Shown here in pieces: positions 1-53,375 of a stretch of 53,375 bases of DNA; position 1 is the stretch's first letter; each line of letters begins with the position of its first letter. The position numbers were made by a program, and so were the translations under genes. The notes beneath the pieces are model-generated. The model made no database searches, was not told the origin of the DNA, and saw nothing but the letters and a program-made list of their open reading frames with translations. The DNA is taken from positions 1 to 53,375 of the IMG/VR virus record IMGVR_UViG_3300032290_000786, one strand, 5' to 3'. The stretch comes from a virus. Lineage: Duplodnaviria; Caudoviricetes.

Positions 1-26
1 CAGTAGTCGCACATAGGCTCTTGCAT

Positions 27-278
27 TTAATCTTCCTCTTCTACTGTAACTTCTTTGGGGTTAACACCAAAATCAACAAGAACATGGTAGGCAACTTCCA
101 TATAAATAGAAGCATTTGAAATAAGGTCTTCTGGGTGATGGAGTTCGTCTTTATTATGAACTCCCCAGTTCTTAGAAAGATACTCTTTGAGCCCTGGGAT
201 AAGTCTGTCTACAAACTCGTTTGAGGTCATATAGCCGCATTTGCGTAATTCTTTGTCTGTGGGCATTTTGCGAGTCAT
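27..278 (-). CDS. hypothetical protein
   Basis: ORF-track 27-419 trimmed to ATG at 278, which has an upstream GAAAGG RBS and avoids overlap with the next gene. Confidence 0.6.
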   Translation of the reverse strand: MTRKMPTDKELRKCGYMTSNEFVDRLIPGLKEYLSKNWGVHNKDELHHPEDLISNASIYMEVAYHVLVDFGVNPKEVTVEEED

Positions 279-326
279 CTGGTGAGCCTTTCTGTCCTTT
301 GTCTTTTTGAGGGTTATGCTTATCCT

Positions 327-869
327 ATGACAACAATCATAGGGGTTCAAGAGGAAGATGGCTGCTGGTTGGCTTGCGACTCGCAGACGACGGGAGAGAC
401 TGGTCGTCCCTATGAACACCCTTGGGTCGGGAAGATTACAGAAAATGGTGAGTATTTAATTGCTGGTTCTGGAGATGCTGATGCTTGTGATGTTATTCAG
501 CATCTATGGCAACCACCTAAACCACCTCGTAGAAAAAGCGACGAGAACCTTTATCGCTTTATGCTTATAGAAGTTGTTCCTAGTTTGAGGCGCTGTCTTG
601 AGGATAATGACTATGAACAAGATAAGAATGATAAAGAAAGTGGTTATTCTTTTCTTATCGCTCTTCGTGGAGTTATCTACGAGATTGATAACACTAGCAG
701 TATCAGTCTGCGTGAAGATGGTCTTTATGGGATTGGCAGTGGTTCCAAGTTTGCAATTGGTGCTTTGATGGCAGGTGCTGATTGGGAACGAGCACTTGAG
801 ATTGCAGAGGCAAATGACATTTACACTGGTGGCACTTTTAAGTATTACGAACAGTCTAAAAAATTATAG
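327..869 (+). CDS. N-terminal nucleophile (Ntn) hydrolase, HslV/proteasome-beta-like
   Basis: Starts M-TT-IIG (Thr nucleophile), D-S-Q-x-T and GIGSGS motifs; TATGCT -10 lies 6 nt upstream (leaderless); paralog at 33041-33610. Confidence 0.75.
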   Translation: MTTIIGVQEEDGCWLACDSQTTGETGRPYEHPWVGKITENGEYLIAGSGDADACDVIQHLWQPPKPPRRKSDENLYRFMLIEVVPSLRRCLEDNDYEQDKNDKESGYSFLIALRGVIYEIDNTSSISLREDGLYGIGSGSKFAIGALMAGADWERALEIAEANDIYTGGTFKYYEQSKKL

Positions 870-970
870 AATAAAAAGTGTAGTTTTCCGCGCTCTAGGT
901 CCGTAATAAGCCGAGGAGGAAGAAAAAACGGAAAGGAGAGGGAGGGTGTGTCGGGGGCTGGCTGCGGGAG

Positions 971-1270
971 TTGACTGAATATGCTTTTTCAATGTCAGAG
1001 GAAGATGATTTTGTAGACTACATGATTGAAGTAGGAATACTTCAAGAAGATGGGTTTGATGAAGACGGAGAAGTTACATATACATATAACTTTGAGTTGA
1101 TGAAAGTTTTAATGCCAGAGATGTATGACGAAATTATGGCTGGAATTACAAACAACTTAATGAACTTGTATGAGTTAGGCTTAGTAAACGTAGATTATGA
1201 CGAAAATCTACAGGCTCACTTTTCAGCAAGTGAAGAAGGAAAAGAGTTTTTCAAAGATTTAGAAAAGTAA
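971..1270 (+). CDS. acidic hypothetical protein
   Basis: 99-aa ORF with phage-like composition. Confidence 0.65.
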   Translation: MTEYAFSMSEEDDFVDYMIEVGILQEDGFDEDGEVTYTYNFELMKVLMPEMYDEIMAGITNNLMNLYELGLVNVDYDENLQAHFSASEEGKEFFKDLEK

Positions 1271-1271
1271 T

Positions 1272-1440
1272 TCGGATGTGCGTAGGTAGGTTTCTTAATG
1301 CCTAACCGTATGTTAGGTTCCCGTCTCGTCCATACATGGGCTCTTGCTCGCATCCCACGCACATCCTTGCCCATTGTTATAGGTTTCCAACGCCTTCTTT
1401 AGAAGTACGGGGTGGCTCTGCCACTTGCCCCTATCGGCTA
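1272..1440. ncRNA. candidate structured RNA
   Basis: GGATGTGCGT(1274-1283)/ACGCACATCC(1357-1366) stem enclosing internal hairpins, plus further hairpins to 1440; lies between convergent genes. Confidence 0.35.
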
Positions 1441-1456
1441 GAAAAGATTATCAGAG

Positions 1457-2107
1457 TTACTTGACAATAACAACTGAAAGTTTAGCCTTAGGGCACTTTG
1501 CATTGATTGACTTGAGAACAGCAAGTTCTTTATCGTCAACTGTAAGTGACCAGCGCACCTTTACTTGAACCCAAGACTTGATATATGTGCAGTGGTAAAT
1601 TGCAGACACAGGTAGCCACTCTGCAGGGTCCTGGTCGGACTTTGAGCGGTTAGAGCCAGCAGTTACTGCAATAAGGGAGATTGGGTCTCCTACGTCATTT
1701 GCGTAGACCTCACGCTTGGCGGCATCCCACTTGCTTGCCCCTGAGTCCCAGGCTTCTGCAAGAGGAACAAAGTGGTCAACATCGAGGGCTGAGAAGTTAG
1801 TGACTTCTTTATTATCGTATGGGCTAAGCCACTTGCCTGTGTCTTTGACAATCTTGCAACCAGCATCAACCTTAGGCTTTACAAGAGCCTCAGCAATAAT
1901 TACATCGTTGCGAGTATTACAGCCATTCTTATCTAGGTCAGACCAGTGCTTGAATTGAGAGCGTGCATATCCTGCACGAACATCTGGAGCAATCTTGAGA
2001 GTTTTAATAGCAGCATCTACAGATGCAAAAGTTTTTGGCTTCTCGGCGGCATTGGCTGGTGTAATTGTTAATCCAATAACAACTAAAGTCATCAGTAGTT
2101 TTTTCAT
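1457..2107 (-). CDS. secreted HNH-family nuclease (DUF1524-like)
   Basis: N-terminal signal peptide, CNTR, DVDHFVPLAEAW, N-R-S-K-S-D-Q-D-P-A-E-W-L-P motifs typical of actinobacterial DUF1524 HNH proteins. Confidence 0.8.
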   Translation of the reverse strand: MKKLLMTLVVIGLTITPANAAEKPKTFASVDAAIKTLKIAPDVRAGYARSQFKHWSDLDKNGCNTRNDVIIAEALVKPKVDAGCKIVKDTGKWLSPYDNKEVTNFSALDVDHFVPLAEAWDSGASKWDAAKREVYANDVGDPISLIAVTAGSNRSKSDQDPAEWLPVSAIYHCTYIKSWVQVKVRWSLTVDDKELAVLKSINAKCPKAKLSVVIVK

Positions 2108-2225
2108 TCTTTTTCCTCTGGAATCGTTTCATCTATTTTATTAAACATATCTTTTATGCTTAAACTATCAAGTTCTTCTTTTTGCTTCTCTATCTCAAAT
2201 AAAGTAGTCAAGTCCATTCTTTCCA

Positions 2226-3434
2226 TTATAGAAGGTCAAACCAGCCAAGAGAAGATTTCACCCCACCTGTACCTGATGTTACTTTGGCAGAGAGAACTAA
2301 GACATCACTAACTGGAGTATCAGCATTTGTTCTTCCAAGTTGAAGTGCAAAGTTTACTGTATCTGAGCGTTCTGCAAGAGTGCTTTGTCTTGTAGAACTA
2401 AAGAAACCTTCTAGTAGATGCTCCCCGCCCACCATTGCTGTGGCTGATATATTGTATTCAACATTTCCACTTGCATCTGCTACCCAAGAGCCGCCAGTAA
2501 TGCTTGTTGGGTTTCTAGTGACGGAGTATTCATAATCATCAGCGGTGGTGGGAAATAAACTATATAGACTAGGAACAATTACAGAGTCTGTTTTACCTGA
2601 TGCCATACGAACAGCGATAAGAGGGTAGAGAGTAGTTCCAACAGTTGCAGTAGAACGAAGCACAGAGCGAGTATTAGTTGATTTGAAATATCCTCCGTTT
2701 GATATAACGGAGACACAAACTTGCTTTAATGTGCTTGCTGATGTAGTTGTTCCTGTATTTTCAATTTCATAGCGCACTGGTAATGATGCTGTTGTTATGT
2801 AAACGCTACTAATCAGGTTAGCGTGATTAAACTGATGAGCAATAATAAAATATCCATCAATAGCAAACCCCATTCTTACAGAACCAACACCTAGCCACTC
2901 ATACTCTGAGAAAAGAATTTGTGCTTTGCTGAGGTCAAGAGTTATATCGCTAGGACCATTGCCATCTAAAGTGTCAACATTCCACTCAGATTGTGGGATA
3001 CGAGTCTCTACAACTGAGCCAGTGACATAACTGCGTTTAACAAAATAAACGTTGGTCCCGTCTTGCTCTAAATAGAATCCATTTTGACGGCTGAAGTATC
3101 CTGCACGCTGACGTAGGTTTGTTTTAGGTGGAGCAAAAACAAAAGTTTGCAAGACTTGTAAAGATTTTCCTGGTTGATAGGGAAAGACTTTTTTTGTTTC
3201 TCTATAAACCTTAGAACCTGAAGTTGTTGTTACATTGAGGGCTGCTGTGCTCTCATTTGCTAAATGAGTAACTGTTGCGCCAGTTTCAGTTATATCGCTG
3301 AAATCACCGTTTTGGGAGTAGCGGTGGCTAGAGTCAAAAAGAGAGTAGGCATCAGATGTTTTGATGCGCCCGAACATATCGGTACGAAAACTTGAGTATC
3401 CGTGTTGCGATACATTGGGGATTTTTCCTGTCAT
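2226..3434 (-). CDS. beta-rich hypothetical protein, possible virion/lectin-like
   Basis: 402-aa Ser/Thr-rich ORF; D-x-FGR, YQPGKS and EWLGVG motifs recall conserved aquatic phage proteins. Confidence 0.55.
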   Translation of the reverse strand: MTGKIPNVSQHGYSSFRTDMFGRIKTSDAYSLFDSSHRYSQNGDFSDITETGATVTHLANESTAALNVTTTSGSKVYRETKKVFPYQPGKSLQVLQTFVFAPPKTNLRQRAGYFSRQNGFYLEQDGTNVYFVKRSYVTGSVVETRIPQSEWNVDTLDGNGPSDITLDLSKAQILFSEYEWLGVGSVRMGFAIDGYFIIAHQFNHANLISSVYITTASLPVRYEIENTGTTTSASTLKQVCVSVISNGGYFKSTNTRSVLRSTATVGTTLYPLIAVRMASGKTDSVIVPSLYSLFPTTADDYEYSVTRNPTSITGGSWVADASGNVEYNISATAMVGGEHLLEGFFSSTRQSTLAERSDTVNFALQLGRTNADTPVSDVLVLSAKVTSGTGGVKSSLGWFDLL

Positions 3435-3451
3435 ATTGACTAGTTTATAGT

Positions 3452-3489
3452 AAAAAAGGACCCCCCTTTCGGGAGGTCCTTTTCTTTTT
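3452..3489. terminator. bidirectional intrinsic terminator
   Basis: AAAAGGACC-CCC/GGG-A-GGTCCTTTT hairpin with A and T tracts. Confidence 0.75.
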
Positions 3490-3499
3490 GACGGATTGA

Positions 3500-3667
3500 C
3501 TAAAGACTGCGTATTAGCCTAGCAATATAACGAATTACTTCGTTTGGTCTCCAACTTGGGTCAATCTCCAGTTGTTCGATTTGGACAGCAATTGCTTCCT
3601 TTTGATTACTTAGTGCTTCTTCATGGCCCCAGCCAAATTTAGGTTCCAAATTATGATTGGAGGGCAT
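3500..3667 (-). CDS. hypothetical protein
   Basis: ATG at 3667 overlaps the end of the upstream gene. Confidence 0.5.
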   Translation of the reverse strand: MPSNHNLEPKFGWGHEEALSNQKEAIAVQIEQLEIDPSWRPNEVIRYIARLIRSL

Positions 3668-4226
3668 AACGGTTTTTGTCCAGAATTGGCTTGTAACAAC
3701 TATTAGTTGAACCATTCTTTTCCATGTAGCCATAGCGTGCTAGACGGAATCGAAGAGAACCATGAGTTACTCCTAGATACTTAGCAAGTCGGAATAGAGA
3801 TACTCCATCTTGCTTATATGTCTCATAGATAAGAGCAGAGTATTCTTCTGCTTCTTTTCGATAGCGTGGAGAGTGTGAACGCACTTGCTGAGCAAGTGGC
3901 TGAAGTTCCAACATCTTTGCAAGAGCATCTGGACGTGGTTCTGGGTAAATCTTCTTTTCACGAACTGGCTTCAATGGAGGAGTTGGCAGTGGGAAGCCCG
4001 CTACTGAAACCTCTCTTGCAGAAGTCTCGTAGTCTCCGTTACAAATTTGACGGATGCGTTCACGAGTGACACCGTGAACATCTGCTAAAGATTGTAAACT
4101 CCACTCTTGATTACGAAGAGCCTTGATGTAAGCATTGCGCTTAGGGATGTCTTCGTTGATAGTCTTAAAAGCATCAACCACCTCCGTTGGGAGTACATGG
4201 TTAATCTTTTGGTATTGGCTCGTCAT
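3651..4226 (-). CDS. twin helix-turn-helix DNA-binding protein with sigma-70 region 4.2-like helix
   Basis: WSLQSLADVHGVTRERIRQI and C-terminal LFRLAKYLGVTHGSL; ATG 4226 with GAAAGGA RBS; paralogs at 42150-42803 and 44919-45419. Confidence 0.7.
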   Translation of the reverse strand: MTSQYQKINHVLPTEVVDAFKTINEDIPKRNAYIKALRNQEWSLQSLADVHGVTRERIRQICNGDYETSAREVSVAGFPLPTPPLKPVREKKIYPEPRPDALAKMLELQPLAQQVRSHSPRYRKEAEEYSALIYETYKQDGVSLFRLAKYLGVTHGSLRFRLARYGYMEKNGSTNSCYKPILDKNRYALQS

Positions 4227-4333
4227 TATTTTCCTTTCGTTGTTTATCATGTTACTGGCAAGTATACGCACAACTAGACAATCAACGCAAACTAAGATAC
4301 TTTCCTGACTATTTGAAATATCTTACTATTAGA

Positions 4334-4633
4334 CTATAGTTCTTCCTCATCGTCGTCTTCGCTAGGCTCAAAGCCTTGAGTCCGATACCAGACTATCCAC
4401 TCGCACATTTCATCAACATCTATGGTCTGGATATGCTCAACTCCCAACAACTTTGTTATCTCTTGAACATATGAAGATAACTCTGGTCTTGGGACATCTG
4501 TTTTGTTTGACATATATTCATAGAGGGTGTCGAGCATCTCTCCAATGAAGTCTCTATCAGCCGTGCGAAACCCTGAGTCCATGACAATTTTGATAAACTC
4601 TTGGTTGAAGTATTGGTCGTTTCGCTCGTCCAT
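4334..4633 (-). CDS. hypothetical protein
   Basis: 99-aa ORF; TATACT 6 nt upstream (leaderless). Confidence 0.65.
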   Translation of the reverse strand: MDERNDQYFNQEFIKIVMDSGFRTADRDFIGEMLDTLYEYMSNKTDVPRPELSSYVQEITKLLGVEHIQTIDVDEMCEWIVWYRTQGFEPSEDDDEEEL

Positions 4634-4660
4634 TCAATAAGTATAGAGTAGGCTTTCGTA

Positions 4661-5053
4661 ATGATTACTTCTAGAGAGCAGACTCACCATCTATGGGGGC
4701 AGGTTAATGCGGAACTTTGTCAGGGCTACGTTGAGAGTTGCGATACGAGTAGCGGTAATCTGTGGATTCATATTGTTGGTCCAAACAGTAAGTGGGTCGT
4801 CGTCTGCGCTGGAGCAATGAAGATTGCTTCTATTCCAGAGATAAAGCCAGAGATGGCACTTAATCCAGACTACTTTGTTGGCCATGTAGTTAATGTAATT
4901 AGACCAACTTTTGATACAGAAACATTTTGGGATGTTGAACCATCTGATGCTTTTATGAGTATTGACCATGTCTCTATGGAGATAATGGGTGAGCATTTTC
5001 AATTCTTATTACAAATTGAAAAGTTTGGATTAAGCAAAATTCAAGACGCGTAG
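4661..5053 (+). CDS. hypothetical protein
   Basis: 130-aa ORF; TAGGCT 6 nt upstream (leaderless). Confidence 0.6.
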   Translation: MITSREQTHHLWGQVNAELCQGYVESCDTSSGNLWIHIVGPNSKWVVVCAGAMKIASIPEIKPEMALNPDYFVGHVVNVIRPTFDTETFWDVEPSDAFMSIDHVSMEIMGEHFQFLLQIEKFGLSKIQDA

Positions 5054-5067
5054 TCAAGACATTTCTT

Positions 5068-5703
5068 ATGGGGATGAAAGAAGATTACTCTGTAGAAAGT
5101 ATCTCTTATAGAGATGCAATGGAAATTGTTATCGCTAAACATTATCTGCATAGAAAATGTCCTGTAAGCCATGCTTATGGATTAATTGACCGTTCTACTG
5201 GAGAAATTGTTGGTGTTGTTACTTATGGAGTAAGTCCATCTTCTACGCTTCTAAAAGGCATATGTGGACCAGATGAGGCAAAGAATGTTTATGAGTTGAA
5301 CCGATTATGGGTTGATGACAAAGTTGCTAAAAATGGCGAAAGTTATTTAGTGGCAAATAGCATGAAATATTTAGATAGAGAGATAGTTGTTTCTTTTGCA
5401 GATACTTCTCAGGGGCACGTTGGAATTATCTATCAAGCAGCAAACTTTTTATACACGGGGCTATCGTCAAAGTTTCGTGACCCAAAGGTAAAAGGTAAAG
5501 AGAATCAGCATCATGCTACATATGCCAACGGACTAACAAACGCCCAAGTTATTGAGAAGTTTGGGGAAGACAATGTTTACTTTGTGGACCGACCACGAAA
5601 GCACCGATATATCTATTTTAATTGCAGCAAGACAAAGCGTAAAGAATTAATAAAGAAACTTCGCTACAAAGTTATTGAATATCCGAAGCACCATTCGGCA
5701 TAA
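5068..5703 (+). CDS. Mom-like GNAT-fold adenine modification protein
   Basis: HYLHR, GVVTYG, ELNRLW, ES..VANS, VVSFAD..GH.G.IYQAANF.YTG motifs of Mom-family proteins. Confidence 0.75.
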   Translation: MGMKEDYSVESISYRDAMEIVIAKHYLHRKCPVSHAYGLIDRSTGEIVGVVTYGVSPSSTLLKGICGPDEAKNVYELNRLWVDDKVAKNGESYLVANSMKYLDREIVVSFADTSQGHVGIIYQAANFLYTGLSSKFRDPKVKGKENQHHATYANGLTNAQVIEKFGEDNVYFVDRPRKHRYIYFNCSKTKRKELIKKLRYKVIEYPKHHSA

Positions 5704-5902
5704 GAATTTCATCATCTTCGTCATAGATATTTAGTGCTGTATTGATAAAGTGGTCTTCGTTATCTCGGAAATGGTGTCCGCAGAAGTAGAGGTCCCCTGA
5801 AGCAAAAACAACCATGTAAACAGCCTTACCAATACAACGGTCACAACGGTCTTGTGGTTGTATGACTTTCTGGGGTGTTTCAGTTGTTTCTGTTTCTAGC
5901 AT
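5672..5902 (-). CDS. small Zn-finger protein
   Basis: DRCDRC...FCGHH pattern seen in small actinobacterial proteins. Confidence 0.65.
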   Translation of the reverse strand: MLETETTETPQKVIQPQDRCDRCIGKAVYMVVFASGDLYFCGHHFRDNEDHFINTALNIYDEDDEILMPNGASDIQ

Positions 5903-6126
5903 TAGTTCTCTCCAAACTCAGCGTAGATTTCTTTACAGACAGGACATACTGGATATTTCTCTGGGTCTCTTGATGGAACCCAAACCTTACCGCAGAGGGC
6001 AACTACGGGCCATCCGTTAACCATTGCTTCTGTTGCTTCCCCTTTTTCAACATAATGAGCGAAACGGTCATGGTCACCGCTGTCAGTAAAAGTTTGTGTG
6101 TCGGTCTCATATACCGTTTCGCTCAT
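5902..6126 (-). CDS. DUF3039 domain protein
   Basis: HYV..., VVALCGKVWVPSRDP.KYPVCPVCKEIY. Confidence 0.85.
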   Translation of the reverse strand: MSETVYETDTQTFTDSGDHDRFAHYVEKGEATEAMVNGWPVVALCGKVWVPSRDPEKYPVCPVCKEIYAEFGEN

Positions 6127-6135
6127 ACGATAATT

Positions 6136-7080
6136 TTAGTAGACAACTGGTACTAGTGATTTTAATACTCTGTCTTTTGGCATCACTGCTAGATGTGATG
6201 AAACATCTTTACTTCCATACGAGATGACAAAGTTTTTATCAATTGTTACTATTCCAGCAGCAAACTCAACTCCAGGTTGAAAAAAGTGAAAACCAGCAGA
6301 GAGCGCAATTATGTGACCTTTTTGGTCATACTGTGCAAAGTAATGTGCATAGTTTCTTTGATGACTTGTTACAGTTCCGAAGGTTTGTCGTGAGAATAAG
6401 TTCTCTGTCTTACCCCACATACGATGGACAACTGATAGATATGTTCCATCCTCAAGTGTTAGAAGATTGGTATTTCCTCTTAAAGTAGAGACGGCTGGAC
6501 TATCTGTCATCCATGTAGATAGAACACCATCTTTAATTGTTGAGTTTGGTCCATATATAAAATCAAAGTTTGGGTTTGGTTCTGGTGGAGCCATCCAATT
6601 CTTTTCAGGACGCTTAATATCAATTCCAGGATACTTTTCAATAGAAACAACTTTAGTTGCCTTTTTATCTAAATGACCAACAACCATGCGTGCAATGGGA
6701 GTATGTGCTTCCATCATCACTGCTGTAAATTTCCAATGGTCTTTATCCCAGATAAGTTTAGGGTCTTCTAACCCACGGACAATTGGAATTTCTAATTGAG
6801 AAGTATCAATTTGTCGCAAGTTCTTAATCTTTAGTTCTTTATCTAAATCAGCAAACCAGAACTGACTTCTAATTGTATCTGCGGGGGTTGTGACGGTATA
6901 TGCACCATCTGGAGTAATTACATAGTTACTAGAGCGGATTGCTATTGCGTAGTCTTTACGACCTGCTTTTCCAATAGATGGATTGGTAGCAGACCAAAGT
7001 TTGGTATCTGTCTTAACAAATCGGCGTAAGTCTTTTATTTCTCCGCCAAGTTCTGTAATGGTTGGGTATTCGTATTTCAT
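6136..7080 (-). CDS. five-bladed beta-propeller glycosidase/phosphorylase-like protein (GH130-like)
   Basis: NPSI, GLEDPKL, EKNW, VEFAAG and YG..D motifs. Confidence 0.6.
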   Translation of the reverse strand: MKYEYPTITELGGEIKDLRRFVKTDTKLWSATNPSIGKAGRKDYAIAIRSSNYVITPDGAYTVTTPADTIRSQFWFADLDKELKIKNLRQIDTSQLEIPIVRGLEDPKLIWDKDHWKFTAVMMEAHTPIARMVVGHLDKKATKVVSIEKYPGIDIKRPEKNWMAPPEPNPNFDFIYGPNSTIKDGVLSTWMTDSPAVSTLRGNTNLLTLEDGTYLSVVHRMWGKTENLFSRQTFGTVTSHQRNYAHYFAQYDQKGHIIALSAGFHFFQPGVEFAAGIVTIDKNFVISYGSKDVSSHLAVMPKDRVLKSLVPVVY

Positions 7081-7868
7081 TAGTCTGCGTAAATCACTTT
7101 CGGGTATCTATCAACAACTCCACTCTTCTTATGAGCAAGTGTAAATATATTATCTCCTGTATGGTTTATTTGATATCCGATTGCTTGTAGTTTATGGACA
7201 TCTGTGTAGTTAGGTTCTTCAAAACAATTCTCTGTCCAAATACTTCCATCAAACCCTGCTGCTTTAATTGTGTGCATTAGGGAGTGAATACTGTATTCAT
7301 AGTTATGTCGGTATGGGGAACGGTCATGGCGATATTGCATATAGAAGTATGGCTCAAAGCCTCGAAGCATTTTAGTAATAGACCAGGTGCTCACAGCATT
7401 AGGTGTAGTAAGGATTAGCGTTCCTAATTCCTTAGTTACTCGATTGAGTTCTGCCAACATATACATAGGGTCAACTTCCATATGCTCAAGAACTTCTGAG
7501 CATAGAACATAGTCAAACTTTTCATCTTCAAATGGGAGAGGGTCATTTTCAATATTTACACGAACACACTTAACTACTTTTGAAAAACCATTTAGTGAGA
7601 CAGTAGTTTCTCCAATAGGTTCTTCATTCAAATTAAAATCAGTAACATACACTTCTAAATCTGGGAGAAGTTTCTCTAGTGCTAGAGGAATAAGATTAGA
7701 TGTTCCAATCTCAAGAAGAGTTCCTTCGGGTTTCTGGTCAATAAGAACTTGTAAAGTTCTTGCCATACGACGCTTATGGTTGTTATGGTAGAAATCGTCA
7801 GGAGAGATGAGAGACTCTAGAGTCTGCTTAATCTCTATAGAGATGTTCTCGTATGGGTCAGTAATCAT
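7080..7868 (-). CDS. class I SAM-dependent methyltransferase
   Basis: LLEIG motif I, LPFEDEKFDYVLCSEVLEH, LILTTPN, H..EY. Confidence 0.85.
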   Translation of the reverse strand: MITDPYENISIEIKQTLESLISPDDFYHNNHKRRMARTLQVLIDQKPEGTLLEIGTSNLIPLALEKLLPDLEVYVTDFNLNEEPIGETTVSLNGFSKVVKCVRVNIENDPLPFEDEKFDYVLCSEVLEHMEVDPMYMLAELNRVTKELGTLILTTPNAVSTWSITKMLRGFEPYFYMQYRHDRSPYRHNYEYSIHSLMHTIKAAGFDGSIWTENCFEEPNYTDVHKLQAIGYQINHTGDNIFTLAHKKSGVVDRYPKVIYAD

Positions 7869-7914
7869 GTAAACAGTCTATTGCACCATCTAGGAAAGAA
7901 GGGTTCAAACTCGG

Positions 7915-7985
7915 AGCGAGTGACCAGAATCGAACTGGCACTATCTGCTTGGAAGGCAGATGCACTACCATTATGCAACACTCGC
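7915..7985 (-). tRNA. trnG: tRNA-Gly (anticodon TCC)
   Basis: Cloverleaf: GCGAGTG/CACTCGC acceptor, TCTGC-CTTCCAA-GCAGA anticodon arm, GCCAG-TTCGATT-CTGGT T-arm; CCA not encoded. Confidence 0.95.
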
Positions 7986-8007
7986 GGGTAGTAAGAGTTT
8001 AGTCTTA

Positions 8008-8175
8008 TTACTTACCTTCTGCAATTCTTATATCAATTCTGGCGCATTGGATAGAGACTGCTGCCGATGTATATACGGTATTACATTCTGTGCAGGTGTT
8101 AGACTCTGGTCTAAAGTCTGGATTATCTACTATAAATCTTCTAAGAGAATTTTTTCTAATTTCACTGTCGGTCAT
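8008..8175 (-). CDS. small hypothetical protein (CxxC)
   Basis: 55-aa ORF read manually, overlapping start/stop with neighbour. Confidence 0.45.
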   Translation of the reverse strand: MTDSEIRKNSLRRFIVDNPDFRPESNTCTECNTVYTSAAVSIQCARIDIRIAEGK

Positions 8176-8303
8176 ATGTCATCTCTTTCTTCGTGTTTTG
8201 CTTCGCACTGACGTGCTAAATCTGGAACTACAAACATCTTCTGACAATAATAGCACTGCCACCGCTTTAGGCGCTCGCGCTCTTTATCTTCGTAATAAGA
8301 CAC
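8172..8303 (-). CDS. small C2H2-like Zn-finger protein
   Basis: WQCYYC...QCEAKH; GTG start with GGAGG RBS. Confidence 0.5.
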   Translation of the reverse strand: MSYYEDKERERLKRWQCYYCQKMFVVPDLARQCEAKHEERDDI

Positions 8304-8482
8304 TATCCTCCAGTTGAGTAGAAGCCACGACCCTTGAACACCGCCGCTGGTGCAGAGTAAATTCTTTTTAGTGCTTCTACGCAATCTGGAGCAGAACAAG
8401 TGTAAATTGTTTGTTCTTCAGCCATAGGACGCTCTTGTATGTTGTAGTGTCCTTTTTCGCATTCGTATTCGTAAGTTGCCAT
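8303..8482 (-). CDS. FmdB-family zinc ribbon protein
   Basis: MATYEYEC..GH...C...C...RIYSAPAAVFKGRGFYST. Confidence 0.8.
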   Translation of the reverse strand: MATYEYECEKGHYNIQERPMAEEQTIYTCSAPDCVEALKRIYSAPAAVFKGRGFYSTGG

Positions 8483-8682
8483 TACTTCCCGTATTTCATC
8501 CAAATATACATAACGGTCATTCCGCAAGCCATCCCTGCAAAAGTCATAAACATTAAGAACATATCGCTGTTCATCTTAAATATCTTCCTTAGTGAAGTGG
8601 ATGATAAACAGAGACAATAGATATGCAACTAAACAAGTAGTTCCAATATACTTCATAAACATAAGAAAAGAAGCAAGCATTG

Positions 8683-8991
8683 TTATTCTTCTTCTGACTT
8701 AGTTCCAGCAGCAGATGTTCCATTAAGCATGAAGCCTGAGATAACACCTACAAGGAATGAAATAGTTGTTGATAGAAGACCAAAGAATGCTTTGTCGTTT
8801 TCAGACTGAACTTCACCAAGAGGTTGAGTAACAAAAGTAACTGCGTAGATAATTGCCATTGTTGCGCCAAAGACGGTCATAGCAAGCATTAGACCTACAT
8901 AGAAACGAAGACGAGCGTTAAGTTCGTCTGTAGTAAAGCGTGGTCGTCTATTTATTTGTAGACGGGGCATTTTCATATTCGGAGTCTTCAT
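8683..8991 (-). CDS. two-TM membrane protein
   Basis: Two hydrophobic helices. Confidence 0.65.
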   Translation of the reverse strand: MKTPNMKMPRLQINRRPRFTTDELNARLRFYVGLMLAMTVFGATMAIIYAVTFVTQPLGEVQSENDKAFFGLLSTTISFLVGVISGFMLNGTSAAGTKSEEE

Positions 8992-9181
8992 CGTAGAGTG
9001 GAGTTCCTCTCATTACATCCTTAGTGCAGATACCGAACGCTTCGCAGTCGGGAGGTAGGCACTCTGGAGATTCCCAGTTGGCAGGGTCTTGGCATGGGTA
9101 ACGATAAACTTCTTTGAAATCATATTTGCTACAGCCAGTTAAGAGTACGAGGCTGATAAGTATGAGGGGAAGTTTTTTCAC
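8948..9181 (-). CDS. Cys-rich lipoprotein
   Basis: Lipobox LLTGC; RYPCQDPANW..PEC.PP.C...G.C. Confidence 0.7.
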   Translation of the reverse strand: MKKLPLILISLVLLTGCSKYDFKEVYRYPCQDPANWESPECLPPDCEAFGICTKDVMRGTPLYDEDSEYENAPSTNK

Positions 9182-9197
9182 TCCCCTATTTTACTAG

Positions 9198-9581
9198 TTA
9201 GATAGATGCCTCTTCTAGGAGTTGGAAGCCTTCTGCTCTATCATAAATACGATAATCAGCGCTTACAACGTCGAATTTTCGGCGTACAGCATTGAGAACA
9301 ACATCTTTATCTAGTGCTCCACAAGTGTACAAATCAAACTGCAGTCGAGCAGGTTGTTCTTCATCCCAGATGTGGAAAGCAATATGGCTAGTTTCAATGC
9401 CAACAATTGCTGTTACTCCTTGATTTCCAGGAGTTGTTACATAGTGAGCATGAGGACCCATAAGAACCTTCATACCAACTTTTGCAACTAAATCATTAAG
9501 AAATTCAATTGCTTCTTCATAAGAATTCAAAGGATTATTTACCTTTGCATTGATAAGAATATGCTTATGCTCTACTGACAT
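9198..9581 (-). CDS. speD: S-adenosylmethionine decarboxylase proenzyme
   Basis: HKHILI, GVTAIVGIETSHIAFHIWDE, DLYTCG. Confidence 0.85.
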   Translation of the reverse strand: MSVEHKHILINAKVNNPLNSYEEAIEFLNDLVAKVGMKVLMGPHAHYVTTPGNQGVTAIVGIETSHIAFHIWDEEQPARLQFDLYTCGALDKDVVLNAVRRKFDVVSADYRIYDRAEGFQLLEEASI

Positions 9582-9595
9582 TGCTAGTCCTCCAA

Positions 9596-9940
9596 CTACG
9601 CAAGACGGGTGTACTCAGGTTTGAATCCACGGTTATGGAGAATGGTAGCCCTCTCTTCCTCAGAAAGCCCTCCCCAAACGCCGTAATTTTCAGGAACTGC
9701 TAGAGCGTGCTCTAAGCACTCATTTTTAACAGGACATGGTTTACAGATTGATTTTGCAACATCAACACGAAGACGTTTGATATCTCCACGCATATTAGGG
9801 TCTAGGAAGAAAACTTCAGAGTCTTCATCCTTACATAATCCTTCTGCTTGCCAAGCCCAGAAATCGCTTTGTGGTTTCAAGACAGCACTGATTGTGTTGA
9901 TTGCTGACTGTCCTCGTGTTCTTACTGTTTCTGTTGTCAT
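9596..9940 (-). CDS. whiB: WhiB-family Fe-S transcription factor
   Basis: W....LC...D.EVFF, AKSICKPCPVKNECLEHAL, GVWGGLSEEER. Confidence 0.95.
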   Translation of the reverse strand: MTTETVRTRGQSAINTISAVLKPQSDFWAWQAEGLCKDEDSEVFFLDPNMRGDIKRLRVDVAKSICKPCPVKNECLEHALAVPENYGVWGGLSEEERATILHNRGFKPEYTRLA

Positions 9941-9957
9941 TGTGTCATTTACCTTAT

Positions 9958-10788
9958 CTATGCTTGTGCAGGTTCAGGAGTCATTTCTACTGCATCTACG
10001 GGTGTTTTGGCAAGTGCCTGTTCTATACGAATAACTTGCTGTTCTTCTGCCTCTTTTGTAAATGAGTCCGAGGCTATGTAGAAGACTAAAGACATCACTA
10101 GACCTACTGCTGTTGCTGTTCCTAAGGACTGTGTCCACTTAGCCCACGCGAGAGTGGTAGAAGGCAGTAGGGCAACGGATAGGACAGTTAATAAGGCAAG
10201 AAAGATAAGAATGAATGTAAATGTTGTATCAAGTTCAGCGTTAGATTTATTCACACGCAACTCTCTATCTTGAATCCACTCTCGTGTCTCTTCAAAGAAA
10301 GATTGTGCTTCTGCTGCTTTTGTTGGGTCTGAAGAGAGTTCTTTCTCTAATTTATCAATAAGAACGAGTGCTTCTTCAAAAGTTGCTTCTGTCTTTGCAT
10401 CTCCACCAACAGGAGGTTTTTGGTCAATTTCATACTTAACTACATCATCCATATACTCCAAAACTTTTTCTTTTAGTTTTGGTGCAAATACTGGGTCAAT
10501 AACTTTTGACTCAATAAGAATATTTTCAATAGTTGTCATCTCTGCAAAAAGAACATCTTGTTTAGCAACTTGGTCAGACCATACATTGACAATAACAAAT
10601 GCTAATAGCAAAGTAAACGCTGTTCCTGTAAATCCAACAAGTGGTGAAAGGACAGTCGAGTCATCCTCTGAAGACTTAATCTTTTTCTTCAAAATGAGAG
10701 CAGTAATTATTCCAGCAAAAACAATAGGAACAAGCACACATATTGAAATGATTAGTGCTGGGGACAGGGTTAAAAAAGATTCAATCAT
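9958..10788 (-). CDS. membrane protein, DUF4239/bestrophin-like
   Basis: Four TM helices with G..F.LLLAFVIVNVW and a soluble middle region. Confidence 0.6.
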   Translation of the reverse strand: MIESFLTLSPALIISICVLVPIVFAGIITALILKKKIKSSEDDSTVLSPLVGFTGTAFTLLLAFVIVNVWSDQVAKQDVLFAEMTTIENILIESKVIDPVFAPKLKEKVLEYMDDVVKYEIDQKPPVGGDAKTEATFEEALVLIDKLEKELSSDPTKAAEAQSFFEETREWIQDRELRVNKSNAELDTTFTFILIFLALLTVLSVALLPSTTLAWAKWTQSLGTATAVGLVMSLVFYIASDSFTKEAEEQQVIRIEQALAKTPVDAVEMTPEPAQA

Positions 10789-12842
10789 TAGTTGCCCTTC
10801 TGATTCTCGCTAATAAGTTTTACTTCACACGCATCAGTTGTGCAATAAGCCTCACCGATAGCATCTGCTGCCATTCCAGCATACACCCCTGAGAAGTCAA
10901 TTGGGAATAGGCGTAGCGTGCCTTGTTCTTCATATTCTTCTTCAGTAATCTGTGTGTAAGGCATCTGTGGATAAGTAAAGTTTCCTGATGGTAGGAACGA
11001 GACGGTCTTGAGTTGACCATCGTAAAGATGAAGAACTGTTCCTACTGCATTTGCTTCTGTTTCAGGATTGAAAGAAATTGTTACAGATACAGAGTTATCT
11101 GACCAGTAGCGCTGTGCGTATGCTGCTAGCGCCATCTTTTCGTAGATGGAGACATCTTTTTCTGCACGCTTTGATTCAGACTTGATAGGGAAATAAACAA
11201 CAGAAGTTGTTTCTGGTGATTCAGACGCTGGTTCAACTTTGTAGTTCGCCATCTTAAATAGCGGAAGCATAGGGTCTGAATTAGCAAAGCGAATGGTACG
11301 CATAAAATACTTACCGCCAGGAGTCCAATGGACGCCAGGACTTTCACCAGCAAGAATAGAAACCGTGCCAGAAGGCTTAATGGTTGTTGTCTTGATAGAT
11401 TCACGGATTCCGAGCCATTCAGAGTAAGTAGTGTCGTAATACTTAATTGTCTCGTATCCCTTGTCCATCCATTCACGAAGCGCTGGAAGTCCACGGTTGT
11501 CTGCAAAGTTTGCTACGCCTGACATTGAAGTTCCAATACGACGATTACGCTGCATAATTGCGTTGGTCTCTGCCCAGTGTGTAGGAAGAAGTGTCACAGT
11601 TTTTGCATAAAGGTAAGCAAACTTGAGGGTGCGCTTGTAGTCATCTAAATCTTCGTGACGGTTGAGGTAAGTCTCCACTAGTGTGCACATCTCATAAGAC
11701 TCCAAAGACTGCTCTGCACAAGGGTTATAGCCCTCTACGCGATAATCTTTGTTATTAGGTGGGTCAACTAAACGACCATATTGACGAGATACGTCTAACC
11801 AAATAACCCCAGGTTCTCCATTACGAGCAATGCCATCAACAATTGAGTCAAGGTTTGCACCAACATGAGCCTCTACAGAGTTGTTTGACATCCAAGCCCA
11901 CCCTGGATTCTTTGGGTCATAAGAGTTACGTTCTGGATAAATCTCTGGGTTCTTTAGGTTCAAGAAGTCTGCATCATCAATTCGACCAATGAGAAGTTCT
12001 GCTGAGCGACGAACATTTCCTGATACAACGCAAACGCCAATCATATTTCCAATATCTGCAATATCGCGACGAGTTACTTTCTCTCCTGCGCGACCAGTAA
12101 ACAATTTAGTGATGTGGTTTACAAGACGCTCTAACGGTTCGTGTCCCGCTGCTGTTCCGCCGAAAGTTTTAATCGGAGTCCCTGCTGGACGGACTTCTGA
12201 GTAATCAAATATTGGAGCCTTCGTATCTGGTCGTAAGTAGGCATTGATGATGAGTTCAAGTGTTTTGACCCATCCTTCTCTGGTATCTGGGACGACATAT
12301 GTCTCTCCTTCTAATGGTGCATAAATTGTAAAATCTTTGTCGGCGCCTTTATCATCAAAGCCAACACCAACACCAAGCATTGATGCTTCCATTAAAAATG
12401 TAAATGGTCGTGACGGTTCGTTCTTTGTCATTTCTTTTGTTGAAACAAACGCACAGTTTTGTAGTGCTGCAGAGTTTCTTTGTTCGTTAACAATTGGAGT
12501 TCCCATTACCCAAAGTCCACGACCTGGAGGTGACCACTTCAATTCAAATAAACGTTCGTATGCTTCTTTAGCAGATGCTTGTGCGCGAGAGTCATTCCAA
12601 GGAAGTCGCTGAGATTTAGCGTGGTCCTTTTGAATTGAATACATTCCATTGATTACGCGCTCGCAAACTTCAGACCAAGTCTCTTTTGTTCCATCTTCTT
12701 TCAAACGTGAATATGTGCGTAAGAAAGTAATTTCTCCAACAGAATTGCCAGCAGCATCACGGTAACCAAACGGAGCCTTACGTTCTTTATAACCGTTTAC
12801 AAAATCTTCTGACAGTTTGAATGAGAAATGAATGGACACCAA
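10788..12842 (-). CDS. nrdJ: class II (adenosylcobalamin-dependent) ribonucleotide reductase, monomeric RTPR type
   Basis: RTYSR, PPGRGLW, NCAF, GNVRRSA, NPCAEQ, TTIKPSGTVS, C-terminal CTTDAC. Confidence 0.95.
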   Translation of the reverse strand: MVSIHFSFKLSEDFVNGYKERKAPFGYRDAAGNSVGEITFLRTYSRLKEDGTKETWSEVCERVINGMYSIQKDHAKSQRLPWNDSRAQASAKEAYERLFELKWSPPGRGLWVMGTPIVNEQRNSAALQNCAFVSTKEMTKNEPSRPFTFLMEASMLGVGVGFDDKGADKDFTIYAPLEGETYVVPDTREGWVKTLELIINAYLRPDTKAPIFDYSEVRPAGTPIKTFGGTAAGHEPLERLVNHITKLFTGRAGEKVTRRDIADIGNMIGVCVVSGNVRRSAELLIGRIDDADFLNLKNPEIYPERNSYDPKNPGWAWMSNNSVEAHVGANLDSIVDGIARNGEPGVIWLDVSRQYGRLVDPPNNKDYRVEGYNPCAEQSLESYEMCTLVETYLNRHEDLDDYKRTLKFAYLYAKTVTLLPTHWAETNAIMQRNRRIGTSMSGVANFADNRGLPALREWMDKGYETIKYYDTTYSEWLGIRESIKTTTIKPSGTVSILAGESPGVHWTPGGKYFMRTIRFANSDPMLPLFKMANYKVEPASESPETTSVVYFPIKSESKRAEKDVSIYEKMALAAYAQRYWSDNSVSVTISFNPETEANAVGTVLHLYDGQLKTVSFLPSGNFTYPQMPYTQITEEEYEEQGTLRLFPIDFSGVYAGMAADAIGEAYCTTDACEVKLISENQKGN

Positions 12843-12934
12843 TAGACTCCCTCTATGAAAAATAATGAATAAATATCGTAATGCGTTATTCGTCTATGGT
12901 TTTTTACGACCCTAGAAAGTAAGACTACACCAAA

Positions 12935-13162
12935 CTAAAACAGCGGGTTTTGAAGTCCATCGTCCAATGCGTCATTGAGAGTATCTAACACCATTGCGTT
13001 TGCGAGTTCAAGTCCCAATAAAAACTGTCCAGAAAGATTTCCTTCTTTTACTATGTTAATTTTTCTTTGTATATCATTAGATATTTTTAGACGAGTTTCA
13101 TATTCTATTCTTTCTTTTTCCTGAGAATGGTTAGCCCAAGTGGTAACGACATTTTCACACAT
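12935..13162 (-). CDS. hypothetical protein
   Basis: 75-aa ORF overlapping the upstream gene. Confidence 0.55.
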   Translation of the reverse strand: MCENVVTTWANHSQEKERIEYETRLKISNDIQRKINIVKEGNLSGQFLLGLELANAMVLDTLNDALDDGLQNPLF

Positions 13163-13478
13163 AGTGATACTCTCCTTGTTGAGAAAGAATGAACTCTAAC
13201 GATATAACAGGAACTCCTATTGCCTTAGCAACCTCAACCTCTAGTTGAGCCCCAGAAGAGTCTTCCCACCCTGGAAGGGTAACAACAACCGTAGCCTCAA
13301 GAACGGCTCTAATATCTGCACGCATATATTCTTCTTTAGATAATCCTTGGTTTCCATCAAAGCATTCTGCTGGATTGAAAACGTGATTACCTAAGTCGCG
13401 CAAAGTTTTAGCCGCTTTGTGAAAAGCAGGATAGTTGAAATTAGGAAGACCCGTCATAGGTCCCGACAAGTAAAGCAT
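13155..13478 (-). CDS. DUF4406 / nucleoside 2-deoxyribosyltransferase-like protein
   Basis: YLSGPMTGLPNFNYPAF, NPAE, LPGWEDSSGAQLE. Confidence 0.85.
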   Translation of the reverse strand: MLYLSGPMTGLPNFNYPAFHKAAKTLRDLGNHVFNPAECFDGNQGLSKEEYMRADIRAVLEATVVVTLPGWEDSSGAQLEVEVAKAIGVPVISLEFILSQQGEYHYV

Positions 13479-13483
13479 TGCTG

Positions 13484-14263
13484 TTACTTATTTTTTAAGA
13501 TTGCTGCCCAAGTTTTAGGACCAACTACTCCATCAGCATCACCAAGTTTTGGATTTGCTTTCTGGAATGCAACTACTGCTTTCTTAGTTACAGGACCATA
13601 AATACCATCTGGTTTTGGAACGCCAAGTTTTTGTTGAATAGTTTTAACGTGAACACCTGATTCGCCTGGGTCAATAGTTTCTCCAGGATAAACAAGTGGG
13701 TCAGTTATTGGTGCTTTAGCAACCTTTGGTGCAACTGGGTTAGCAGTTGTTCCTGCATAGTCAGGACGACCCCAACCAACAATTCCATTTAGAAGTTTCT
13801 TTGGATTATTCTTTTTGAAAGCGCGTTCTTTCTTACAGCACTCTCCGCCATTTCGCTGGTCTCCCTTTGGGTTTCCTGCGGTATTTCCTTCAATAGTGGT
13901 GCAGAGACCTGACTTTGCATCTACCTTTGTAATAATTCCAACGTGACTAATCCGGTCAACACCGTCTCCTGGGAAATCAAAATAAACAATATCTCCTGCT
14001 TCAGGAACATTTACTCCATCATTTTCATACCAACGCTTTTGTTTCTTGAAACCATCTGCTCCTGCAACGGTTGAAACAGTATTAGGAACTTTTACACCCG
14101 CTTCGTTAGCGCACCACATAACAAAACTTCCGCACCATGCTAAGAAGTTTGCCTTTGTAAATGCACCATACTTTGTCTGGTTATCTTTCGGACCTTCAAT
14201 AGTTCCGACCTCTGCTGTCGCAACTTCAATGAGTCGCGCTGCTGTTCCTTGTGCTGCTGCCAT
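13484..14263 (-). CDS. endolysin: CHAP amidase plus peptidoglycan-binding domain
   Basis: WCGSFV, GDIVYF, HVGI, TIEGNT; C-terminal DGIYGPVT..AV.AFQ...DGVVGPKTW. Confidence 0.9.
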   Translation of the reverse strand: MAAAQGTAARLIEVATAEVGTIEGPKDNQTKYGAFTKANFLAWCGSFVMWCANEAGVKVPNTVSTVAGADGFKKQKRWYENDGVNVPEAGDIVYFDFPGDGVDRISHVGIITKVDAKSGLCTTIEGNTAGNPKGDQRNGGECCKKERAFKKNNPKKLLNGIVGWGRPDYAGTTANPVAPKVAKAPITDPLVYPGETIDPGESGVHVKTIQQKLGVPKPDGIYGPVTKKAVVAFQKANPKLGDADGVVGPKTWAAILKNK

Positions 14264-14272
14264 TTTTATCTC

Positions 14273-14542
14273 CTAGATTGTTTCTTCGGGTAAGTCGGTT
14301 ATACATTCGTGATTAAGAATAAGAATGTCTGAGCCTTCGCACTCATCACAAGGGAGGAGTTCGATTCGGTCCATATCTTCTAAGACTTCAAATACTTCTA
14401 TAACGCTATCTTTGAGTAGAGAGATTTGTGAGTCTGGTGATGAAATATCAAACTCAAGTGGGTTGTCATCAACGTCCCAACCCTGTCGGTACATAATTTC
14501 TTCAACAATAGTTTCTATATCTGGAAACATAGGGTTAGTCAT
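14273..14542 (-). CDS. hypothetical protein
   Basis: 89-aa acidic ORF in operon. Confidence 0.55.
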   Translation of the reverse strand: MTNPMFPDIETIVEEIMYRQGWDVDDNPLEFDISSPDSQISLLKDSVIEVFEVLEDMDRIELLPCDECEGSDILILNHECITDLPEETI

Positions 14543-14745
14543 TTGTTAATAACTTCCTTTCCTGTTGTCACATATCCGATAGGGAATGAACCTGCCCAAA
14601 GCGCAAGACAGTCTGTGGAGTGAAAACGCTGGATAGACCCCGCCCACATAACGGTGATTACCTCTGAGCCGTGAATATGCGAGCGGAAGTGGGTTGGACA
14701 CCCCTCCCAGTTACAAGAAATATTGCGTGGCATATCGAGGCTCAT
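14539..14745 (-). CDS. hypothetical protein (Cys/His)
   Basis: 68-aa ORF; TAAACT 6 nt upstream. Confidence 0.55.
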   Translation of the reverse strand: MSLDMPRNISCNWEGCPTHFRSHIHGSEVITVMWAGSIQRFHSTDCLALWAGSFPIGYVTTGKEVINK

Positions 14746-14779
14746 AGATAAAGTTTATCTGCTGCTATAGGATATGAAT

Positions 14780-15439
14780 ATGACAACACGCACAGATGTA
14801 TTGATTGCAACGCCAGGGCACTCCGCAAAGATGGAGTATGTAAAGTCTTTAGTAAAGACCTGCGCTGAATTAGATAAGCGGGGCATTACTTATCAGTTCA
14901 TCTCTCGGTACTCCTCTTTTGTGGCAACTGCCCGAGAACTTACTGCCCTAGACAGTTCCCAACACAACTATGCCGAGGGTGCTGGGGTTGCTGGTGGAAT
15001 TGAATATAAGAAGTTATTTTGGATTGATTCTGACATTGAGTGGGAGCCTGAAGACTTCTTGAAGTTATATGAAAGTGACTTGGACATTCTTTCTGGGCTC
15101 TATGTTCTAGATACTATTGGAACAGTTGCTGTCAACTATCCAAACGATAGGGGTGCTCCAACAAGAGTCAACAAGGTTGAGTTCTTATTACATAGCGACC
15201 CTGTTGAGGTTGGTGGCGTTGGATTTGGATTTGTCTGTATTAAGAGTGGAGTCTTTGAGGACATGAAAAGACCGTGGTTCCTAATCAACCGAGTCCAATG
15301 GGAAGAAGGACGAGAGTTGAAGGTCAATGTTGGAGAAGATTATTCTTGGTGTGCCAACGCTTCTAGGGCTGGATTCAAGATTTTTGTAGACCCTGAAGTC
15401 AAGGTCAAACACCATAAAGAGACTGTTTACGAGGTATAG
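14780..15439 (+). CDS. GT-A fold glycosyltransferase-like protein
   Basis: VLIATP, FWIDSDI (DxD), GFGFVCI, GEDYSWC, H-H-K; ATG 14780 lies 6 nt after TAGGAT. Confidence 0.75.
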   Translation: MTTRTDVLIATPGHSAKMEYVKSLVKTCAELDKRGITYQFISRYSSFVATARELTALDSSQHNYAEGAGVAGGIEYKKLFWIDSDIEWEPEDFLKLYESDLDILSGLYVLDTIGTVAVNYPNDRGAPTRVNKVEFLLHSDPVEVGGVGFGFVCIKSGVFEDMKRPWFLINRVQWEEGRELKVNVGEDYSWCANASRAGFKIFVDPEVKVKHHKETVYEV

Positions 15440-15447
15440 AGGTAAAA

Positions 15448-15954
15448 ATGCCAAGAGACGAAGAAGCAAGGAAAAAGTATCTAGAAGAATATTATAAAAG
15501 ACCTGAAGTTATTGCTCGTAGGAAAGAAATACTAAAAAAATATAGCAGCAGTTCTAAAGGCAAAAAGAGAGCAAAAAAATATAATAACAGTTCTAAAGGA
15601 AAAAAGAAAACAGAAAAATATAATAGTAGTTCTAAAGGGTTAGAAAACAGAAAAAAATACAATAGCAGTCCTAAAGGAGTGAAGAGCAGTAGAAATGTAT
15701 CTTTAATGTACAAATACAAAATTACCGAACAAAGATACTTTGAAATTTTAGAAAAGCAAATGGGTCTGTGCGCTATTTGTAGAAGCGATTCTCCAAGACG
15801 GAGGGGTAGTAAAAATTTTACTGTAGACCATAACCATACAACTATGGAAGTTAGAGGACTACTCTGCCACCACTGTAATGTAATGATTGGTTTGGCTAAA
15901 GACAGTATTGAGGTTTTAGAAACGGCTATTAAGTACTTAAAAAACTATAAATAA
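15448..15954 (+). CDS. endonuclease VII-domain protein (probable homing endonuclease) with Lys-rich repeats
   Basis: QMGLCAIC, VDHNH, VRGLLCHHCN..IG; AT-rich relative to neighbours. Confidence 0.85.
   Translation: MPRDEEARKKYLEEYYKRPEVIARRKEILKKYSSSSKGKKRAKKYNNSSKGKKKTEKYNSSSKGLENRKKYNSSPKGVKSSRNVSLMYKYKITEQRYFEILEKQMGLCAICRSDSPRRRGSKNFTVDHNHTTMEVRGLLCHHCNVMIGLAKDSIEVLETAIKYLKNYK
15535..15690 (+). repeat. four 39-bp (13-aa) tandem repeats, KKYnsSsKG
   Basis: Units at 15535, 15574, 15613 and 15652. Confidence 0.85.
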
Positions 15955-16049
15955 ACTGTCTACAAAATCTAAATAAAAAATAATTCTTATTGCGGATTAA
16001 AATATTTTTTCTTTTTAACCCTTCTTATACAATAAACAACTTGACACGC

Positions 16050-16352
16050 AACCCTAAAAGTCAAGGAAAAGCGGAGATACTCCGATATTCTGATACTCTA
16101 ATACTGATATACTGAAGCCCTAAAAGTGAAGAAAAAATACTTCACTATCAAACTATCAACCACTATTAAGATGCTACTATCAACCACTATGAAACAATAT
16201 CTGACTATCGCAGTATTTATAGTATTTACTATTATAATTTACCGGGAGTACTCAAGAGTACGCTCATACGCGTAGGGTAAACATAGTGGTCAATAGTGGT
16301 TATACTAAGTGATAGTAGAAATGGTGTATAGTAGTTTTAATTAGTTTATAGT
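16050..16352. repeat. AT-rich iteron-like region, candidate replication origin
   Basis: ACTATCAACCACTAT at 16152 and 16176; ACTAT repeats on the left mirrored by ATAGT on the right (ATAGTGGT at 16283, 16293); central palindromes GAGTACTC and TACGCGTA; CCCTAAAAGT twice. Confidence 0.55.
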
Positions 16353-16476
16353 AAAGTTAAGGTTGAGGGTTTCTATATTTTTGATTTGTCAAATTTATAG
16401 AGGTCAATAATTGGATAGACAAATAGAGAGTTGTGGGTATAAGATTTTAGGTAACGATATAGGGACGGTGGTTTAT

Positions 16477-16716
16477 ATGGAAACTCCTTTTGGGGAATAT
16501 CCATCTATGGATGCAAGTGGGATACCAACTCCTGTTTGTCCTATCTGCTTAAACGATTGGTTAGTTGTTCCAGTTAGGTTTTCAAAAGAAACTTACACAA
16601 TTGTCCAATGGGGAGTAGAAGCAACTTGTTATGCCTGTAAAACAAAACTTACTGCTTGCACCCCTTTAGATATTCCAGATGGATGGAGAGGACCTGAGGA
16701 CTATGACGACTTCTGA
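16477..16716 (+). CDS. Zn-ribbon protein
   Basis: CPIC...CYAC; start moved to ATG 16477. Confidence 0.65.
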   Translation: METPFGEYPSMDASGIPTPVCPICLNDWLVVPVRFSKETYTIVQWGVEATCYACKTKLTACTPLDIPDGWRGPEDYDDF

Positions 16717-16924
16717 GTTAGATGAAAAATATGATGACCTTGTTGGAATTATTGCTGCAAGTTTATTGAAGCACTGGTTTCCCAAGAATATGCCAAAGGA
16801 TTTAGAAGACTCTAAAGCCTGGGTTGATATTGCTTTTTCTGATGCAACAGCAGTTGTGAAGGAATTAGTTGTTAAGGGGATTGTTACTACTGAAGATGAG
16901 GAGCAAGTATGGACAACGGAATAA
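16703..16924 (+). CDS. hypothetical protein
   Basis: GAGGA RBS; overlapping operon. Confidence 0.6.
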   Translation: MTTSELDEKYDDLVGIIAASLLKHWFPKNMPKDLEDSKAWVDIAFSDATAVVKELVVKGIVTTEDEEQVWTTE

Positions 16925-17133
16925 CTCTAGGTCTACCTGACTTAGGAATGATATTGGCTCTCGGGTTTATTGGAAACCTACTATCTATACAATGGATACG
17001 ATTTAGAGACCAAGTAAAGAAGAGACAGATGATGGAGAACTTTTTGGCTCATATCCAAGAAAAGATTGAGACAGAAGAAGAGTTCCAGGAAATCATTGAC
17101 AAGATGAGAAAGGATTTTGGAAGTGAGCAATAA
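16909..17133 (+). CDS. single-TM hypothetical protein
   Basis: N-terminal TM followed by a coiled coil. Confidence 0.6.
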   Translation: MDNGITLGLPDLGMILALGFIGNLLSIQWIRFRDQVKKRQMMENFLAHIQEKIETEEEFQEIIDKMRKDFGSEQ

Positions 17134-17662
17134 TAAAAATATGCCAGAGATAGATGAAGAGACCAAAGCCGCTTTTGCAAAGATGGGTTTCTCTCTTGAA
17201 GAACTAACTAAAGATGTTGATTCTCTCAATGAGAATACCGATAAGCGACGAAGCCGTAAGGTTTGTGTCTGCGGACATACCCATACCAAGCACAAGAAGA
17301 ATTCTTTAGGAGATGTTCGTTGTCGTCCTAATGCTAGATACTGCCACTGCGATTCCTTCCGAGGAGTTATTGAGACAAGCAACCTTAGAGTCTTTATGCG
17401 ATTCTCTAGAGGTAACGACACCCTCCATGCTTTGTCTCAAGGTATCCATGCTTTGATGCAGGAAGGTGGAAGTTTCAAATGGATTGAGGGAACTTGTATC
17501 TGCCAGAAGTGCGGAGCAACTGAAGAGATTATTCCTGTTGTTATTACAAAGGACGGTCTAGCAGCAGTTCCAGATAAAGACAAGATTAGCGGTCTATTAG
17601 ATATTCTTATCTGTCGTGACTGTAATCTCAAACTCCAGAAGACGGGAACAATCACATGGTAG
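17123..17662 (+). CDS. Cys/His-rich Zn-binding protein
   Basis: CVCGH...H, C...CHC, CQKC, CRDC. Confidence 0.65.
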   Translation: MSNNKNMPEIDEETKAAFAKMGFSLEELTKDVDSLNENTDKRRSRKVCVCGHTHTKHKKNSLGDVRCRPNARYCHCDSFRGVIETSNLRVFMRFSRGNDTLHALSQGIHALMQEGGSFKWIEGTCICQKCGATEEIIPVVITKDGLAAVPDKDKISGLLDILICRDCNLKLQKTGTITW

Positions 17663-17952
17663 ATAGAATAGATTTGATGAAGATTATCTCAGGACACCTT
17701 CACGAAAAGATTATGGATGGAAGTCTGAAGCCAGATGCAACACCTGACCTGCTTTCTTTTATAGAGGAAGCAATTAAAACCAGAGAAGATTCTTTGGTTG
17801 AGGGGCTTGCAACTCTTACCCGTGATTGGGAAACCGCCATGGGTGCAGACGATAAATCTCTATACACACTTGGTTTGCGTAGAGCCATTGACCTGATTCG
17901 TGGAGAAACTCATAAACCACTTGGTGAAGATGTTAGGGATTTCAAACTCTAA
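17656..17952 (+). CDS. hypothetical protein
   Basis: 98-aa ORF, LYTLGLRRAID. Confidence 0.6.
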   Translation: MVDRIDLMKIISGHLHEKIMDGSLKPDATPDLLSFIEEAIKTREDSLVEGLATLTRDWETAMGADDKSLYTLGLRRAIDLIRGETHKPLGEDVRDFKL

Positions 17953-18170
17953 ACAGCCAAACCAAAAGCAGTTTTAGTTAATCTTTTTTCCAAAAAATCT
18001 CTATACAATAGACAAAGATTTTGTGCGGAACCACCTGCTTTTTTGACTCTGTTGTTAAGACAAAGTGGGACGTTCTGACTGAGCGTTTTGAAAAATTCTT
18101 TCCCATCATATCTGCTAATGTGTGTTCCACTGAGATTACCTTCCGAACCTCAGTGAGGAGAAACACAACG

Positions 18171-18452
18171 ATGAACAAAGCAATGATTGAGTCCTACCTC
18201 CGTAACCTTCTAGGTCAAGCCGTTGGTGCAATCACCATCGTGGCTCAGACCAGTGGTGTCGGTAGCCCTGCAGACTTCGGACAGAGCGAGTGGCTACTTG
18301 TAGCCAATTCCCTTTGGGCATCCCTAGTTCCCGTAGCCCTTCGCTACATCAACAAGAAAGACCCTGCCTTCGGCAAGGTTGCTGAAGTTGCTGCTGCCGA
18401 AGTAACAAAGAAGATTTCTAAAAAGGCTGCTGCTAGCAAGAGCAAAAAGTAA
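18171..18452 (+). CDS. putative holin-like membrane protein
   Basis: GAGGAG RBS; SYLR..., VPVALRYIN.KDPAFG; basic C-terminus. Confidence 0.5.
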   Translation: MNKAMIESYLRNLLGQAVGAITIVAQTSGVGSPADFGQSEWLLVANSLWASLVPVALRYINKKDPAFGKVAEVAAAEVTKKISKKAAASKSKK

Positions 18453-18471
18453 AAACAACTCAACAACGTTG

Positions 18472-18524
18472 GTAGTCCCTCTGCAGTAAAAAATATATAA
18501 AATAATTATCTGCAGGGGGCTACC
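18472..18524. other. long GC-stem hairpin with AT-rich loop
   Basis: GTAGTCCCTCTGCAG ... CTGCAGGGGGCTAC, upstream of the TerS-like gene. Confidence 0.6.
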
Positions 18525-18550
18525 TCCCTTATCAAAGGTAACTCTCCGAA

Positions 18551-19462
18551 ATGAACAGCGACTCCCTCCCCTTGAATGGCGAGGATGAAGATTCTGATTT
18601 AGCACTTCCCGATATTTCTACGCCACTCGATTGGCGTCCTGACTTGACAAACCTCGGCATCATAGAGCATGATAAGGGCGTCTGTGACGACTCTTACGAA
18701 AACCGTTCCATCTTGCGTCGGGCAAATCTCCAATGGGATTCTGTCTACGACCAGATGGGAAAGCCAACGGGTCTCATCATCGCCCGTTCCGAGGACGCAA
18801 CTAAACAACGGCGTCTCATCTCAGTATCTGAGAAACGCCCTTTGCTCCAGGACCCAACTAAAAACAATTCAGATTACTTAACGGGCCTCGACCTCATCGT
18901 AGATGACGCGGCTTGCAAAATTACACCGCCTTGGGTTATAGGCGCGACACGAACATTCCTTAAAGAACAAGAAGACGGTGGCCCGAAATCTCAACGGCGA
19001 GCGCCGGCGGCTCTACCACATCGTTGTAGATTTGTCAGGTCAGACAGTATGCGTTGTTTACTCTGGTCATCGGGACGGCTTAAGGATGACGGCCTCTGCC
19101 GATTCCATCTCAAGCACAACCGCACACCAGGCGCGGATATCGAACGGGCACGTCAGAAGATTGTTCAGAGTGCACCGTATGCAGTAGATGTTATGGAAGA
19201 GTTAATGGAGTCTGCTCAGTCAGAACCCGTGAGACTCAAAGCGGCAACGGAGATACTTGACCGTGCTGGCGTGCGAGGTGGAATTGAACTTGATGTCGGC
19301 GTGGATGTAACAATGCGTAGTCCAGCGGACATCGTGATGGAAAGATTGCAACGGCTTGCCCAAGGAGCAATCCATGCTGCGTCACTGCTGCCTGATGCAC
19401 AAGTTGTAGATGCAGAACCAGTAATTGAAGATTCAACTAACGGCGAGGATGACCAGGCGTGA
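18551..19462 (+). CDS. terminase small subunit-like protein
   Basis: RC...RC...LCRFH module followed by A...MEELME...VRLKAATEILDRAG. Confidence 0.5.
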   Translation: MNSDSLPLNGEDEDSDLALPDISTPLDWRPDLTNLGIIEHDKGVCDDSYENRSILRRANLQWDSVYDQMGKPTGLIIARSEDATKQRRLISVSEKRPLLQDPTKNNSDYLTGLDLIVDDAACKITPPWVIGATRTFLKEQEDGGPKSQRRAPAALPHRCRFVRSDSMRCLLWSSGRLKDDGLCRFHLKHNRTPGADIERARQKIVQSAPYAVDVMEELMESAQSEPVRLKAATEILDRAGVRGGIELDVGVDVTMRSPADIVMERLQRLAQGAIHAASLLPDAQVVDAEPVIEDSTNGEDDQA

Positions 19463-19635
19463 GTAATGAAAACTTATTGATGTTGGCGGAGCGGCTAGCG
19501 GCTAGACTCCAGGAAGACATCACACTAGCAACAACTCGTCAAGAGCACATAAGGGTAACGGCCCGCGCTAATGAAGCGGTGGAAATTGTTAATACATTAA
19601 AGACGGCGAGCGCTAATACGGTATCTAATAACTAG
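19459..19635 (+). CDS. small hypothetical protein
   Basis: GTGA overlap with the TerS-like gene; GAGGA RBS. Confidence 0.5.
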   Translation: MSNENLLMLAERLAARLQEDITLATTRQEHIRVTARANEAVEIVNTLKTASANTVSNN

Positions 19636-19649
19636 ACGGTGTAGAACAC

Positions 19650-19678
19650 AGTCTAGTTAATAGATACTAGTTTGTCAA
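19650..19678 (-). promoter_or_regulatory. SigA-type promoter facing the TerS-like operon (antisense)
   Basis: TTGACA-N17-TAGACT on the minus strand. Confidence 0.55.
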
Positions 19679-19728
19679 ATCGGCAAGCGGCGTGGGAGAA
19701 TAGCAAAAAGTAAAAACGGAGGACGGTA

Positions 19729-19863
19729 ATGGAAACGGTATTAAAAGATTGCTTCTGGTGCGGCCAGTCATACTCGATGGAAGTAACGGCGTGCCCTAGT
19801 TGTGCTGTGAAGACGGATGCGATGAAGAAAGTTACCCAGCCAGATAACGGCATGGGAAAGTAA
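19729..19863 (+). CDS. small Zn-ribbon protein
   Basis: GGAGG RBS; CFWC...CPSC. Confidence 0.55.
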   Translation: METVLKDCFWCGQSYSMEVTACPSCAVKTDAMKKVTQPDNGMGK

Positions 19864-20739
19864 GTTGTTTGTAGTCGTGGAACCAGGTAGCAGCGGCCAG
19901 GTAGTTTAACGGTCATATAATGGTAGAGTTCGTACAGGGTTAGTTCTAACCGTATACAAGGGAAGCGGCATGGGGAATAAGCGGATGGTTAAAGAAGTAG
20001 TCAGATTCATAACGGTGGTAACGCTGATGCTCATAGCGGCAAGCCAGTTTGCGCTTTTCCTTAACCGCTAGTAATGTGTGGTCTACATACTTACCAGGCA
20101 GGAGTTAACGTAGTTAATCTTCGTAGGGAGTTTTATTTGATTTCCTCCCTTGCTGACTATACTCACGGCTAAAAAATGCATAACGATACTGCTACGAAGA
20201 ACGGTCACAATCGGTTGCAACATGGGCCCGCGAAGAGCCTCCTTTCTCAACTGAGCCGTATCTGCTCCTCCTGGTTCGCTTTTTAATTTAAGTCCGCAGC
20301 AAGCGGCCCGCCAGGTAAACCATTTAAGTTGTTTGTGGTTAGCGGCTCGCTCCATTGCCTCCAGATACTCCTCCGCCATAACCGCCTCCTCCTCCACCCG
20401 CATAGCAAAAAGTAAAAATTCAAAGAGCGGCCCGCCGCTGTCCCCCATTAATAAGTTGTTGGGATGTGGGCGGACCGGACGGCACGGGCAGCAAGGTCCT
20501 TAAGTTGTTGACGGATTGCTACCAGGTAAGGCTGCACACTGAACGAAGATAACGGCGTGCCGATTTGACAGCGGCTTGACAATGGGACTAGACTAGGTTT
20601 TTCAAACAGGGTTTGAAAAACTAAAACCCGCTTACGGTGAGAACAGAATAACTTTTTTAGATGACGGCCTGGTAAAGCGGCCCGCTGCGTATAGCGGCCT
20701 GGAGTTGACACGAGATTTAATAACGGTTACGATGCTGCC

Positions 20740-20928
20740 ATGTTAACAATCCTGTATGTATTAAATGAGATTCGTAGAGAAGTAGCCAACGGTGCTCAAG
20801 AGTTGGAACAGTCCAAGAGAGAAACAGAAATGATAGTCAGCGGTTGGGACAGGATGCTTTGGGCTATTGCCAAACGGCGAGGAACTGAAGAAGCGCTGAA
20901 AAACCATTACTTGACAAGAGAGTATTAA
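20740..20928 (+). CDS. hypothetical protein (leaderless)
   Basis: ATG 6 nt after the -10 of promoter 20705. Confidence 0.55.
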   Translation: MLTILYVLNEIRREVANGAQELEQSKRETEMIVSGWDRMLWAIAKRRGTEEALKNHYLTREY

Positions 20929-20961
20929 TTCTGTATAATGCATTCTTGAAAGGGAGGACTT

Positions 20962-21150
20962 ATGTCTAAAGACATTCCAATAGTGCACGTTACGTTTTTA
21001 CCTCAATGCGATTTCTGCGGAGAGAAGGCAATGTATGACGCGGCAACTAATCTCGGACCCTGGGCCAATCTATGTTCAAATTGTTTTGACATCTATGGGC
21101 TTGGTCTAGGACTAGGTAAAGGTCAGCATCTAGTTCAACTTGACAACTAA
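20962..21150 (+). CDS. small Zn-finger protein
   Basis: CDFC...YDAAT..GPWANLC..CF...GLGLGKGQ; strong RBS. Confidence 0.75.
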   Translation: MSKDIPIVHVTFLPQCDFCGEKAMYDAATNLGPWANLCSNCFDIYGLGLGLGKGQHLVQLDN

Positions 21151-21173
21151 TAAATAGTCTGTCATACTAGGTT

Positions 21174-21250
21174 TGTATCTGGGGCGAATTCCTTACTGGA
21201 TGACGAAAAGGGTTGAGGTCCTAGGCCAAAAATCCCGTTCCCCAGATACA
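21174..21250 (+). ncRNA. structured leader / small RNA starting at predicted TSS
   Basis: 11-bp perfect stem TGTATCTGGGG/CCCCAGATACA enclosing 55 nt, just after promoter 21140. Confidence 0.45.
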
Positions 21251-21279
21251 TTACAAAACAACTACAGAAAGGGTGTCTT

Positions 21280-21462
21280 GTGCAAGAAGAAAAGATTTAT
21301 GATTTTGTAATAAAACTTGCTGGCAGAGTTTCTGCCAAGAACGAAGCAGAAGCAAACAAAAAAATAAATGCACACCTAGATGACCTAGGGGCAATAGATT
21401 CAGCGAAGCACGACCTACATTGGCCTGATGCTTCTTGGGAAATGGAGTATGAACTAAAGTGA
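21280..21462 (+). CDS. hypothetical protein
   Basis: AGAAAGGG RBS, GTG start. Confidence 0.65.
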   Translation: MQEEKIYDFVIKLAGRVSAKNEAEANKKINAHLDDLGAIDSAKHDLHWPDASWEMEYELK

Positions 21463-21755
21463 GTAACGAAACATTAGAAGTAGAAGAGTTAGAAGAAGAT
21501 AGCCCATTCATTACTGCTGGCGCACTTGCGGAGTATGTCTCGCAAGAATTTGAAGAAGATGAAATTGTTAGTTACAACGTCTATTCAAAGTCCGATGTTG
21601 AGTCTGACCTTGATGTTGAACTTACAGACGAACAATGGCTAAGGTTTTTACACCTTTGGGAAAACGATGATGTTCTCAATGAGACTCGTGCCGCGGTTTG
21701 GATGGAGACAGTAGATACCATTCGTCAAGAATTTGGTATTGAGGAAAAAGAATGA
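21459..21755 (+). CDS. acidic hypothetical protein
   Basis: Overlapping operon. Confidence 0.7.
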   Translation: MSNETLEVEELEEDSPFITAGALAEYVSQEFEEDEIVSYNVYSKSDVESDLDVELTDEQWLRFLHLWENDDVLNETRAAVWMETVDTIRQEFGIEEKE

Positions 21756-21943
21756 CACGCACTATAAAAAGTAAAATTGAATTTGAGTTTGATGTTGAGT
21801 TGGCAAACGAAGGCTTAGACACGCCAATGACAGATGACGAACTCATAGAGTATGCAACACGAACATTTGCGGAAGATGTTTATTCAATGTCTTTGCATAA
21901 CGAATTGCAAGGCGCAATTCGGACAATCATAGTAGAAGGGTAA
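21752..21943 (+). CDS. hypothetical protein
   Basis: ATGA overlap. Confidence 0.65.
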   Translation: MTRTIKSKIEFEFDVELANEGLDTPMTDDELIEYATRTFAEDVYSMSLHNELQGAIRTIIVEG

Positions 21944-21947
21944 GGCG

Positions 21948-22355
21948 ATGGGTCAGTATCACGTTTTAGTAAATTACGACAAGAAAGAAACTGTTGTTCC
22001 TCACGCACTCGGGCTCGGCCTGAAGCAATGGGAACACTTAGGGTTTGAAGGCGGCACGCTTGCCGATGCGCTTTACATCCTAACAATGACTTCACCTGCT
22101 CGTGGTGGTGGAGACTTACCTGAGACTGCGGTCTCGGGCCGATGGGCTGGTGACCGATGCTTTGTATACGGTGACTACACCCAAGATTCAGATTTACCCG
22201 ACATCCCAAATGCTGGCAGTCTGCCTATTGAAGGCGAGGGCTGGACAGACATTAGCGAACTAGTTGCCACAGAAATGGGCAAGGTGTTCGGATTCAAGAT
22301 GACGGGTGATGGGTGGAAGCGGCGTGAGTCGCTAACACCTCAGACGCAAGTCTGA
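21948..22355 (+). CDS. conserved phage hypothetical protein
   Basis: MGQYH..VN.DKKE, GLK.WE, GRWAGDR...GDY. Confidence 0.75.
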   Translation: MGQYHVLVNYDKKETVVPHALGLGLKQWEHLGFEGGTLADALYILTMTSPARGGGDLPETAVSGRWAGDRCFVYGDYTQDSDLPDIPNAGSLPIEGEGWTDISELVATEMGKVFGFKMTGDGWKRRESLTPQTQV

Positions 22356-22367
22356 CCCTTTCCCAGT

Positions 22368-22401
22368 AAAGACGGCGTGCCCTTAGGGGTGCGCCGTTTT
22401 T
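22368..22401 (+). terminator. intrinsic terminator
   Basis: GACGGCGTGCCC-TTA-GGGGTGCGCCGTTTTT. Confidence 0.8.
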
Positions 22402-22610
22402 CATTTGTCCACTAAACGGATGACATCCAAATACCTGCACTAGAACGGCAAGTTGTTTACAGATTCACCTGGCGGCCAGGCATTTAGCAAAAAGTAAAAA
22501 TGCACTCCTCCAGGCACGGCGAGGATGGGAAGTTGTTTGTAGTTGGCAGACCTGAAGACCGAATGCCAACACGGCTTGACATCTTAGAAGGCAAGCCCTA
22601 TACTGCGATT

Positions 22611-22760
22611 ATGAAAAAGAAAAATCCACTTGACGGCTTGCTTCGCTTGCGAGGTCGCTTTGTGCTGAACCAAAAAGCACAGGTGTTTGCTGACAAGCGG
22701 AGTAAGCGAAATAAATCTCGCGCCGAACAAAGACGGCGTGCCTTAGAGGAACAGGAGTAA
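22611..22760 (+). CDS. small basic protein (leaderless)
   Basis: ATG 6 nt after TATACT of promoter 22576. Confidence 0.6.
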   Translation: MKKKNPLDGLLRLRGRFVLNQKAQVFADKRSKRNKSRAEQRRRALEEQE

Positions 22761-22768
22761 AAAGTAAA

Positions 22769-23035
22769 ATGACAACGGATACAACACAGGAGCGCTGGAA
22801 CTTGGGCTACTACTCACAACTTGAGGGTGCAACAATTCTGAGGTTCAAGGGAACTGACCCTGATGATTTTGGAAGCCGTGGGTTTCCAATGTTTGTGGCA
22901 CGACTTGCAAATGGAGAACTTGTTGAACTTGTTCTCTCCCAAGACGAAGAAGGTAATGGTGGAGGATTTATGTTCGGACTTCCTGATTACACGCTTCCTG
23001 AGTTTCGCACCACTAAGCACTTGACAAAAAAATAA
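22769..23035 (+). CDS. hypothetical protein
   Basis: LSQDEEGNGGGF motif. Confidence 0.7.
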   Translation: MTTDTTQERWNLGYYSQLEGATILRFKGTDPDDFGSRGFPMFVARLANGELVELVLSQDEEGNGGGFMFGLPDYTLPEFRTTKHLTKK

Positions 23036-23077
23036 AAATCATTATACTTAGCAATGTCTTTAGGGAAAGGAGACAAA

Positions 23078-23233
23078 GTGAATACAGTTTATTTGAAGAT
23101 GGAACTCTCAGATGAGGTTCTAGGTGTTGAAGGGTTTATGGAAGGCTTCCTTCATACTGTTCGTGAATTACAGATAGATGGCGTTGTCACACAATACGAG
23201 TGGGACACAGAACCTTTTGGGGAGGGAAACTAA
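23078..23233 (+). CDS. small hypothetical protein
   Basis: GGAAAGGAG RBS, GTG start, TAATG coupling. Confidence 0.55.
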   Translation: MNTVYLKMELSDEVLGVEGFMEGFLHTVRELQIDGVVTQYEWDTEPFGEGN

Positions 23234-23904
23234 TGCCAAACTGGGTATATAACAATCTCTCAATAGAGGGAACAGAAGAAGCCATTGCGCGAGTAAAGGC
23301 TCAACTCAACAAGCCAATCGTAAAACAATATGGCGAAGACAAAGAAGCAACTACTTATTCAAATCCAATCTTTTCGTTTTGGAACATTATTGCTCCACCT
23401 GCCGAAAAGTTAGATGAATACTTTGGCACTCACGGATTTGATGGTGGTAAGGCTACTGGTGATACTGAATACAACTGGTATAACTTCAACAACCATAAAT
23501 GGGGAACTAAGTGGGATGTCGCAGTATCAGATGGCGAAAGTTATTCTGCTACAGAAATAACTAGCGAGTCTGCTACACACATTTCTTATCGCTTTGATAC
23601 TGCGTGGTCGCCACCACTTCCAGTTATTGAAGAACTATCTGTTCAATACCCTGAGTTAGAAATAACTTTGGAGTATGAAGAGGAACAAGGCTGGGGTGGA
23701 GAAATCCTATGGACAGAAGAAGGCTCTAGTATTATTCGTGAATACGACATACCTGATAGTCACGCTGACTTTGATGAGCGAGACAATCTTGATGGTTGCC
23801 TTTGCGCCACAGAAGAGGAGCAAGACGATTGGTATAAAGACTGCCCTAGAGAAGAAGTTCTTGAACTACAGGCAGAACAACAACTACAAGTAGTAGGGGA
23901 ATAG
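23233..23904 (+). CDS. DUF1281/YubB ferredoxin-like domain protein
   Basis: MPNW..N.L, WY.....WGTKWD, FDTAWSPP, YP.L...L.YEE. Confidence 0.8.
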   Translation: MPNWVYNNLSIEGTEEAIARVKAQLNKPIVKQYGEDKEATTYSNPIFSFWNIIAPPAEKLDEYFGTHGFDGGKATGDTEYNWYNFNNHKWGTKWDVAVSDGESYSATEITSESATHISYRFDTAWSPPLPVIEELSVQYPELEITLEYEEEQGWGGEILWTEEGSSIIREYDIPDSHADFDERDNLDGCLCATEEEQDDWYKDCPREEVLELQAEQQLQVVGE

Positions 23905-23916
23905 GAAAAAGTAAAA

Positions 23917-24177
23917 ATGAGCAAAGACCTAAGTAACGCAACATACTTTGCAATAGATGGAAACTATGGAGATGCTGATGGCATTGTCATTGTTGATACT
24001 TCAGGCTGGTCTGAAGAAGACTGGACTGCGATTGACGAAGTGGGGGACGCTGATAGAGCCAACCTTGCCTACGCACTTGCGAAGTCTGACGACCTTGCGA
24101 GCGCGAGAGGTGCGCTAGAAATCCACGACACAGAGGCAGAACCAATTCTAGGTCGTGATTTGACAAAAAAGGAATAA
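23917..24177 (+). CDS. hypothetical protein
   Basis: YFA.DGNYGDA motif. Confidence 0.7.
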   Translation: MSKDLSNATYFAIDGNYGDADGIVIVDTSGWSEEDWTAIDEVGDADRANLAYALAKSDDLASARGALEIHDTEAEPILGRDLTKKE

Positions 24178-24217
24178 CCTGTCATAATACTCTCAACAAA
24201 CTAACAAAGGGGAAAAA

Positions 24218-24616
24218 GTGGGAAACAGAGTTGTAGTTGGATTTCAAAATCGCAAGGACGACCCAATTATTTATCTTTACCAACATTGGGGAGATGAAAG
24301 TGAGTCTGCTCTTGCTGACGCAATTTATATGGCAGTTAGTCGCTGGAACGACCCTGACTATGCAACTCGCATAGTTATCTCTCGTTTAGTTGCTGACGAT
24401 TGGAAACAAGAATTGGGATATGGCATTTCAGTAAATCGCTTTGCTTTTCCTGATTATGACACTATCAACATTGTTCGCTGGGAAGAAAAAATAGTAACAA
24501 CTAATTCTTCAAATGACCCTGAGACAGAAATCTCTCGTCAAGACCTAGAGGACTTCGTAGTAGGTAACTTACCTGCGACACGCCTTGTTGGTAGTGGATT
24601 TGACAAAAAGGGGTAA
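24218..24616 (+). CDS. conserved phage hypothetical protein
   Basis: MGNR, YLYQHWG, RW.DPDYATRI. Confidence 0.7.
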   Translation: MGNRVVVGFQNRKDDPIIYLYQHWGDESESALADAIYMAVSRWNDPDYATRIVISRLVADDWKQELGYGISVNRFAFPDYDTINIVRWEEKIVTTNSSNDPETEISRQDLEDFVVGNLPATRLVGSGFDKKG

Positions 24617-24677
24617 ATGGTTTTATACTTGACCTACTAGACAGCCTAGTAGTTTTATGAAAGGACACAAGGACACA

Positions 24678-25142
24678 ATGTTAGACAAAGAAAAGAAAGT
24701 TCAAGGGGTAGCAGTTTATGCTGAGTTCCGCAAGCCGGGGCAAACTATGCAACTACTAATAACTCCTGACGCATATACAAACGCAGGAACTCTAATTCCT
24801 ATGGCACTCCACAGACGAGTTGTCACACCTATCACTCCAAAGAAACAATGGAAATCAACTTCCTTCCGCAACGCACAAGTCAAAGAACTTGTTGAGTCGG
24901 GAACAGGTGCAACGCTAGGTGACGACAGTATCTCTGCTTTCACAGATGAGCGAATTCGCTATGGACTCCCATACTTTGACGAAGTTCTAAATGGTGGTTG
25001 GACACTAGAGAACAAGCCAATCCTTACAGAAGTCTCGCGTCACGACGCAGACGATATAGCAAGAGGAAAGACACCTAATAAGGTTCTTTATCGTATTCAT
25101 ATTTCTCGGAAAGCACTCGGCTTTCCTGCGGAATTGGTATAA
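24678..25142 (+). CDS. hypothetical protein
   Basis: AAGGA RBS, after promoter 24600. Confidence 0.7.
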   Translation: MLDKEKKVQGVAVYAEFRKPGQTMQLLITPDAYTNAGTLIPMALHRRVVTPITPKKQWKSTSFRNAQVKELVESGTGATLGDDSISAFTDERIRYGLPYFDEVLNGGWTLENKPILTEVSRHDADDIARGKTPNKVLYRIHISRKALGFPAELV

Positions 25143-25163
25143 GGGAAAGGGGAATAACTTACA

Positions 25164-26216
25164 ATGGATACTCTAAAAGAAAAGTATTCGGCAATTACGC
25201 CGAACCTCACTCCTACTTTGTGGGAAATGATTGAGGCAGTAGCAACGCAGGGAGTAAATGAAAAATCTACGACAGCACTTGCTTCCAATGTTCTACCGCA
25301 AGGACGCTATGTTGAACGAGCAGTTGGTTCAGAGCGTGCGCCACGCAGGTCAAGACTAAAGATGGAACTTCCAGTAGTAGGCGCACTTGAAGGCGAAGAT
25401 ACTTATGTTCGTCCTAATGGTGCTATCTATCACGCTCGCTCTTGGGGAGAACACAAAGATGTTCAAACTTTGATTGAAGCACGCAAAGCAACTACAGAGT
25501 ATGTGAATACAGGTGTAGGTTCTCCATTGTTCGCACTCCTATATGGAGTTCCGGGAACTGGAAAAACTGCGCTAGTTGAAGCCGCTTTTGGAACTGCTAC
25601 ACGAACACTTCTAGGTCACGGAGATGTTGAAGTTGCCGATATGGTTGGTTCATATATCCAAACACCTAGTGGTAATTTTGAGTGGGTAGATGGAGACCTA
25701 ATCAAGGCTATGGAAAATGGAGAAGTCTATTTCGTAGATGAGATTGGTCTGATTGACCCTAAGGTTCTTTCAATTCTTTATGGTGCTATGGACGGACGCC
25801 GTGAAGTAAATGTCACCGCAAACCCTGAGCGCGGAGTTGTAAAGGCACACCCTGAGTTTTATGTGGTGTCTGCTACAAACCCTAACGCTCCCGGCGTGCG
25901 ACTAAGTGAAGCGTTGTTATCTCGTTTCACAGTTCAAGCAGAAATGACAACTGATTGGGCACTCGCAAAGAAGTTGGGTGTGCCAGCACTTGTTGTTACT
26001 GCTGCACAAAATCTCTATCGCAAACAACTAGAGAAGCAAACAAGTTGGTCTCCACAAATGAGAGAACTACTTGCTTTCCGAGATGTCGCAAAGACTTTCG
26101 GAACTGCGTTCGCTCTCTCTAATCTAATCTCTTCCGCACCGCAGAACGACAGAGGCACAGTTACAGATGTTCTCTCTCGGGCTTTCGGTGAGGAAGTAAA
26201 GCCAGCGAAAATCTAA
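25164..26216 (+). CDS. MoxR/CbbQ-type AAA+ ATPase (CobS-like)
   Basis: Walker A GVPGTGKT, Walker B YFVDEI, ATNP sensor, LSEALLSRF. Confidence 0.9.
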   Translation: MDTLKEKYSAITPNLTPTLWEMIEAVATQGVNEKSTTALASNVLPQGRYVERAVGSERAPRRSRLKMELPVVGALEGEDTYVRPNGAIYHARSWGEHKDVQTLIEARKATTEYVNTGVGSPLFALLYGVPGTGKTALVEAAFGTATRTLLGHGDVEVADMVGSYIQTPSGNFEWVDGDLIKAMENGEVYFVDEIGLIDPKVLSILYGAMDGRREVNVTANPERGVVKAHPEFYVVSATNPNAPGVRLSEALLSRFTVQAEMTTDWALAKKLGVPALVVTAAQNLYRKQLEKQTSWSPQMRELLAFRDVAKTFGTAFALSNLISSAPQNDRGTVTDVLSRAFGEEVKPAKI

Positions 26217-26236
26217 TTCCCCTGATTTCGTTGGTA

Positions 26237-26285
26237 GTGGGTTGGGGGTTGATTAGTGTCCTTTTCAGCCCCCACTCTTCCCCAC
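26237..26285 (+). other. 3'-UTR hairpin with pyrimidine-rich loop
   Basis: TGGGGGTTGA/TCAGCCCCCA stem, loop TTAGTGTCCTTT. Confidence 0.6.
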
Positions 26286-26370
26286 GCAGGATTTGACAAA
26301 AGGACAAACAAGTGAGATACTTGGTCTAACAAGTTAGGTTCGGAAGCCTGACAGAAAAGGGAAAAGACAA

Positions 26371-28164
26371 ATGACGCATTTCAAAAGTGGTGAAAGCAAG
26401 GCTCAGGCAACAAGCCCTGAGTGGTTGAAGGTTGGTAAAGATATTGGCTATATGGCAAACAAGTGGGCGTTACGCGACGACATTGTTGCCTATGTAGGTC
26501 CGGGCGCAGGTGGGAACGCACCTGCTTGCTTCAACATTTCCTCTGCGGAAATTGAAGTAAATGTTGATGTTGCTTTCGGCGCAGGTGTAAGTCCTGACGC
26601 GATTGGCGATATTACAACTCGCAAAGTTCAATACGAATTTCCTAGAGCAACAGGGGCAATTCTTCACGAAGCGTTTCACGCACGCTACTCACTATGGTCT
26701 CTGCCAAAAGCATACGAAGACCTAGAGAAAAATCAAAAAGTATTTGACGCATTAGTGCTACTTGAAGAAAGTCGCATTGAATATCAGGGTCTCCAAGCCA
26801 ATTCAAAGGCTCGTCCTTTCTTGCGTGCGAGCGCGATTGAACTTGCTATTGGCGACGCTAGAGAAGGCTTTGAAGTCAAGCAACCAACAATCGCTATCTC
26901 TAATCTAGTTGGATTAGTTCATAGTCGCATTGACGCAGGTATTCTTGACGCACACGAAGTTGCTGACATTGTTGAGTGGGTCAATACTCAAATTGACTCT
27001 GACAAAGTTACACAACTTCGCGACCTTGCTCGCTTGGCACAAATGCACGATAAGCATAGAGACGCAACAGAACTCTACCCAATCGCAAAAGAGTGGGTTC
27101 GCATTGTTGATGAAATTGCTAAAGAGCGTGGAGAAAACCCTGACGAAAAACCTGAGGGTTGTTTCCCAATTCCAAAAGAGTTAGCAGATAAGATTATGGA
27201 GATTATGAAGGAAGTTGGCGAAGAAGTTGAAATGAATAACTTCGGAGAACTTTCAGACCAAGAACAATCTGAGGACTTCAAGGAAGAAGCAAAGTCTCGC
27301 GCTGACGAGTCAAAGGAACAATTAGAGAACGAAGAAATTGCTTCTGAGGTCTTTGATAAATCTACTGGTGTTGGAACTTCTAAAACCAACAGCAGACTAA
27401 AAGAGACACGACAGCCAAACGCAGAAGAGCGTTCTGCTTCAGTTCGCATTGGCGAACTTATGGAGAAAGCAAAATATCGTGAGCGCGATATTACTGACAT
27501 AGATAGTCAGACACCTCCGGGGCGATTGAAAACTCGCGCCATTATTCAGAACAAGGCACTACGCGAACGCGGAGTTGTCTCTAGGGAAAATCCTTTCCGT
27601 AGAACTGTTCGCAAACAAACTGATGAACCAACACTCAATGTTGGCATTATGGTTGATATTAGTGGCTCAATGGGAAGTGCTATGAACCCTATGGCTACAA
27701 CTGCTTGGGTTATGTCTGAAGCAGTAAATCGTATTCAGGGCAACTGCGCTATGGTCTATTACGGAAATGATGTGTTCCCAACTCTAAAGGTTGGACAACG
27801 ACTTCCTGAAGTAAATGTTTATACTGCACCTGATGGAACTGAAAAATTCACGAAGGCGTTCAAGGCATTAGATGGAGAACTAAATCTTCTCTATGGAAAT
27901 GGCGCACGACTTCTTGTTATTGTTTCTGATGGACAATATACAAGTGAAGAAACAAGGAGTGCTAAAGAAATTATTCGCAAGTGCGAGAGTGCTGGCGTTG
28001 CAGTTCTATGGCTTCCCTTTGACTACGGCTCAGGTGCTAGAGAGATTGGACAAGGCTACGCAGAAATCGTGTCGGACATTACCGACCCTGCTGGTGCTTC
28101 CGAACTTATCGGTATGAAGGCTATGGAAGTTATGACTAGAGTTGGACAGAGGCAAGTTGCCTAA
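26371..28164 (+). CDS. VWA (MIDAS) protein with HExxH metallopeptidase-like N-terminal domain (CobT-like partner)
   Basis: HEAFH, EESRIE, DISGSM, VSDG; adjacent to the MoxR ATPase. Confidence 0.85.
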   Translation: MTHFKSGESKAQATSPEWLKVGKDIGYMANKWALRDDIVAYVGPGAGGNAPACFNISSAEIEVNVDVAFGAGVSPDAIGDITTRKVQYEFPRATGAILHEAFHARYSLWSLPKAYEDLEKNQKVFDALVLLEESRIEYQGLQANSKARPFLRASAIELAIGDAREGFEVKQPTIAISNLVGLVHSRIDAGILDAHEVADIVEWVNTQIDSDKVTQLRDLARLAQMHDKHRDATELYPIAKEWVRIVDEIAKERGENPDEKPEGCFPIPKELADKIMEIMKEVGEEVEMNNFGELSDQEQSEDFKEEAKSRADESKEQLENEEIASEVFDKSTGVGTSKTNSRLKETRQPNAEERSASVRIGELMEKAKYRERDITDIDSQTPPGRLKTRAIIQNKALRERGVVSRENPFRRTVRKQTDEPTLNVGIMVDISGSMGSAMNPMATTAWVMSEAVNRIQGNCAMVYYGNDVFPTLKVGQRLPEVNVYTAPDGTEKFTKAFKALDGELNLLYGNGARLLVIVSDGQYTSEETRSAKEIIRKCESAGVAVLWLPFDYGSGAREIGQGYAEIVSDITDPAGASELIGMKAMEVMTRVGQRQVA

Positions 28165-28175
28165 GTCCTAAAGAT

Positions 28176-28248
28176 GTCTCGGTTCGGGGCTGGTGCGTCC
28201 TTCCGAACGCTTTCCTCTCTCACCACAGGAACCGAACCGAACCGAGAC
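28176..28248 (+). other. 3'-UTR multi-stem hairpin
   Basis: GTCTCGGTTCGG/CCGAACCGAGAC outer stem, inner CU-rich segments. Confidence 0.6.
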
Positions 28249-28282
28249 CCTAGTAGCAAAAAGTAAAAACGAAAGGGAGAAG

Positions 28283-28681
28283 ATGCACTACAAACAAATT
28301 GTTGAAAGAGTCTATTCACATAGACCTTCACAAACAGATGCCGTCTTCTATCAAGGGCACGGCAAAGTTGCTGAGGTAGAGATAGACGGCTTCCGCGTCG
28401 CGGTTTATTGCGACGGGGATATGAGAGCAATTTACAATGAAGATGTTCTTAGGACAGCAAAAGACTTTACTGACCACGGATTAGATACGGACGAGAAACT
28501 AAAGAAGGCAACCGAAGACGGCGTTCTCTATTGGGATATGAACCCGTGGTTTGATTGCTACACACTTGAAGGCGAACACTTAGACATTGTTTGTGATGAC
28601 ATTGAGAACGCCATTGAAAGTGCGCTTGCCTATACCCAATCACAACGCGATAGCGAACTTGTGTTGCTTCAAGACTTCTAG
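28283..28681 (+). CDS. hypothetical protein
   Basis: GAAAGGGAG RBS; WDMNPWF. Confidence 0.7.
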   Translation: MHYKQIVERVYSHRPSQTDAVFYQGHGKVAEVEIDGFRVAVYCDGDMRAIYNEDVLRTAKDFTDHGLDTDEKLKKATEDGVLYWDMNPWFDCYTLEGEHLDIVCDDIENAIESALAYTQSQRDSELVLLQDF

Positions 28682-28757
28682 TTTTTATTTGCGGATAGAC
28701 TTGACAAGATAAAGTAAAAATGCAATAATAGGGTTCTACTTAGGGAAAGGTGGAAAA

Positions 28758-29291
28758 GTGCATACTTGCCAAATTATGTTGATAGAAGCAGATAGTGCCC
28801 AAGAGGCTCTTGACTATGCCAAATCAACAATTACATATGCGGAAACTGCATACCCTGCTTGGTCTGATTGGCACGGCGGGATTGACGATAACGACTTGGC
28901 TGGACGCTGGAGTGGTTTGTTTGAGGGCTGGGAAGAAACACGAAATGTTCTTTGCTATGCCGAGAACCCTATTCTTGCTGAAGATGTTATCAAGGACTTC
29001 TTAGATAATCGCATTACAGAAATGAAACAACTTCGTTGGTCTTTGACAGAGGTAAAAGATTTCTCTCTTGATAAGGCAGTAGAGGACTATGACCCATACA
29101 CGCTGGACTTCAAGGACAGTATGAACTTGTATCGCTATCAAGTATTGGTCAAACTTCTCAACAACGATTGGTGTTCAAGCACGGGCGTCTATGACTTGCA
29201 AGAGCATACGGCTCACCTTGAATACTTCAAGAAGAGAGTCGCGGAGAACCCTGAAAAACAATTCTTGGTTCCTATTGACTTTCACTTCTAA
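28758..29291 (+). CDS. hypothetical protein
   Basis: WSDW..G...GRWSG, C-terminal VPIDFH. Confidence 0.75.
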   Translation: MHTCQIMLIEADSAQEALDYAKSTITYAETAYPAWSDWHGGIDDNDLAGRWSGLFEGWEETRNVLCYAENPILAEDVIKDFLDNRITEMKQLRWSLTEVKDFSLDKAVEDYDPYTLDFKDSMNLYRYQVLVKLLNNDWCSSTGVYDLQEHTAHLEYFKKRVAENPEKQFLVPIDFHF

Positions 29292-29330
29292 TTTAGATAC
29301 AATACGGCTATCCACTAGAAAGGGAAACAA

Positions 29331-29570
29331 ATGGAAACAGAGTTTGGAAAAATGGTAGAAGAAACAACTTATGTTGTTGAGACACCTACTTGCCATATGT
29401 GTGGCAAGGGTGGCACGGTTGAAGTTCCTATGAAGGGATTTCTTATCCGACAACTTGGCGGACTTATTCAGGACGCCTATCCCGATTTAGATTTGGCGTT
29501 GCGTGAGCAAATGCTCTCAGGCACGCACCCTAAATGCTGGGAGACTATGACGGCAGGGTGGGAAGAGTGA
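29331..29570 (+). CDS. Zn-finger protein
   Basis: CHMCG, IQDAYPDL...REQMLSGTHPKCW. Confidence 0.75.
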   Translation: METEFGKMVEETTYVVETPTCHMCGKGGTVEVPMKGFLIRQLGGLIQDAYPDLDLALREQMLSGTHPKCWETMTAGWEE

Positions 29571-29707
29571 GTATTTGTTATAAGTGCGGTTGGGAACTAC
29601 GGCAAGACTTTGGTCTATGGACAGACAGCCTCAACGGAGTTGTCTGCGATTGGGTTGGTGGCGAGCCTTTCCCACACGAAGTAAAAGAAAATCTAGTTGC
29701 TGCATAA
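29567..29707 (+). CDS. small Cys-containing protein
   Basis: GTGA overlap; CYKCG; read manually. Confidence 0.45.
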   Translation: MSICYKCGWELRQDFGLWTDSLNGVVCDWVGGEPFPHEVKENLVAA

Positions 29708-29731
29708 CGGCAAGGACAGGAAAAAGTAAAA

Positions 29732-29977
29732 ATGAGAGTAAAAGATTTGATTGCACAACTGGGAAGTTATGACGGCGACACGGAGTTGATAGTTGCATAC
29801 TGGGATAAAGACACAGTAGAAGGCTACGCTTCAGGTTGGGGCGAGAAAGATAGGTTTGTTCTAACGGACGACCAATGGTCTAATGTTGTTGATATGTATG
29901 ATGACGGAGAGTGGCACTTCCAAAGTTCGGCTGCCGATACTCTTGTTGATTTAGCAAGAGAGGCTACCAATGAGTAA
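29732..29977 (+). CDS. hypothetical protein
   Basis: MRVKDLIAQL N-terminus; motif A abuts the start. Confidence 0.7.
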   Translation: MRVKDLIAQLGSYDGDTELIVAYWDKDTVEGYASGWGEKDRFVLTDDQWSNVVDMYDDGEWHFQSSAADTLVDLAREATNE

Positions 29978-30131
29978 AACTTGGAAAATAACTTTTGTCT
30001 CACACTTTGGGACAGAGGTAGTTTCTGAAACCCAAAGGGGTGCTGAAGCCCTTGCACAAGATTGGCTGGAGAACGAGTATGGACACGACCTTGCTCGCGC
30101 CACCGAAATTGAGGTTGAGGAAATCGTGTGA
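29970..30131 (+). CDS. small hypothetical protein
   Basis: GAGG RBS; read manually. Confidence 0.55.
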   Translation: MSKTWKITFVSHFGTEVVSETQRGAEALAQDWLENEYGHDLARATEIEVEEIV

Positions 30132-30142
30132 GTCAAATCACA
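30127..30142. promoter_or_regulatory. CRP/GlxR-type site
   Basis: Perfect TGTGA-N6-TCACA centred about 62 bp upstream of the predicted TSS of promoter 30164. Confidence 0.6.
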
Positions 30143-30267
30143 TAAAGAAATGTTTGTTTCAACTTGACTCTGTATCTGAAACCTGTATAATTCGTGTTAG
30201 TGGTTGAGAAGTTCTCTACTACGACAGGGTGAGAAGGTCTCTCCCAAATGACGAAAGGACAAGGGCT

Positions 30268-30696
30268 ATCACACAGCCAGCAAACGCTACTGCGATTAGC
30301 AGAGCAAAAATTACAGCACCTGCTGTAATTACAGAAACAACAGCAACAACTATTGAGACAACAACAAAGTATGTTGCTCTTGATACTGTTGCAGACATCG
30401 CTGATGTTCTCGCTAAGTTTGAGGACAACAAGAAGAAGACAAAGGACTTGGAAAAAGAATACGAGTCTCTAAAGTCTGAAATCTACACAGCACTTGGATA
30501 CCAAAAGATTGGAACTAAGTGGGTAGGAGTTGCTGAAGAAGGAACTCTTGCAGGGGTCTCTGTCGTAAAGGTAGAGAAGCAAATCCGAAATAATTTCAAT
30601 AAGGAAGATTTCCTTATGGCAAACCCTGAACTACTTGCAGTAGTTGAGAGTTTCACAACACCAAACGAAGTGTCTGTTCTAAAGACAGTTCGCTAA
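30268..30696 (+). CDS. hypothetical coiled-coil protein (start uncertain: ATC 30268 or GTG 30229)
   Basis: RBS AAAGGA lies 8 nt before an in-frame ATC. Confidence 0.65.
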   Translation: MTQPANATAISRAKITAPAVITETTATTIETTTKYVALDTVADIADVLAKFEDNKKKTKDLEKEYESLKSEIYTALGYQKIGTKWVGVAEEGTLAGVSVVKVEKQIRNNFNKEDFLMANPELLAVVESFTTPNEVSVLKTVR

Positions 30697-30705
30697 GGTC
30701 TAGAG

Positions 30706-30733
30706 AAGCCCCCACCGAAAGGTGGGGGTTTTT
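30706..30733 (+). terminator. intrinsic terminator
   Basis: GCCCCCACC-GAAA-GGTGGGGGTTTTT. Confidence 0.85.
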
Positions 30734-30772
30734 CACACTCAACAGGAAAAAGTAAAAAAGAAACAGGGGGCT

Positions 30773-31183
30773 ATGCCAAACAACAATCCACTTCCTAAAA
30801 AGAAGTTCAAGCACAATCCTTTTGATACAAAAGGAAAAGGGATACACACCTACGAACCTATTGGGTTTGTAACAGATGAAGGAGAAATCCTTATCAACGA
30901 AGAAACTGTATGGATACCTACTTGCTATGGTGGAAAACAGTTAGATGAAGAAGAACTTACCTACGCACTTATGAGCAATAGTAGTTATGACTTCTTTATG
31001 AAACTTCTTGGTATGAAGATAGGCACAGGCGCACCTCATAGGAATTGTCCTGATTGTGCGGTAATCAACTCGCAGGATTGGTTAGAGATGTCTGACTATA
31101 TGACGCTAGAAGAAATCTTCCAACAAGTTGATGAACAAAATCCTAAAGACCCTGATGATTGGTCTATGGACGAAGAAGACTAA
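30773..31183 (+). CDS. hypothetical protein
   Basis: AGGGGG RBS. Confidence 0.65.
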   Translation: MPNNNPLPKKKFKHNPFDTKGKGIHTYEPIGFVTDEGEILINEETVWIPTCYGGKQLDEEELTYALMSNSSYDFFMKLLGMKIGTGAPHRNCPDCAVINSQDWLEMSDYMTLEEIFQQVDEQNPKDPDDWSMDEED

Positions 31184-31240
31184 GACTTGACAAGATAAGT
31201 CTAGTTCGCTATACTTAGAGAAGAAAAGGGGGTTAGTCAA

Positions 31241-31507
31241 ATGACTAATGAAACAATAGAAGTAAAGGTAGATGCCCAAGAGGTTGCGTATCTACAAATG
31301 AGTTTGGCGTTACTTATCACTATGCTCGGTAGTGATATGGAAGAGTGGCAGAACAAAAAAGACTCTTCTATGGATAAGATGTTTATGCTTATGGAAACAA
31401 AACTTGGCGTTATGAACTTATGGCGTAAGGTTTTGATTACTGCGGGTGCTGACCCTGAAGAGTTAGCACGCCATATCATTGAGTCGGGGGATAACGAAAA
31501 TGGCTGA
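31241..31507 (+). CDS. hypothetical protein
   Basis: Promoter 31187 plus RBS. Confidence 0.65.
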   Translation: MTNETIEVKVDAQEVAYLQMSLALLITMLGSDMEEWQNKKDSSMDKMFMLMETKLGVMNLWRKVLITAGADPEELARHIIESGDNENG

Positions 31508-31730
31508 ACACCATTACATAATCAAGTTTGACGACATAACACAAGAGTGGTCGCAAGATGTAGATAGCGAAGAGGTGCGGTTTCCTGATGGAACTATTTG
31601 GGAAGAGGCAACTGATGAGTGGTTCTACCCATACATTGGCGAAGGTGAGTTTTACCGAAAGGCTGATGAGATTGACGAGCGACTTGGAAAAGTTGTGTCT
31701 ATGCTCAACGAGCAAGAGGGAGTTGAGTAA
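31500..31730 (+). CDS. hypothetical protein
   Basis: Overlapping operon. Confidence 0.65.
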   Translation: MAEHHYIIKFDDITQEWSQDVDSEEVRFPDGTIWEEATDEWFYPYIGEGEFYRKADEIDERLGKVVSMLNEQEGVE

Positions 31731-31966
31731 TGGATAATATAAATCTTTCACGAACAGTAATGTTCGTTGGTGATTACTTTACTCTTATGACCACAGTTGT
31801 TTTAGACGACAGCCTTCGTAATGAGGGTGAAGGAAATAACGACTTTGCGGTTCGCTTGGCTTCCGTATTCATTAGTGAATACTACGGCTTTGATGTTGCG
31901 TCCGTGTCTAATGACATTGGCGTAGTTGATGAAGGCGGTGAAGAGGTAGATGATGAGCAGTCTTGA
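31730..31966 (+). CDS. hypothetical protein
   Basis: TAATG coupling. Confidence 0.65.
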   Translation: MDNINLSRTVMFVGDYFTLMTTVVLDDSLRNEGEGNNDFAVRLASVFISEYYGFDVASVSNDIGVVDEGGEEVDDEQS

Positions 31967-32294
31967 TTTGTTCGTAGATTTTGCTGACAAGTTGGATAGC
32001 GGTGAGTTGGATACTAAACTTTCTGAGATTAGAAAACTTGTTGAGGCGCGGTATGCCCTGACTAAGCAAAAAGTAAAAATTGACGACTTCGCTGTCGGGG
32101 ATAGAGTTTCTATCAACGATAGATGTGGAACTAAGTATTTAGTTGGTGAGTTGGCAACTGTTACTGATATACGAAGAACTAAAATCAAAATTACCTTTGA
32201 CAATCCTAAGGGTAGATTTGCTCGGACTAACTCGGCTGGGCAAACTTATTCTGCGGAAGTAATCGTGCCATTGGAAATTGTTGATAAAATATAA
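31950..32294 (+). CDS. SH3/KOW-like hypothetical protein
   Basis: F.VGDRVSI...YLVG..ATV...RTK. Confidence 0.65.
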   Translation: MMSSLDLFVDFADKLDSGELDTKLSEIRKLVEARYALTKQKVKIDDFAVGDRVSINDRCGTKYLVGELATVTDIRRTKIKITFDNPKGRFARTNSAGQTYSAEVIVPLEIVDKI

Positions 32295-32301
32295 GCATTG
32301 A

Positions 32302-32390
32302 CTTGCCGTGTCCCCCCCTTTCTCACGGCAAGGCATAGAGCGTTTGCTCGCTCCGATAACCCCCTCTCACCTGTCTGAGTTGGGGTTATT
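32302..32390 (+). other. three consecutive 3'-UTR hairpins, the first with an anti-SD-like loop
   Basis: CTTGCCGTG-TCCCCCCCTTTCT-CACGGCAAG; GAGCG/CGCTC; ATAACCCC/GGGGTTAT. Confidence 0.65.
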
Positions 32391-32460
32391 GTGTTTCATT
32401 ACTTGACAAATAAAAACCTATGCTGTATGCTTACGACAACAAGGAAAGGGGGAAAATCAA

Positions 32461-32676
32461 ATTCCAAAATACACAGATGTAATACCAAAATATCCTGATG
32501 TAGAAGTTGCTCTTGTAGGAGAAGATGGCAACGCGGTAGCAATAATGGGACGAGTCGCTTCGGCTCTCCGTCGTGCTGGCGTATCTTCAGAAGAGATAAA
32601 CGAGTATCTTGACGAAAGTATGGCGGGCGATTACAACAATGTTCTTCGCACCGCTATGAAGTGGGTAGCCGTATAA
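32461..32676 (+). CDS. conserved actinophage small protein, probable non-ATG (ATT) start
   Basis: LVGEDGNA.AIMGRV..ALRRAG...GDYNNVL...KWV; promoter 32403 and RBS precede ATT. Confidence 0.65.
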   Translation: MPKYTDVIPKYPDVEVALVGEDGNAVAIMGRVASALRRAGVSSEEINEYLDESMAGDYNNVLRTAMKWVAV

Positions 32677-32693
32677 CCACGGCTCACGCTTAG

Positions 32694-32727
32694 GAAGCCC
32701 CTGCCTTACGGCGGGGGTTTCTTTTTT
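32694..32727 (+). terminator. intrinsic terminator
   Basis: GCCCCTGCC-TTAC-GGCGGGGGTTTCTTTTTT. Confidence 0.85.
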
Positions 32728-32767
32728 GTCCAAATCACCCCTTCAGATTTAGATTACTCTTTCAGGT

Positions 32768-33013
32768 ATGGATATTGTTTCTAAAGACTTTCACGCTAAT
32801 GGCTCTGGCGCACCCTTTATGGTGGCTATTGTTGATGACCCGAAAGACGGAGACACGAAACTTGTCATAATGTTTGACGAGCCTGACTTTACGGCTGTCC
32901 TTTCGCTAGACTACTTGTTGAGAGATGAAGATATTTCTTCTAGATACAACGGGCACGATGGGGCAAGATACGAAAAACTTCGTGAAGATTTGTGGGACGG
33001 GTTTGTAAGTTAG
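32768..33013 (+). CDS. hypothetical protein
   Basis: H.NG.GAPF motif. Confidence 0.7.
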   Translation: MDIVSKDFHANGSGAPFMVAIVDDPKDGDTKLVIMFDEPDFTAVLSLDYLLRDEDISSRYNGHDGARYEKLREDLWDGFVS

Positions 33014-33040
33014 CAAAAAGTAAAAAAGAGAGGGAAGAAG

Positions 33041-33610
33041 ATGACAACAATTGCTGCAATTCAAGGTGAGACTTGGGCTGTCGTCGGCTACGACTCTCGC
33101 GTTACTGAAGAGGGCGACAAGATTTACTCTCTGCCAAAAGACAATGGCAAGTTGTTCAAGAACGGTAATTATCTTCTTGGCGCGGCTGGCGATATGAGAG
33201 CAGTGAATTTGCTGGCTTATGTGTTCAAGCCACCTGTAATAAGCCCAACAACTTACGGAGTCAAACTTGATAAGTTTATTTCTACTTCCTTTATACCTGA
33301 ACTGAAGAAATGCTTTGAGGAAGCCTCATACTCAAAAGATGGCGACCAAGACTCTCAAGTTATGTGTATAGTCAATGGAACTATCTACGAAATAGGAAAT
33401 GACTATTCGTGGGCACGAGATGAGACTGGCGTATATGCCATAGGCTCGGGTAGTGCATACGCACTCGGCGCACTTATAGCAACCCTAGAAACTAGGAAAC
33501 GAACTCTTGCTACGGCGAAGACGCTTGTGAGACAAGCAATAACTATCGCTTCCAAACTTGACCCAAGCACGGCTCCGCCTATTTATGTAAATGTGCAACA
33601 CTTCGGATAA
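33041..33610 (+). CDS. Ntn hydrolase, HslV/proteasome-beta-like (paralog of 327-869)
   Basis: M-TTIAAIQG, DSRVT, AIGSGS.YALGAL. Confidence 0.75.
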   Translation: MTTIAAIQGETWAVVGYDSRVTEEGDKIYSLPKDNGKLFKNGNYLLGAAGDMRAVNLLAYVFKPPVISPTTYGVKLDKFISTSFIPELKKCFEEASYSKDGDQDSQVMCIVNGTIYEIGNDYSWARDETGVYAIGSGSAYALGALIATLETRKRTLATAKTLVRQAITIASKLDPSTAPPIYVNVQHFG

Positions 33611-33668
33611 CTTGACTCTATAGTTTCTTGGTGCTATTGTTTGGTTACACCGAACGAAAGGACACCTA

Positions 33669-33794
33669 GTGATAAACCAAGATAACAATGGTCTTGAATA
33701 TGACCCTTGGTCTGAAGACGAAGAAGATGCGGTTGAGCAAGAATTAGATGTTGAAGAGGACAAAGGACACGAAATGTGGCTAGGTCTTGAATAA
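33669..33794 (+). CDS. small acidic protein
   Basis: Promoter 33612, GAAAGGA RBS, downstream terminator. Confidence 0.5.
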   Translation: MINQDNNGLEYDPWSEDEEDAVEQELDVEEDKGHEMWLGLE

Positions 33795-33809
33795 ATAATT
33801 TCTTTACAG

Positions 33810-33845
33810 AAAACCCCCGTGCAAATGTGCGGGGGTTTTTTCTTT
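33810..33845 (+). terminator. intrinsic terminator
   Basis: AAAACCCCCGTGC-AAAT-GTGCGGGGGTTTTT. Confidence 0.85.
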
Positions 33846-34015
33846 CTGGCCGGCGTTCGCCGGTTCGGAAACTACAAACAACTTCAGAACTTCCACAGCG
33901 CAGAGGAGTGAATTTTTACTTTTTGCTATTGACGATGCTGCCCACTAGCCATCTTGGTAAATAAATTGTTGATAGATACTTGACTTCAGTTTGCATAATT
34001 GCTATACTACGGTTA

Positions 34016-34094
34016 TTCAGTAGGGGGAAAGTCGCTGGTCACCTGAACGCTCGGAACGCTAGCGGGGCGGAAACAATACGACTCCCCTACTGAA
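34016..34094 (+). ncRNA. structured leader / small RNA starting at predicted TSS
   Basis: 11-bp stem TTCAGTAGGGG/CCCCTACTGAA with inner AGTCG/CGACT and CGCTC/GGGCG stems; follows promoter 33980. Confidence 0.45.
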
Positions 34095-34117
34095 CCTAAC
34101 TAGAAAAGGGGAACAAT

Positions 34118-34363
34118 ATGGACTTGCTAACTATGGTGCAGGTAGATGCTCACTTGAAAGGGAATGTCTATCCACCGATGCCGCAATATCTTGAACAGGC
34201 TATTGAAGCCGTAGAAAACTGCCGTGAAGGTAATGGCGATGCTATCGTTACTTTACCTACAGATATGAAGCCACTACCAAACTGCGCCGTAAAAACAGAT
34301 GCAGGTTATGCAATTACTTCAGAAGAGTTATCTCTGATACTGAACCTAGAAAGTCTTATCTAA
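34118..34363 (+). CDS. hypothetical protein
   Basis: HLKGNVYPP; strong RBS. Confidence 0.7.
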   Translation: MDLLTMVQVDAHLKGNVYPPMPQYLEQAIEAVENCREGNGDAIVTLPTDMKPLPNCAVKTDAGYAITSEELSLILNLESLI

Positions 34364-34421
34364 TACTTGACTTGCACGGAAAGATAAGTTACACTATCAA
34401 TACCTTAGGAAAGGGGTAAAA

Positions 34422-34805
34422 GTGGATACACTTGAAAAACTAGTAGTTACTCTCCAAAGTGACTGCACCTGCAGTAATGAAGATGAAACTCCGGCGAGCG
34501 ATTGCTTCGGTTGTTGGGACGACTCGGTTGAATACTTCAAAGAAGTTATCTCAACTTGGCGTGAGCGTGCGGGTATTGACGCAGACCTTGTTCGTATCGA
34601 AGGCAGAGGAATGACTTGGCAGAGCCTAAGTGGCCACGCTATCACCAACCTAGATACTCTCTACAAGGCTCTCACAATAAACGGGGACTTTAGACTTACC
34701 TTCACCCTAGAGGGTGAAACACTCACTGCAACACGCCATAGCCACGATGAACCTATGGGTTGTTCGTTCGCCTTCGCTCCACACGAGAGGGAAGACGAAG
34801 ACTAA
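34422..34805 (+). CDS. hypothetical protein
   Basis: CTC...CFGCW, SHDEPMG. Confidence 0.75.
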   Translation: MDTLEKLVVTLQSDCTCSNEDETPASDCFGCWDDSVEYFKEVISTWRERAGIDADLVRIEGRGMTWQSLSGHAITNLDTLYKALTINGDFRLTFTLEGETLTATRHSHDEPMGCSFAFAPHEREDED

Positions 34806-34815
34806 GAATACAGAG

Positions 34816-34850
34816 ATAGCCCCTCGCGGAAAACGCGGGGGGTTATTTTT
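34816..34850 (+). terminator. intrinsic terminator
   Basis: TAGCCCCTCGCG-GAAAA-CGCGGGGGGTTATTTTT. Confidence 0.8.
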
Positions 34851-35041
34851 ATGCCCAAAAGTTATTCGCAAGTGGGCTGCCGCCAGGGGAGTATTTTTAC
34901 TTTTTGCTAAAGCCGGCTGCCGGGTCCGGTGCGGAACTACAAACAACTAAAAATAAATAAAAGATTTTTCCAAATGGACTTGACAGAATGAAAAGTAGGC
35001 GAGTATAATCTGCCATAACAACAAAGAAAGGGGGAAACCTT

Positions 35042-35197
35042 ATGGACAGAAAAAAGTTGATAGCAAAGATTGTCAATGAGCAAATGGACGAAGCCGTTAC
35101 ATACTCACCTACATCTTTTGCTTACGCAATGAGCGAGGTTGAATATCGCCTTGACTCACTACTACGCCTTCGCCCCACAAAGAATTTTAGCGAATAA
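35042..35197 (+). CDS. small hypothetical protein
   Basis: Promoter 34980, AGAAAGGGGG RBS. Confidence 0.55.
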   Translation: MDRKKLIAKIVNEQMDEAVTYSPTSFAYAMSEVEYRLDSLLRLRPTKNFSE

Positions 35198-35230
35198 GGG
35201 ATAGACCCGTTGGGCGCGGGTCGCTATCTC

Positions 35231-35266
35231 GGATAACCCCCCTTCGTGGTGGTTGGGGGGTTATCC
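35231..35266. terminator. strong hairpin, probable terminator
   Basis: GGATAACCCCCC/GGGGGGTTATCC. Confidence 0.65.
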
Positions 35267-35352
35267 ACCTAAAAAAGATTTTTCTAAATAGACTTGACAA
35301 AACAAAACACCAAATGCTAGAATACTCACACACCAACAGAAAGGGTTACAAA

Positions 35353-35595
35353 ATGAAAAAACTCATTTTGGTAAAAAACTCCGACGGACAGCGCGGAGCA
35401 AATGGCAAGAAAAAGATTTACGAGATTGTCGTAGTTGATAATCGCGTAATCACATCTTGGGGTAAGGCAGAAGAACTCCATAAGCAACAGACCCAAACAA
35501 AAGTCTTTGCTTCATCACAGCAAGCACTTTGGTTCGCTTTTGATAAGCAAATGGCGAAAGAAGCCAAAGGCTACGAATTAGTAGCAAGCCTCTAA
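35353..35595 (+). CDS. WGR-domain protein
   Basis: KKIYEI......VITSWGK......Q.K.F......K...K.AKGY. Confidence 0.7.
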   Translation: MKKLILVKNSDGQRGANGKKKIYEIVVVDNRVITSWGKAEELHKQQTQTKVFASSQQALWFAFDKQMAKEAKGYELVASL

Positions 35596-35610
35596 AAATT
35601 GAATAAGGGG

Positions 35611-35638
35611 AGCCCCGCAGAAATGCGGGGTTTCTTTT
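35611..35638 (+). terminator. intrinsic terminator
   Basis: GCCCCGCA-GAAA-TGCGGGGTTTCTTTT. Confidence 0.85.
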
Positions 35639-35667
35639 ACAAAAACGAGAATAGGAAAAAGTAAAAA

Positions 35668-35781
35668 ATGATGAACTTGAATGATTATCTAAATGGAAAA
35701 GTTGTTCCTGTATGCGATGAATGTAAAAAAGAACTTAGCCCAGACGAACTAGGCTACGGACACGATTGCGAGGTAGCGTAA
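35668..35781 (+). CDS. small Cys/His protein
   Basis: CDEC...GHDCE; TAATG coupling. Confidence 0.5.
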   Translation: MMNLNDYLNGKVVPVCDECKKELSPDELGYGHDCEVA

Positions 35782-36134
35782 TGATTGATTTTGATTTAGT
35801 AGAAGAAAGAGTGAGCGAGGCTAAGGCTATTGCTTGGGATACTTGCCACAAGATTTATTTGCTAATGGACGATAAGCAGGTAGAACTAATGCGCGAGTAT
35901 GGATACGACCCACTTATTACTAATGCGGAAGCAACACCTGAAAAGATGTTAGAACTTCTAAAAGAGTGGTTCGAGGGTTCTTGCGGTCTTAGATTTATTG
36001 ATGCGGTGAGCACCCACCCAACAGACCCGAACAAGGGGTTTGAAACTCTCATAGGGCAGGGCGACTATGACCTTGAAGAAGAAGACACGCCACAAGGCGC
36101 ACAGATTATAGATTTGACATACAAGCCTATCTAA
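35781..36134 (+). CDS. hypothetical protein
   Basis: IAWDTCHKIYLLMD, WFEGSCGLRFI. Confidence 0.75.
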   Translation: MIDFDLVEERVSEAKAIAWDTCHKIYLLMDDKQVELMREYGYDPLITNAEATPEKMLELLKEWFEGSCGLRFIDAVSTHPTDPNKGFETLIGQGDYDLEEEDTPQGAQIIDLTYKPI

Positions 36135-36171
36135 TGTTACTATTGGTCTTAGAAAGAAAGGGGAATACCAA

Positions 36172-36354
36172 ATGGGTATCGCAATAGGCACAACAATTAC
36201 AGTAACTTTTGATGCACGCCAGATAGCACAACTTGATTGCGTTCTTCAAGAGTTTGAAATGATGAACTACAAAGAAGAAACAGAACACCAGAAGATAAAT
36301 GTTGAGAGAGTCAATAACATCTTCAAGGCACTACACGAGGCAGGATACAGATAA
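36172..36354 (+). CDS. hypothetical protein
   Basis: Promoter 36114 plus RBS. Confidence 0.6.
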   Translation: MGIAIGTTITVTFDARQIAQLDCVLQEFEMMNYKEETEHQKINVERVNNIFKALHEAGYR

Positions 36355-36482
36355 TGCGTAAGGTCTTGGAAGATGGGCTAACAGTATGCACGCCTTGCGG
36401 TGATGGCATAGATGGTGCGCTCATAGATTTTGAGGTAGAACGAAACGAAGCAGAACCAGACTGCGACTTTTGCGGAAAGTGA
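36354..36482 (+). CDS. small Zn-finger protein
   Basis: CTPC...CDFC; TAATG coupling. Confidence 0.5.
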   Translation: MRKVLEDGLTVCTPCGDGIDGALIDFEVERNEAEPDCDFCGK

Positions 36483-36545
36483 TTTGACTTTCATATTTAT
36501 GTATAGTATGATTTGATTATCAAGGAAAGCGAGGGGGGTGAACAA

Positions 36546-36770
36546 ATGATAACTTTCGGAGATTATGTAAATTGGGTAGAGCCTAATGGCAACTACACTA
36601 ACTACTGTATTCAATGCGGACGCAAGACAGGTAAGAACGCTTATCTAGTAAATGTGTCCACAAGCGGTGCGGTTCTACACCCAGCAAGCGAGGCAGACTC
36701 ACAAGGGTTCTGGCAGATAGGCAGAGAGTGTGCAAAGGAATTTGACCAAGGCGCACTAGTCAAGAACTAA
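36546..36770 (+). CDS. Zn-finger protein
   Basis: CIQCGRK...IGRECAK. Confidence 0.7.
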   Translation: MITFGDYVNWVEPNGNYTNYCIQCGRKTGKNAYLVNVSTSGAVLHPASEADSQGFWQIGRECAKEFDQGALVKN

Positions 36771-36787
36771 ATAAAATTGAAAAAGAC

Positions 36788-36817
36788 AGCCCCAGAGAAA
36801 TCTGGGGTTTTCTTTTT
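36788..36817 (+). terminator. intrinsic terminator
   Basis: GCCCCAGA-GAAA-TCTGGGGTTTTCTTTTT. Confidence 0.85.
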
Positions 36818-36926
36818 GAGGCTGTAGCAAAAAGTAAAAACTCACCAAGATGGCTAGTGAGGTTCTGAAATTGTTTATAGTTGAAAACACCTAGCCACTA
36901 AATCAGAAAATCTCACAGAAAAAAGA

Positions 36927-36942
36927 TGTGAGTTACTTCACA
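36927..36942. promoter_or_regulatory. CRP/GlxR-type site
   Basis: Perfect TGTGA-GTTACT-TCACA in intergenic DNA. Confidence 0.55.
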
Positions 36943-37085
36943 GTAAAAATGTCCGTTTTGTCTTTACACTTTTTTCGCTAAGGGTTTTTACCTTTTCAAC
37001 TACAAACAACTTATGGACTTCAAGGGTCAAAACTTGACAAGTCTTCATCTAATGTCCTATACTTATAGAAACGAAAGGAAAACTA

Positions 37086-37307
37086 ATGAAGTATCTACTA
37101 CACCTACACCCCGCCGAGAGGCGTGCCTATAAGATTATCGCCTATGTAATAGGTGCGGTTCTACTATTTGTTCTTTTGCTTGACGCCTCTGCGCTAGGGC
37201 TTATCGTGTTCTTCGCTATGGGTTGGTATGCCAAGAGCAAGTATGACCTCAAACAAAAGAAGATAGCCAAGAAGAAAAAGAAGATAGAAGCACTTGACAA
37301 GCAATAA
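37086..37307 (+). CDS. membrane protein
   Basis: Hydrophobic core, basic tail; promoter 37034. Confidence 0.65.
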   Translation: MKYLLHLHPAERRAYKIIAYVIGAVLLFVLLLDASALGLIVFFAMGWYAKSKYDLKQKKIAKKKKKIEALDKQ

Positions 37308-37353
37308 TCAGTATGCTACACTTATAGCATAAGGACAACGAAAGGGGAAAGAA

Positions 37354-37536
37354 ATGAAGGGATTACCTGATAGTGCGGTTGTTGGAACATACAAGCGTGC
37401 TAAGCACTATGCTCGCAAAAATCGTGGTGGTTCTCTAAAACAATGTAAGCGCGAGGAAGAAATTGTTTTCAACGCATTATTCAACCTCACAGTATTCGGA
37501 TTGAGCAAGATTGTGAGTTTGACAAAGAAGAACTAA
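37354..37536 (+). CDS. hypothetical basic protein
   Basis: Promoter 37294 plus RBS. Confidence 0.6.
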   Translation: MKGLPDSAVVGTYKRAKHYARKNRGGSLKQCKREEEIVFNALFNLTVFGLSKIVSLTKKN

Positions 37537-37575
37537 TTTGCTAGACTTACACCAATGACGAAAGGAAAAAGTAAA

Positions 37576-38163
37576 ATGGATAAAGATTTAGATGTAGAGG
37601 GTCTTAGCAGAGACGAACAGTTAGAGAAGTTTCAGGCTAACCTAAAAGAACTTGCACGACCAACTTATGACTTTGAGAGTTACGGACTAGAAGATTTGTG
37701 GTCTGAAGTCCTTCCCGGCCTATGGCAGGGTGGAACAGACGACTTTGATACTATCTACGAAGCAACTCCATACACTCCAACAGAAGAAACACCTATTGGG
37801 ATTACCAAGAAGGACTTTGATGTCGTAGTACCAGCCTATGCGTGGGCTAAGCCTGTTGATTGGGGCGTCAAGGAAGTCCGATTTGGTTTCTATGACGCGG
37901 ATATGAGCGACATAAATATGGGTGCTGTCTATCGTATTGTCAATGACATACACGCCGATTGGAAGCGTGGAGATAAGGTTCTAGTGCGCTGTCAGGCTGG
38001 CTGGAATCGTTCAGGACTAATCACAGCACTAATCCTTATGAAAGAGGGTTATACGGCTGATGACGCGATTTCGTTGATTAGAAAGAAGCGAAGTCCTCAC
38101 GCATTATGTAACAAGAAGTTTGAGAAGTTTCTTCGGGAACTTCCACCCTTCCCAAAGAAGTAA
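37576..38163 (+). CDS. dual-specificity / protein-tyrosine phosphatase family protein
   Basis: Catalytic CX5R loop VLVRCQAGWNRSG; AISLIRKKRS..ALCN..F. Confidence 0.9.
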   Translation: MDKDLDVEGLSRDEQLEKFQANLKELARPTYDFESYGLEDLWSEVLPGLWQGGTDDFDTIYEATPYTPTEETPIGITKKDFDVVVPAYAWAKPVDWGVKEVRFGFYDADMSDINMGAVYRIVNDIHADWKRGDKVLVRCQAGWNRSGLITALILMKEGYTADDAISLIRKKRSPHALCNKKFEKFLRELPPFPKK

Positions 38164-38322
38164 GAGCAAGGGCTGGCATAGGAAAAAGTAAAAACCTATC
38201 CAGCCCTTTGCTGTTTCTCAACGACACGCCGAAAGTCAGGAAGGTTTGACAAAAGGTCAGGAAGGCTGTAATCTTAGGGTATTAGTAAAAGTTACTAATA
38301 AGCAAGAAAGGGAAATGACGAA

Positions 38323-38505
38323 ATGATAATGCTAATGGATAAGAAGTTTATTGTTCGCAGACGAATTGCTTTTGCTGTTGCTGTTGTTTCTGCGGTTGCT
38401 TTACTAGCACTCGCAACTATTGGTTTAGACCATCTCAACTGGGTTGGCGATGGTTACTGCTTCAAGTCAAGTCTTGAGTGTTACTTTCCTGAAGGGGGGA
38501 AGTAA
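38323..38505 (+). CDS. small membrane protein
   Basis: RRR followed by TM; W.G.GYC.....C. Confidence 0.65.
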   Translation: MIMLMDKKFIVRRRIAFAVAVVSAVALLALATIGLDHLNWVGDGYCFKSSLECYFPEGGK

Positions 38506-38729
38506 TGCGAATAACTAAAAAAGGAAATGCTTTTATCAAAGACAGAGAAAAACTAAGCACACCTCGTGCGGAATTTTTACTCAAGTTCGCTTCTATGAGC
38601 GATGAACAGTTTGAGAAATGGTCTGAACTGGAAACAAGTGCTGAAGCAAGAGCATTTATGTCAGCAATACCAATGCCTCAAATGAAAACAAATGAAGTAT
38701 TTATCAAACTAGAAAAACAAGAGAGTTAG
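38505..38729 (+). CDS. hypothetical protein
   Basis: TAATG coupling. Confidence 0.6.
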   Translation: MRITKKGNAFIKDREKLSTPRAEFLLKFASMSDEQFEKWSELETSAEARAFMSAIPMPQMKTNEVFIKLEKQES

Positions 38730-38741
38730 GATAAAGTAAAA

Positions 38742-38909
38742 ATGGTTCTAGATACAGGCACACTTATTGGAATTACGATTGCGCTCGCAAGTTCTTGCAT
38801 AGTTATGGTTATCTCTATACGCTCTCATCGGGAGTTGTTACAAGAGAACAAAGCCTTGAAGGCACTACTTCGTGCCGAAAGAGAAATCAAGAGAGGGGGA
38901 AATAACTAA
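38742..38909 (+). CDS. small TM plus coiled-coil protein
   Basis: Read manually; coupled to the next ORF. Confidence 0.55.
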   Translation: MVLDTGTLIGITIALASSCIVMVISIRSHRELLQENKALKALLRAEREIKRGGNN

Positions 38910-39076
38910 TGGAAGAAATTACAACGACAGACGCCGCTTGCGGTTTCACTTGCCAGTTTGAGTGGATTGAAGTTTCATCAAACTTCTTCAACATCTCATT
39001 CTATACTCCAACACTAATCGCTGGACTAGTTGGATACTTTATCTATCGAGTAATCAAGAGAGCAAAGGGTAAGTAA
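38909..39076 (+). CDS. small membrane protein
   Basis: Read manually; TAATG on both ends. Confidence 0.55.
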   Translation: MEEITTTDAACGFTCQFEWIEVSSNFFNISFYTPTLIAGLVGYFIYRVIKRAKGK

Positions 39077-39543
39077 TGACAAAGCCAACTTGGGACAAAC
39101 TAGTTGAGGCAACACCTATGCACAATGGGAAACTTGTCGAACTAGAGCCTAACCAAACTTTCTGGCACAACAAGTTCTATGTAGTTGTGCGGACAGTCCT
39201 TGAACCTGAACTAGGGGAAAAGAGTGGTCTTCACCTGTCTATCCGACACCAAGAACGAAAAGCAATTCGGGATTGGCGACACTTTCAGCGCATCAAAAAC
39301 GAACTCGCTGGGGCAGAACGAGAAGCCGTAGAAATCTTCCCGCCTGAGTCCCAACTTGTTGATACTGCTAACCAGTATCACCTCTGGGTTCTTCCTGAAG
39401 GAACTACAAGTTTCTTTACTTGGAAGGACGGACGCCACGTTACGGACAATGCACAAGACCCCGAGACTGCTCAATGGTTGCGGGACAAAGGTATTGACCC
39501 ACAATTCACACAGAACTCTGTTCAGCGTCCGCAGGAGGAGTAA
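39076..39543 (+). CDS. conserved phage protein
   Basis: HLSI, DWRHFQRIKNEL.G...EAVEIFPPESQLVDTANQYHLW. Confidence 0.75.
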   Translation: MTKPTWDKLVEATPMHNGKLVELEPNQTFWHNKFYVVVRTVLEPELGEKSGLHLSIRHQERKAIRDWRHFQRIKNELAGAEREAVEIFPPESQLVDTANQYHLWVLPEGTTSFFTWKDGRHVTDNAQDPETAQWLRDKGIDPQFTQNSVQRPQEE

Positions 39544-39746
39544 TGGCAAAAAGTAAAAACATCGCAGAATCTGCGGCACAACTCTACGAAGGTGGGTTGT
39601 CTGTAGATGGTGTCGCTTCAGAACTAAAAGTCTCTTACAGATGTGCCCGTAGGGCTATCAAAAGTAGAGGCGTAATTTTACGAGACCCTTCAGCGCGGTT
39701 GAAGGGGAGAACTTCCCCTAAGAAGAAAAGGACAACAAATGAATAA
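39543..39746 (+). CDS. small HTH DNA-binding protein
   Basis: LYEGGLSVDGVASELKVSY......KSRGVILR. Confidence 0.75.
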   Translation: MAKSKNIAESAAQLYEGGLSVDGVASELKVSYRCARRAIKSRGVILRDPSARLKGRTSPKKKRTTNE

Positions 39747-39891
39747 CCTCAACATAGTTTGGACTGCCGTAGCAACTATAGGCTTCGGACTTGCTTCTTT
39801 TCTCGCTGCGTGGCAGAATAGTGTTGCTTGGTCTATCAGTCTAGGATTGTCAGCCGTTGCGTCAGCAACGCTGGCTAGCCGAGAGAAGTAG
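39739..39891 (+). CDS. small two-TM protein
   Basis: Read manually; AAAGGA RBS. Confidence 0.55.
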   Translation: MNNLNIVWTAVATIGFGLASFLAAWQNSVAWSISLGLSAVASATLASREK

Positions 39892-39912
39892 GTCAGGCTA
39901 CCTCCAAAGCGC

Positions 39913-39951
39913 AAGACCCTCTACTACCTTCCTCTGTAGGGGGTTTTGTTT
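39913..39951 (+). terminator. intrinsic terminator with CU-rich loop
   Basis: GACCCTCTAC-TACCTTCCTCT-GTAGGGGGTTTTGTTTT. Confidence 0.7.
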
Positions 39952-40029
39952 TGGCGTGTCGCTTGACTTAGTATAAATAGTGATGTAGTCTATGACTATC
40001 AAAGAAAAACTCAAGAAGGGGGTTTTTAG

Positions 40030-40143
40030 ATGAAAACCAAGAAAGAACAAATCATTTACATAAACTGCTGGAAATGCGGTCAAGTCTTTGCCACGCCTGA
40101 GCGTGAGTATAGAAATGGGCTCATTTGTGAGAAGTGTTACTAA
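40030..40143 (+). CDS. small Zn-ribbon protein
   Basis: CWKCG...CEKC; promoter 39963 plus RBS. Confidence 0.55.
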   Translation: MKTKKEQIIYINCWKCGQVFATPEREYRNGLICEKCY

Positions 40144-40202
40144 AAAACTTTAGATTTTTGGTAGAAAATGATACCTTCCTGACCTTTTTATGCTAATCTA
40201 GA

Positions 40203-40345
40203 ACCCTGAGAGCGACTCTAAGGACGCATTAGACACGAAAGGTTGAACAGACCTTATCTCCCCAAAGCGGGGGGAATAGAAGGTGGGCTTCTACAGACAC
40301 CGCGGTGGTTGGTAAGTCAGACCACTTGTCCCTATCCCCGAACAA
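40203..40345 (+). ncRNA. candidate structured 5' leader
   Basis: Four or five hairpins with alternative AAGGT/ACCTT pairings upstream of the transglycosylase. Confidence 0.4.
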
Positions 40346-40357
40346 AGGAAACACTCA

Positions 40358-40966
40358 ATGAATAGACCTACTAGCGGAGCCATCGAGAAAATCATTAGCG
40401 TTGCTGTAGCGGCTATATTTTTATCAGCATTTTCTGCTGCAACGCAGAACTCAAGTGCTGAAGAGATTGCCAAGATAAAACAACAAGAAGTAAAAACTCA
40501 GGCGGATATAGAAGCCGAGATTGAAAAGCAAAGACAGAAGATTGCCAAACTCCAACTGCAGAAGTTCTCAGTCCAGAAGACTGCCTTCACAGATGTCGAG
40601 TTAGCACAGATGCTTGCCGCTGTTGGGTTTGAAGGAAAAGCCCTCAAGACTGCGTGGGCTGTCGTAAAGAAGGAAAGTAATGGTCGTCCTCTTGCCTTCA
40701 ATGGCAACACACGGACTGGCGACTCTTCCTATGGCATATTCCAAATCAATATGATTGGCGGGCTAGGAGTTACACGCCGAGACAAGTATGATTTGGACAG
40801 CAACAAGGATTTATTTGACGCCGTTATCAACGCACAGATTGCTTACCATATGAGCAATGGTGGCGAGGATTGGACTTCGTGGAAAATCTCAGCCCCTTAC
40901 ACAAACTCAGATGAGATAAGATTTAGACAGTGGTATGAAAAGTTCCCAGAAGGAGTAGTTGGATGA
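40358..40966 (+). CDS. exported lysozyme-like lytic transglycosylase
   Basis: Signal/TM, coiled coil, AWAVVKKES, SYGIFQIN, N..IAY.MS.GG.DW..W. Confidence 0.8.
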   Translation: MNRPTSGAIEKIISVAVAAIFLSAFSAATQNSSAEEIAKIKQQEVKTQADIEAEIEKQRQKIAKLQLQKFSVQKTAFTDVELAQMLAAVGFEGKALKTAWAVVKKESNGRPLAFNGNTRTGDSSYGIFQINMIGGLGVTRRDKYDLDSNKDLFDAVINAQIAYHMSNGGEDWTSWKISAPYTNSDEIRFRQWYEKFPEGVVG

Positions 40967-41421
40967 GCCAAGAAGATTTAGATTACACAAACTATTATCA
41001 AGACGAACCTGCTGTTGAAGAGGTTGCGGTTGAAGAAGCAGAAGTTGTTGTTGTTGCAGAACCAGAAGTTGCTGCAGAGCCAATAGCAAAAAGTAAAAAG
41101 TCTTCAGCCGCCGCTGCTGTAGAACCAGAAGTTGTTTATTCTCCACCAGCATCTTCAGCACTGGAGTTGGGCGAGGTTCGTCTTTCAAGTCTTGTGTTTG
41201 AGGGAAATAGCGTGAACTCTCGGTCAGTTGCGTTAGTGCAGGAACGCCTAGTTGAACTAAGTTTCTATGATGCGGGAAGCGATAATCGCGGTTGGTTGGG
41301 TGCTGGAACTAAGAAAGCGCTCGCTGATTTCGCAGGTTTGAGCGTAGAAGAAGTTGTTGTAGATAGTGAAGAACTCATCAAGCGTCTCTTCGCAGGAACA
41401 CAAGTATCTGTAAGTAAGTAA
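40963..41421 (+). CDS. acidic protein with possible PG-binding-like C-terminal domain
   Basis: V.LVQERLVEL.F.....D..GWLGAGTKKAL..F. Confidence 0.55.
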   Translation: MSQEDLDYTNYYQDEPAVEEVAVEEAEVVVVAEPEVAAEPIAKSKKSSAAAAVEPEVVYSPPASSALELGEVRLSSLVFEGNSVNSRSVALVQERLVELSFYDAGSDNRGWLGAGTKKALADFAGLSVEEVVVDSEELIKRLFAGTQVSVSK

Positions 41422-41517
41422 CTTTCAACAAATCAGCGCTCTGGCTGTCAAATAAAATTGACTAGCCAGGGCGCTTTTTACTTTTTGCGCCCCGTGTAGA
41501 CTCGGAAGGACGACACA

Positions 41518-41802
41518 ATGGCTAAAGAAAAAACTGCTGTGGAAAATAATGATAAGACGATGGATAAAGCGAAGATGCTTGTTGGTCGTGTTATTGCTAC
41601 TTTTGCAGCATCAGGACTATCTGTCGTAGGTGCAGGGTCTTTGTTTGGTATTGAAGTATGGAAGTCAATTGGTCTTGCGGGTGGTTTGGGTGTCGCTACT
41701 GTTATAGAAGCGTTGTCTCGTTCTTATCTTGCAGATGGAAAGTTGACTACTGCTGAAATCAACGAAGCATTTAGCAAGGTTGACAAGCGTAAGGCTGAAT
41801 AG
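41518..41802 (+). CDS. holin-like two-TM membrane protein
   Basis: R.IATF.ASGL.V.GAG, DGKLT..EINEAF. Confidence 0.55.
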   Translation: MAKEKTAVENNDKTMDKAKMLVGRVIATFAASGLSVVGAGSLFGIEVWKSIGLAGGLGVATVIEALSRSYLADGKLTTAEINEAFSKVDKRKAE

Positions 41803-41825
41803 CATTTACCGATAGTTGTTCAAAT

Positions 41826-41864
41826 AAAGAAACCCCCTAGAGAAATCTAGGGGGCTTTCTTTTT
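41826..41864. terminator. bidirectional terminator at convergence of early transcription
   Basis: AAAGAAACCCCCTAGA-GAAA-TCTAGGGGGCTTTCTTTT. Confidence 0.85.
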
Positions 41865-41865
41865 A

Positions 41866-41946
41866 TTACTTCTGAATAGGGTCTTGAAGTAGAGCGATTG
41901 CTGTTCCTACAAGCCCTGCAAGGATTGCCATTATTGCGATAGCCAT
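41866..41946 (-). CDS. 26-aa hydrophobic peptide
   Basis: Own promoter (42002), RBS and terminator. Confidence 0.5.
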   Translation of the reverse strand: MAIAIMAILAGLVGTAIALLQDPIQK

Positions 41947-42149
41947 TTCCTCTTCCCTTTCTATTCGGTATAAGATATATAATATCTTATCACACACACT
42001 ATGTCAAGCAACAACACAATAGTTTATTTTCTTTGTGCCTTCGTTCTTCGTGTGAACCCAAGCGAACACCCAGCCTCGCTCGCGGTGGAAGAGTTCTTTT
42101 ATCTCCACCTGTCCCCCACAAGTATTACAGTTCTTTACTTCTTCAGACA

Positions 42150-42803
42150 TTACCAACACCTATTTCGGTTCTTCTCCATAATTGGTTGATAAGTCTTTGT
42201 CTCGCCGTGAACTGTTGCCTTGTATCCATAGCGAACAAGTCGGAAAGCAATAGCACTCGGAGTAACACCTAACAACTTTGCTAAGCGGTATTGAGTGCAA
42301 CCTTGCTTTATTGCCTCGTTGAGTAGGTAAGAGTATTCCTCTGCCTCTTCACGATACTTTGGTGAGTGCGACCTAACAAGTGCTGCTAATGGTTGTAGTT
42401 CCTTCATACGAGCCAACATTTCAGGATTAGGTTCCGTGTATACGGGTTTGACCTTTACCTTCATTTGTTTGCGTTCAGGTAGTGGAACTGCAAGTGTTGC
42501 AGGTGGGTGTTCAGTCTGTGTCCAGTTACGGGAGATAAGACGAATACTTTCAGTAGACATCTTCGCTGACCTCGCAATTGCTGTTGCTGTCCAACCTGCA
42601 CTCTCTAGAGCCTTGATGTAGTTATTGCGGTCTGACCTGCTAATAATGCTAGCGAAAGCATTAGTAACATTTTCAGGCAATACCTGTCCATACTTTTGCA
42701 CTACGCCTTGTTGAATAATCACAGGGCGTTTTCCTTGAGTCTCTCGCATAGCGTGAGCCTTTTGTAGGATTTCAGGGTTTGTCCCAAAATTTACCTTTGA
42801 CAT
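42150..42803 (-). CDS. twin HTH DNA-binding protein (paralog of 3651-4226)
   Basis: Shared LQPLA..VRSHSP.YR.EAEEYS and RLAK.LGVT...FRL.RYGY. Confidence 0.8.
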   Translation of the reverse strand: MSKVNFGTNPEILQKAHAMRETQGKRPVIIQQGVVQKYGQVLPENVTNAFASIISRSDRNNYIKALESAGWTATAIARSAKMSTESIRLISRNWTQTEHPPATLAVPLPERKQMKVKVKPVYTEPNPEMLARMKELQPLAALVRSHSPKYREEAEEYSYLLNEAIKQGCTQYRLAKLLGVTPSAIAFRLVRYGYKATVHGETKTYQPIMEKNRNRCW

Positions 42804-42952
42804 ATATTTCCTTTCGTTTGGTTATACCCTAAGTATATTAGTTAGTATTTATTTTGTCAAATCATTTGCTAAGTTACCAACCAGTAACTAAGTTGTTTGG
42901 AAGTGGGACAACCGGCCGCTGCCCATTTTTACTTTTTGTTATTGCTTCTTCA

Positions 42953-42987
42953 GAAAATAACCCCCGCGTTGTGCGGGGGCTATCTTC
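42953..42987 (-). terminator. intrinsic terminator
   Basis: AAAATAACCCCCGC-GTTGT-GCGGGGGCTATCTT. Confidence 0.75.
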
Positions 42988-42996
42988 CTCAGTTGT

Positions 42997-43332
42997 TTAG
43001 AGTTTGAGTAGTGTGCGGAGTTCGTTGGCTACTTTGTCGTCAAGACCTAGTGTCTCGCCTTCGTCCCCTGTCCCACCTGTGAAGATTACATCTCCAACAA
43101 TTACATCTGTAAAGCCGAAGTGCTTTTCCCATAGTAGGGTTGCGATTGCGTTGATAGGGAGTCCGTTTAGTTTTCCCTCTTCATTTACCCACATCGTTAG
43201 ATTGTCTGATAAATCTACCGCTTCAATGTAACCGCCTACTGCCTTTTGTAATGTAGACAGTTGAGACTCTCCCTCGTTGAGGTCTATCTCTTCTGCCTTG
43301 TTACCTTCTGCCGTTAGTGTTATTGCGAGCAA
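42997..43332 (-). CDS. DUF3846 domain protein
   Basis: LQKAVGGYIEAV, VNEEGKL.GLP.N..AT, D.IVGDV.F.G. Confidence 0.85.
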   Translation of the reverse strand: MLAITLTAEGNKAEEIDLNEGESQLSTLQKAVGGYIEAVDLSDNLTMWVNEEGKLNGLPINAIATLLWEKHFGFTDVIVGDVIFTGGTGDEGETLGLDDKVANELRTLLKL

Positions 43333-43408
43333 TTTAGTTTCCTCTCTTTGTCGCTTTGTCTTATCGTAAGTCTAGAGCATAGAGTTCTATATGTCAAGTA
43401 TTGGGGGA

Positions 43409-43445
43409 AAGAAAAACCCCCGCAGGTTATGCGGGGGCTTCTCTC
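43409..43445 (-). terminator. intrinsic terminator
   Basis: AAAAACCCCCGCA-GGTTA-TGCGGGGGCTT. Confidence 0.8.
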
Positions 43446-43452
43446 TAAGCCT

Positions 43453-43710
43453 TTAGGCTGATGTAGTTGAGAAGACTACTGCCTCTTCCTCTACTACCTC
43501 TTCAGTAGTTGTTGGGTGATTGAGGACGAGGTATAGAAGTTCTTCTGCACCCATCTCTTCGTGAGGTTCCCCACGAGTCTCTTTCATTACTACAACCTTC
43601 TCAATAGGTGCGGTAGCACCTAGTAGGAGTTCTCTTACTTGAGCCTTTGTGTCAATGATGTAGTAGTAAGTAGTTCCCTTGATTGTTACTGCTGTTCCAT
43701 ATGCGGTCAT
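43453..43710 (-). CDS. hypothetical protein
   Basis: Promoter, RBS and terminator cassette. Confidence 0.65.
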   Translation of the reverse strand: MTAYGTAVTIKGTTYYYIIDTKAQVRELLLGATAPIEKVVVMKETRGEPHEEMGAEELLYLVLNHPTTTEEVVEEEAVVFSTTSA

Positions 43711-43824
43711 TCGTTTTCCCCTTTTCTTTATATTGAAGCCCTTTGCTTCAATAAGATAAACATATACTACTTCTATACGCTTTGCAAGTCTAACTAGGTA
43801 TATGACCAGTCACACTTTAGTCAT

Positions 43825-43853
43825 AAGAAAACCCCCCTATGCGGGGGGCTTTC
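43825..43853 (-). terminator. intrinsic terminator
   Basis: AAGAAAACCCCCC-TATGC-GGGGGGCTTTC. Confidence 0.75.
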
Positions 43854-43861
43854 CTAGAGCC

Positions 43862-44011
43862 TTACCAAAACTTAGACCATACTCTGATTGGTTTCTCTGC
43901 TACTTGTAGAGCCTTTACTATTACAAGTGCAACACTCTCTAGAGTATCTTCAACCTTCTCTAAGATTTCCTTTTCTTCCTTTGAGAAGTTTGCGGTTACC
44001 TTGATTTCCAT
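43862..44011 (-). CDS. small hypothetical protein
   Basis: Read manually; promoter 44078, AAAGGGG RBS. Confidence 0.55.
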   Translation of the reverse strand: MEIKVTANFSKEEKEILEKVEDTLESVALVIVKALQVAEKPIRVWSKFW

Positions 44012-44118
44012 TTTCTTTCCCCTTTGTTAGGTTTTTACTTTTTCCTAACACCTAAATACTATCAAGTCTTTGTTATATGTCAAGTGTTTACTAATATATC
44101 CTCTGTGATTTAGGCAAC

Positions 44119-44149
44119 AAGAAAGCCCCCCTTGCGGAGGGCTTCCTTT
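44119..44149 (-). terminator. intrinsic terminator
   Basis: AAGAAAGCCCCCC-TTGC-GGAGGGCTTCCTT. Confidence 0.7.
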
Positions 44150-44150
44150 G

Positions 44151-44363
44151 TTACTTGCCGTTCTTTATATCTATTAGGTCTTGTATGTCTGCTTCCCAAG
44201 ACTGAACATCGTGTAGTTGTTCATCGCTTGCGGATAGTTCCCACTTCTCTACTTCTTGAGCGTATGTCTCTAGTTCTTCTAGCGACTTTGTTTCTGCTAA
44301 GTCCAGCCATTTGATGTATTCATCATCTGCTAGGTATTCAGCAAGTGTTGGAAGTTTTTGCAT
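44151..44363 (-). CDS. acidic hypothetical protein
   Basis: Promoter 44437, GAAAGGG RBS. Confidence 0.65.
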   Translation of the reverse strand: MQKLPTLAEYLADDEYIKWLDLAETKSLEELETYAQEVEKWELSASDEQLHDVQSWEADIQDLIDIKNGK

Positions 44364-44918
44364 TTGGTTCCCCTTCCTAGTGTCAATCACCCCCTGTGAT
44401 TTCCACTAACTAAATACTATTACACTAGGATATATATGTCAAGTGTTTCCTCTAGGATTTATCTCACATATATGTAAGAGGTTACTCAGGAGTAACTTAG
44501 CCAGACGCTCAGGGGGGTAGTAACTATCAACAACTACTTGACCCTTGACTAGTCAGACACTAGCCAGCCTAGAAAGAAAATAAAATCATAAGAGCAATAG
44601 CAAAAAGTAAACTTGAGTCGCCTTGACTCACCTTTGACAAGTAAAAGTTATTAGTTGTTAGTAATACTCTCCATCTTCCTTGAAAATAATCTGACTAGGC
44701 ATAAGACCTTTGTTTTTTCATATAAATCTAGAAAATTAAAAGTTGTTTTGATGTCATTTATTTTTTATCCGGAAACGATTTGGAAAAGCGCTCAATATAT
44801 GCAGAGCCTTCTCACAGGCCAAAACCAAAATACGGAAACCTTCATATATTCGTCTGCATCGTCCAAGTATCTTGGAACTGTCTCTGTACGCTTATAAAAA
44901 ATACTGTACAATAGTAGT

Positions 44919-45419
44919 ATGAAGAAGAAGATAAAGTTACCTGCAGACGAGGTTCGCTTTCTCTCATCTCTTCCTGTAGAAATTTTTCACGGGCGCCTAC
45001 GGGCTCTTTGGGAGGCTGGCTGGTCTCTTGGAATTATTGCTAACTCATTAGAACCTAAGCGTCCTAAATCAACTGTGCACTTCTGGGTTCAGAACGCTAC
45101 TCCTCAAGAGCAGCGCAGGGCAGTTCCCAATACTCCACCGAAGTCCTTAACAACTACAGCGCCTCTACCTAATACCCCCCGTCTTCGTTCAATCTCACCA
45201 AGTGTGCCCCCTGAGATGAAACCTCAACTACAACACTTGTCTTCTCTTGCAAAGCGCTACCGAGCAAAGTCTGACCCTAATAGTGAATTCGCTATAGCCA
45301 ATAGAGAACTCACAGACCTTGCTAGAAGCCTCTACAACCGCGGTGTGCCCGCTGCAGACATCGCTGAGGCTGCTGGAGTCACCTATAGGGCTATGGCAAG
45401 GCGTCTATCAAATGGCTAA
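44919..45419 (+). CDS. twin HTH DNA-binding protein (distant third paralog, leaderless)
   Basis: RLRALWEAGWSLGIIA and GVPAADIAEAAGVTYRAMARRL. Confidence 0.7.
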   Translation: MKKKIKLPADEVRFLSSLPVEIFHGRLRALWEAGWSLGIIANSLEPKRPKSTVHFWVQNATPQEQRRAVPNTPPKSLTTTAPLPNTPRLRSISPSVPPEMKPQLQHLSSLAKRYRAKSDPNSEFAIANRELTDLARSLYNRGVPAADIAEAAGVTYRAMARRLSNG

Positions 45420-45759
45420 GACATATAAAACATCTTCTGGAACATTCTCCGAGTCTGAACTAGTCATTGCTATCTGGACAAACCCTAAGCGTGCTAAAGC
45501 CAGACCTAACGCTAGACCGCTTGAGACGCTTACTTCAGAGAAGTCTACTTTTCCTATCGCGTTCCCTCTCGAAAAACTGCAAACAATAGCCTCTTGGATG
45601 TACTGTACGGTTGCTAGAGAGTCTAAAGATGTTGATGACGTGCTTGGTTCAGGAAAAGCAACCCGTCAAAGCCCCCTACTTGTTCCACTTAGTTTGGCAC
45701 GCTCTTATCTCGGCTGGGATGAGTTCTATGTACCTACAGAATATACGGATGTGAAATGA
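45412..45759 (+). CDS. hypothetical protein
   Basis: Overlapping operon. Confidence 0.65.
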   Translation: MAKTYKTSSGTFSESELVIAIWTNPKRAKARPNARPLETLTSEKSTFPIAFPLEKLQTIASWMYCTVARESKDVDDVLGSGKATRQSPLLVPLSLARSYLGWDEFYVPTEYTDVK

Positions 45760-46112
45760 AAGTATTGGCAGATGTCTTCCCAGCACTCGTCGCCATTGCT
45801 CCACCTAACTCCTTAGAAGATAAAAGCAGTTTCAAACCCCGTGGGAAGTCTCCCGAAGGCACTCGCAGACTAGACAGATGCAGAGTAGTTGTCTTCAATG
45901 GCAAAATACTTATAGGAGTTGATTCCCCCGAAGGTCCGACACTCGTATTCAGAGAAGAGATACTTTCTCATAGTAAAGAGGATAGACTTCATTATGTAGA
46001 GACGGTGACTGGAAAGGTTCTAGTCTTCCAAAAGGATGAGAACTGCGGTTGTGGTTCAAGATTGAGGTCGTGGATGCCATTCGGAGACATTATGATGGCT
46101 AGCGATGAATAA
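45756..46112 (+). CDS. hypothetical protein
   Basis: ATGA overlap; CGCGSRLRSW. Confidence 0.7.
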   Translation: MKVLADVFPALVAIAPPNSLEDKSSFKPRGKSPEGTRRLDRCRVVVFNGKILIGVDSPEGPTLVFREEILSHSKEDRLHYVETVTGKVLVFQKDENCGCGSRLRSWMPFGDIMMASDE

Positions 46113-46398
46113 TTTCTTTTACTTTATGGTTGGAGCCCTTGCCACCTACCGACTCTCCCGTCTTCTAACTAGGGATGAGATTCTTTCCCCAGCCAGAAAC
46201 TGGCTATGGAAGCGTTTTCCACCAGAGACTTCTAAGTTTGGATATCTCTTTACTTGTATGTGGTGTATGAGCATTTGGTCAGCATCAATACTCGTACTCT
46301 CAGGTATTATTATCTTCAAGATAACCTTATACCTCGGATTAGTTCTTTCCTTCTCTGCGGTTACAGGTCTCTTAGCCGCATACGAAGATAGAAATTGA
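46105..46398 (+). CDS. DUF1360-like membrane protein
   Basis: LATYRLSRLLTRD.I, GYLFTCMWCMSIW. Confidence 0.75.
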   Translation: MNNFFYFMVGALATYRLSRLLTRDEILSPARNWLWKRFPPETSKFGYLFTCMWCMSIWSASILVLSGIIIFKITLYLGLVLSFSAVTGLLAAYEDRN

Positions 46399-46432
46399 AT
46401 CGTATTCCGTGAAAAAGACTAGGAGTAAAACA

Positions 46433-48172
46433 TTGGGCGTATTTGTCCGCAAGGATGGCTTACCAGAGCCAGAGAAAACTCCTGTCCCTAAGAGCAAGCC
46501 TAAAAAATCAACTCGTAAATCAACTCGGTCAACACAAGTTGTATTTAATGCGCCTCCTAAAGTAAGTGGTGCTGCATCAATCTTTCTAAACAATTCTGCA
46601 CAGTCTGTTGCATACTCGGCACCAAGAACTCTTACAGCAGCAGCAGTACAAATAAAAGTAAATGATAAAGGCGAGTCTGAACAATTCAAACTTCGTCGCT
46701 CTGCAGCATCATCATCTTGGCAAGCAGAGGCTTGGGAGTATTACGACGCAATTGGTGAAGTGAAGTATGCCTTCAACCTTGTTGCATCTGTTGTATCTCG
46801 TATTCGTATATATGCAGCAGTAATAGATAACCCTTCAGAGGCACCAGCATCAGTTCGTGACTCTTCTAAAATTGAGCCACGTCTTGCTGCTGCAGCAGAG
46901 CGTGCACTTGCTCGTCTTGATTCTGCATACGGCGGACAGGCTGGTCTTCTAAAAGATGCAGCACTGAATCTTTCAGTTGCTGGTGAATGTTATTTAGTTC
47001 AAATGCCAGAGTTGCGTGGAAGCGGACTACCTGAGTCTTGGGATATTCGCTCTGTAGATGAAATTCTTGCTGATGCTCGCGGTGGCTTTAATGTTATTAG
47101 TCGTCGTGAACAAAATAGCGGTCAAGGAATGGTTGGCGTACAGAAACTTGCTAACAAAGCATTCGTAGGACGCATCTGGCGTTCACACCCACGCTATTCA
47201 GATGAGGCAGACTCATCACTTCGTGGATTACTAGACCTTTGTGCAGAACTACTTCTCCTCAACAGAACATTCCGTGCAACAGCACGCTCTCGCCTAAATG
47301 CTGGTGCTCTTTACTTACCAGACGGACTCTCTGTTGCTGCACAAGGCGACCCAGACTATCCATACGATACTGATAGTGAATTAAATCCTGGCTTTACAGC
47401 AGAGGAAGCAGAAGATGAGTTTGAAGAACAACTCATTGATGCAATGACAACTCCAATTCGTGATGAGGAGTCTGCATCTGCTGTTGTTCCACTTATTATT
47501 CGTGGTCCTGCTGAACTTGGTGACAAGATTAAGCAATTTAAGTTTGAGCGTTCGTTCGACCCTGCGTTAGCGCAACGTGCAGACCGTGTTCTAGAACGTA
47601 TCCTTCAAGGTCTAGATGTTCCAAAGGATGTAGTAACTGGTCTGGCTAATGTGAAATACTCGAACGCTCTTCAAATTGATGAAGCGCTATACAAAGCACA
47701 TATCGAACCACTTATGTTGCTTATTGCTGATGCTTTAACAATTGTCTATCTACGTCCTTACTTAGAGGCACAAGGATTTAGCCCGTCAGACGTTGAGAAG
47801 ATAGTTGTTTGGTATGACCCATCAGCAGTTTCAACTCGCAATGACCGTGCAGCAGATGCTGACGCAGGATTTGACCGCGGAGCAGTCTCCCTACAGACAT
47901 GGCGTCGCGCTCATGGGTTCTCTGATGCAGATGCACCTACCCCAAACGAGTTAGCAATTCGTATGCTCTCTGAAAAGGGAATGATTACTCCTGAACTTAC
48001 AGAAGCAATGCTCAGTTCTATTGCTCCAGAGTTAATGAACGCGGTGAAACAATCACAGCAAGCAGCATCTGTTGGTCCACTACCCCCAGAAGTTCAACAA
48101 GTATTAGAGCAAGCAACAAATCCTGGAGGTGAGAGCGTTGAGCAAAACAATCAGCCAGACACCAGCGCCTAA
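46433..48172 (+). CDS. phage portal protein
   Basis: WQAEAWEYYD.IGE..Y......SR.R.YA, L.VAGE, RIWR.HP...EADS; resembles actinophage portals; AGGAG RBS with TTG start. Confidence 0.75.
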   Translation: MGVFVRKDGLPEPEKTPVPKSKPKKSTRKSTRSTQVVFNAPPKVSGAASIFLNNSAQSVAYSAPRTLTAAAVQIKVNDKGESEQFKLRRSAASSSWQAEAWEYYDAIGEVKYAFNLVASVVSRIRIYAAVIDNPSEAPASVRDSSKIEPRLAAAAERALARLDSAYGGQAGLLKDAALNLSVAGECYLVQMPELRGSGLPESWDIRSVDEILADARGGFNVISRREQNSGQGMVGVQKLANKAFVGRIWRSHPRYSDEADSSLRGLLDLCAELLLLNRTFRATARSRLNAGALYLPDGLSVAAQGDPDYPYDTDSELNPGFTAEEAEDEFEEQLIDAMTTPIRDEESASAVVPLIIRGPAELGDKIKQFKFERSFDPALAQRADRVLERILQGLDVPKDVVTGLANVKYSNALQIDEALYKAHIEPLMLLIADALTIVYLRPYLEAQGFSPSDVEKIVVWYDPSAVSTRNDRAADADAGFDRGAVSLQTWRRAHGFSDADAPTPNELAIRMLSEKGMITPELTEAMLSSIAPELMNAVKQSQQAASVGPLPPEVQQVLEQATNPGGESVEQNNQPDTSA

Positions 48173-49100
48173 GTCCGACAAGAAGATTGGTTCTTCTAAG
48201 AACTCAAAGAACTCTGCTTCAGGAACAAAAAAAGCACGAACAATAAAATTTTCTGCTGCAACAGAAGCATCTCTTAAAGAAAAAGTAGCAAAGCACAACG
48301 AGAAAGCGCCAGATGGTCGCAGAGCCTCTCTTGGAATGCTTAAGGCTGTTTACCGCCGTGGTGCAGGAGCATTTTCTACATCTCACCGCCCTGGGATGGA
48401 CCGCAATCAATGGGCTATGGCTCGTGTTAATGCTTATCTAAAACTTTTGAAGTCTGGCAAGCCATCTAATGCTGCATATAAATCAGACAATGATTTACTT
48501 CCTGCAAGCCACCCACGTTCTACAAAGAAGTCAGCATCTATTACTGCATCTGGATTAGTTCCAGAAGAGCAGGAGTTAGCAGGTGCTTTGATTGAGATAG
48601 CAGATAAGTATGGAAAGTTTAATGAAGATAGCACTGGCATTTGGGCTGGATACACTCCTGCAGCAGAGAATGAAGTAAGAGAGATTGGCGTTACTTGTGC
48701 CAACTGCGTTCTTTATATTGGCGGCTCTGAGTGCAAGATTATTGCACTACCAGTAGAGCCAGAAGGAAAGTGTCGTTTTGCAGTTATTCCTGAAGGAGTT
48801 GTCTCAGGAAAAACTGATTACAAAGATATTCAAAATGAAATTGAAGATTATATTTTAGAAGAAGAACTTAGTGTAGAACTAAAAAGTAAAGAAGAATACG
48901 AGTATGCCGAAGACGCTATTCTTGCTATGACAGAATATTCTTGCCTAGGTTATGAAGTTGAGCCAGCAATTAGAGCAAGTTGGTTACGCGGAGTCCGCAA
49001 CGGGGAAGATGCATTCTTAAGAGCATCACTTCTTGCTTCTTTGGGATATGAAAGTCTAGACGCAGATTTACTACCAGTGATTGAGGAAGATAATGAGTAG
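48138..49100 (+). CDS. head-module protein with DUF5824-like domain and HiPIP-like four-Cys motif
   Basis: LKAVYRRGAGAF..SHRPG....QWAMARVNA; CANC-x8-C-x10-GKC; GGAGGT RBS. Confidence 0.6.
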   Translation: MSKTISQTPAPKSDKKIGSSKNSKNSASGTKKARTIKFSAATEASLKEKVAKHNEKAPDGRRASLGMLKAVYRRGAGAFSTSHRPGMDRNQWAMARVNAYLKLLKSGKPSNAAYKSDNDLLPASHPRSTKKSASITASGLVPEEQELAGALIEIADKYGKFNEDSTGIWAGYTPAAENEVREIGVTCANCVLYIGGSECKIIALPVEPEGKCRFAVIPEGVVSGKTDYKDIQNEIEDYILEEELSVELKSKEEYEYAEDAILAMTEYSCLGYEVEPAIRASWLRGVRNGEDAFLRASLLASLGYESLDADLLPVIEEDNE

Positions 49101-52100
49101 AGTTCGTCGCTTAAGTTATGCCATTGACCTACAAGGTCGTCGTGCTAACTCTATGCAACAGGCTTCTCGCTTACGCGATACAGCCCTAACACTCATTGAA
49201 ACAGCAAATCAAAATGCATCTATATCTCGTAGAGTTACAAAGAAAGCAGCATTTACTGTAGTTCTTCGCTCTTTAGAGAAGACACGCAATCTTCCGTTCT
49301 CACTAAGAGAGCATATGGCGATGAAAGAACTATCTCGCTACATTAGCCTTGCTCAAACAGATAAAATTGAATCACTCACTCTTTCTCATACTGACCTTCT
49401 TCCTATCTCTCATCCACGCTCTACCCGCGAGCATTCTCTTACAGCGTCAGCACTTCGCTTAACAAAATCACGCTGGTATGCAGATGACCCACGCATTACA
49501 GATGAACGTGCCAGAGTAATTCTTGCTTCTGCTTTTTCAGCAGAGCCAGGTTCTGTAGAACACACTTACTACTCATCAATTCTTTCTGGACTATCTCAGG
49601 GAATGATTCCTGCAGATGCTCTTATTGCAGCAGGTAATCCTTTCTCTGGTAAAAATTCTTCAGCAGAACGTTCACTTCGTGCTCGCTTGCAGCGCCGTGA
49701 CCGCGAAGGAAAGTTCGCATTCATGGGTGGTGGACTAAGTGCACTTGTTCGTAGAGCAAATGGTCAAGTATTTAACCTTGTTGGTCGTCCTGTTATTGAT
49801 GGACCAAATGGTGATGATATTCAGATGGAACTTCCTAATGGAAAGATTGTAAATATTCCTGCATCAAAAGGTATGTTTACAAAAGCAATCATCAATCAGA
49901 CTTCTGACGGATTTAGCAAGAACCCTGCAAAGGCAGCAACAACAAGCAACATCATTAACGAATCAGATTTAGTTTTTGTTGACGCCCCTAATGGCTGGAA
50001 CAAAATTGCTGAAAATGTTTGGTCAAATGGTTCTTGGGAAGCATCTAAAGGAAAAGATGGCAATTTTATAATTGATAGAGATGCTAATAATGGAAAAAGA
50101 GAAGTAATTAAAGGTAATTTCTCCGACTGGGAAGATGTTCTTGATGGTATTGCTGATTATGAAGAAAAAGGCGATAAGAAAAAAGCAACTCTTCCTGAGT
50201 CAGAACAAAAGCCTAAGGCTCAAGTTCCAAATGGTGGAGATGGCGAAGGACCAAAGGGTCCTAAGAAGTTTGAGTTTGAATATCCTCAGGGTGCATACAA
50301 GATTCAGCAAGGAAAAGAATATGACCCAGAAGGTCGTATTGATGAAGAGTCAACAGATTTTACTGATGACCCTGTAGAACTTGCTCAGATGCAAGATGTT
50401 CGTGACCTTATTAATGGATTAGAACAAGCAGTTCTTCCTCAAGGTAATAACGAGAATGCTTTTGGATATGGTGCACTTCGTTTTAATCGCGGAGATGAAT
50501 TAGTACCTGCAGATGCAATCTATAACGCTCTCAAAGAGGCTGGGGAAGATGCTGACCTTGAGTTGGCACGCATTTACGATAAGGGACTTGACTCAAACGC
50601 TAATGAGAACGCTCTTATTGATTCTCGTAAGGGTGCAGAGTCTGTCGGACAAGCATCTCCTAAACTTGAAGAATCATTTAAGCGTATTACAGAAGAAGGA
50701 ACTCCTGATGTTGCACCTGCTGCAATAGAAGAGCCTTTTGTAGAAGAGCAAAGAGACCTAACTCCTCTTCCACCACTTCTAGATGGTATGTCAGAAACAG
50801 AAGTTGCTCGTTTCGTTGAGACAAAAGACCACACTCCTTTCCTTCCAAAAAATGAAGACATTCAAATGCCAGAGGGATATAACACTCTTAATCCAGAACC
50901 GTTCCAGTCATGGCAAGAAGTAACACCAGATAATCCAAGTGATGTTCTTCCAGAAGGTTTCTCAGATAATCCTGTATTTCTATCTCAACTTCCTAAGAGC
51001 GAACTTCTCTCTGAACTCCGCCGCTCCATCGAGCCAGGAAATGAAGCACCAGGTTATGGCGCTATATCTTTAGAAACAGAAGATGGAGAAAAGTTCACTG
51101 CTAACGTTCCAGGAGAAGCAATTCGTGATGCTCTTCAGTTACAAGGTGTAGATACAAACGCAGAGATTAAAAAGATTGCTGATGAAGGCTTTGTCGGTCA
51201 AGAAGATGAGAAGCAGAAAGCAACTCTTCCAACTGATGAGCCAGTTGCAGAACTTCCTCTAGATATTCCTGTAGAGAAGAAGCCAATGAATGCTTATGAG
51301 CGTTTGATGGCAGAGAATCAAGCAGCAAGAGACGCTGTTGAAAATCGTAAAGCAGAACTTGATAAGGCTGCTGCAGACCGTGTAGATGAGCAGGGTCGTA
51401 ATGTTCCCGAAGGCTGGGGAATTGAAAGAAAGAATAAGCCTTTCTTTGGTGCACTAGATAGACCAGAAAACCACTTTAACGTTTACGGACGTAATAATTT
51501 TGAAGCCCGTGTTGATGCAAACGGAAAGATTACTCTCAAAGATAATAACAACCTTCTTGAGGCTAAGACATATGACTCATGGGAAGAACTACAAGCAGAC
51601 TTCGATGCTCGTAAAGCAGAATACGCTGCAGCCTCTCGTGCACAGATTAAAGAGTGGGCAAAGGGATTTGGTTTCTCTGACGAGCAAGTAAACGCATTTG
51701 ATTCAATGACTGAGCAAGAGATTGCTGACTTCTTTGCTAACCCAGAAAACCATACACCAGAGTATGCAAGCGCTTTAGATGATGCTGATACTTCATGGGC
51801 TGTTGACCTTCCAAACAATGCACAGAAGCAACGCTGGAATAACTTTAGAAAGAATGAACGCATTGCAGAACACGCTGGAGATTTCCCAGATGGAAATGTT
51901 CCTCAGGCAGAACTTCCAGCAAAAGCAAACACACCTGAGCAAATTTCAGGAGTGCCTCAGTTTAAGAGAATAGACGAAGACCCTAACTATTTACCAGGTG
52001 TTAGTGGTCCAAATGTTCCAGGAAGAGAAAAGAAAACTGTCTCTGCTGAAGCACCTAATGATTTTGAAGTAGATTCGATTGAAGAAGTTCCAGACGGTCT

Positions 52101-53375
52101 TGCTGAATATCCAAAGCCAGCAGATGTCGCTCCAGCAGATGGTCCTAACGGTCCATATCGCATTAAGGTTAAAGTTACTGACTTACAGCCAGGAGATATC
52201 ACTGTTGGTGACCACTTTGTTATTGAAGCAATTGGCGAGAAGGTTCCAGGAACTGACCGAGTAAAGATTAAGGGTCACTATCCAGGGCACGTCTCACAAG
52301 ATACAAAGCAGTGGAATGATTACCGTGAAATTGAAGTTATCCGTGGTGCTGTTGCACCAGAGGCTGGAGAACTACCTGTTCTTAGTAAGCCAAAGGAACA
52401 AGAGTTTGGAAAGCGTAAGCGTAATGCAGATGGTTCTTGGGGATTTGCAGACCCAGCAAACCAAGAAGCGTTTGATGCTGCAATGGCAGAATACAACGCA
52501 CGTCTAGATGAAGCGAAGAAGCGTTTCCCAGACCCAACATCTCCTTCTAACCAGCCACAACGCACAATTGTTCGTGCTGCTGATTTGAAACCTGGTGATG
52601 TAACTACTGACCCTAAGAAGGGTCACTTCGTAATTGAAAGAACATTTGTTGATGAAACAACAAAGCCAGGATTTGTTAGCGTTGAGGGTTACTACCCAGG
52701 ACATACTTCACAACGTAAAGAGTGGAGAGTAGATACTCAGATTGACGTTCTTCGTAACGTCGAGGCACCTGCAAAGGGAGACCTACCTGAACTACATCGC
52801 CCTAATAAGGTTGTAAATGGTAAGTGGATTCCAGATAACGATGCTGCAAAGAATGAAGAGTGGCAAAAGCAGATTGATGAAGCCGCTGCTCGTTGGCAAG
52901 CACCAGAAAATCTTCCACTGGTTGAAAATAATGAACAAACACCAGAGGCTGAAAAAGATATTCCAAATGTTGTTGCAGTAAAGCGTCCTGCAGCACCTCA
53001 GCGGCCAGCAATGCCAGCATTCCAAGGTGATTGGGCTGCTATTGCTCGTGAAGCAGGTGGAGATTGGAATAAGTTTAAGGAACTTCTTAAAGGAAAGACT
53101 CTTGTCTTCTTTGACTTTGAAACAACAGGACTAAAAGTTGGCGATGGCGACGAGCCATGGCAGATTGGTGCTGTAAAAGTTGTTGATGGAAAGATTGTAG
53201 AACGTAAGAACATCTACATGAACCCAGGGCGCTCTATTGACGGCACTTTTGCTGCTGGAGATAAAGATGGAGTTCCAAATGCTGTTGATGCAGATGGAAA
53301 TAAACTTACAGATGAATTTTTAGCACAGCAGCAAGACCAGAAGGCAGCATTTGAAGAGTTTCTTGCTTGGGCAGG
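49093..53375 (+). CDS. giant (>1427 aa, truncated) multidomain head-associated protein with internal repeats and a DEDD 3'-5' exonuclease domain
   Basis: Absent from the ORF track because no stop falls in the window; ATG 49093; frame checked at several points; QRRDREGKF motif; LVFFDFETTGL...PWQIGAVKV...YMNPG at 53101 onward. Confidence 0.8.
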   Translation, partial: MSRVRRLSYAIDLQGRRANSMQQASRLRDTALTLIETANQNASISRRVTKKAAFTVVLRSLEKTRNLPFSLREHMAMKELSRYISLAQTDKIESLTLSHTDLLPISHPRSTREHSLTASALRLTKSRWYADDPRITDERARVILASAFSAEPGSVEHTYYSSILSGLSQGMIPADALIAAGNPFSGKNSSAERSLRARLQRRDREGKFAFMGGGLSALVRRANGQVFNLVGRPVIDGPNGDDIQMELPNGKIVNIPASKGMFTKAIINQTSDGFSKNPAKAATTSNIINESDLVFVDAPNGWNKIAENVWSNGSWEASKGKDGNFIIDRDANNGKREVIKGNFSDWEDVLDGIADYEEKGDKKKATLPESEQKPKAQVPNGGDGEGPKGPKKFEFEYPQGAYKIQQGKEYDPEGRIDEESTDFTDDPVELAQMQDVRDLINGLEQAVLPQGNNENAFGYGALRFNRGDELVPADAIYNALKEAGEDADLELARIYDKGLDSNANENALIDSRKGAESVGQASPKLEESFKRITEEGTPDVAPAAIEEPFVEEQRDLTPLPPLLDGMSETEVARFVETKDHTPFLPKNEDIQMPEGYNTLNPEPFQSWQEVTPDNPSDVLPEGFSDNPVFLSQLPKSELLSELRRSIEPGNEAPGYGAISLETEDGEKFTANVPGEAIRDALQLQGVDTNAEIKKIADEGFVGQEDEKQKATLPTDEPVAELPLDIPVEKKPMNAYERLMAENQAARDAVENRKAELDKAAADRVDEQGRNVPEGWGIERKNKPFFGALDRPENHFNVYGRNNFEARVDANGKITLKDNNNLLEAKTYDSWEELQADFDARKAEYAAASRAQIKEWAKGFGFSDEQVNAFDSMTEQEIADFFANPENHTPEYASALDDADTSWAVDLPNNAQKQRWNNFRKNERIAEHAGDFPDGNVPQAELPAKANTPEQISGVPQFKRIDEDPNYLPGVSGPNVPGREKKTVSAEAPNDFEVDSIEEVPDGLAEYPKPADVAPADGPNGPYRIKVKVTDLQPGDITVGDHFVIEAIGEKVPGTDRVKIKGHYPGHVSQDTKQWNDYREIEVIRGAVAPEAGELPVLSKPKEQEFGKRKRNADGSWGFADPANQEAFDAAMAEYNARLDEAKKRFPDPTSPSNQPQRTIVRAADLKPGDVTTDPKKGHFVIERTFVDETTKPGFVSVEGYYPGHTSQRKEWRVDTQIDVLRNVEAPAKGDLPELHRPNKVVNGKWIPDNDAAKNEEWQKQIDEAAARWQAPENLPLVENNEQTPEAEKDIPNVVAVKRPAAPQRPAMPAFQGDWAAIAREAGGDWNKFKELLKGKTLVFFDFETTGLKVGDGDEPWQIGAVKVVDGKIVERKNIYMNPGRSIDGTFAAGDKDGVPNAVDADGNKLTDEFLAQQQDQKAAFEEFLAWA

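Follow-up and report, generated by a model that had tools for sequence, protein, structure and literature searches.

A 16-base motif confined to the small-gene island of a freshwater actinophage, and its most likely role as a phage-specific signal in gene expression

What is read from a short, asymmetric motif that recurs throughout one part of a phage genome? The DNA analyzed here (53,375 nucleotides, the window) is a 53-kb part of a roughly 130-kb freshwater actinophage, in which an initial annotation described about 25 copies of such a motif between 18.4 and 44.6 kb. Searching for AGSAAAAAGTAAAAA with at most two mismatches, we found 27 matches in the window vs 1.03 expected from 100 dinucleotide-preserving shuffles (maximum 3; 0/100 reached 27). 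Seventeen matches were exact, five carried one mismatch and five carried two, and 26 fell within 18441-44613, in agreement with the described confinement. The one match outside, on the minus strand at 13108-13122, has two mismatches and lacks the GT core; it is at chance level and was left out of the copy count. It is one of four doubtful two-mismatch matches among the 27, together with 28706, 40482 and 44599. A site at 48881 is a partial match (family D8), as had been described. The consensus, t-AG-C/G-AAAAAGTAAAAA, is a sharply defined 16-base element, which we call M1. It is self-contained: across 198 distinct contexts, conservation is limited to these 16 positions, leaving each flank with <0.2 bit.

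The abundance of M1 is not a product of A-richness. On the plus strand of the 18-45 kb stretch there are 21 matches with at most two mismatches (simulated means 0.36-0.89) and 15 exact copies of AAAAAGTAAAAA (simulated means 0.01-0.07), the simulations being Markov models of order 2-4 fitted to the same stretch. Ten other A-rich 12-mers of similar make-up, and the all-A 12-mer, occurred 0-3 times each.

M1 is identical in related phages. As in the window phage, it is confined to a small-gene island, which spans 20-25 kb in three long records. One of these is complete, at 133 kb, and about 110 kb of it is free of M1. Nucleotide-metabolism and structural genes have no M1 upstream. The portal proteins of M1-carrying relatives share only 76-84% identity, and sixteen invariant bases despite this divergence indicate selection for a reader rather than mere shared homology. 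The island also has host-type promoters (TTGACA-17-TATACT). All 13 near-consensus sigma-70-like promoters in the window (at least 11/12 positions) fall at 20.9-42.9 kb, and the territory of M1 is exactly theirs. From these promoter positions, the island would be an early region.

The initial annotation held that copies within genes imply selection on the nucleotide sequence. Two exact plus-strand copies do lie in predicted coding sequences, at 32065-32079 (in 31950-32294) and 41085-41099 (in 40963-41421). A third, at 39545-39559 with one mismatch, occupies the very start of ORF 39543-39746 (ATG GCA AAA AGT AAA AAC), and a fourth reported site, 21766, matches only part of the core. A doubtful two-mismatch match lies at 40482-40496 (+) in 40358-40966. 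The copy in gene 40963-41421 is informative: at 20 related loci M1 lies within a sense ORF of comparable size and arrangement, which we took as the same gene, and GCAAAAAGTAAAAA is intact in 7/10 distinct related sequences shown while the flanking residues differ. The nucleotide sequence itself is thus under selection.

In sister lineages the island carries GGGGTAAAAA rather than M1, and two of the junctions with this motif correspond to M1 junctions. In locus L201, the junction corresponding to M1 33012-33026 has GGGGTAAAAA, and that corresponding to 38728-38742 has GGGGGTAAAAA followed by TG. The two motifs are mutually exclusive (18 M1 and 0 GGGGTAAAAA in G006; 0 GGGGTAAAAA in G000 and G003; the same pattern across loci). 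GGGGTAAAAA contains a ribosome-binding core and, in L201 and L191, lies up to 3 nt upstream of a start codon or overlaps it by one base in 9/15 copies. In a third lineage the motif is extended upstream by ATATATAGAAGA and is longer than a ribosome-binding site requires. A different motif at the same places makes a specific, lineage-dependent reader plausible.

Where M1 sits relative to genes was examined across 196 copies. An ATG adjoins 34 of them, a start codon lies within 30 nt of 70, and 65 supply the stop codon of the upstream gene. The offset is narrow: the A of the ATG coincides with the 12th core base in 24 copies and is shifted by a single base upstream in 7 or downstream in 5, and only 6 start codons lie at +2 to +11 before the next group begins at +12. 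Terminator-like hairpins end at most 35 nt upstream of 26/196 copies, compared with 1-3/196 random places (about 1%) and 6/128 sigma-70-like promoters. Consistent with the reported asymmetry, M1 follows gene direction, with forward/reverse counts of 15/1 (G003), 3/18 (G004) and 1/14 (G005); in the minus-gene block of the window (41.9-44.4 kb) the copies are on the minus strand.

The plus-strand copies in the window illustrate these arrangements. The five reported to abut start codons do so: 22756-22770 (two mismatches; ATG 22769, a gene start that also has M1 in G001 and G002), 23903-23917 (AGG form; ATG 23917), 29718-29732 (AGG form; ATG 29732, where the G002 counterpart has the AGC form), 35653-35667 (AGG form; ATG 35668) and 37563-37577 (one mismatch; ATG 37576). 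We add 38728-38742 (one mismatch; ATG 38742). Two of these form complete gene junctions, with a TAG immediately before M1 that ends the upstream gene (23233-23904 or 38505-38729); at 23903-23917 the final A is also the A of the ATG. In G001, the single M1 junction of the window and G002 is replaced by an extra gene with M1 on both sides, and the end of this insert resembles window 23888-23920. Other copies precede a start at short distance: 19702-19716 (exact; GGAGG, then ATG 19729, 12 nt on), 28255-28269 (exact; 13 nt including GGGAG, then ATG 28283), 33012-33026 (exact; after the TAG of 32768-33013; 14 nt with GAGGGAAG, then ATG 33041) and 30744-30758 (AGG form; ATG 30773 14 nt downstream). 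The exact copy at 18441-18455 contains the TAA of ORF 18171-18452; the next ATG is at 18551, and matching copies adjoin an ATG in G001 and G002. A doubtful two-mismatch match at 44599-44613 ends in AAACT.

Genes 30773 and 35668 have a terminator and M1 in front and no sigma-70-like site between. Stem 30709-30728 ends 15 nt upstream of M1 30744-30758, a layout shared with G002, and stem 35611-35632 ends 20 nt upstream of M1 35653-35667. A contig from an RNA library spans this second terminator and its M1, though library DNA could be its source; the RNA evidence is one run with short contigs only.

The copies described as reversed within the plus-strand gene block are real: 33913-33927 and 34894-34908, both exact, and 41475-41489, with one mismatch. 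Two further minus-strand copies run with minus-strand genes. One (42926-42940, one mismatch) is preceded by terminator 42958-42982 (-), 17 nt away, and followed by promoter 42832-42860 and an HTH gene. The other (44032-44046, AGG form) is located in a predicted 5' leader: promoter 44056-44083 (-) has its second hexamer 9 nt ahead of it, and ATG 44011 follows after 20 nt. This copy is in a hairpin loop, with the same hairpin in L128 and L167, and the other two reported loop copies were likewise confirmed: 41475, and 38180-38194 (+, AGG form), whose hairpin lies 3' of gene 37576-38163 with a T-rich tail behind it. Overall, 10/196 copies lie in hairpin loops vs 2.4 expected. Around 41475, L123, L126 and L162 have a stem whose sequence departs from that of the window, yet pairing is kept.

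A second repeated motif, M2 (AAGTTGTTTGTAGTT; 22530-22544, +), gave 18 matches with at most three mismatches vs 1.16 expected. Other copies are at 19862-19876, 20326-20340 and 36868-36882 (+) and at 33870-33884, 34935-34949, 36998-37012, 1144-1159 and 8226-8241 (-). M1 and M2 are most often 40-44 nt apart, and no RNA pairing that would account for this fixed distance was found. The exact M1 at 22486-22500 (+) forms a module with M2 22530-22544 upstream of promoter 22576-22604. Terminator 36788-36809, exact M1 36826-36840 (+) and M2 36868-36882 form another, with a reversed M2 (36998-37012) and promoter 37034-37063. Exact M1 20404-20418 (+), which has no neighbouring start and is kept in G002, has M2 at 20326-20340; reversed M1 34894-34908 lies between terminator 34820-34842 and promoter 34980-35009, with M2 at 34935-34949 (-). 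Reversed M1 33913-33927, M2 33870-33884 and two-way terminator 33811-33838 make a unit of about 100 nt (33927 to 33811, -), as also found in L157, L177 and L179.

Position at gene fronts and just after terminators, and the fixed ATG offset, favour a role in gene expression over one in DNA handling; we found no support for the proposal that a protein at these sites coats, protects or pulls in the first-injected DNA. The most likely reading of M1 is as a gene-expression signal specific to the phage. We propose that it acts in cis, is read along transcription and would mark the front of island expression units. We tentatively favour a compact, factor-dependent promoter or transcription-restart site, possible rather than probable as it stands. 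Here we infer a self-contained promoter with no -35 partner, which host RNA polymerase would use with a lineage-specific phage factor, with the transcription start on the last A of M1 or close by. An adjoining ATG would then give leaderless mRNAs, which are common in Actinobacteria; a Shine-Dalgarno within 12-24 nt would give short-leader mRNAs, and M1-M2-terminator modules small RNAs. The fixed ATG offset is compatible with transcripts beginning at that A, or with a leader that has room for its own ribosome-binding site. Hairpins just upstream put M1 where a new unit must start, the 100-nt units look like small transcription units, and a transcript begun in a hairpin loop would escape that hairpin. 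The self-contained form of M1, its running with the genes, the lineage-specific motif swap and the upstream extension in the third lineage also count for a promoter.

Several observations count against it. M1 has no TANNNT-type -10 element, and 126/196 copies lie farther than 30 nt from a start codon. Exclusivity between M1 and sigma-70-like sites before genes was not significant (3/26 vs 7/35, P = 0.49). Sharing the territory of host-type promoters and being absent elsewhere is odd for a later promoter class. A search of five related genomes yielded neither a phage sigma factor nor a T7-type polymerase, although the T7-type search carries little weight, having matched no control genome either. 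Conserved in-gene and reversed intergenic copies require extra assumptions under a promoter.

A somewhat less likely explanation is that M1 is an RNA element of early mRNAs resembling start-associated sequences (SAS), bound by a phage or host factor in leaders or between cistrons to set translation or stability. Its sense direction, nearby starts and enclosed stop codons fit this, as do display in hairpin loops with co-varying stems and the copy at the predicted transcript 5' end (44046). G precedes the A-run in 18/34 ATG-adjoining copies vs 14/162 elsewhere (P = 2e-8), giving an AGGA-like ribosome-binding site and implying that M1 itself is transcribed in those mRNAs, which also counts against the promoter; the ribosome-binding core and start-codon siting of GGGGTAAAAA are in line with this, and so is the RNA-library contig if it is not library DNA. 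However, AGC, the commonest form, lacks that core, most copies are away from any start, and the 26 just behind terminators would be in RNA only through read-through. For the reversed intergenic copies 33913 and 34894, no promoter is visible on the strand they occupy, and no pairing underlies the M1-M2 spacing.

It is unlikely that M1 is a stoperator-like operator or roadblock on which a phage DNA-binding protein blocks or tunes host polymerase to shut off early genes. Asymmetry, orientation bias and tolerance of in-gene copies all suit an operator, confinement to host-type promoter territory would be natural for such a shut-off, and the M1-M2 distance suggests DNA geometry. Three copies lie at predicted +1 to +25 of sigma-70-like promoters: 19702, directly after the second hexamer of weak site 19672-19701; 37563, 15 nt after that of 37519-37547; and 44046. 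Yet only one doubtful copy overlaps a promoter (28706-28720, +, two mismatches, in the spacer of 28701-28729), siting 15-20 nt after terminators would be useless for a roadblock, the ATG offset is left unexplained, and co-varying stems point to a single-stranded form.

The candidate reader, for an operator in particular, is a two-HTH protein of 216 aa (42150-42803, -; mean pLDDT 84) with a weak HTH_3 match at residues 165-185. A paralogue outside the island (3651-4271, -) is 45% identical and matches HTH_3 (E 9.9e-6) and, too weakly to pass Pfam's cut-off, Sigma70_r4 (E 1.2e-4). The family occurs in 5/6 M1-type records and 0/5 other-motif records, a profile from few, mutually related, partly incomplete records, with G005 searched with one protein only; phages with other motifs also carry the family. 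The second HTH domain weakly resembles ParB (Z 6.8), KorB (6.1) and a Cluster A2 mycobacteriophage repressor (4.9), all below the tool's caution line of Z 8. The evidence tying this family to M1 is thin.

It is improbable that M1, as nascent RNA or exposed non-template strand, loads a lineage-specific antitermination or elongation factor that carries polymerase through island terminators, as lambda nut or RfaH ops do. Terminators are dense in the island, M1 is orientation-dependent, lineage-variable and in leaders or between genes, and a few copies form A-rich hairpin loops, but a stem accompanies only 10/196, copies lie directly behind terminators rather than ahead, and about one site per kb far exceeds the known systems. 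That M1 is mainly a recombination hot spot, a shared sequence at cassette borders for small-gene shuffling with no expression role, is hardly credible: the twice-flanked G001 gene fits, but invariance across divergent portals, the fixed ATG offset and strand bias imply a reader, and shuffling can be a by-product.

Among known systems, the mycobacteriophage L5 stoperators proposed as an analogy fit only in part. Stoperators are spread over the whole genome, whereas M1 is limited to the island. M1 resembles the SAS of Cluster K and EF actinophages in that SAS is likewise reported to hold the upstream stop codon within the element (PMC3203893).

M1, a 16-base asymmetric motif made up of t-AG-C/G and an A-rich core, is strongly concentrated in one part of the window. 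Searching with AGSAAAAAGTAAAAA and allowing up to two mismatches, we found 27 matches in the window (17 exact, 5 with one mismatch and 5 with two), compared with a mean of 1.03 and a maximum of 3 in the shuffled window. Twenty-six of the 27 lie at 18,441-44,613, which bears out in its details the initial annotation of about 25 copies limited to the island, the small-gene stretch of the window, and its left flank. The lone outlier, at 13108, lacks the GT core, and four matches, all with two mismatches, are doubtful. On the + strand of the island 21 matches were observed, against 0.4-0.9 from Markov models of order 2-4 trained on the same strand; exact 12-mers numbered 15 there, against 0.01-0.07 from the models. 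The most frequent 10- and 12-mers in the window are AAAAAGTAAA-type words, and ten other A-rich 12-mers of like composition, as well as the all-A 12-mer, occur 0-3 times each. Shuffles, Markov models and control 12-mers thus rule out A-richness or chance as the source of M1. In cellular genomes TAGCAAAAAGTAAAAA has at least 120 matching stretches which, among the matches listed, fall once per contig in unrelated taxa.

The window, which is the entire 53,375-bp record, is a fragment: no terminal repeat was found in it and a large ORF runs off its 3' end. It belongs to a large tailed phage, and among its products are virion proteins, a CobS-like ATPase and a class II ribonucleotide reductase. 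The portal protein shares 75% identity with its counterpart in Actinomycetia phage DSL-LC01, whose 129-kb genome was assembled from lake water, and about 60% with those of Microbacterium phages of 186-195 kb. Behind the portal and a DUF5824 protein, a giant ORF, 49081-53373 (+), considered here as a possible injected polymerase or other enzyme, continues off the window end. The 1431 aa of it within the window have only an RNase_T/DnaQ-like match (residues 1339-1428) and no usable match in the Atlas; its DSL-LC01 homologue (3289 aa) has no noteworthy match in Pfam, PHROG or PDB sequences. Elsewhere, ORF 15448-15954 contains tandem repeats at 15523-15678 (about 39 nt, at least 4 AAAGAAATACTAAAAAAATATAGCAGCAGTTCTAAAGGC-like units). 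ARAGORN and Rfam both find a tRNA-Gly with anticodon TCC at 7913-7985 (-). At its gathering threshold, Rfam reports only this tRNA (7915-7985), and no known RNA family or tRNA at M1.

The island, from about 18 to 45 kb, holds about 60 small genes, on the + strand to 41.8 kb and on the minus strand at 41.9-44.4 kb. All 13 near-consensus sigma-70-like promoters of the window (TTGACA, 16-18 nt, TATACT-like, at least 11 of 12 positions) fall at 20.9-42.9 kb (20911-42860), oriented with the genes, and the island has about 17 distinct terminator-like hairpins. From this promoter and terminator content, the island may reasonably be called early. Outside the hexamers, too, several of the promoters have bases in common, such as TTGACAAAAGGTCAGGAAGG, of which relatives carry close variants. 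At 19640-22750 the word ACGGCGTG(CC) turns up several times close to promoters and the ends of genes, in a region where clear genes are few (19.9-20.7 kb). A megablast search of 18-43 kb against phage records gave no match. Nine short contigs of the freshwater metatranscriptome run X1 are 90-100% identical to the island within 25-45 kb (matches at 34465-38146, 40566-40729 and 43114-43273), showing neither starts nor strand; gaps in their coverage carry no information. One of them covers the terminator at 35611-35632 together with the M1 copy at 35653. This phage or a close relative is present in the X1 sample.

We found M1 with the same confinement in related phages. Two IMG/VR contigs syntenic with window 11-28 kb (65-87% DNA identity) carry 8 and 13 copies, always on the gene strand and, except for one match with two mismatches, in the small-gene part. 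Among loci around portal homologues (74-84% protein identity), 30 of 80 have at least three copies, nearly all upstream of the portal. In G003, a 133-kb related record rated 100% complete, all 16 matches with at most one mismatch lie at 1.8-20.0 kb or, in one case, at 132.5 kb; in G004 (125 kb) they lie at 6.9-31.8 kb, with an extra one-mismatch match at 62.7 kb that breaks the GT core, and in G005 (103 kb) at 83.4-102.7 kb. Three related records each have 86-94% of their copies on the same strand.

Over 198 distinct contexts, gathered through the exact 11-base core so that variation within the core is unsampled, the conserved block is t-A-G-(C or G)-AAAAAGTAAAA-A, and each flanking column carries less than 0.2 bit. 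The base preceding the A-run is C in 133 of these contexts and G in 32. Since its flanks are unconserved, M1 is a self-contained 16-mer without a -35 or -10 partner; column by column, no conserved column marks a -10 element up- or downstream. One copy lies within the gene 40963-41421, and in 20 related loci M1 is found inside a sense ORF that resembles this gene in size and layout, and which we take to be the same gene. In the tblastn alignment, GCAAAAAGTAAAAA is intact in 7 of 10 distinct related sequences and the flanking residues vary (AEEKP.., VEELV.., PAAEE.., EPI..); of the other three, one is degenerate, one lacks it and one row is misaligned. In-gene copies use the sole sense frame open through M1, the other two being shut by TAG and TAA within the motif. 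On this alignment, M1 is selected on the bases themselves.

To describe its placement we surveyed 196 distinct copies, counting ORFs of at least 35 codons, so that small genes may be missed. Thirty-four copies adjoin an ATG opening such an ORF. The first base of the start codon (ATG, GTG or TTG) coincides with the 12th core base in 24 copies, with the base before it in 7 and with the base after it in 5. Another 36 copies have a start within 30 nt, usually after a separate GGAG-like site, and only 6 starts fall between +2 and +11; the remaining 126 have no start within 30 nt. The stop codon of an upstream ORF (TAG or the inner TAA) is provided by 65 copies, and because M1 supplies this codon it is often the whole spacer between two genes (window 23903 and 38728). 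A G before the A-run is present in 18 of the 34 ATG-adjoining copies, compared with 14 of the 162 others (Fisher p = 2e-8). This G creates an AGGA-like ribosome-binding site, so M1 evidently lies within the mRNA at those places. A minus-strand ORF that may be a gene, 20083-20448 (-), encodes 121 aa; 3 nt separate its start from the reverse-complemented copy at 20404, and the bases at its start are conserved in the related record G002.

Terminators are the other frequent neighbour. A terminator-like hairpin lies at most 35 nt upstream of 26 of the 196 copies, against 1-3 of 196 in five sets of random places; the same test on sigma-70-like promoters gave 6 of 128. In the window, the copies at 30744, 35653, 36826 and 42940 start 15-20 nt past terminator stems. 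Of 61 predicted island gene starts, 7 have M1 only, 23 a sigma-70-like promoter only, 3 both and 28 neither; where both occur, M1 lies 0-15 nt beyond the second hexamer of the promoter. Mutually exclusive use of the two signals as gene fronts is not significant (3/26 vs 7/35, p = 0.49). Nor is M1 a part of these promoters, given its variable position relative to them (upstream in either orientation, or downstream); the only overlap involves the doubtful match at 28706. At 10233-10555 of the related record G001 (locus L121), there is an extra small gene with M1 on both sides, whereas only one M1 junction occupies this place in the window (22756-22770) and in G002. The insert, which at its end is similar to window 23888-23920, suggests cassette shuffling at M1.

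A second repeated motif, M2 (AAGTTGTTTGTAGTT), has 18 matches with up to three mismatches, against 1.16 expected. Its copies include 19862-19876, 20326-20340, 22530-22544 and 36868-36882 on the + strand and 33870-33884, 34935-34949, 36998-37012, 1144-1159 and 8226-8241 on the minus strand; two copies lie beyond the island. In at least 15 distinct modules across relatives, the M1 core has M2 downstream at a distance of 40-44 nt, the intervening bases being fixed in length and not in sequence. In 20 folded modules we found no consistent pairing of M1 with M2 as an RNA hairpin. At 22.5, 33.9, 34.9, 36.8 and 42.9 kb of the window, the modules, which occur in both orientations, have a terminator on one side and the next sigma-70-like promoter on the other. 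A strong terminator follows M2 in the window (33927 to 33811, minus strand) and in the related loci L157, L177 and L179.

Sister lineages carry other repeats in the same island. G006, a complete 135-kb relative, lacks M1 and carries GGGGTAAAAA 18 times, always within 59.7-77.9 kb; no GGGGTAAAAA was found in G000 and G003. Over 81 loci the two motifs are mutually exclusive, bar one stray copy in L186, and at two matching junctions one replaces the other (window 33012 and L201 2447; window 38728 and L201 4351). The L191 lineage has a longer motif, ATATATAGAAGAGGGGTAAAAAA. DSL-LC01, the nearest named phage by its portal, is not an M1 carrier, with only 2 one-mismatch core matches in 129 kb. At 3176-14821 of its locus L001 it has 13 cassettes. 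In each, a terminator comes first; next is an extended -10 promoter TGTTATAAT with the short inverted repeat GATTCTA / TAGAATC on its two sides; and a conserved box ACGACGAAAGGACA comes last, 3-8 nt ahead of an ATG. The cassette looks like one promoter-plus-leader unit per small gene. More distant phages that encode a relative of the two-HTH protein described below (L236, L239, L260, L227, L237, L258 and L255) have other repeats, 7-16 copies each (GATAAAAAATGAATAC, CAGAAAAAATAAATAC, GAAAAAACGAATAC and AAAATGAAAAATG), and in most of these loci the A-rich repeat strand opposes the main ORF direction. In L236 (205-8234), a repeat copy that was inspected is directly behind a terminator, and about 15 nt separate it from a CCGTGT-like box. 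The different repeats of the sister lineages in the same island make the signal lineage-specific, which points to a reader that co-evolves with the phage or to a difference in hosts.

The window encodes two paralogues, 45% identical, that each have two helix-turn-helix regions: one at 42150-42803 (-), in the island behind its own sigma-70-like promoter, and one at 3651-4271 (-). Their matches are weak (HTH_3, E 1e-4 to 1e-5), and a Sigma70_r4 match at E 1e-4 is below Pfam's cut-off. There are 329 relatives of this family, and the contigs that carry them reach 154 kb among the matches listed. The predicted model has a mean pLDDT of 84, and Foldseek gave no match to it at E 0.001 or better. In VIA-align, the second HTH matched ParB/Spo0J (Z 6.8) and KorB (Z 6.1), both below the tool's caution line, and weakly the Cluster A2 mycobacteriophage repressor, chain 7tz1 (Z 4.9, rmsd 1.7 over 44 residues); the first HTH matched assorted HTH domains, all below that line. 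The family was found in five of six M1-type records (G000, G003, G004, G008 and G010), a single-protein search not finding it in G005 (M1-type, 78% complete), and in none of five other-motif records (G006, DSL-LC01, G007, G009 and G011), a comparison of 11 records that are few and mutually related. A two-HTH monomer would suit an asymmetric 16-bp site and is a candidate M1 reader. In five related genomes neither Pfam Sigma70_r2 nor T7-type RNA_pol had a match, the latter search being positive in no control genome.

Strand bias, junction placement, nucleotide-level selection and the lineage-specific swap indicate that M1 is a signal which a specific, evolving reader follows in the direction of gene expression. 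We tentatively rank first a putative compact factor-dependent promoter or restart site. The sites behind terminators, the self-contained nature of the block, the greater length of the sister motif and the small units of M1, M2 and terminator favour this reading, as does the fixed ATG offset, which is compatible with leaderless starts. Against it stand the lack of a -10-like hexamer and of an identified factor, the territory that M1 shares with host-type promoters, its absence from other gene classes, and the AGG form, which shows that M1 is transcribed. Phage-specific promoter classes are known from host-takeover regions, such as the MotA-dependent middle promoters of T4, the T4 late promoter TATAAATA and the T4-type promoter-stem-loop cassettes (PeSL). 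Like these, M1 is a short conserved motif ahead of many small genes, at unit fronts and running with the genes, interleaved with host-type early promoters and stem-loops, with cassette-like shuffling at repeats. Unlike the T4 classes, it has no -10 partner, an ATG may adjoin it, and no copy was found ahead of replication or late genes. As a promoter for leaderless mRNAs, if it is one, M1 would offer a compact expression part for Actinobacteria.

A fuller, joint reading is possible but doubtful. Each lineage would have its own exchangeable phage factor, perhaps the bipartite two-HTH protein, which would recognize M1 and redirect the host RNA polymerase in the takeover island. Transcripts would start on the last A of the motif and yield leaderless mRNAs and a family of small RNAs with the conserved M2, and the specificity would have been exchanged among sisters (M1, GGGGTAAAAA and ATATATAGAAGAGGGGTAAAAAA). 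If true, these uncultured freshwater actinophages would have a transcription class that is new. Phages of this group, whose hosts are uncultured Actinobacteria, are abundant in lakes. M1, with its 16 invariant bases, its confinement to the island and its swapping in sisters, is a clean signal and a direct handle on regulation, and it comes with a candidate reader.

We also regard it as doubtful, though possible, that M1 acts in RNA as a start-associated element. Two papers describe start-associated sequences (SAS) and ESAS in Cluster K mycobacteriophages and Cluster EF Microbacterium phages: SAS are asymmetric conserved motifs of 13-16 bp, in 10-25 copies, next to ATG starts and in the non-structural part only; they point one way except for the occasional reversed copy that is not near a gene start, and the upstream stop codon is sometimes inside the motif (PMC3203893, PMC7302621). 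According to the same papers, SAS contain an AGGAG core, virtually all lie 3-7 bp before a start, and about half have the ESAS inverted repeat upstream (PMC3203893, PMC7302621). M1 resembles SAS in its non-structural territory, single orientation, rare reversed copy, ATG association and stop-codon overlap. However, a start lies within 30 nt for only 70 of 196 copies, and a Shine-Dalgarno core is absent from the main form (AGC), the AGG form being concentrated at ATG-adjoining copies. The 36 positions upstream of M1 are unconserved in a column-wise test for an ESAS-like inverted repeat, which could miss a variably spaced weak repeat. The sister-lineage motif GGGGTAAAAA is nearer to SAS than M1 is; being SAS-like and at the same junctions as M1, it makes M1 a possible source of light on the SAS of cultured actinophages. 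The motif string AAAAAGTAAAAA brought up no related work by title among the literature matches listed. Literature searched by motif string and for SAS follow-up, the DSL-LC01 paper being covered by its abstract, held nothing on M1 and no functional follow-up on SAS.

A stoperator-like operator, the analogy drawn in the initial annotation, is unlikely. The stoperators of Cluster A are spread over the whole genome, both arms, of a temperate phage, where the immunity repressor binds them and blocks elongation. M1 is likewise a short asymmetric site in tens of copies, with one orientation relative to transcription, placed in short intergenic gaps, overlapping stops and starts and sometimes within genes. 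The asymmetry and orientation (86-94% on one strand) thus uphold the analogy; the genome-wide spread does not, with M1 confined in G003, G004 and G005. M1 differs further in being limited to an island of 20-26 kb, in often lying just behind terminators and in its fixed ATG offset.

An antitermination loading site is improbable. Lambda-type nut boxB and RfaH ops sites are orientation-dependent early-leader signals with lineage-specific factors, and M1 is also orientation-dependent, some copies lying in purine-rich hairpin loops. Across the survey, flanking stems of at least 5 bp occur at 10 of 196 copies, compared with 2.4 ± 1.4 in shuffles, so M1 is not displayed in a short conserved hairpin as boxB is. 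Stem-flanked copies come from only a few matching loci, of which two or three are common to the window and relatives; at the 41489 locus three relatives have stems that are unlike the window's in sequence and still paired. In contrast to boxB and ops, M1 is mostly without a stem, is far more numerous and in many copies lies behind rather than ahead of terminators. Beside the shuffling suggested in G001 stand the strand bias and nucleotide-level selection, and it is very improbable that M1 is a mere recombination repeat. We file M1 with the conserved asymmetric regulatory repeats of actinophage non-structural regions.

Follow-up and report, generated by a model that had tools for sequence, protein, structure and literature searches.

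Gene content and promoters of the early region

The window, a stretch of 53,375 bases, represents about 40% of the roughly 130-kb genome of an uncultured, low-GC freshwater actinobacterial siphophage, whose group includes phage DSL-LC01 together with Microbacterium and Arthrobacter phages that have genomes of 186-194 kb. Positions 20929-44735, hereafter the island, are an early region in which densely spaced host-type (TTGACA/TATAAT) promoters precede dozens of small genes. A search of both strands for TTGAC[AT]-16..18-xAxxxT yielded 32 sites in 18.5-44.74 kb, compared with 3 in 1-18.5 kb and none in 44.74-53.4 kb. Twenty-five of them form a promoter-like array on the plus strand (18644..37547), and six lie on the minus strand (37915..44442), with -35 hexamers at 37943, 42007, 42860, 43397, 44083, and 44442; of these, the five from 42007 onward drive leftward genes at the island's right end, and the remaining minus-strand site, the seventh, is at 19678. 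The same region carries an array of the motif (T)AGCAAAAAGTAAA(AA), which has 28 matches with at most one mismatch, compared with 1.7 by chance; 25 of the 28 fall within 18441..44611, frequently in the gap from a stop codon to the next ATG.

Among the plus-strand genes, a highly conserved 98-aa protein with a net charge of -25 (21459..21755) is a candidate early effector. It has 236 protein matches at E<=0.001, with 72-100% identity among the 120 matches listed, and the quality of its model was too low for use. Profile matches identify an AAA_5 (MoxR/CobS-like) ATPase (25164..26216), which is followed by a 597-aa partner protein (26371..28164) that belongs to no Pfam family and whose relatives are deposited as CobT-like or AAA-ATPase. 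An HslV/proteasome-like peptidase (33041..33610) and a dual-specificity phosphatase domain protein (37555..38163) are also assigned by profile matches, and a lysozyme-like (SLT_3) protein (40358..40966) by Pfam. The minus strand encodes a 217-aa basic protein (42150..42803) whose helix-turn-helix match falls below threshold (HTH_3, 22.5 bits; cut-off, 23), a DUF3846 protein identified by Pfam (42997..43332), and a 79-aa acidic ORF with 25% D+E (44151..44390), which is the first leftward gene from the right limit and has only two protein matches at E<=0.001 (99% and 81% identical). Outside the island, the rightward late module starts with a gene at 44919..45419 (plus strand), identified by tblastn in relatives, and includes the portal protein gene (46409..48172, plus strand).

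A Pfam scan of 27 of the roughly 50 ORFs called in the island, mostly those of about 80 aa or more, gave no match to anti-restriction families (Ocr, ArdA, ArdB/KlcA, and the like), and neither did a PHROGs scan of 10 of these 27 ORFs. In addition, tblastn of the window with T5 dmp, A1, A2, and three other T5 pre-early proteins detected no homologue of dmp, A1, or A2; at E<=1, only short matches to two hypothetical proteins were obtained (best E 0.024). Proteins with equivalent roles but no homology may still be encoded.

Loss of restriction palindromes from the island

Several four-letter restriction palindromes have been scrubbed from this 24-kb block of early genes. TTAA occurs at 20925 and next at 44736, with no site across the 23.8 kb between them, where 85 (maximal-order Markov model) or 100 (flank density) are expected; outside the island, the window contains 124 TTAA sites, and the second-longest site-free gap is 1.4 kb. 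CATG is found at 20739 and then at 47898 (0 in the island, 36-55 expected), and between 19932 and 44886 GTAC occurs only once, at 37828 (21-66 expected). CCWGG is present 6 times in the island and 48 times in the flanks. The sequence-only reading had described a region without TTAA or CATG and with a single GTAC, with these limits, and the computed counts, which could have come out flat, reproduce every coordinate: depletion in 20929-44735 is extreme, while the words are common on both flanks. ACGT (5 sites, 33-52 expected) and TCGA (6 sites, 21-65 expected), two words beyond that reading's list, are scarce as well. ACNGT, GANTC, GCNGC, GGNCC, and CCNGG are partially reduced in the island, and 6-mer palindromes as a whole class number 66 there, compared with 133-155 expected. 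GATC and AGCT are missing from all 53,375 bases of the window, where about 150 and 198, respectively, are expected.

The palindromes are removed through context-dependent choice of synonymous codons. Where Phe, Leu, Ile, or Val precedes Lys or Asn, an NTT codon is used in 0 of 129 pairs in the island and in 74 of 226 in the flanks. Leu preceding an A-initial codon is never encoded by TTA in the island (0/129; flanks, 31/192), and His preceding a G-initial codon is never encoded by CAT (0/32; flanks, 15/35). The overall usage of these context-restricted codons is nevertheless similar in the island and the flanks. A contrast in Pro-Gly dipeptides had been pointed out earlier, and it holds over greedy ORF calls of at least 60 aa: CCA or CCT encodes the proline in none of the 6 island pairs, compared with 35 of the 35 flank pairs.

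Limits of the island and the probable terminal repeat

The purge starts at a promoter with a 12/12 match to the consensus (TTGACA-17-TATAAT, 20911..20939, plus strand), which is followed by a ribosome-binding site and an ATG at 20962, and the final TTAA (20925) lies inside the promoter spacer. It ends in a divergent intergenic region (44391..44918) that contains the TTAA at 44736, the GTAC at 44886, the final motif copy (44599), and the final promoter-like site (44442). In the relatives G002 and G004, the island stops no more than about 115 bp before the tblastn match to 44919..45419, and in G001 it stops just inside that match. The purge had been proposed to share both limits with the arrays of promoters and of the AAAAGTAAA motif. 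This is correct on the right but not on the left, where the two arrays begin at about 18.4-18.6 kb, 2.4 kb left of the purge.

A long direct terminal repeat probably has its left end at approximately 18300..18550. In two samples (runs X1 and X2), contig k-mer depth steps up by a factor of about 1.7-1.8 at roughly 18.5 kb, although these values are not copy numbers, and a co-occurring strain sharing only the island would give the same step. In run X1, exact-match Logan contigs have depths of 35.2, 35.5, 31.1, 35.2, and 42.2 up to 18510 and of 70.2, 63.2, and 58.2 from 20385 on; in run X2, depth changes from 17.7 through 26.5 (a single contig spanning 17050-21372) to 30.4. The step lies just upstream of a 303-aa ORF (18551..19462, plus strand; no Pfam family) that is homologous to the first terminal-repeat gene of Microbacterium phage Pumpernickel (positions 113-982) and Arthrobacter phage Mimi (201-620 and 172861-173280). 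Exact direct terminal repeats measure 19,963 bp in Pumpernickel, 19,868 bp in Mimi, and 7,581 bp in GodonK. Among left-truncated related loci, 7 of 14 have a contig end within about 1 kb of the start of the homologue of 18551-19462. A depth step just upstream of the homologue of the relatives' first repeat gene points to a T5-like long terminal repeat and supports a repeat start at about 18.5 kb, and the island would then be inside this repeat or largely coincide with it. At the other end, a homologue of the 217-aa protein is 1.75 kb from the right end of the Pumpernickel repeat, which stops 9.7 kb short of the late module; the island may therefore extend past the repeat, which would argue against entry of the right end first. 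The presumed repeat is rich in TTAA and CATG over its initial 2.4 kb (18.5-20.9 kb), which is awkward for entry of the left end first. No purge of this kind is seen in the terminal repeats of T5, Pumpernickel, Mimi, and GodonK, indicating that a long repeat alone does not predict one.

Within the 2.4 kb left of the purge, 19650..20910 is an unpurged, poorly conserved, and probably non-coding stretch with direct repeats (AGCGGCCCGC five times, TAAGTTGTT four times, and AGATAACGGCRTG three times), and hairpins are found at 19621-19667 and 20597-20621. In tblastn searches of relatives, only one of its four minus-strand ORFs (19653-19916) gave a match, which was short and confined to G002. We infer that this stretch may be the counterpart of the injection stop region of T5.

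The island in related phages

Related contigs were collected with two family markers, the 597-aa protein (26371..28164) and the portal protein (46409..48172). Four of five near-full-length related contigs (G001-G004) contain one purged island of 18-31 kb at the matching map position, each with its own word set; the fifth, G006, whose 597-aa protein is 48% identical, contains none. In G001, 13 of the 16 four-letter palindromes are missing over 30.5 kb (49.8-80.3 kb), and nine words have site-free gaps of 29-32 kb with coinciding ends. The ratio of island to remaining density in this contig is 0.08 or less for 13 of 15 assessable 4-mer palindromes, while the lowest value among 120 non-palindromic words is 0.33. 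The removed words are TTAA, CATG, GTAC, ACGT, and CCWGG in G002; ACGT, ATAT, CGCG, and CCWGG in G003; and ACGT, AGCT, GTAC, and GGCC in G004 and G005, where TTAA is abundant. At 26 further related loci, depletion of at least 10-fold on the island side was observed in 43 of 340 palindrome tests and in 1 of 3120 non-palindrome tests; on that side, at least one palindrome shows depletion of this size in 22 of the 26 loci from the portal search that could be assessed. The results show that the purge is specific to palindromes and is conserved in map position, with sharply defined limits and word sets that differ between lineages.

These comparisons also bear on whether the island is a mosaic module lately imported from a phage that avoids the words genome-wide, an outcome named in advance as fatal to the sequence-only reading. 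Donors of that kind exist, as the close relative DSL-LC01 lacks TTAA and ATAT throughout its genome. However, because the same map position recurs with differing word sets by lineage (G001-G005 and the 22 of 26 further loci), a recent import is largely refuted, and we give it hardly any credence. The GC content and codon use of the island match those of the flanks, and the avoidance of GATC and AGCT is common to both.

Proposed staged entry of the phage genome

We consider it probable that the island is the DNA exposed first to host restriction enzymes and that the rest of the genome is protected later. Delivery would be staged in a T5-like manner: the island would reach the cytoplasm and be expressed while the other ~100 kb are still outside or out of reach, and its products would then render the remaining genome insensitive to type II restriction. 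With the rest protected later, selection against restriction sites would act on the island only. Each lineage would have dropped the words targeted by restriction enzymes in its own host population, and words outside the reach of the later protection (GATC and AGCT here) would be lost genome-wide. Our preferred polarity, weakly held, is that the right-hand copy of the repeat goes first, entering from the 44.7-kb end, and that transfer pauses in the repeat-rich, unpurged stretch at 19.65-20.9 kb; this would mirror the arrangement in T5, where the terminus is followed by the pre-early genes, then by the stop signal and the inner boundary of the repeat. In this model, the entry order, its polarity, the pause, and the protection that follows are all inferred. 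The two-step entry suggested earlier is supported in part, by the terminal repeats of relatives, the depth step, and the confinement of host-type promoters to 18.6-44.4 kb; its expectation of anti-restriction genes finds no known family in the scans, and tblastn detected no A1, A2, or dmp homologues in the window. Counting against staged entry, ~100 kb of DNA would need insensitivity to up to 13 specificities.

The promoter array would also fit a transcription-paced, T7-like entry from the left end with no T5-type stop signal, in which host RNA polymerase, once a short leader is inside, would start at the promoter array (20911) and, moving rightward, slowly pull in the plus-strand early genes, leaving the island exposed for minutes ahead of the late DNA. 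The 25 co-oriented plus-strand sites in 18.6-37.5 kb, the onset of the purge exactly at a consensus promoter, and an island of about 18% of the roughly 130-kb genome agree with this, as does the finding that only motifs in the early-injected region matter in T7-like phages (PMC12455610). Yet the 2.4-kb leader before the first strong promoter would lead despite its many sites, transcription of the island's last 2.6 kb runs leftward, and the long terminal repeats of the relatives are T5-like rather than T7-like, so that we regard this mode of entry as unlikely.

Normal site densities in non-island DNA could instead mean that the whole genome enters together, with about 100 kb of virion DNA protectively modified and the island unmodified, for example because host RNA polymerase needs early promoters or genes in an unmodified state; site avoidance would then be required of the island alone. 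Consistent with this, the flanks and relatives encode methyltransferase-like, glycosyltransferase-like, and dioxygenase-like proteins (window 7080-7868 and 6136-7080, and the DSL-LC01 annotation). Base replacement or site-specific methylation would reach the island too, however, and the limits of the purge track transcription-unit and repeat-related landmarks and not sequence context. We know of no phage DNA modification that spares one contiguous block of 24-30 kb, and we consider partial modification quite unlikely.

Returning to staged entry, a further claim can be made only tentatively, at slightly less than even confidence: that a whole clade of abundant freshwater actinophages delivers a first segment of 24-31 kb from which almost all 4-bp palindromes cleavable by its hosts have been removed, and that this segment encodes broad protection of the other ~100 kb, covering a dozen or more type II specificities simultaneously. 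If so, a regional purge of palindromes would read out, from sequence alone, the first-exposed DNA and the relevant host enzymes, even in uncultured phages, and the word lists of the lineages would be fingerprints of the restriction repertoires in uncultured host populations.

Comparison with known phages

The principle that sites matter in the DNA that enters first is already established experimentally in T5, BF23, and T7-like phages; our literature search found no report of the effect at this scale or in this phage lineage. The T5 and BF23 (Tequintavirus) genomes resemble the present one in a long direct terminal repeat (probable here), small early genes, strong host-type promoters, and, toward the inner end, non-coding DNA rich in repeats; in the T5 record, the repeat is 1-10219 and the injection stop signal is 9140-10149. 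PMC10644984 describes both phages as resisting type I and II systems unless sites are located in the first-step-transfer DNA, and the present genome likewise tolerates sites outside the segment but not inside it, here as a signature in the sequence. Two-step transfer is a feature of T5, in which A1 and A2 are required for the second step and protein synthesis relieves the pause, and it is a proposal here. The present phage belongs to a different lineage that infects actinobacteria and shows no sequence relation to T5 (no A1, A2, or dmp homologue). The segment is also larger, 24-31 kb or ~18-24% of the genome in the present clade compared with 8% in T5. The T5 repeat has not suffered wholesale loss of 4-mer palindromes (TTAA 107, with 86 expected; only AGCT and GTAC are about 2-fold low), while up to 13 of 16 words are removed in the present clade.

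T5 degrades host DNA in the first-step stage (described in 10.64898/2026.04.02.716235), and by the same timing logic a regional pattern would follow if the island, alone present in the first minutes, avoided sites attacked by nucleases that shred host DNA and are encoded or activated by the phage. We find this improbable, as one lineage has lost up to 13 palindromes, far more specificities than one would expect a phage to encode, the scanned island ORFs include no recognised restriction-type nuclease, and staged entry would be required anyway.

For the T7-like Murciavirus and the type I system Mme2I, PMC12455610 describes a similar rule, in which motifs in the first-injected, leading region alone decide sensitivity; the region varies and harbours anti-defence genes. 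A single type I motif is at stake there, over a few kb of a 40-kb podophage, whereas many type II-like 4-bp palindromes are lost over 24-31 kb of a roughly 130-kb siphophage here, and no Ocr or ArdA-like family was recognised among the scanned island ORFs.

The host-takeover module of Bacillus phage SPO1, a terminal redundancy full of small early genes with strong early promoters, is also like the island, by description only. SPO1 DNA contains a replaced base throughout the genome, and we are not aware that restriction sites have been described as regionally lost in this phage.

Genome-wide site avoidance in phages involves the same selective agent and the same synonymous-codon route as the island. 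Examples are the window itself, which lacks GATC and AGCT, and DSL-LC01, which lacks TTAA and ATAT in 129 kb; Mimi has 2 CCWGG sites in 192 kb. The island differs from these cases in that a second tier of words is missing only in one sharply bounded block.

Depletion of palindromes in the island

The island (20929-44735) is a block of the window depleted of several four-letter palindromes, and computed counts confirm all the coordinates that the sequence-only reading had reported for TTAA, CATG, and GTAC. TTAA shows a single gap of 23,811 bases, from 20925 to 44736, with 124 sites elsewhere and a second-largest gap of 1.4 kb. For CATG the gap spans 27 kb (20739 to 47898), and GTAC occurs once between 19932 and 44886. 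The expected island counts are 85-100 for TTAA, 36-55 for CATG, and 21-66 for GTAC. ACGT (5 sites) and TCGA (6 sites) are also strongly reduced in the island, CCWGG occurs 6 times there versus 48 times in the flanks, and a reduction of about 2-fold affects several interrupted palindromes and the 6-mer palindromes taken together. Neither GATC nor AGCT occurs anywhere in the 53,375 bases (expected, about 150 and 198), which is a second, genome-wide tier of avoidance. The same genome-wide avoidance of GATC and AGCT is found in the related contigs G002 and G003 (one AGCT in the latter) and in several other loci.

The residual CCWGG, GGCC, and CCGG sites in the island cluster at 22468-22510, 34883-34926, and 41466, in GC-rich hairpin-like elements adjoining AAAAGTAAA, and this clustering suggests a structural constraint that outweighs the purge. 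An Rfam scan of the entire window at the gathering threshold gave no family match for the AAAAGTAAA-linked elements; a tRNA-Gly (TCC) at 7913-7985 on the minus strand is the sole Rfam or ARAGORN match.

The purge acts on DNA and is specific to palindromes

The purge reflects selection at the DNA level, because the island open reading frames (ORFs) keep the relevant amino-acid pairs but never use the codon pair that spells TTAA, CATG, or CCWGG. In greedy ORF calls of at least 60 aa, some of which are not genes, an NTT codon precedes Lys or Asn in 0 of 129 cases in the island versus 74 of 226 in the flanks, Leu TTA stands ahead of an A-initial codon in 0 of 129 versus 31 of 192, and His CAT stands ahead of a G-initial codon in 0 of 32 versus 15 of 35. 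The proposed difference in the codons of Pro-Gly pairs is borne out as well, with CCA or CCT used in 0/6 island pairs and 35/35 flank pairs. Island and flanks are alike in overall codon use.

The purge is also specific to palindromes. In G001, a related contig of 125.8 kb, the island/rest ratio is at most 0.08 for 13 of the 15 assessable 4-mer palindromes, and the lowest ratio among 120 non-palindromic 4-mers is 0.33. Only CTAG and TATA remain in the G001 island, and GATC is missing genome-wide.

The island is the early region

The island is the early region of the genome. Promoter-like sites (TTGAC[AT]-16..18-xAxxxT) number 32 in 18.5-44.74 kb, 3 in the first 18.5 kb, and 0 after 44.74 kb; 25 of the 32 lie on the plus strand, up to 37.5 kb, and 7 on the minus strand, five of these at 42.0-44.4 kb. 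A promoter at 20911 that fits TTGACA-17-TATAAT perfectly holds the last TTAA in its spacer. With at most one mismatch allowed, the motif (T)AGCAAAAAGTAAA(AA) is matched 28 times versus 1.7 expected, and 25 of the matches fall in 18441-44611. The motif could be an early-gene junction element, part of a promoter, or a protein-binding site. Copies often occupy precisely the space that separates an ORF's stop codon (its TAG or TAA) from the ATG of the following ORF, and after some copies come a GC-rich hairpin and AAGTTGTTTG. The islands of close relatives contain the motif too, and distant relatives lack it.

Few island products can be recognised, namely an AAA_5 ATPase and its 597-aa partner, an HslV-like peptidase, a dual-specificity phosphatase, an SLT-like lysozyme, and WGR, DUF3846, and DUF7694 proteins. 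Profile searches of island ORFs (27 against Pfam, 10 of these also against PHROGs) detected none of the known anti-restriction families, and tblastn with the T5 pre-early proteins (dmp, A1, A2, and three others) found no homologues in the window, only short matches with a best E of 0.024. Several small island ORFs are very acidic. One of them (21459-21755; 98 aa, net charge -25) has 236 protein matches at E≤0.001, and the 120 matches listed are 72-100% identical, so that it is better conserved across the clade than the ATPase partner (40-70%); its structural model from a 24-sequence alignment has a mean pLDDT of 51.6, which is too poor to use. For an acidic ORF of 79 aa (44151-44390), placed at the island's right end, only 2 proteins match at E≤0.001.

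Purged islands in related phages

The closest named relative of the phage is Actinomycetia phage DSL-LC01 (metagenome-assembled, 129 kb), which has the same gene order and a portal that is 75% identical, followed by Microbacterium phages of 186-194 kb (Pumpernickel and others) and then by Arthrobacter and Gordonia phages. Megablast against 50,697 phage records found no DNA-level relatives of the island, and its relatives appear only at the protein level. The 597-aa island protein as a query recovered 32 related IMG/VR loci, and in many of them palindromes disappear a few kb upstream of its gene, with words that vary by lineage. In G001, nine words have site-free gaps of 29-32 kb, with left ends at 49.3-51.5 kb (seven within 49.3-49.8 kb) and right ends at 80.3-81.3 kb. 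TTAA, CATG, GTAC, ACGT, and CCWGG are purged across about 24-54 kb of G002 (127 kb), and the purged words of G003 (123 kb) are ACGT, ATAT, CGCG, and CCWGG. G004 and G005 are purged of ACGT, AGCT, GTAC, and GGCC across about 2-21 kb, and TTAA is unaffected (924 sites in G004). In G001, G002, and G004, the contigs onto which window ORFs were mapped, the left limit of the island lies 1-2 kb past the homologue of the window ORF 18551-19462, and the right limit coincides with the beginning of the homologue of 44919-45419, the ORF that opens the portal module. We found no island in the related contig G006. In DSL-LC01 (OQ999401), TTAA and ATAT each occur 0 times in all 129,469 bases.

A portal search added 80 further loci out of at least 595 matches, among which 26 distinct loci have enough sequence on both sides. 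At least one palindrome is depleted at least 10-fold on the island side in 22 of these 26, and depletion of this degree occurs in 43 of 340 palindrome tests versus 1 of 3120 non-palindrome tests. The 10-fold criterion was used in place of a Poisson test at P<0.001, which was dropped after it also flagged 11-16% of non-palindromic words. Recent import of the island is rejected, because the island lies at the same map position in relatives and its word sets differ by lineage. The purged island is a clade trait, recurring across a clade with hundreds of metagenomic members as a block of 24-31 kb that has lost 4 to 13 four-letter palindromes.

Probable link to a long terminal repeat

Among the cultured relatives, Pumpernickel has an exact direct terminal repeat of 19,963 bp and Mimi (Arthrobacter) one of 19,868 bp, both opening with the homologue of the window ORF 18551-19462, and the repeat of GodonK is 7,581 bp. 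In Logan contigs that match the window exactly, the k-mer depth in one sequencing run is 31-42 as far as 18510 and 58-70 beginning at 20385, and in a second sample it changes from 17.7 to about 30 along the window; these depths are per-contig means rather than copy numbers, and a strain mixture could imitate the step. The depth stays high to 29 kb, the end of the stretch compared. In addition, 7 of 14 left-truncated related loci end no more than about 1 kb from where the first repeat gene begins, compared with about 3 expected for uniformly spread ends. Together, the depth step, the repeats of the relatives, and the contig ends point to about 18.3-18.5 kb in the window as the probable start of a long repeat.

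With regard to the other end, the Pumpernickel repeat stops 9.7 kb short of the late module. Of the portal loci, 59/80 are cut on the left, and their distances to the first late gene are broad and length-biased, without a single peak. The full contigs G001, G002, G003, G005, G006, and DSL-LC01 show no terminal overlaps. The first 758 bases of G004 recur at its end with 96% identity, so this 'linear' contig joins two strain variants in a wrapped assembly; its start reflects that wrap instead of a physical end, and the break falls within the first repeat gene. G008 (160.7 kb) was considered as an assembly with both repeat copies and rejected, as it holds one copy of the first repeat gene.

The terminal repeats of Pumpernickel, Mimi, GodonK, and T5 were examined for a purge, with a negative result. 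Neither the T5 repeat (TTAA, 107 versus 86 expected) nor those of the cultured relatives have lost 4-mer palindromes wholesale, unlike the island. The 192,528 bases of Mimi contain just two CCWGG sites, one in each repeat copy, and TTAA is missing over about 6-18 kb of the repeat, though it is sparse throughout.

Staged delivery as the probable cause

A cut at any position kills a phage genome, so a regional purge is sensible only if regions differ in exposure, protection, or history. History is excluded by the map position and the word sets, and we know of no precedent for regional protection by DNA modification. Since differential exposure has been shown in T5, BF23, and T7-like phages, the island is on balance best read as the first-exposed DNA of a staged delivery, and the words absent genome-wide (GATC and AGCT here) would be those outside the reach of later protection. 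According to one study, type I and type II systems act on T5 and BF23 only via sites in the first-step-transfer DNA, a long terminal repeat with the pre-early genes, and protection of the remaining DNA is described there as unexplained (PMC10644984). The same rule is stated for the early injected region of T7-like phages (PMC12455610).

On the right, the purge is flush with the limit of the island; on the left, it ends 2.4 kb before the probable boundary of the repeat is reached, at a poorly conserved stretch rich in repeats. By analogy with T5, the right-hand repeat copy may enter first from about 44.7 kb and pause at 19.65-20.9 kb, which would require a repeat end near 44.7 kb. Provided that the repeat does end there, such right-end-first entry would mirror the T5 layout best. 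No homology to the T5 machinery was found in the window.

Novelty and implications

The principle is already known, and what sets this case apart is the degree and the setting of the purge. Evidence that freedom from restriction sites is required only of the DNA entering first comes from a handful of laboratory phages and concerns single 6-bp or type I motifs. In the present case that logic appears as a genome-scale scar, in which up to 13 of 16 four-letter palindromes are erased from a 30-kb block and are at normal density across the remaining genome, and most of a large clade of uncultured lake phages bears this scar; the runs containing the window sequence are labelled as freshwater, aquatic, or lake metagenomes. 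A full-text search of openly accessible articles brought up no description of a palindrome purge confined to one region, either in these phages or in others. In the DSL-LC01 paper, 'terminal repeat' and 'palindrom' have 0 occurrences, and among the passages listed the only one on restriction concerns a methyltransferase (PMC10611076).

The purge may serve as a purely computational marker of early-exposed DNA and of probable genome ends in metagenomic phages, and the purged words would list the restriction specificities actually faced by each phage lineage. The approximately 50 small early genes form a defined set in which to seek a putative broad anti-restriction function. Pumpernickel and Mimi, which are cultured and have 20-kb terminal repeats, offer a laboratory entry point.

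Other features of the window

Related contigs of 123-133 kb have completeness ratings of 92-100%, so the window represents roughly 40% of a genome. Its left arm carries ribonucleotide reductase, endolysin, and virion protein genes, and its right arm carries the portal gene and then a giant ORF that runs past the contig end (49081-53373, plus strand; >1431 aa). The last 90 residues of this ORF weakly match a DNA polymerase exonuclease PHROG (E 2.7e-10), and the matching position in DSL-LC01 is occupied by a hypothetical protein of about 3,290 aa, a purely positional correspondence. ORF 15448-15954 contains three tandem 39-nt units at 15523-15678 (at least 73% alike) that encode a Lys/Ser-rich repeat. 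Two paralogue pairs have one member outside and one inside the island: the HslV-like peptidases (282-869 and 33041-33610) and the helix-turn-helix-like proteins of 206/217 aa (3651-4271 and 42150-42803, both on the minus strand). The Pumpernickel repeat gene is closer to the outside copy of the latter pair (56%) than to the island copy (44%).

Follow-up and report, generated by a model that had tools for sequence, protein, structure and literature searches.

In phage T7, hairpins between the early genes are processed by RNase III, and we know of no T7 site whose loop is complementary to its own leader. Actinobacteria, to our knowledge, have no Hfq, and 6C is the Rfam family name of a small RNA (sRNA) from this group. 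The C-rich loops of this sRNA are described as binding mRNAs directly through G-C pairs and free of a chaperone (PMC6486639). In Staphylococcus aureus, the UCCC-motif sRNAs (RsaA-K, RNAIII) are reported to target Shine-Dalgarno sequences with unpaired C-rich loops (PMC2790875). The icaR mRNA of the same species is described as pairing its 3'-UTR with its own Shine-Dalgarno region, an interaction that prevents initiation and produces a substrate for RNase III (PMC3868564). For the Escherichia coli sRNAs controlling fepA, the loop of the intrinsic terminator is presented as the regulatory determinant, in a regulation that is 'likely without base-pairing' and dependent on Hfq and RNase E (PMC11979758).

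We analyzed a stretch of 53,375 nucleotides (the window), which makes up 40% of an uncultured freshwater phage genome of about 130 kb. The nearest named relative of its phage is the metagenome-assembled Actinomycetia phage DSL-LC01. Judging by the comparisons below, this DSL-LC01-like actinophage carries conserved RNA structures at the 3' ends of a subset of its early operons or between their cistrons. In what we consider the best reading, with a probability of about 0.5, these structures would act as in icaR, with pairing between 3' and 5' ends making the early mRNAs self-limiting.

Large pyrimidine loops at early 3' ends

Large pyrimidine loops were found at four sites only, at 26.2, 28.2, 32.3 and 39.9 kb (sites A, B, C and D; Table 1). 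The loops are 11-18 nt long at all four, above the 3-8 nt with which we scanned for short-loop terminators. Most early operons have ordinary terminators, and between 22 and 42 kb on the + strand at least eight 3' ends carry canonical ones, with 4-5-nt loops and T-runs. The original prediction that early operons end in hairpins with anti-Shine-Dalgarno loops was therefore an over-generalization, although every string and coordinate it gave was located where it had been placed, including the loop at 39925. Of the structures at the four sites, site D has a T-run after a G+C-rich stem, and HP3 of site C has a weak one. No T-run follows sites A and B or HP1 of site C, which are thus not Rho-independent terminators. 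All four regions folded better than dinucleotide shuffles (z = -3.6, -2.7, -5.8 and -3.7).

Table 1. Positions of the hairpin elements, leaders and neighboring genes in the window.
Feature	Position	Strand	Remarks
Leader plus start region of gene 24678-25142, the first in the operon ending at the 26.2-kb hairpins	24657..24680	+	
AAA_5 ATPase gene (CobS-like), second gene of the operon	25164..26216	+	PF07728, E 4e-19
Site A0 hairpin	26201..26235	+	overlaps CobS-like stop codon; 15-nt mostly pyrimidine loop
Site A hairpin	26243..26274	+	10-bp stem; 12-nt loop (26253-26264); no T-run
Sigma-70-type promoter of CobT-like gene	26293..26321	+	10/12 matches; kept in relatives
Leader hairpin of CobT-like gene	26333..26352	+	kept in L001, L004, L010, L019
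CobT-like gene, 597 aa	26371..28164	+	45% identity to DSL-LC01 'cobalamin biosynthesis protein'
Site B, long irregular hairpin	28176..28248	+	starts 12 nt past stop codon; no T-run
Site B inner mini-hairpin	28195-28210		loop 28199-28206; second pyrimidine stretch 28211-28220
Promoter and leader of operon 31241-32294	31187..31243	+	
Site C, conserved three-hairpin 3' element	32295..32397	+	ends in short T-rich tail after HP3
Site C hairpins	HP1 32302-32332; HP2 32338-32353; HP3 32354-32391		
Site D, intrinsic terminator	39911..39949	+	14-bp stem; T-run; 11-nt pyrimidine loop 39925-39935
Canonical short-loop terminators	22372, 30705, 32692, 33810, 34817, 35610, 36788, 41833	+	

Loop conservation in relatives, proposed as a check on the original prediction, was confirmed at all four sites with the hairpins in place. 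Relatives retain a hairpin with the stop codon and a pyrimidine loop at A0. The site A hairpin, which in the window precedes the -35 element of the following promoter by 19 nt, is also kept in place. Site B preserves its inner loop in lineages down to 48% protein identity. The loop of site D is identical over four different stems. The genes next to sites A and B encode CobS- and CobT-like proteins; the DSL-LC01 counterpart of the former is annotated as an AAA family ATPase, and a Pfam search with the latter gave no match.

Site C was analyzed with a covariance model built from seven relatives, which recovered the window (E 4.5e-7) and the relatives L001, L003, L013, L031 and L014, all outside the seed. 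The 13-nt HP1 loop (32311-32323) consists of pyrimidines only, including seven consecutive C, and the HP2 loops are C-rich in relatives; both loops are conserved while their stems change. In a 14-sequence alignment fitted to the model, 89.2% of the cells pair against 72.7% after shuffling (0/500), and compensatory changes affect 23 of the 32 pairs against 14.3 expected (0/500), both figures holding for an alignment fitted in this way. Pairing dropped to about 44% in slid controls.

Hairpins were also counted in 15 representatives of 14 lineages (L005 and L007 forming one lineage group), where the strand background is 44.9% pyrimidine. Among strong hairpins with 10-22-nt loops, 42/174 have loops with at least 70% pyrimidine and 19/174 have at most 30%. 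The proportions for 3-6-nt loops are 28/171 and 59/171, respectively. Whole genomes carry their pyrimidine loops on the sense strand, and all six of genome G002 are inside one 16.5-kb early block. What goes beyond chance is the occurrence of pyrimidine-rich loops on a purine-rich sense strand, their conservation and their covariation with own leaders, and the loops are real features, under selection at the RNA level.

Complementarity between loops and leaders

The 26253 loop of site A has 9-nt complements at 24660 and 33657, with a third at 33762; the first (24660-24668) falls within the leader of its own operon, which has a promoter-like site ahead of it at 24600. At site B, the 28200 loop has its 9-nt complement in the apical part (26338-26346) of the CobT-like leader hairpin. 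Within the window, however, site B is matched best by another gene's start region, where the sequence at 28196 has an 11-nt complement (41502). A 10-mer of 28211 recurs on the + strand at 43338; read on the - strand, this position serves as the ribosome-binding site for a DUF3846 gene, whose TTG start is at 43332. The 32311 loop of site C has a 10-nt complement at 35025, a 9-nt one at 32444 and another at 36155, and the Shine-Dalgarno stretch of its own operon (31225-31232) is an 8-nt complement. For the site D loop (39925), no complement of at least 7 nt was found among the window's 74 start regions.

Composition accounts for much of this. Complements of at least 7 nt to the 32311 loop occur in 18/74 start regions against 1/74 internal control windows, and shuffled loops of equal composition match 6.4 start regions on average and 18 at most. 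Comparison with shuffled loops gave no gain in the energy of duplexes with start regions (P = 0.02 for the 26253 loop; P = 0.10-0.72 for the four remaining pyrimidine-rich loops at sites A-D), and single 9-mer matches have per-lineage P values of 0.03-0.06. The predicted complementarity to ribosome-binding sites thus stands in that phage start regions are matched and own leaders covary with the loops, but within the window it does not exceed what composition gives.

The matches to own operons and own leaders are the part of the prediction most strongly backed by comparative data. We compared 14 mutually related lineages, grouped by ourselves, with gene starts taken from our own crude gene caller. 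For site B, the longest exact complement was sought between the 130 nt past the stop codon and the leader of the gene, in one representative per lineage. The mean was 9.29 nt with the own leader and 6.85 nt with the leaders of other lineages (0/20000 permutations), and the own-leader match reached at least 9 nt in nine of the 14 lineages. Four negative controls, comprising two coding regions, the 130 nt that follow and a same-sense comparison, gave 0-1/14 and no self excess. The matches fall in apical loops and for the most part cover the Shine-Dalgarno region; those of L022 (13 nt), L032 (12 nt) and L033 (13 nt) occur only once in the locus. A 10-nt match in L015 ties with two others outside the cobT leader, and the 12-nt target in L023 is found at four genes, so that the match there is generic. 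Own-leader matches were weak or absent in four of the 14 lineages (L001, 7 nt; L010, 6 nt; L021, 7 nt; L024, 6 nt); the L021 loop matches the start regions of the two upstream genes instead.

At site A, matches to the leader of the operon's first gene averaged 7.71 nt within and 6.58 nt across lineages (5/20000 permutations). The paired segments are wholly different between lineages, and in some of them the start codon or leader sequence other than Shine-Dalgarno is paired. When sites A and B were swapped within genomes, the own pairings were stronger in 12/14 lineages (Wilcoxon one-sided P = 0.0015). At site C, in 7/8 lineages, the HP1 loop is complementary over 8-10 nt to the Shine-Dalgarno stretch of whichever gene comes first behind the operon promoter. 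Self matches did not exceed cross matches at this site, where cross-lineage matches are equally good because the leader is conserved. As in icaR, a 3' segment is thus complementary to the start region of its own mRNA at site B (9/14 against 0-1/14 in controls) and also at sites A and C; both partners covary at sites A and B, and not at C.

Across these comparisons, the large, mostly C/U loop of each element appears to complement the first cistron of the same transcription unit, in its leader or its ribosome-binding region. The complementarity is operon-specific rather than that of a generic anti-Shine-Dalgarno sponge. Two freshwater metatranscriptome runs contained 6% of the sampled words and gave contigs of 151-398 nt at a depth of 2-3.5, which show neither ends nor abundance.

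Described RNAs and rival explanations

The C-rich 3'-UTR motif of icaR, as described, complements the Shine-Dalgarno sequence of the same mRNA, and we propose the same outcome for the phage (PMC3868564). Unlike the icaR case as presented there, which concerns one gene, the phage feature recurs in several operons and is directed at the first of the cistrons in a polycistronic unit, and the motif sits in a hairpin loop just past the stop codon or in a terminator. In some lineages the phage target also lies outside the Shine-Dalgarno stretch. HP1 and HP2, with their C-rich apical loops, resemble the 6C sRNA in design (PMC6486639). Membership in that family was ruled out, since the 15 weak cmscan matches in 26150-40050 (E <= 10) did not include 6C; at gathering thresholds, an Rfam covariance scan of the whole window matched a tRNA only. 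The phage elements also differ from 6C as described in being mRNA 3' ends instead of free-standing genes and in combining C-runs with U-runs in their loops. The UCCC sRNAs are reported as trans-acting host sRNAs with regulons, unlike the phage-encoded, operon-specific complementarity (PMC2790875). A role of the terminator loop, as described for fepA, is proposed for site D and for HP3 of site C, although here, unlike in that account, covariation suggests base pairing (PMC11979758). As in regulatory 3' UTRs and 3'-UTR-derived sRNAs, the subject of a review (PMC5502269), a conserved single-stranded seed adjoins a shared terminator at the mRNA 3' end. Site B recalls the T7 RNase III hairpins in being long, irregular, placed between early cistrons and devoid of a T-run. 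No phage-encoded RNase III or cold-shock-domain protein was found in the window, two relatives (95-100% complete) or DSL-LC01.

The loops could also be recognition or cleavage sites for a single-strand-specific host endoribonuclease with a preference for C-rich loops, or for an RNA-binding protein. They would then set the processing and decay of early polycistronic RNA, with complementarity to purine-rich leaders as a by-product. Actinobacterial RNase E prefers single-stranded C, loop sequences are kept more strictly than generic pairing requires, and real loops pair no better than shuffled ones. Site B resembles a processing site in its position and missing T-run, and a further conserved motif, an A-rich stretch of 14 nt, is likewise displayed next to or inside hairpin loops, suggesting that the loops are display platforms. 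A by-product, however, predicts neither the lineage- and operon-specific covariation with own leaders nor matches to leader segments that are not purine-rich, and the failure to find the phage proteins named above also counts against this explanation, although host proteins could act in their place; we consider it unlikely. Slightly less likely still, in our view, is the proposal of the original prediction, by which stable 3'-UTR-derived sRNAs with generic anti-Shine-Dalgarno loops would shut off Shine-Dalgarno-led phage and host mRNAs in trans and spare leaderless ones. The many start regions matched by the 32311 loop speak for it, as do its duplexes at -10 kcal/mol or better (27/74 start regions against 3/74 internal windows) and the targets repeated at several genes in L023 and L004. 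Site C also has the look of a free-standing RNA, with three hairpins, conserved C-rich sequence in two of the loops and a terminator of its own, and actinobacterial sRNAs with C-rich loops are described (PMC6486639). Of the 62 start regions with a recognizable Shine-Dalgarno stretch, 17 have a four-G run and only four the canonical five-base core, so C-run loops may fit the phage sites better than canonical host ones. Global shut-off as the main role is at odds with complementarity that is operon-specific within genomes and lineage-specific between them, that extends in several lineages to non-Shine-Dalgarno leader segments (start-codon region, upstream leader), and with the distinct loop retained at each site.

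Ordinary terminators or stabilizing hairpins whose loop content stems from composition and chance are already disfavored and, to us, very improbable. Single 9-nt matches are within reach of shuffled sequences and site D is a bona fide terminator, but the loops stay conserved as their stems covary, pyrimidine loops are overrepresented despite the purine-rich strand, the self-versus-cross and swap tests were positive with flat negative controls, and sites A, B and HP1 of site C have no T-run. We give hardly any credence to a feature of the DNA itself, such as short inverted repeats bounding mobile early-gene cassettes or paired operator sites. Formally, the data do contain an inverted repeat of 8-13 bp flanking a transcription unit on either side. 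Against this reading, the copy at the 3' end is in every case located in a single-stranded loop, that of a hairpin on the sense strand, and the copy at the 5' end in the leader or start region, which is transcribed; the hairpins are strand-specific owing to G-U pairs, and a recombinase context was not seen. In the 95-97-kb early block of G002, the strong hairpins are on the - strand; the census of the + strand only gave none there, and the two-strand census contained them.

A proposed self-limiting mode of early expression

Under icaR-like end pairing, the loop would become free to pair with the start region of the same or a sister molecule once RNA polymerase reaches the end of the operon. 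This pairing would impede the binding of the 30S subunit and might provide a nuclease with a substrate, and each early mRNA would be translated mainly during its synthesis and then close itself. We infer that pairing takes place in the RNA and that it represses rather than stabilizes; it may act in cis or in trans.

The group carrying the conserved-loop hairpins is that of uncultured lake phages of actinobacteria. It is conceivable, as a tentative extension, that a whole family of freshwater actinophages has 'self-closing' early messages, each with a loop matched to the leader of its own first gene, so that finished transcription would close an mRNA on itself or on sister mRNAs. If this is true, early protein synthesis would be timed and capped without a phage protein, through an early shut-off that relies on RNA only and co-evolves separately in each operon.

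Hairpins at early 3' ends of the phage

The window, a 53,375-bp virus record from IMG/VR, has a G+C content of about 43% and was estimated to be 40% complete by CheckV. Since a megablast search of positions 26000-34000 against a phage collection gave no nucleotide match with deposited phages, the phage family was reached via protein comparison. A search with the 597-aa protein encoded at 26371-28164 retrieved 32 related viral contigs (41-70% identity). The top named relative was Actinomycetia phage DSL-LC01 (45% identity across 99% of the query), a 129-kb genome from a lake metagenome assembly in which the counterpart gene is labelled "cobalamin biosynthesis protein". Its host was predicted as Actinomycetia by hostG and iPHoP (PMC10611076). 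Remoter matches were found in Microbacterium and Gordonia phages. The preceding gene encodes an AAA_5 ATPase, and the pair was therefore read as CobS/CobT-like. Genes from 14.7 to 42 kb are carried on the + strand, and sigma-70-type promoter matches (at least 10 of 12 positions) numbered 18 on the + strand versus 2 on the - strand. At the switch from - to + strand genes, a 522-nt A+T-rich geneless gap (15952-16479) contains several direct and inverted copies of an iteron-like repeat of about 12 nt; it is a candidate origin of replication. A further 1.1-kb region (19861-20964), in which the + strand gene caller found nothing convincing, is very stable when folded and contains four -35-like hexamers as well as a short motif that recurs. 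It overlaps - strand ORFs at 20083-20448 and 20448-20711 and may harbour - strand genes or a non-coding RNA.

Selected features of the window, including the four hairpin sites (A to D)
Feature	Coordinates	Strand	Remarks
tRNA-Gly (anticodon TCC)	7913-7985	-	ARAGORN and Rfam
Class II (B12-dependent) ribonucleotide reductase	10788-12842	-	
First gene of the CobS-like operon	24678-25142		
CobS-like gene	25164-26216	+	
Site A hairpin	26243-26274		12-nt loop
CobT-like gene	26371-28164	+	
Site B	28176-28248		Long irregular hairpin enclosing a mini-hairpin
Site C, first hairpin (HP1)	32302-32332		13-nt all-pyrimidine loop; two more hairpins, reaching 32391
Proteasome/HslV-like protein	33041-33610		Weak match
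Dual-specificity phosphatase domain gene	37576-38163		
DUF7694 gene	39076-39543		
Site D	39911-39949		11-nt loop and T-run
SLT-type lysozyme	40358-40966		
DUF3846 gene	42997-43332	-	Ribosome-binding site is the 43338 site
Open-ended ORF (>1431 aa)	49081-53373		RNase_T exonuclease domain toward its end

The original prediction held that early operons end in hairpins whose loops are complementary to Shine-Dalgarno sequences. All its loop sequences were located where it had placed them and every complement it listed exists. Folding of the four regions beat dinucleotide shuffles, with z from -2.7 to -5.8. As a rule for early operons the claim was over-generalised: four such sites are present, but most early 3' ends are ordinary, with at least eight terminators between 22 and 42 kb having 4-5-nt loops and T-runs. 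At gathering threshold, Rfam yielded the tRNA alone; relaxing the cut-off to E <= 10 added only terminator look-alikes at the level of chance, with 6C absent. Having no match with any Rfam family, 6C included, the phage elements thus fall outside any curated RNA family. Of three sequencing runs retrieved, two were RNA libraries; these contained 6% of the sampled words, in short low-depth contigs from which neither the ends of transcripts nor their strand or abundance can be read, and they count neither for nor against the elements being expressed as RNA.

Complements to the loop at 32311 (site C) of at least 7 nt were found in 18 of 74 start regions versus 1 of 74 internal windows, and duplexes reaching -10 kcal/mol in 27 versus 3. 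Pyrimidine loops thus paired far better with the purine-rich start regions than with internal windows, but shuffled loops of the same composition did equally well; within the window, the predicted matching of loops to ribosome-binding sites is a product of composition. Over the 74 start regions, window and shuffled loops did not differ significantly in duplex energies or exact matches, the loop at 26253 (site A) being marginal. Because of this comparison, we dropped within-window complementarity as evidence. The site D loop (39925) had no partner of at least 7 nt in these start regions.

Two other elements were noted. A strong 12-bp hairpin at 35231-35266, located 28 nt upstream of a promoter at 35294, has a 12-nt G/U-rich loop similar to the G/U-rich site A loops of the related contigs L013, L018, L019 and L032. 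A 14-nt A-rich motif occurs 26 times at up to 2 mismatches (13 exact) between 18442 and 44613, versus 1.5 expected (0/100 shuffles), for example at 19703, 22487, 28256, 33013 and 36827, and in reverse at 33913, 34894, 41475, 42926 and 44032. Most copies run in sense orientation, right after hairpins or terminators or immediately ahead of start codons, and the loop of the terminator at 38165-38210 consists of one copy. The motif was also found in relatives, at times as a hairpin loop, and might mark a site of processing, enhance translation or form part of a phage-specific promoter.

Conservation of the hairpins in related lake phages

Hairpins at all four sites were conserved in relatives, in line with the original prediction. 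At site B, a strong hairpin with a pyrimidine-rich apex directly follows the CobT-like stop codon in all 14 lineages distinguished here, and in many lineages it is joined by another one bearing a C-run/U-run loop of 11-14 nt. At site A, a hairpin is kept in the stretch from the CobS-like stop codon to the promoter that follows, and a second one encloses the stop codon itself. The same 11-nt loop was found on four different stems at site D (contigs L034, L041, L044 and L046/L047); the lineage of L035-L037 and L040 has two hairpins with different C/U loops in its place.

Site C corresponds to a three-hairpin element (HP1 to HP3) 3' of the homologues of a 114-aa gene. A covariance model seeded with seven relatives recovered the window (E 4.5e-7) as well as the non-seed contigs L001, L003, L013, L031 and L014. 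MAFFT alignments (A1, A2) placed HP1 out of register, and the model-fitted alignment was used instead. In this 14-row alignment, which is fitted to the model and hence biased toward structure, 89.2% of cells were paired versus 72.7% in shuffles (0/500), with compensatory changes at 23 of 32 pairs versus 14.3 ± 2.0 expected (0/500). Sliding the partner columns by 1-3 reduced pairing to about 44%. The loops of HP1 and HP2 keep C-rich cores across differing stems; the HP1 motif is lost in L013 and L031, and the HP2 loop is short in the window. The structures, their conservation and their covariation are direct observations, and the comparison among relatives shows the four hairpins to be selected RNA elements.

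We also took a census of strong hairpins in 15 lineage representatives. Against a strand background of 44.9% pyrimidine, 42 of 174 loops of 10-22 nt were rich in pyrimidines and 19 in purines, while among 171 loops of 3-6 nt the respective numbers were 28 and 59. A single-strand whole-genome census missed hairpins with G-U pairs, which a two-strand census found. With the latter, large pyrimidine loops accounted for 3/5 sense-strand hairpins in the window and for 6/13 and 2/13 in two relatives that are 95-100% complete (G002 and G001, respectively), versus 0/6, 2/14 and 2/11 antisense hairpins. All six sense-strand cases of G002 fall in 80.7-97.2 kb. In the distant cultured Microbacterium phage Pumpernickel and Gordonia phage Sixama, the stretch following the homologous gene had neither a pyrimidine loop nor an own-leader match (5 nt in both). 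Apparently the feature does not extend beyond the lake group.

Complementarity between loops and the leader of their own operon

For site B, we compared the 130 nt past the CobT-like stop codon with leaders (-70 to +3), using the longest exact complement as the measure, as stem sequences swamped the duplex energies computed for entire 3' regions, which discriminated poorly (P = 0.035). Fourteen lineage representatives were included (the window, L001, L004, L005, L010, L013, L015, L019, L021, L022, L023, L024, L032 and L033) and near-duplicates were left out (L002, L003, L006-L009, L011, L012, L014, L016-L018, L020 and L025-L031). The mean complement was 9.29 nt with the own leader versus 6.85 nt with those of other lineages, a sum reached by 0/20000 permutations, and the own leader ranked first (ties included) in 9/14 lineages. 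No self excess was seen in four negative controls (2341, 13238, 5909 and 14008 of 20000): the final 130 nt of the coding sequence, a stretch within coding sequence, the 130 nt that come next downstream, and a same-sense comparison. Own-leader matches of at least 9 nt occurred in 9 lineages for the real region versus 0-1 for the controls.

Matches involve the apical loop and, for the most part, the Shine-Dalgarno region. Within the locus, the match is unique to the own leader in L022 and L033 (13 nt each) and in L032 (12 nt), tied with two further 10-nt matches in L015 (10 nt), and generic in L023, where one 12-mer stands ahead of four genes. The match is weak in L001, L010, L021 and L024; the L021 loop is complementary to the start regions of the cluster's two upstream genes over 9 nt, and a second loop of L024 covers the own start codon over 8 nt. 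The complement of site B in the window's own leader is the apical part of a hairpin and not the Shine-Dalgarno stretch. Between this leader loop and the 28.2-kb mini-loop there is one compensatory change (window versus L001 or L019) and one contrary case (L004 and L010), which is only suggestive of a loop-loop (kissing) contact.

For site A, we matched the hairpins that follow the CobS-like gene to the leader of the operon's first gene (homologues of 24678-25142). Self matches averaged 7.71 nt versus 6.58 nt for cross matches (5/20000 permutations), and the best pair joined a hairpin loop and the leader or start region in 10/14 lineages, with paired sequences unrelated from lineage to lineage. 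Several targets are not Shine-Dalgarno sequences: the start codon is covered in L032 and others lie 18-27 nt upstream. The window's first-gene leader contains a small hairpin followed by a T-run (24634-24652) just ahead of the complement of the site A loop, so this target may sit directly behind a 5' stem-loop.

Swapping partners within genomes gave a concordant result, the own pairings (A-A, B-B) exceeding the swapped ones in 12/14 lineages by a mean difference of 3.4 nt (Wilcoxon one-sided P = 0.0015; sign test P = 0.0065). At site C, 8-10 nt of the HP1 loop are complementary to the first post-promoter gene's Shine-Dalgarno stretch in seven of eight lineages; cross-lineage matches equal self matches there because the leader itself is conserved. 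The self-versus-cross and swap tests uphold the own-leader matches of the original prediction and show, at the level of sequence comparison, that loops at two operons (sites A and B) co-evolve with the leader of their own operon.

Proposed end-to-end pairing of early transcripts and other readings

The simplest and most likely account of this operon-specific, co-evolving complementarity is RNA-RNA pairing between both ends of the early transcript. The 3' hairpin loop would pair with the 5' leader of its own molecule or of another copy. The analogous case of icaR mRNA (PMC3868564) suggests that such pairing would compete with 30S binding, and the paired ends might attract a double-strand nuclease. 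As the 3' loop is present only after full operon transcription, translation of the first cistron would therefore be largely limited to the period of synthesis, and each early message would be self-limiting. The existence of the pairing, the direction of its effect and its mode of action, in cis or in trans, are inferences.

The original prediction had instead proposed 3'-UTR-derived small RNAs shutting off early and host mRNAs globally through anti-Shine-Dalgarno loops. The generic matches between loops and start regions fit that model, but it does not hold up, being at odds with both the operon specificity and the non-Shine-Dalgarno targets. Alternatively, the pyrimidine loops may be a recognition or cleavage signal, which would account for their strict conservation and for the second conserved motif near the hairpins. 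This leaves the covariation with the own leader unexplained, and searches of the window, G001, G002 and DSL-LC01 turned up neither a cold-shock-domain protein nor an RNase III encoded by the phages. Chance, composition or DNA-level repeats are disfavoured by the flat negative controls at site B and by the strand-specific G-U pairing of the hairpins. Should end-to-end pairing be the wrong reading, the conserved pyrimidine loops would nonetheless stand for a recognition signal of early phage transcripts that has so far been overlooked.

Among known systems, the pairing of the icaR 3' and 5' UTRs is functionally the closest case (PMC3868564). The phage loops are similar in design to the C-rich loops of 6C, an sRNA of actinobacteria (PMC6486639), and to staphylococcal sRNAs carrying C-rich motifs (PMC2790875). 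For E. coli sRNAs, a recent study (PMC11979758) gives terminator loops a regulatory role "likely without base-pairing". No phage elements of this kind were described in the literature searched.

Pairing between the 3' and 5' ends of bacterial mRNAs is known from very few single genes, and the hosts of this phage group are not known to possess Hfq. If confirmed, 3'-5' pairing would recur as a co-evolving design rule in the early regions of phages from an abundant uncultured group. The naturally covarying loop-leader pairs would be suited to reporter tests, and the three-hairpin 3' element with its covariance model would provide a new conserved RNA element for annotating lake viromes. Early phage gene expression would then be timed without a protein.
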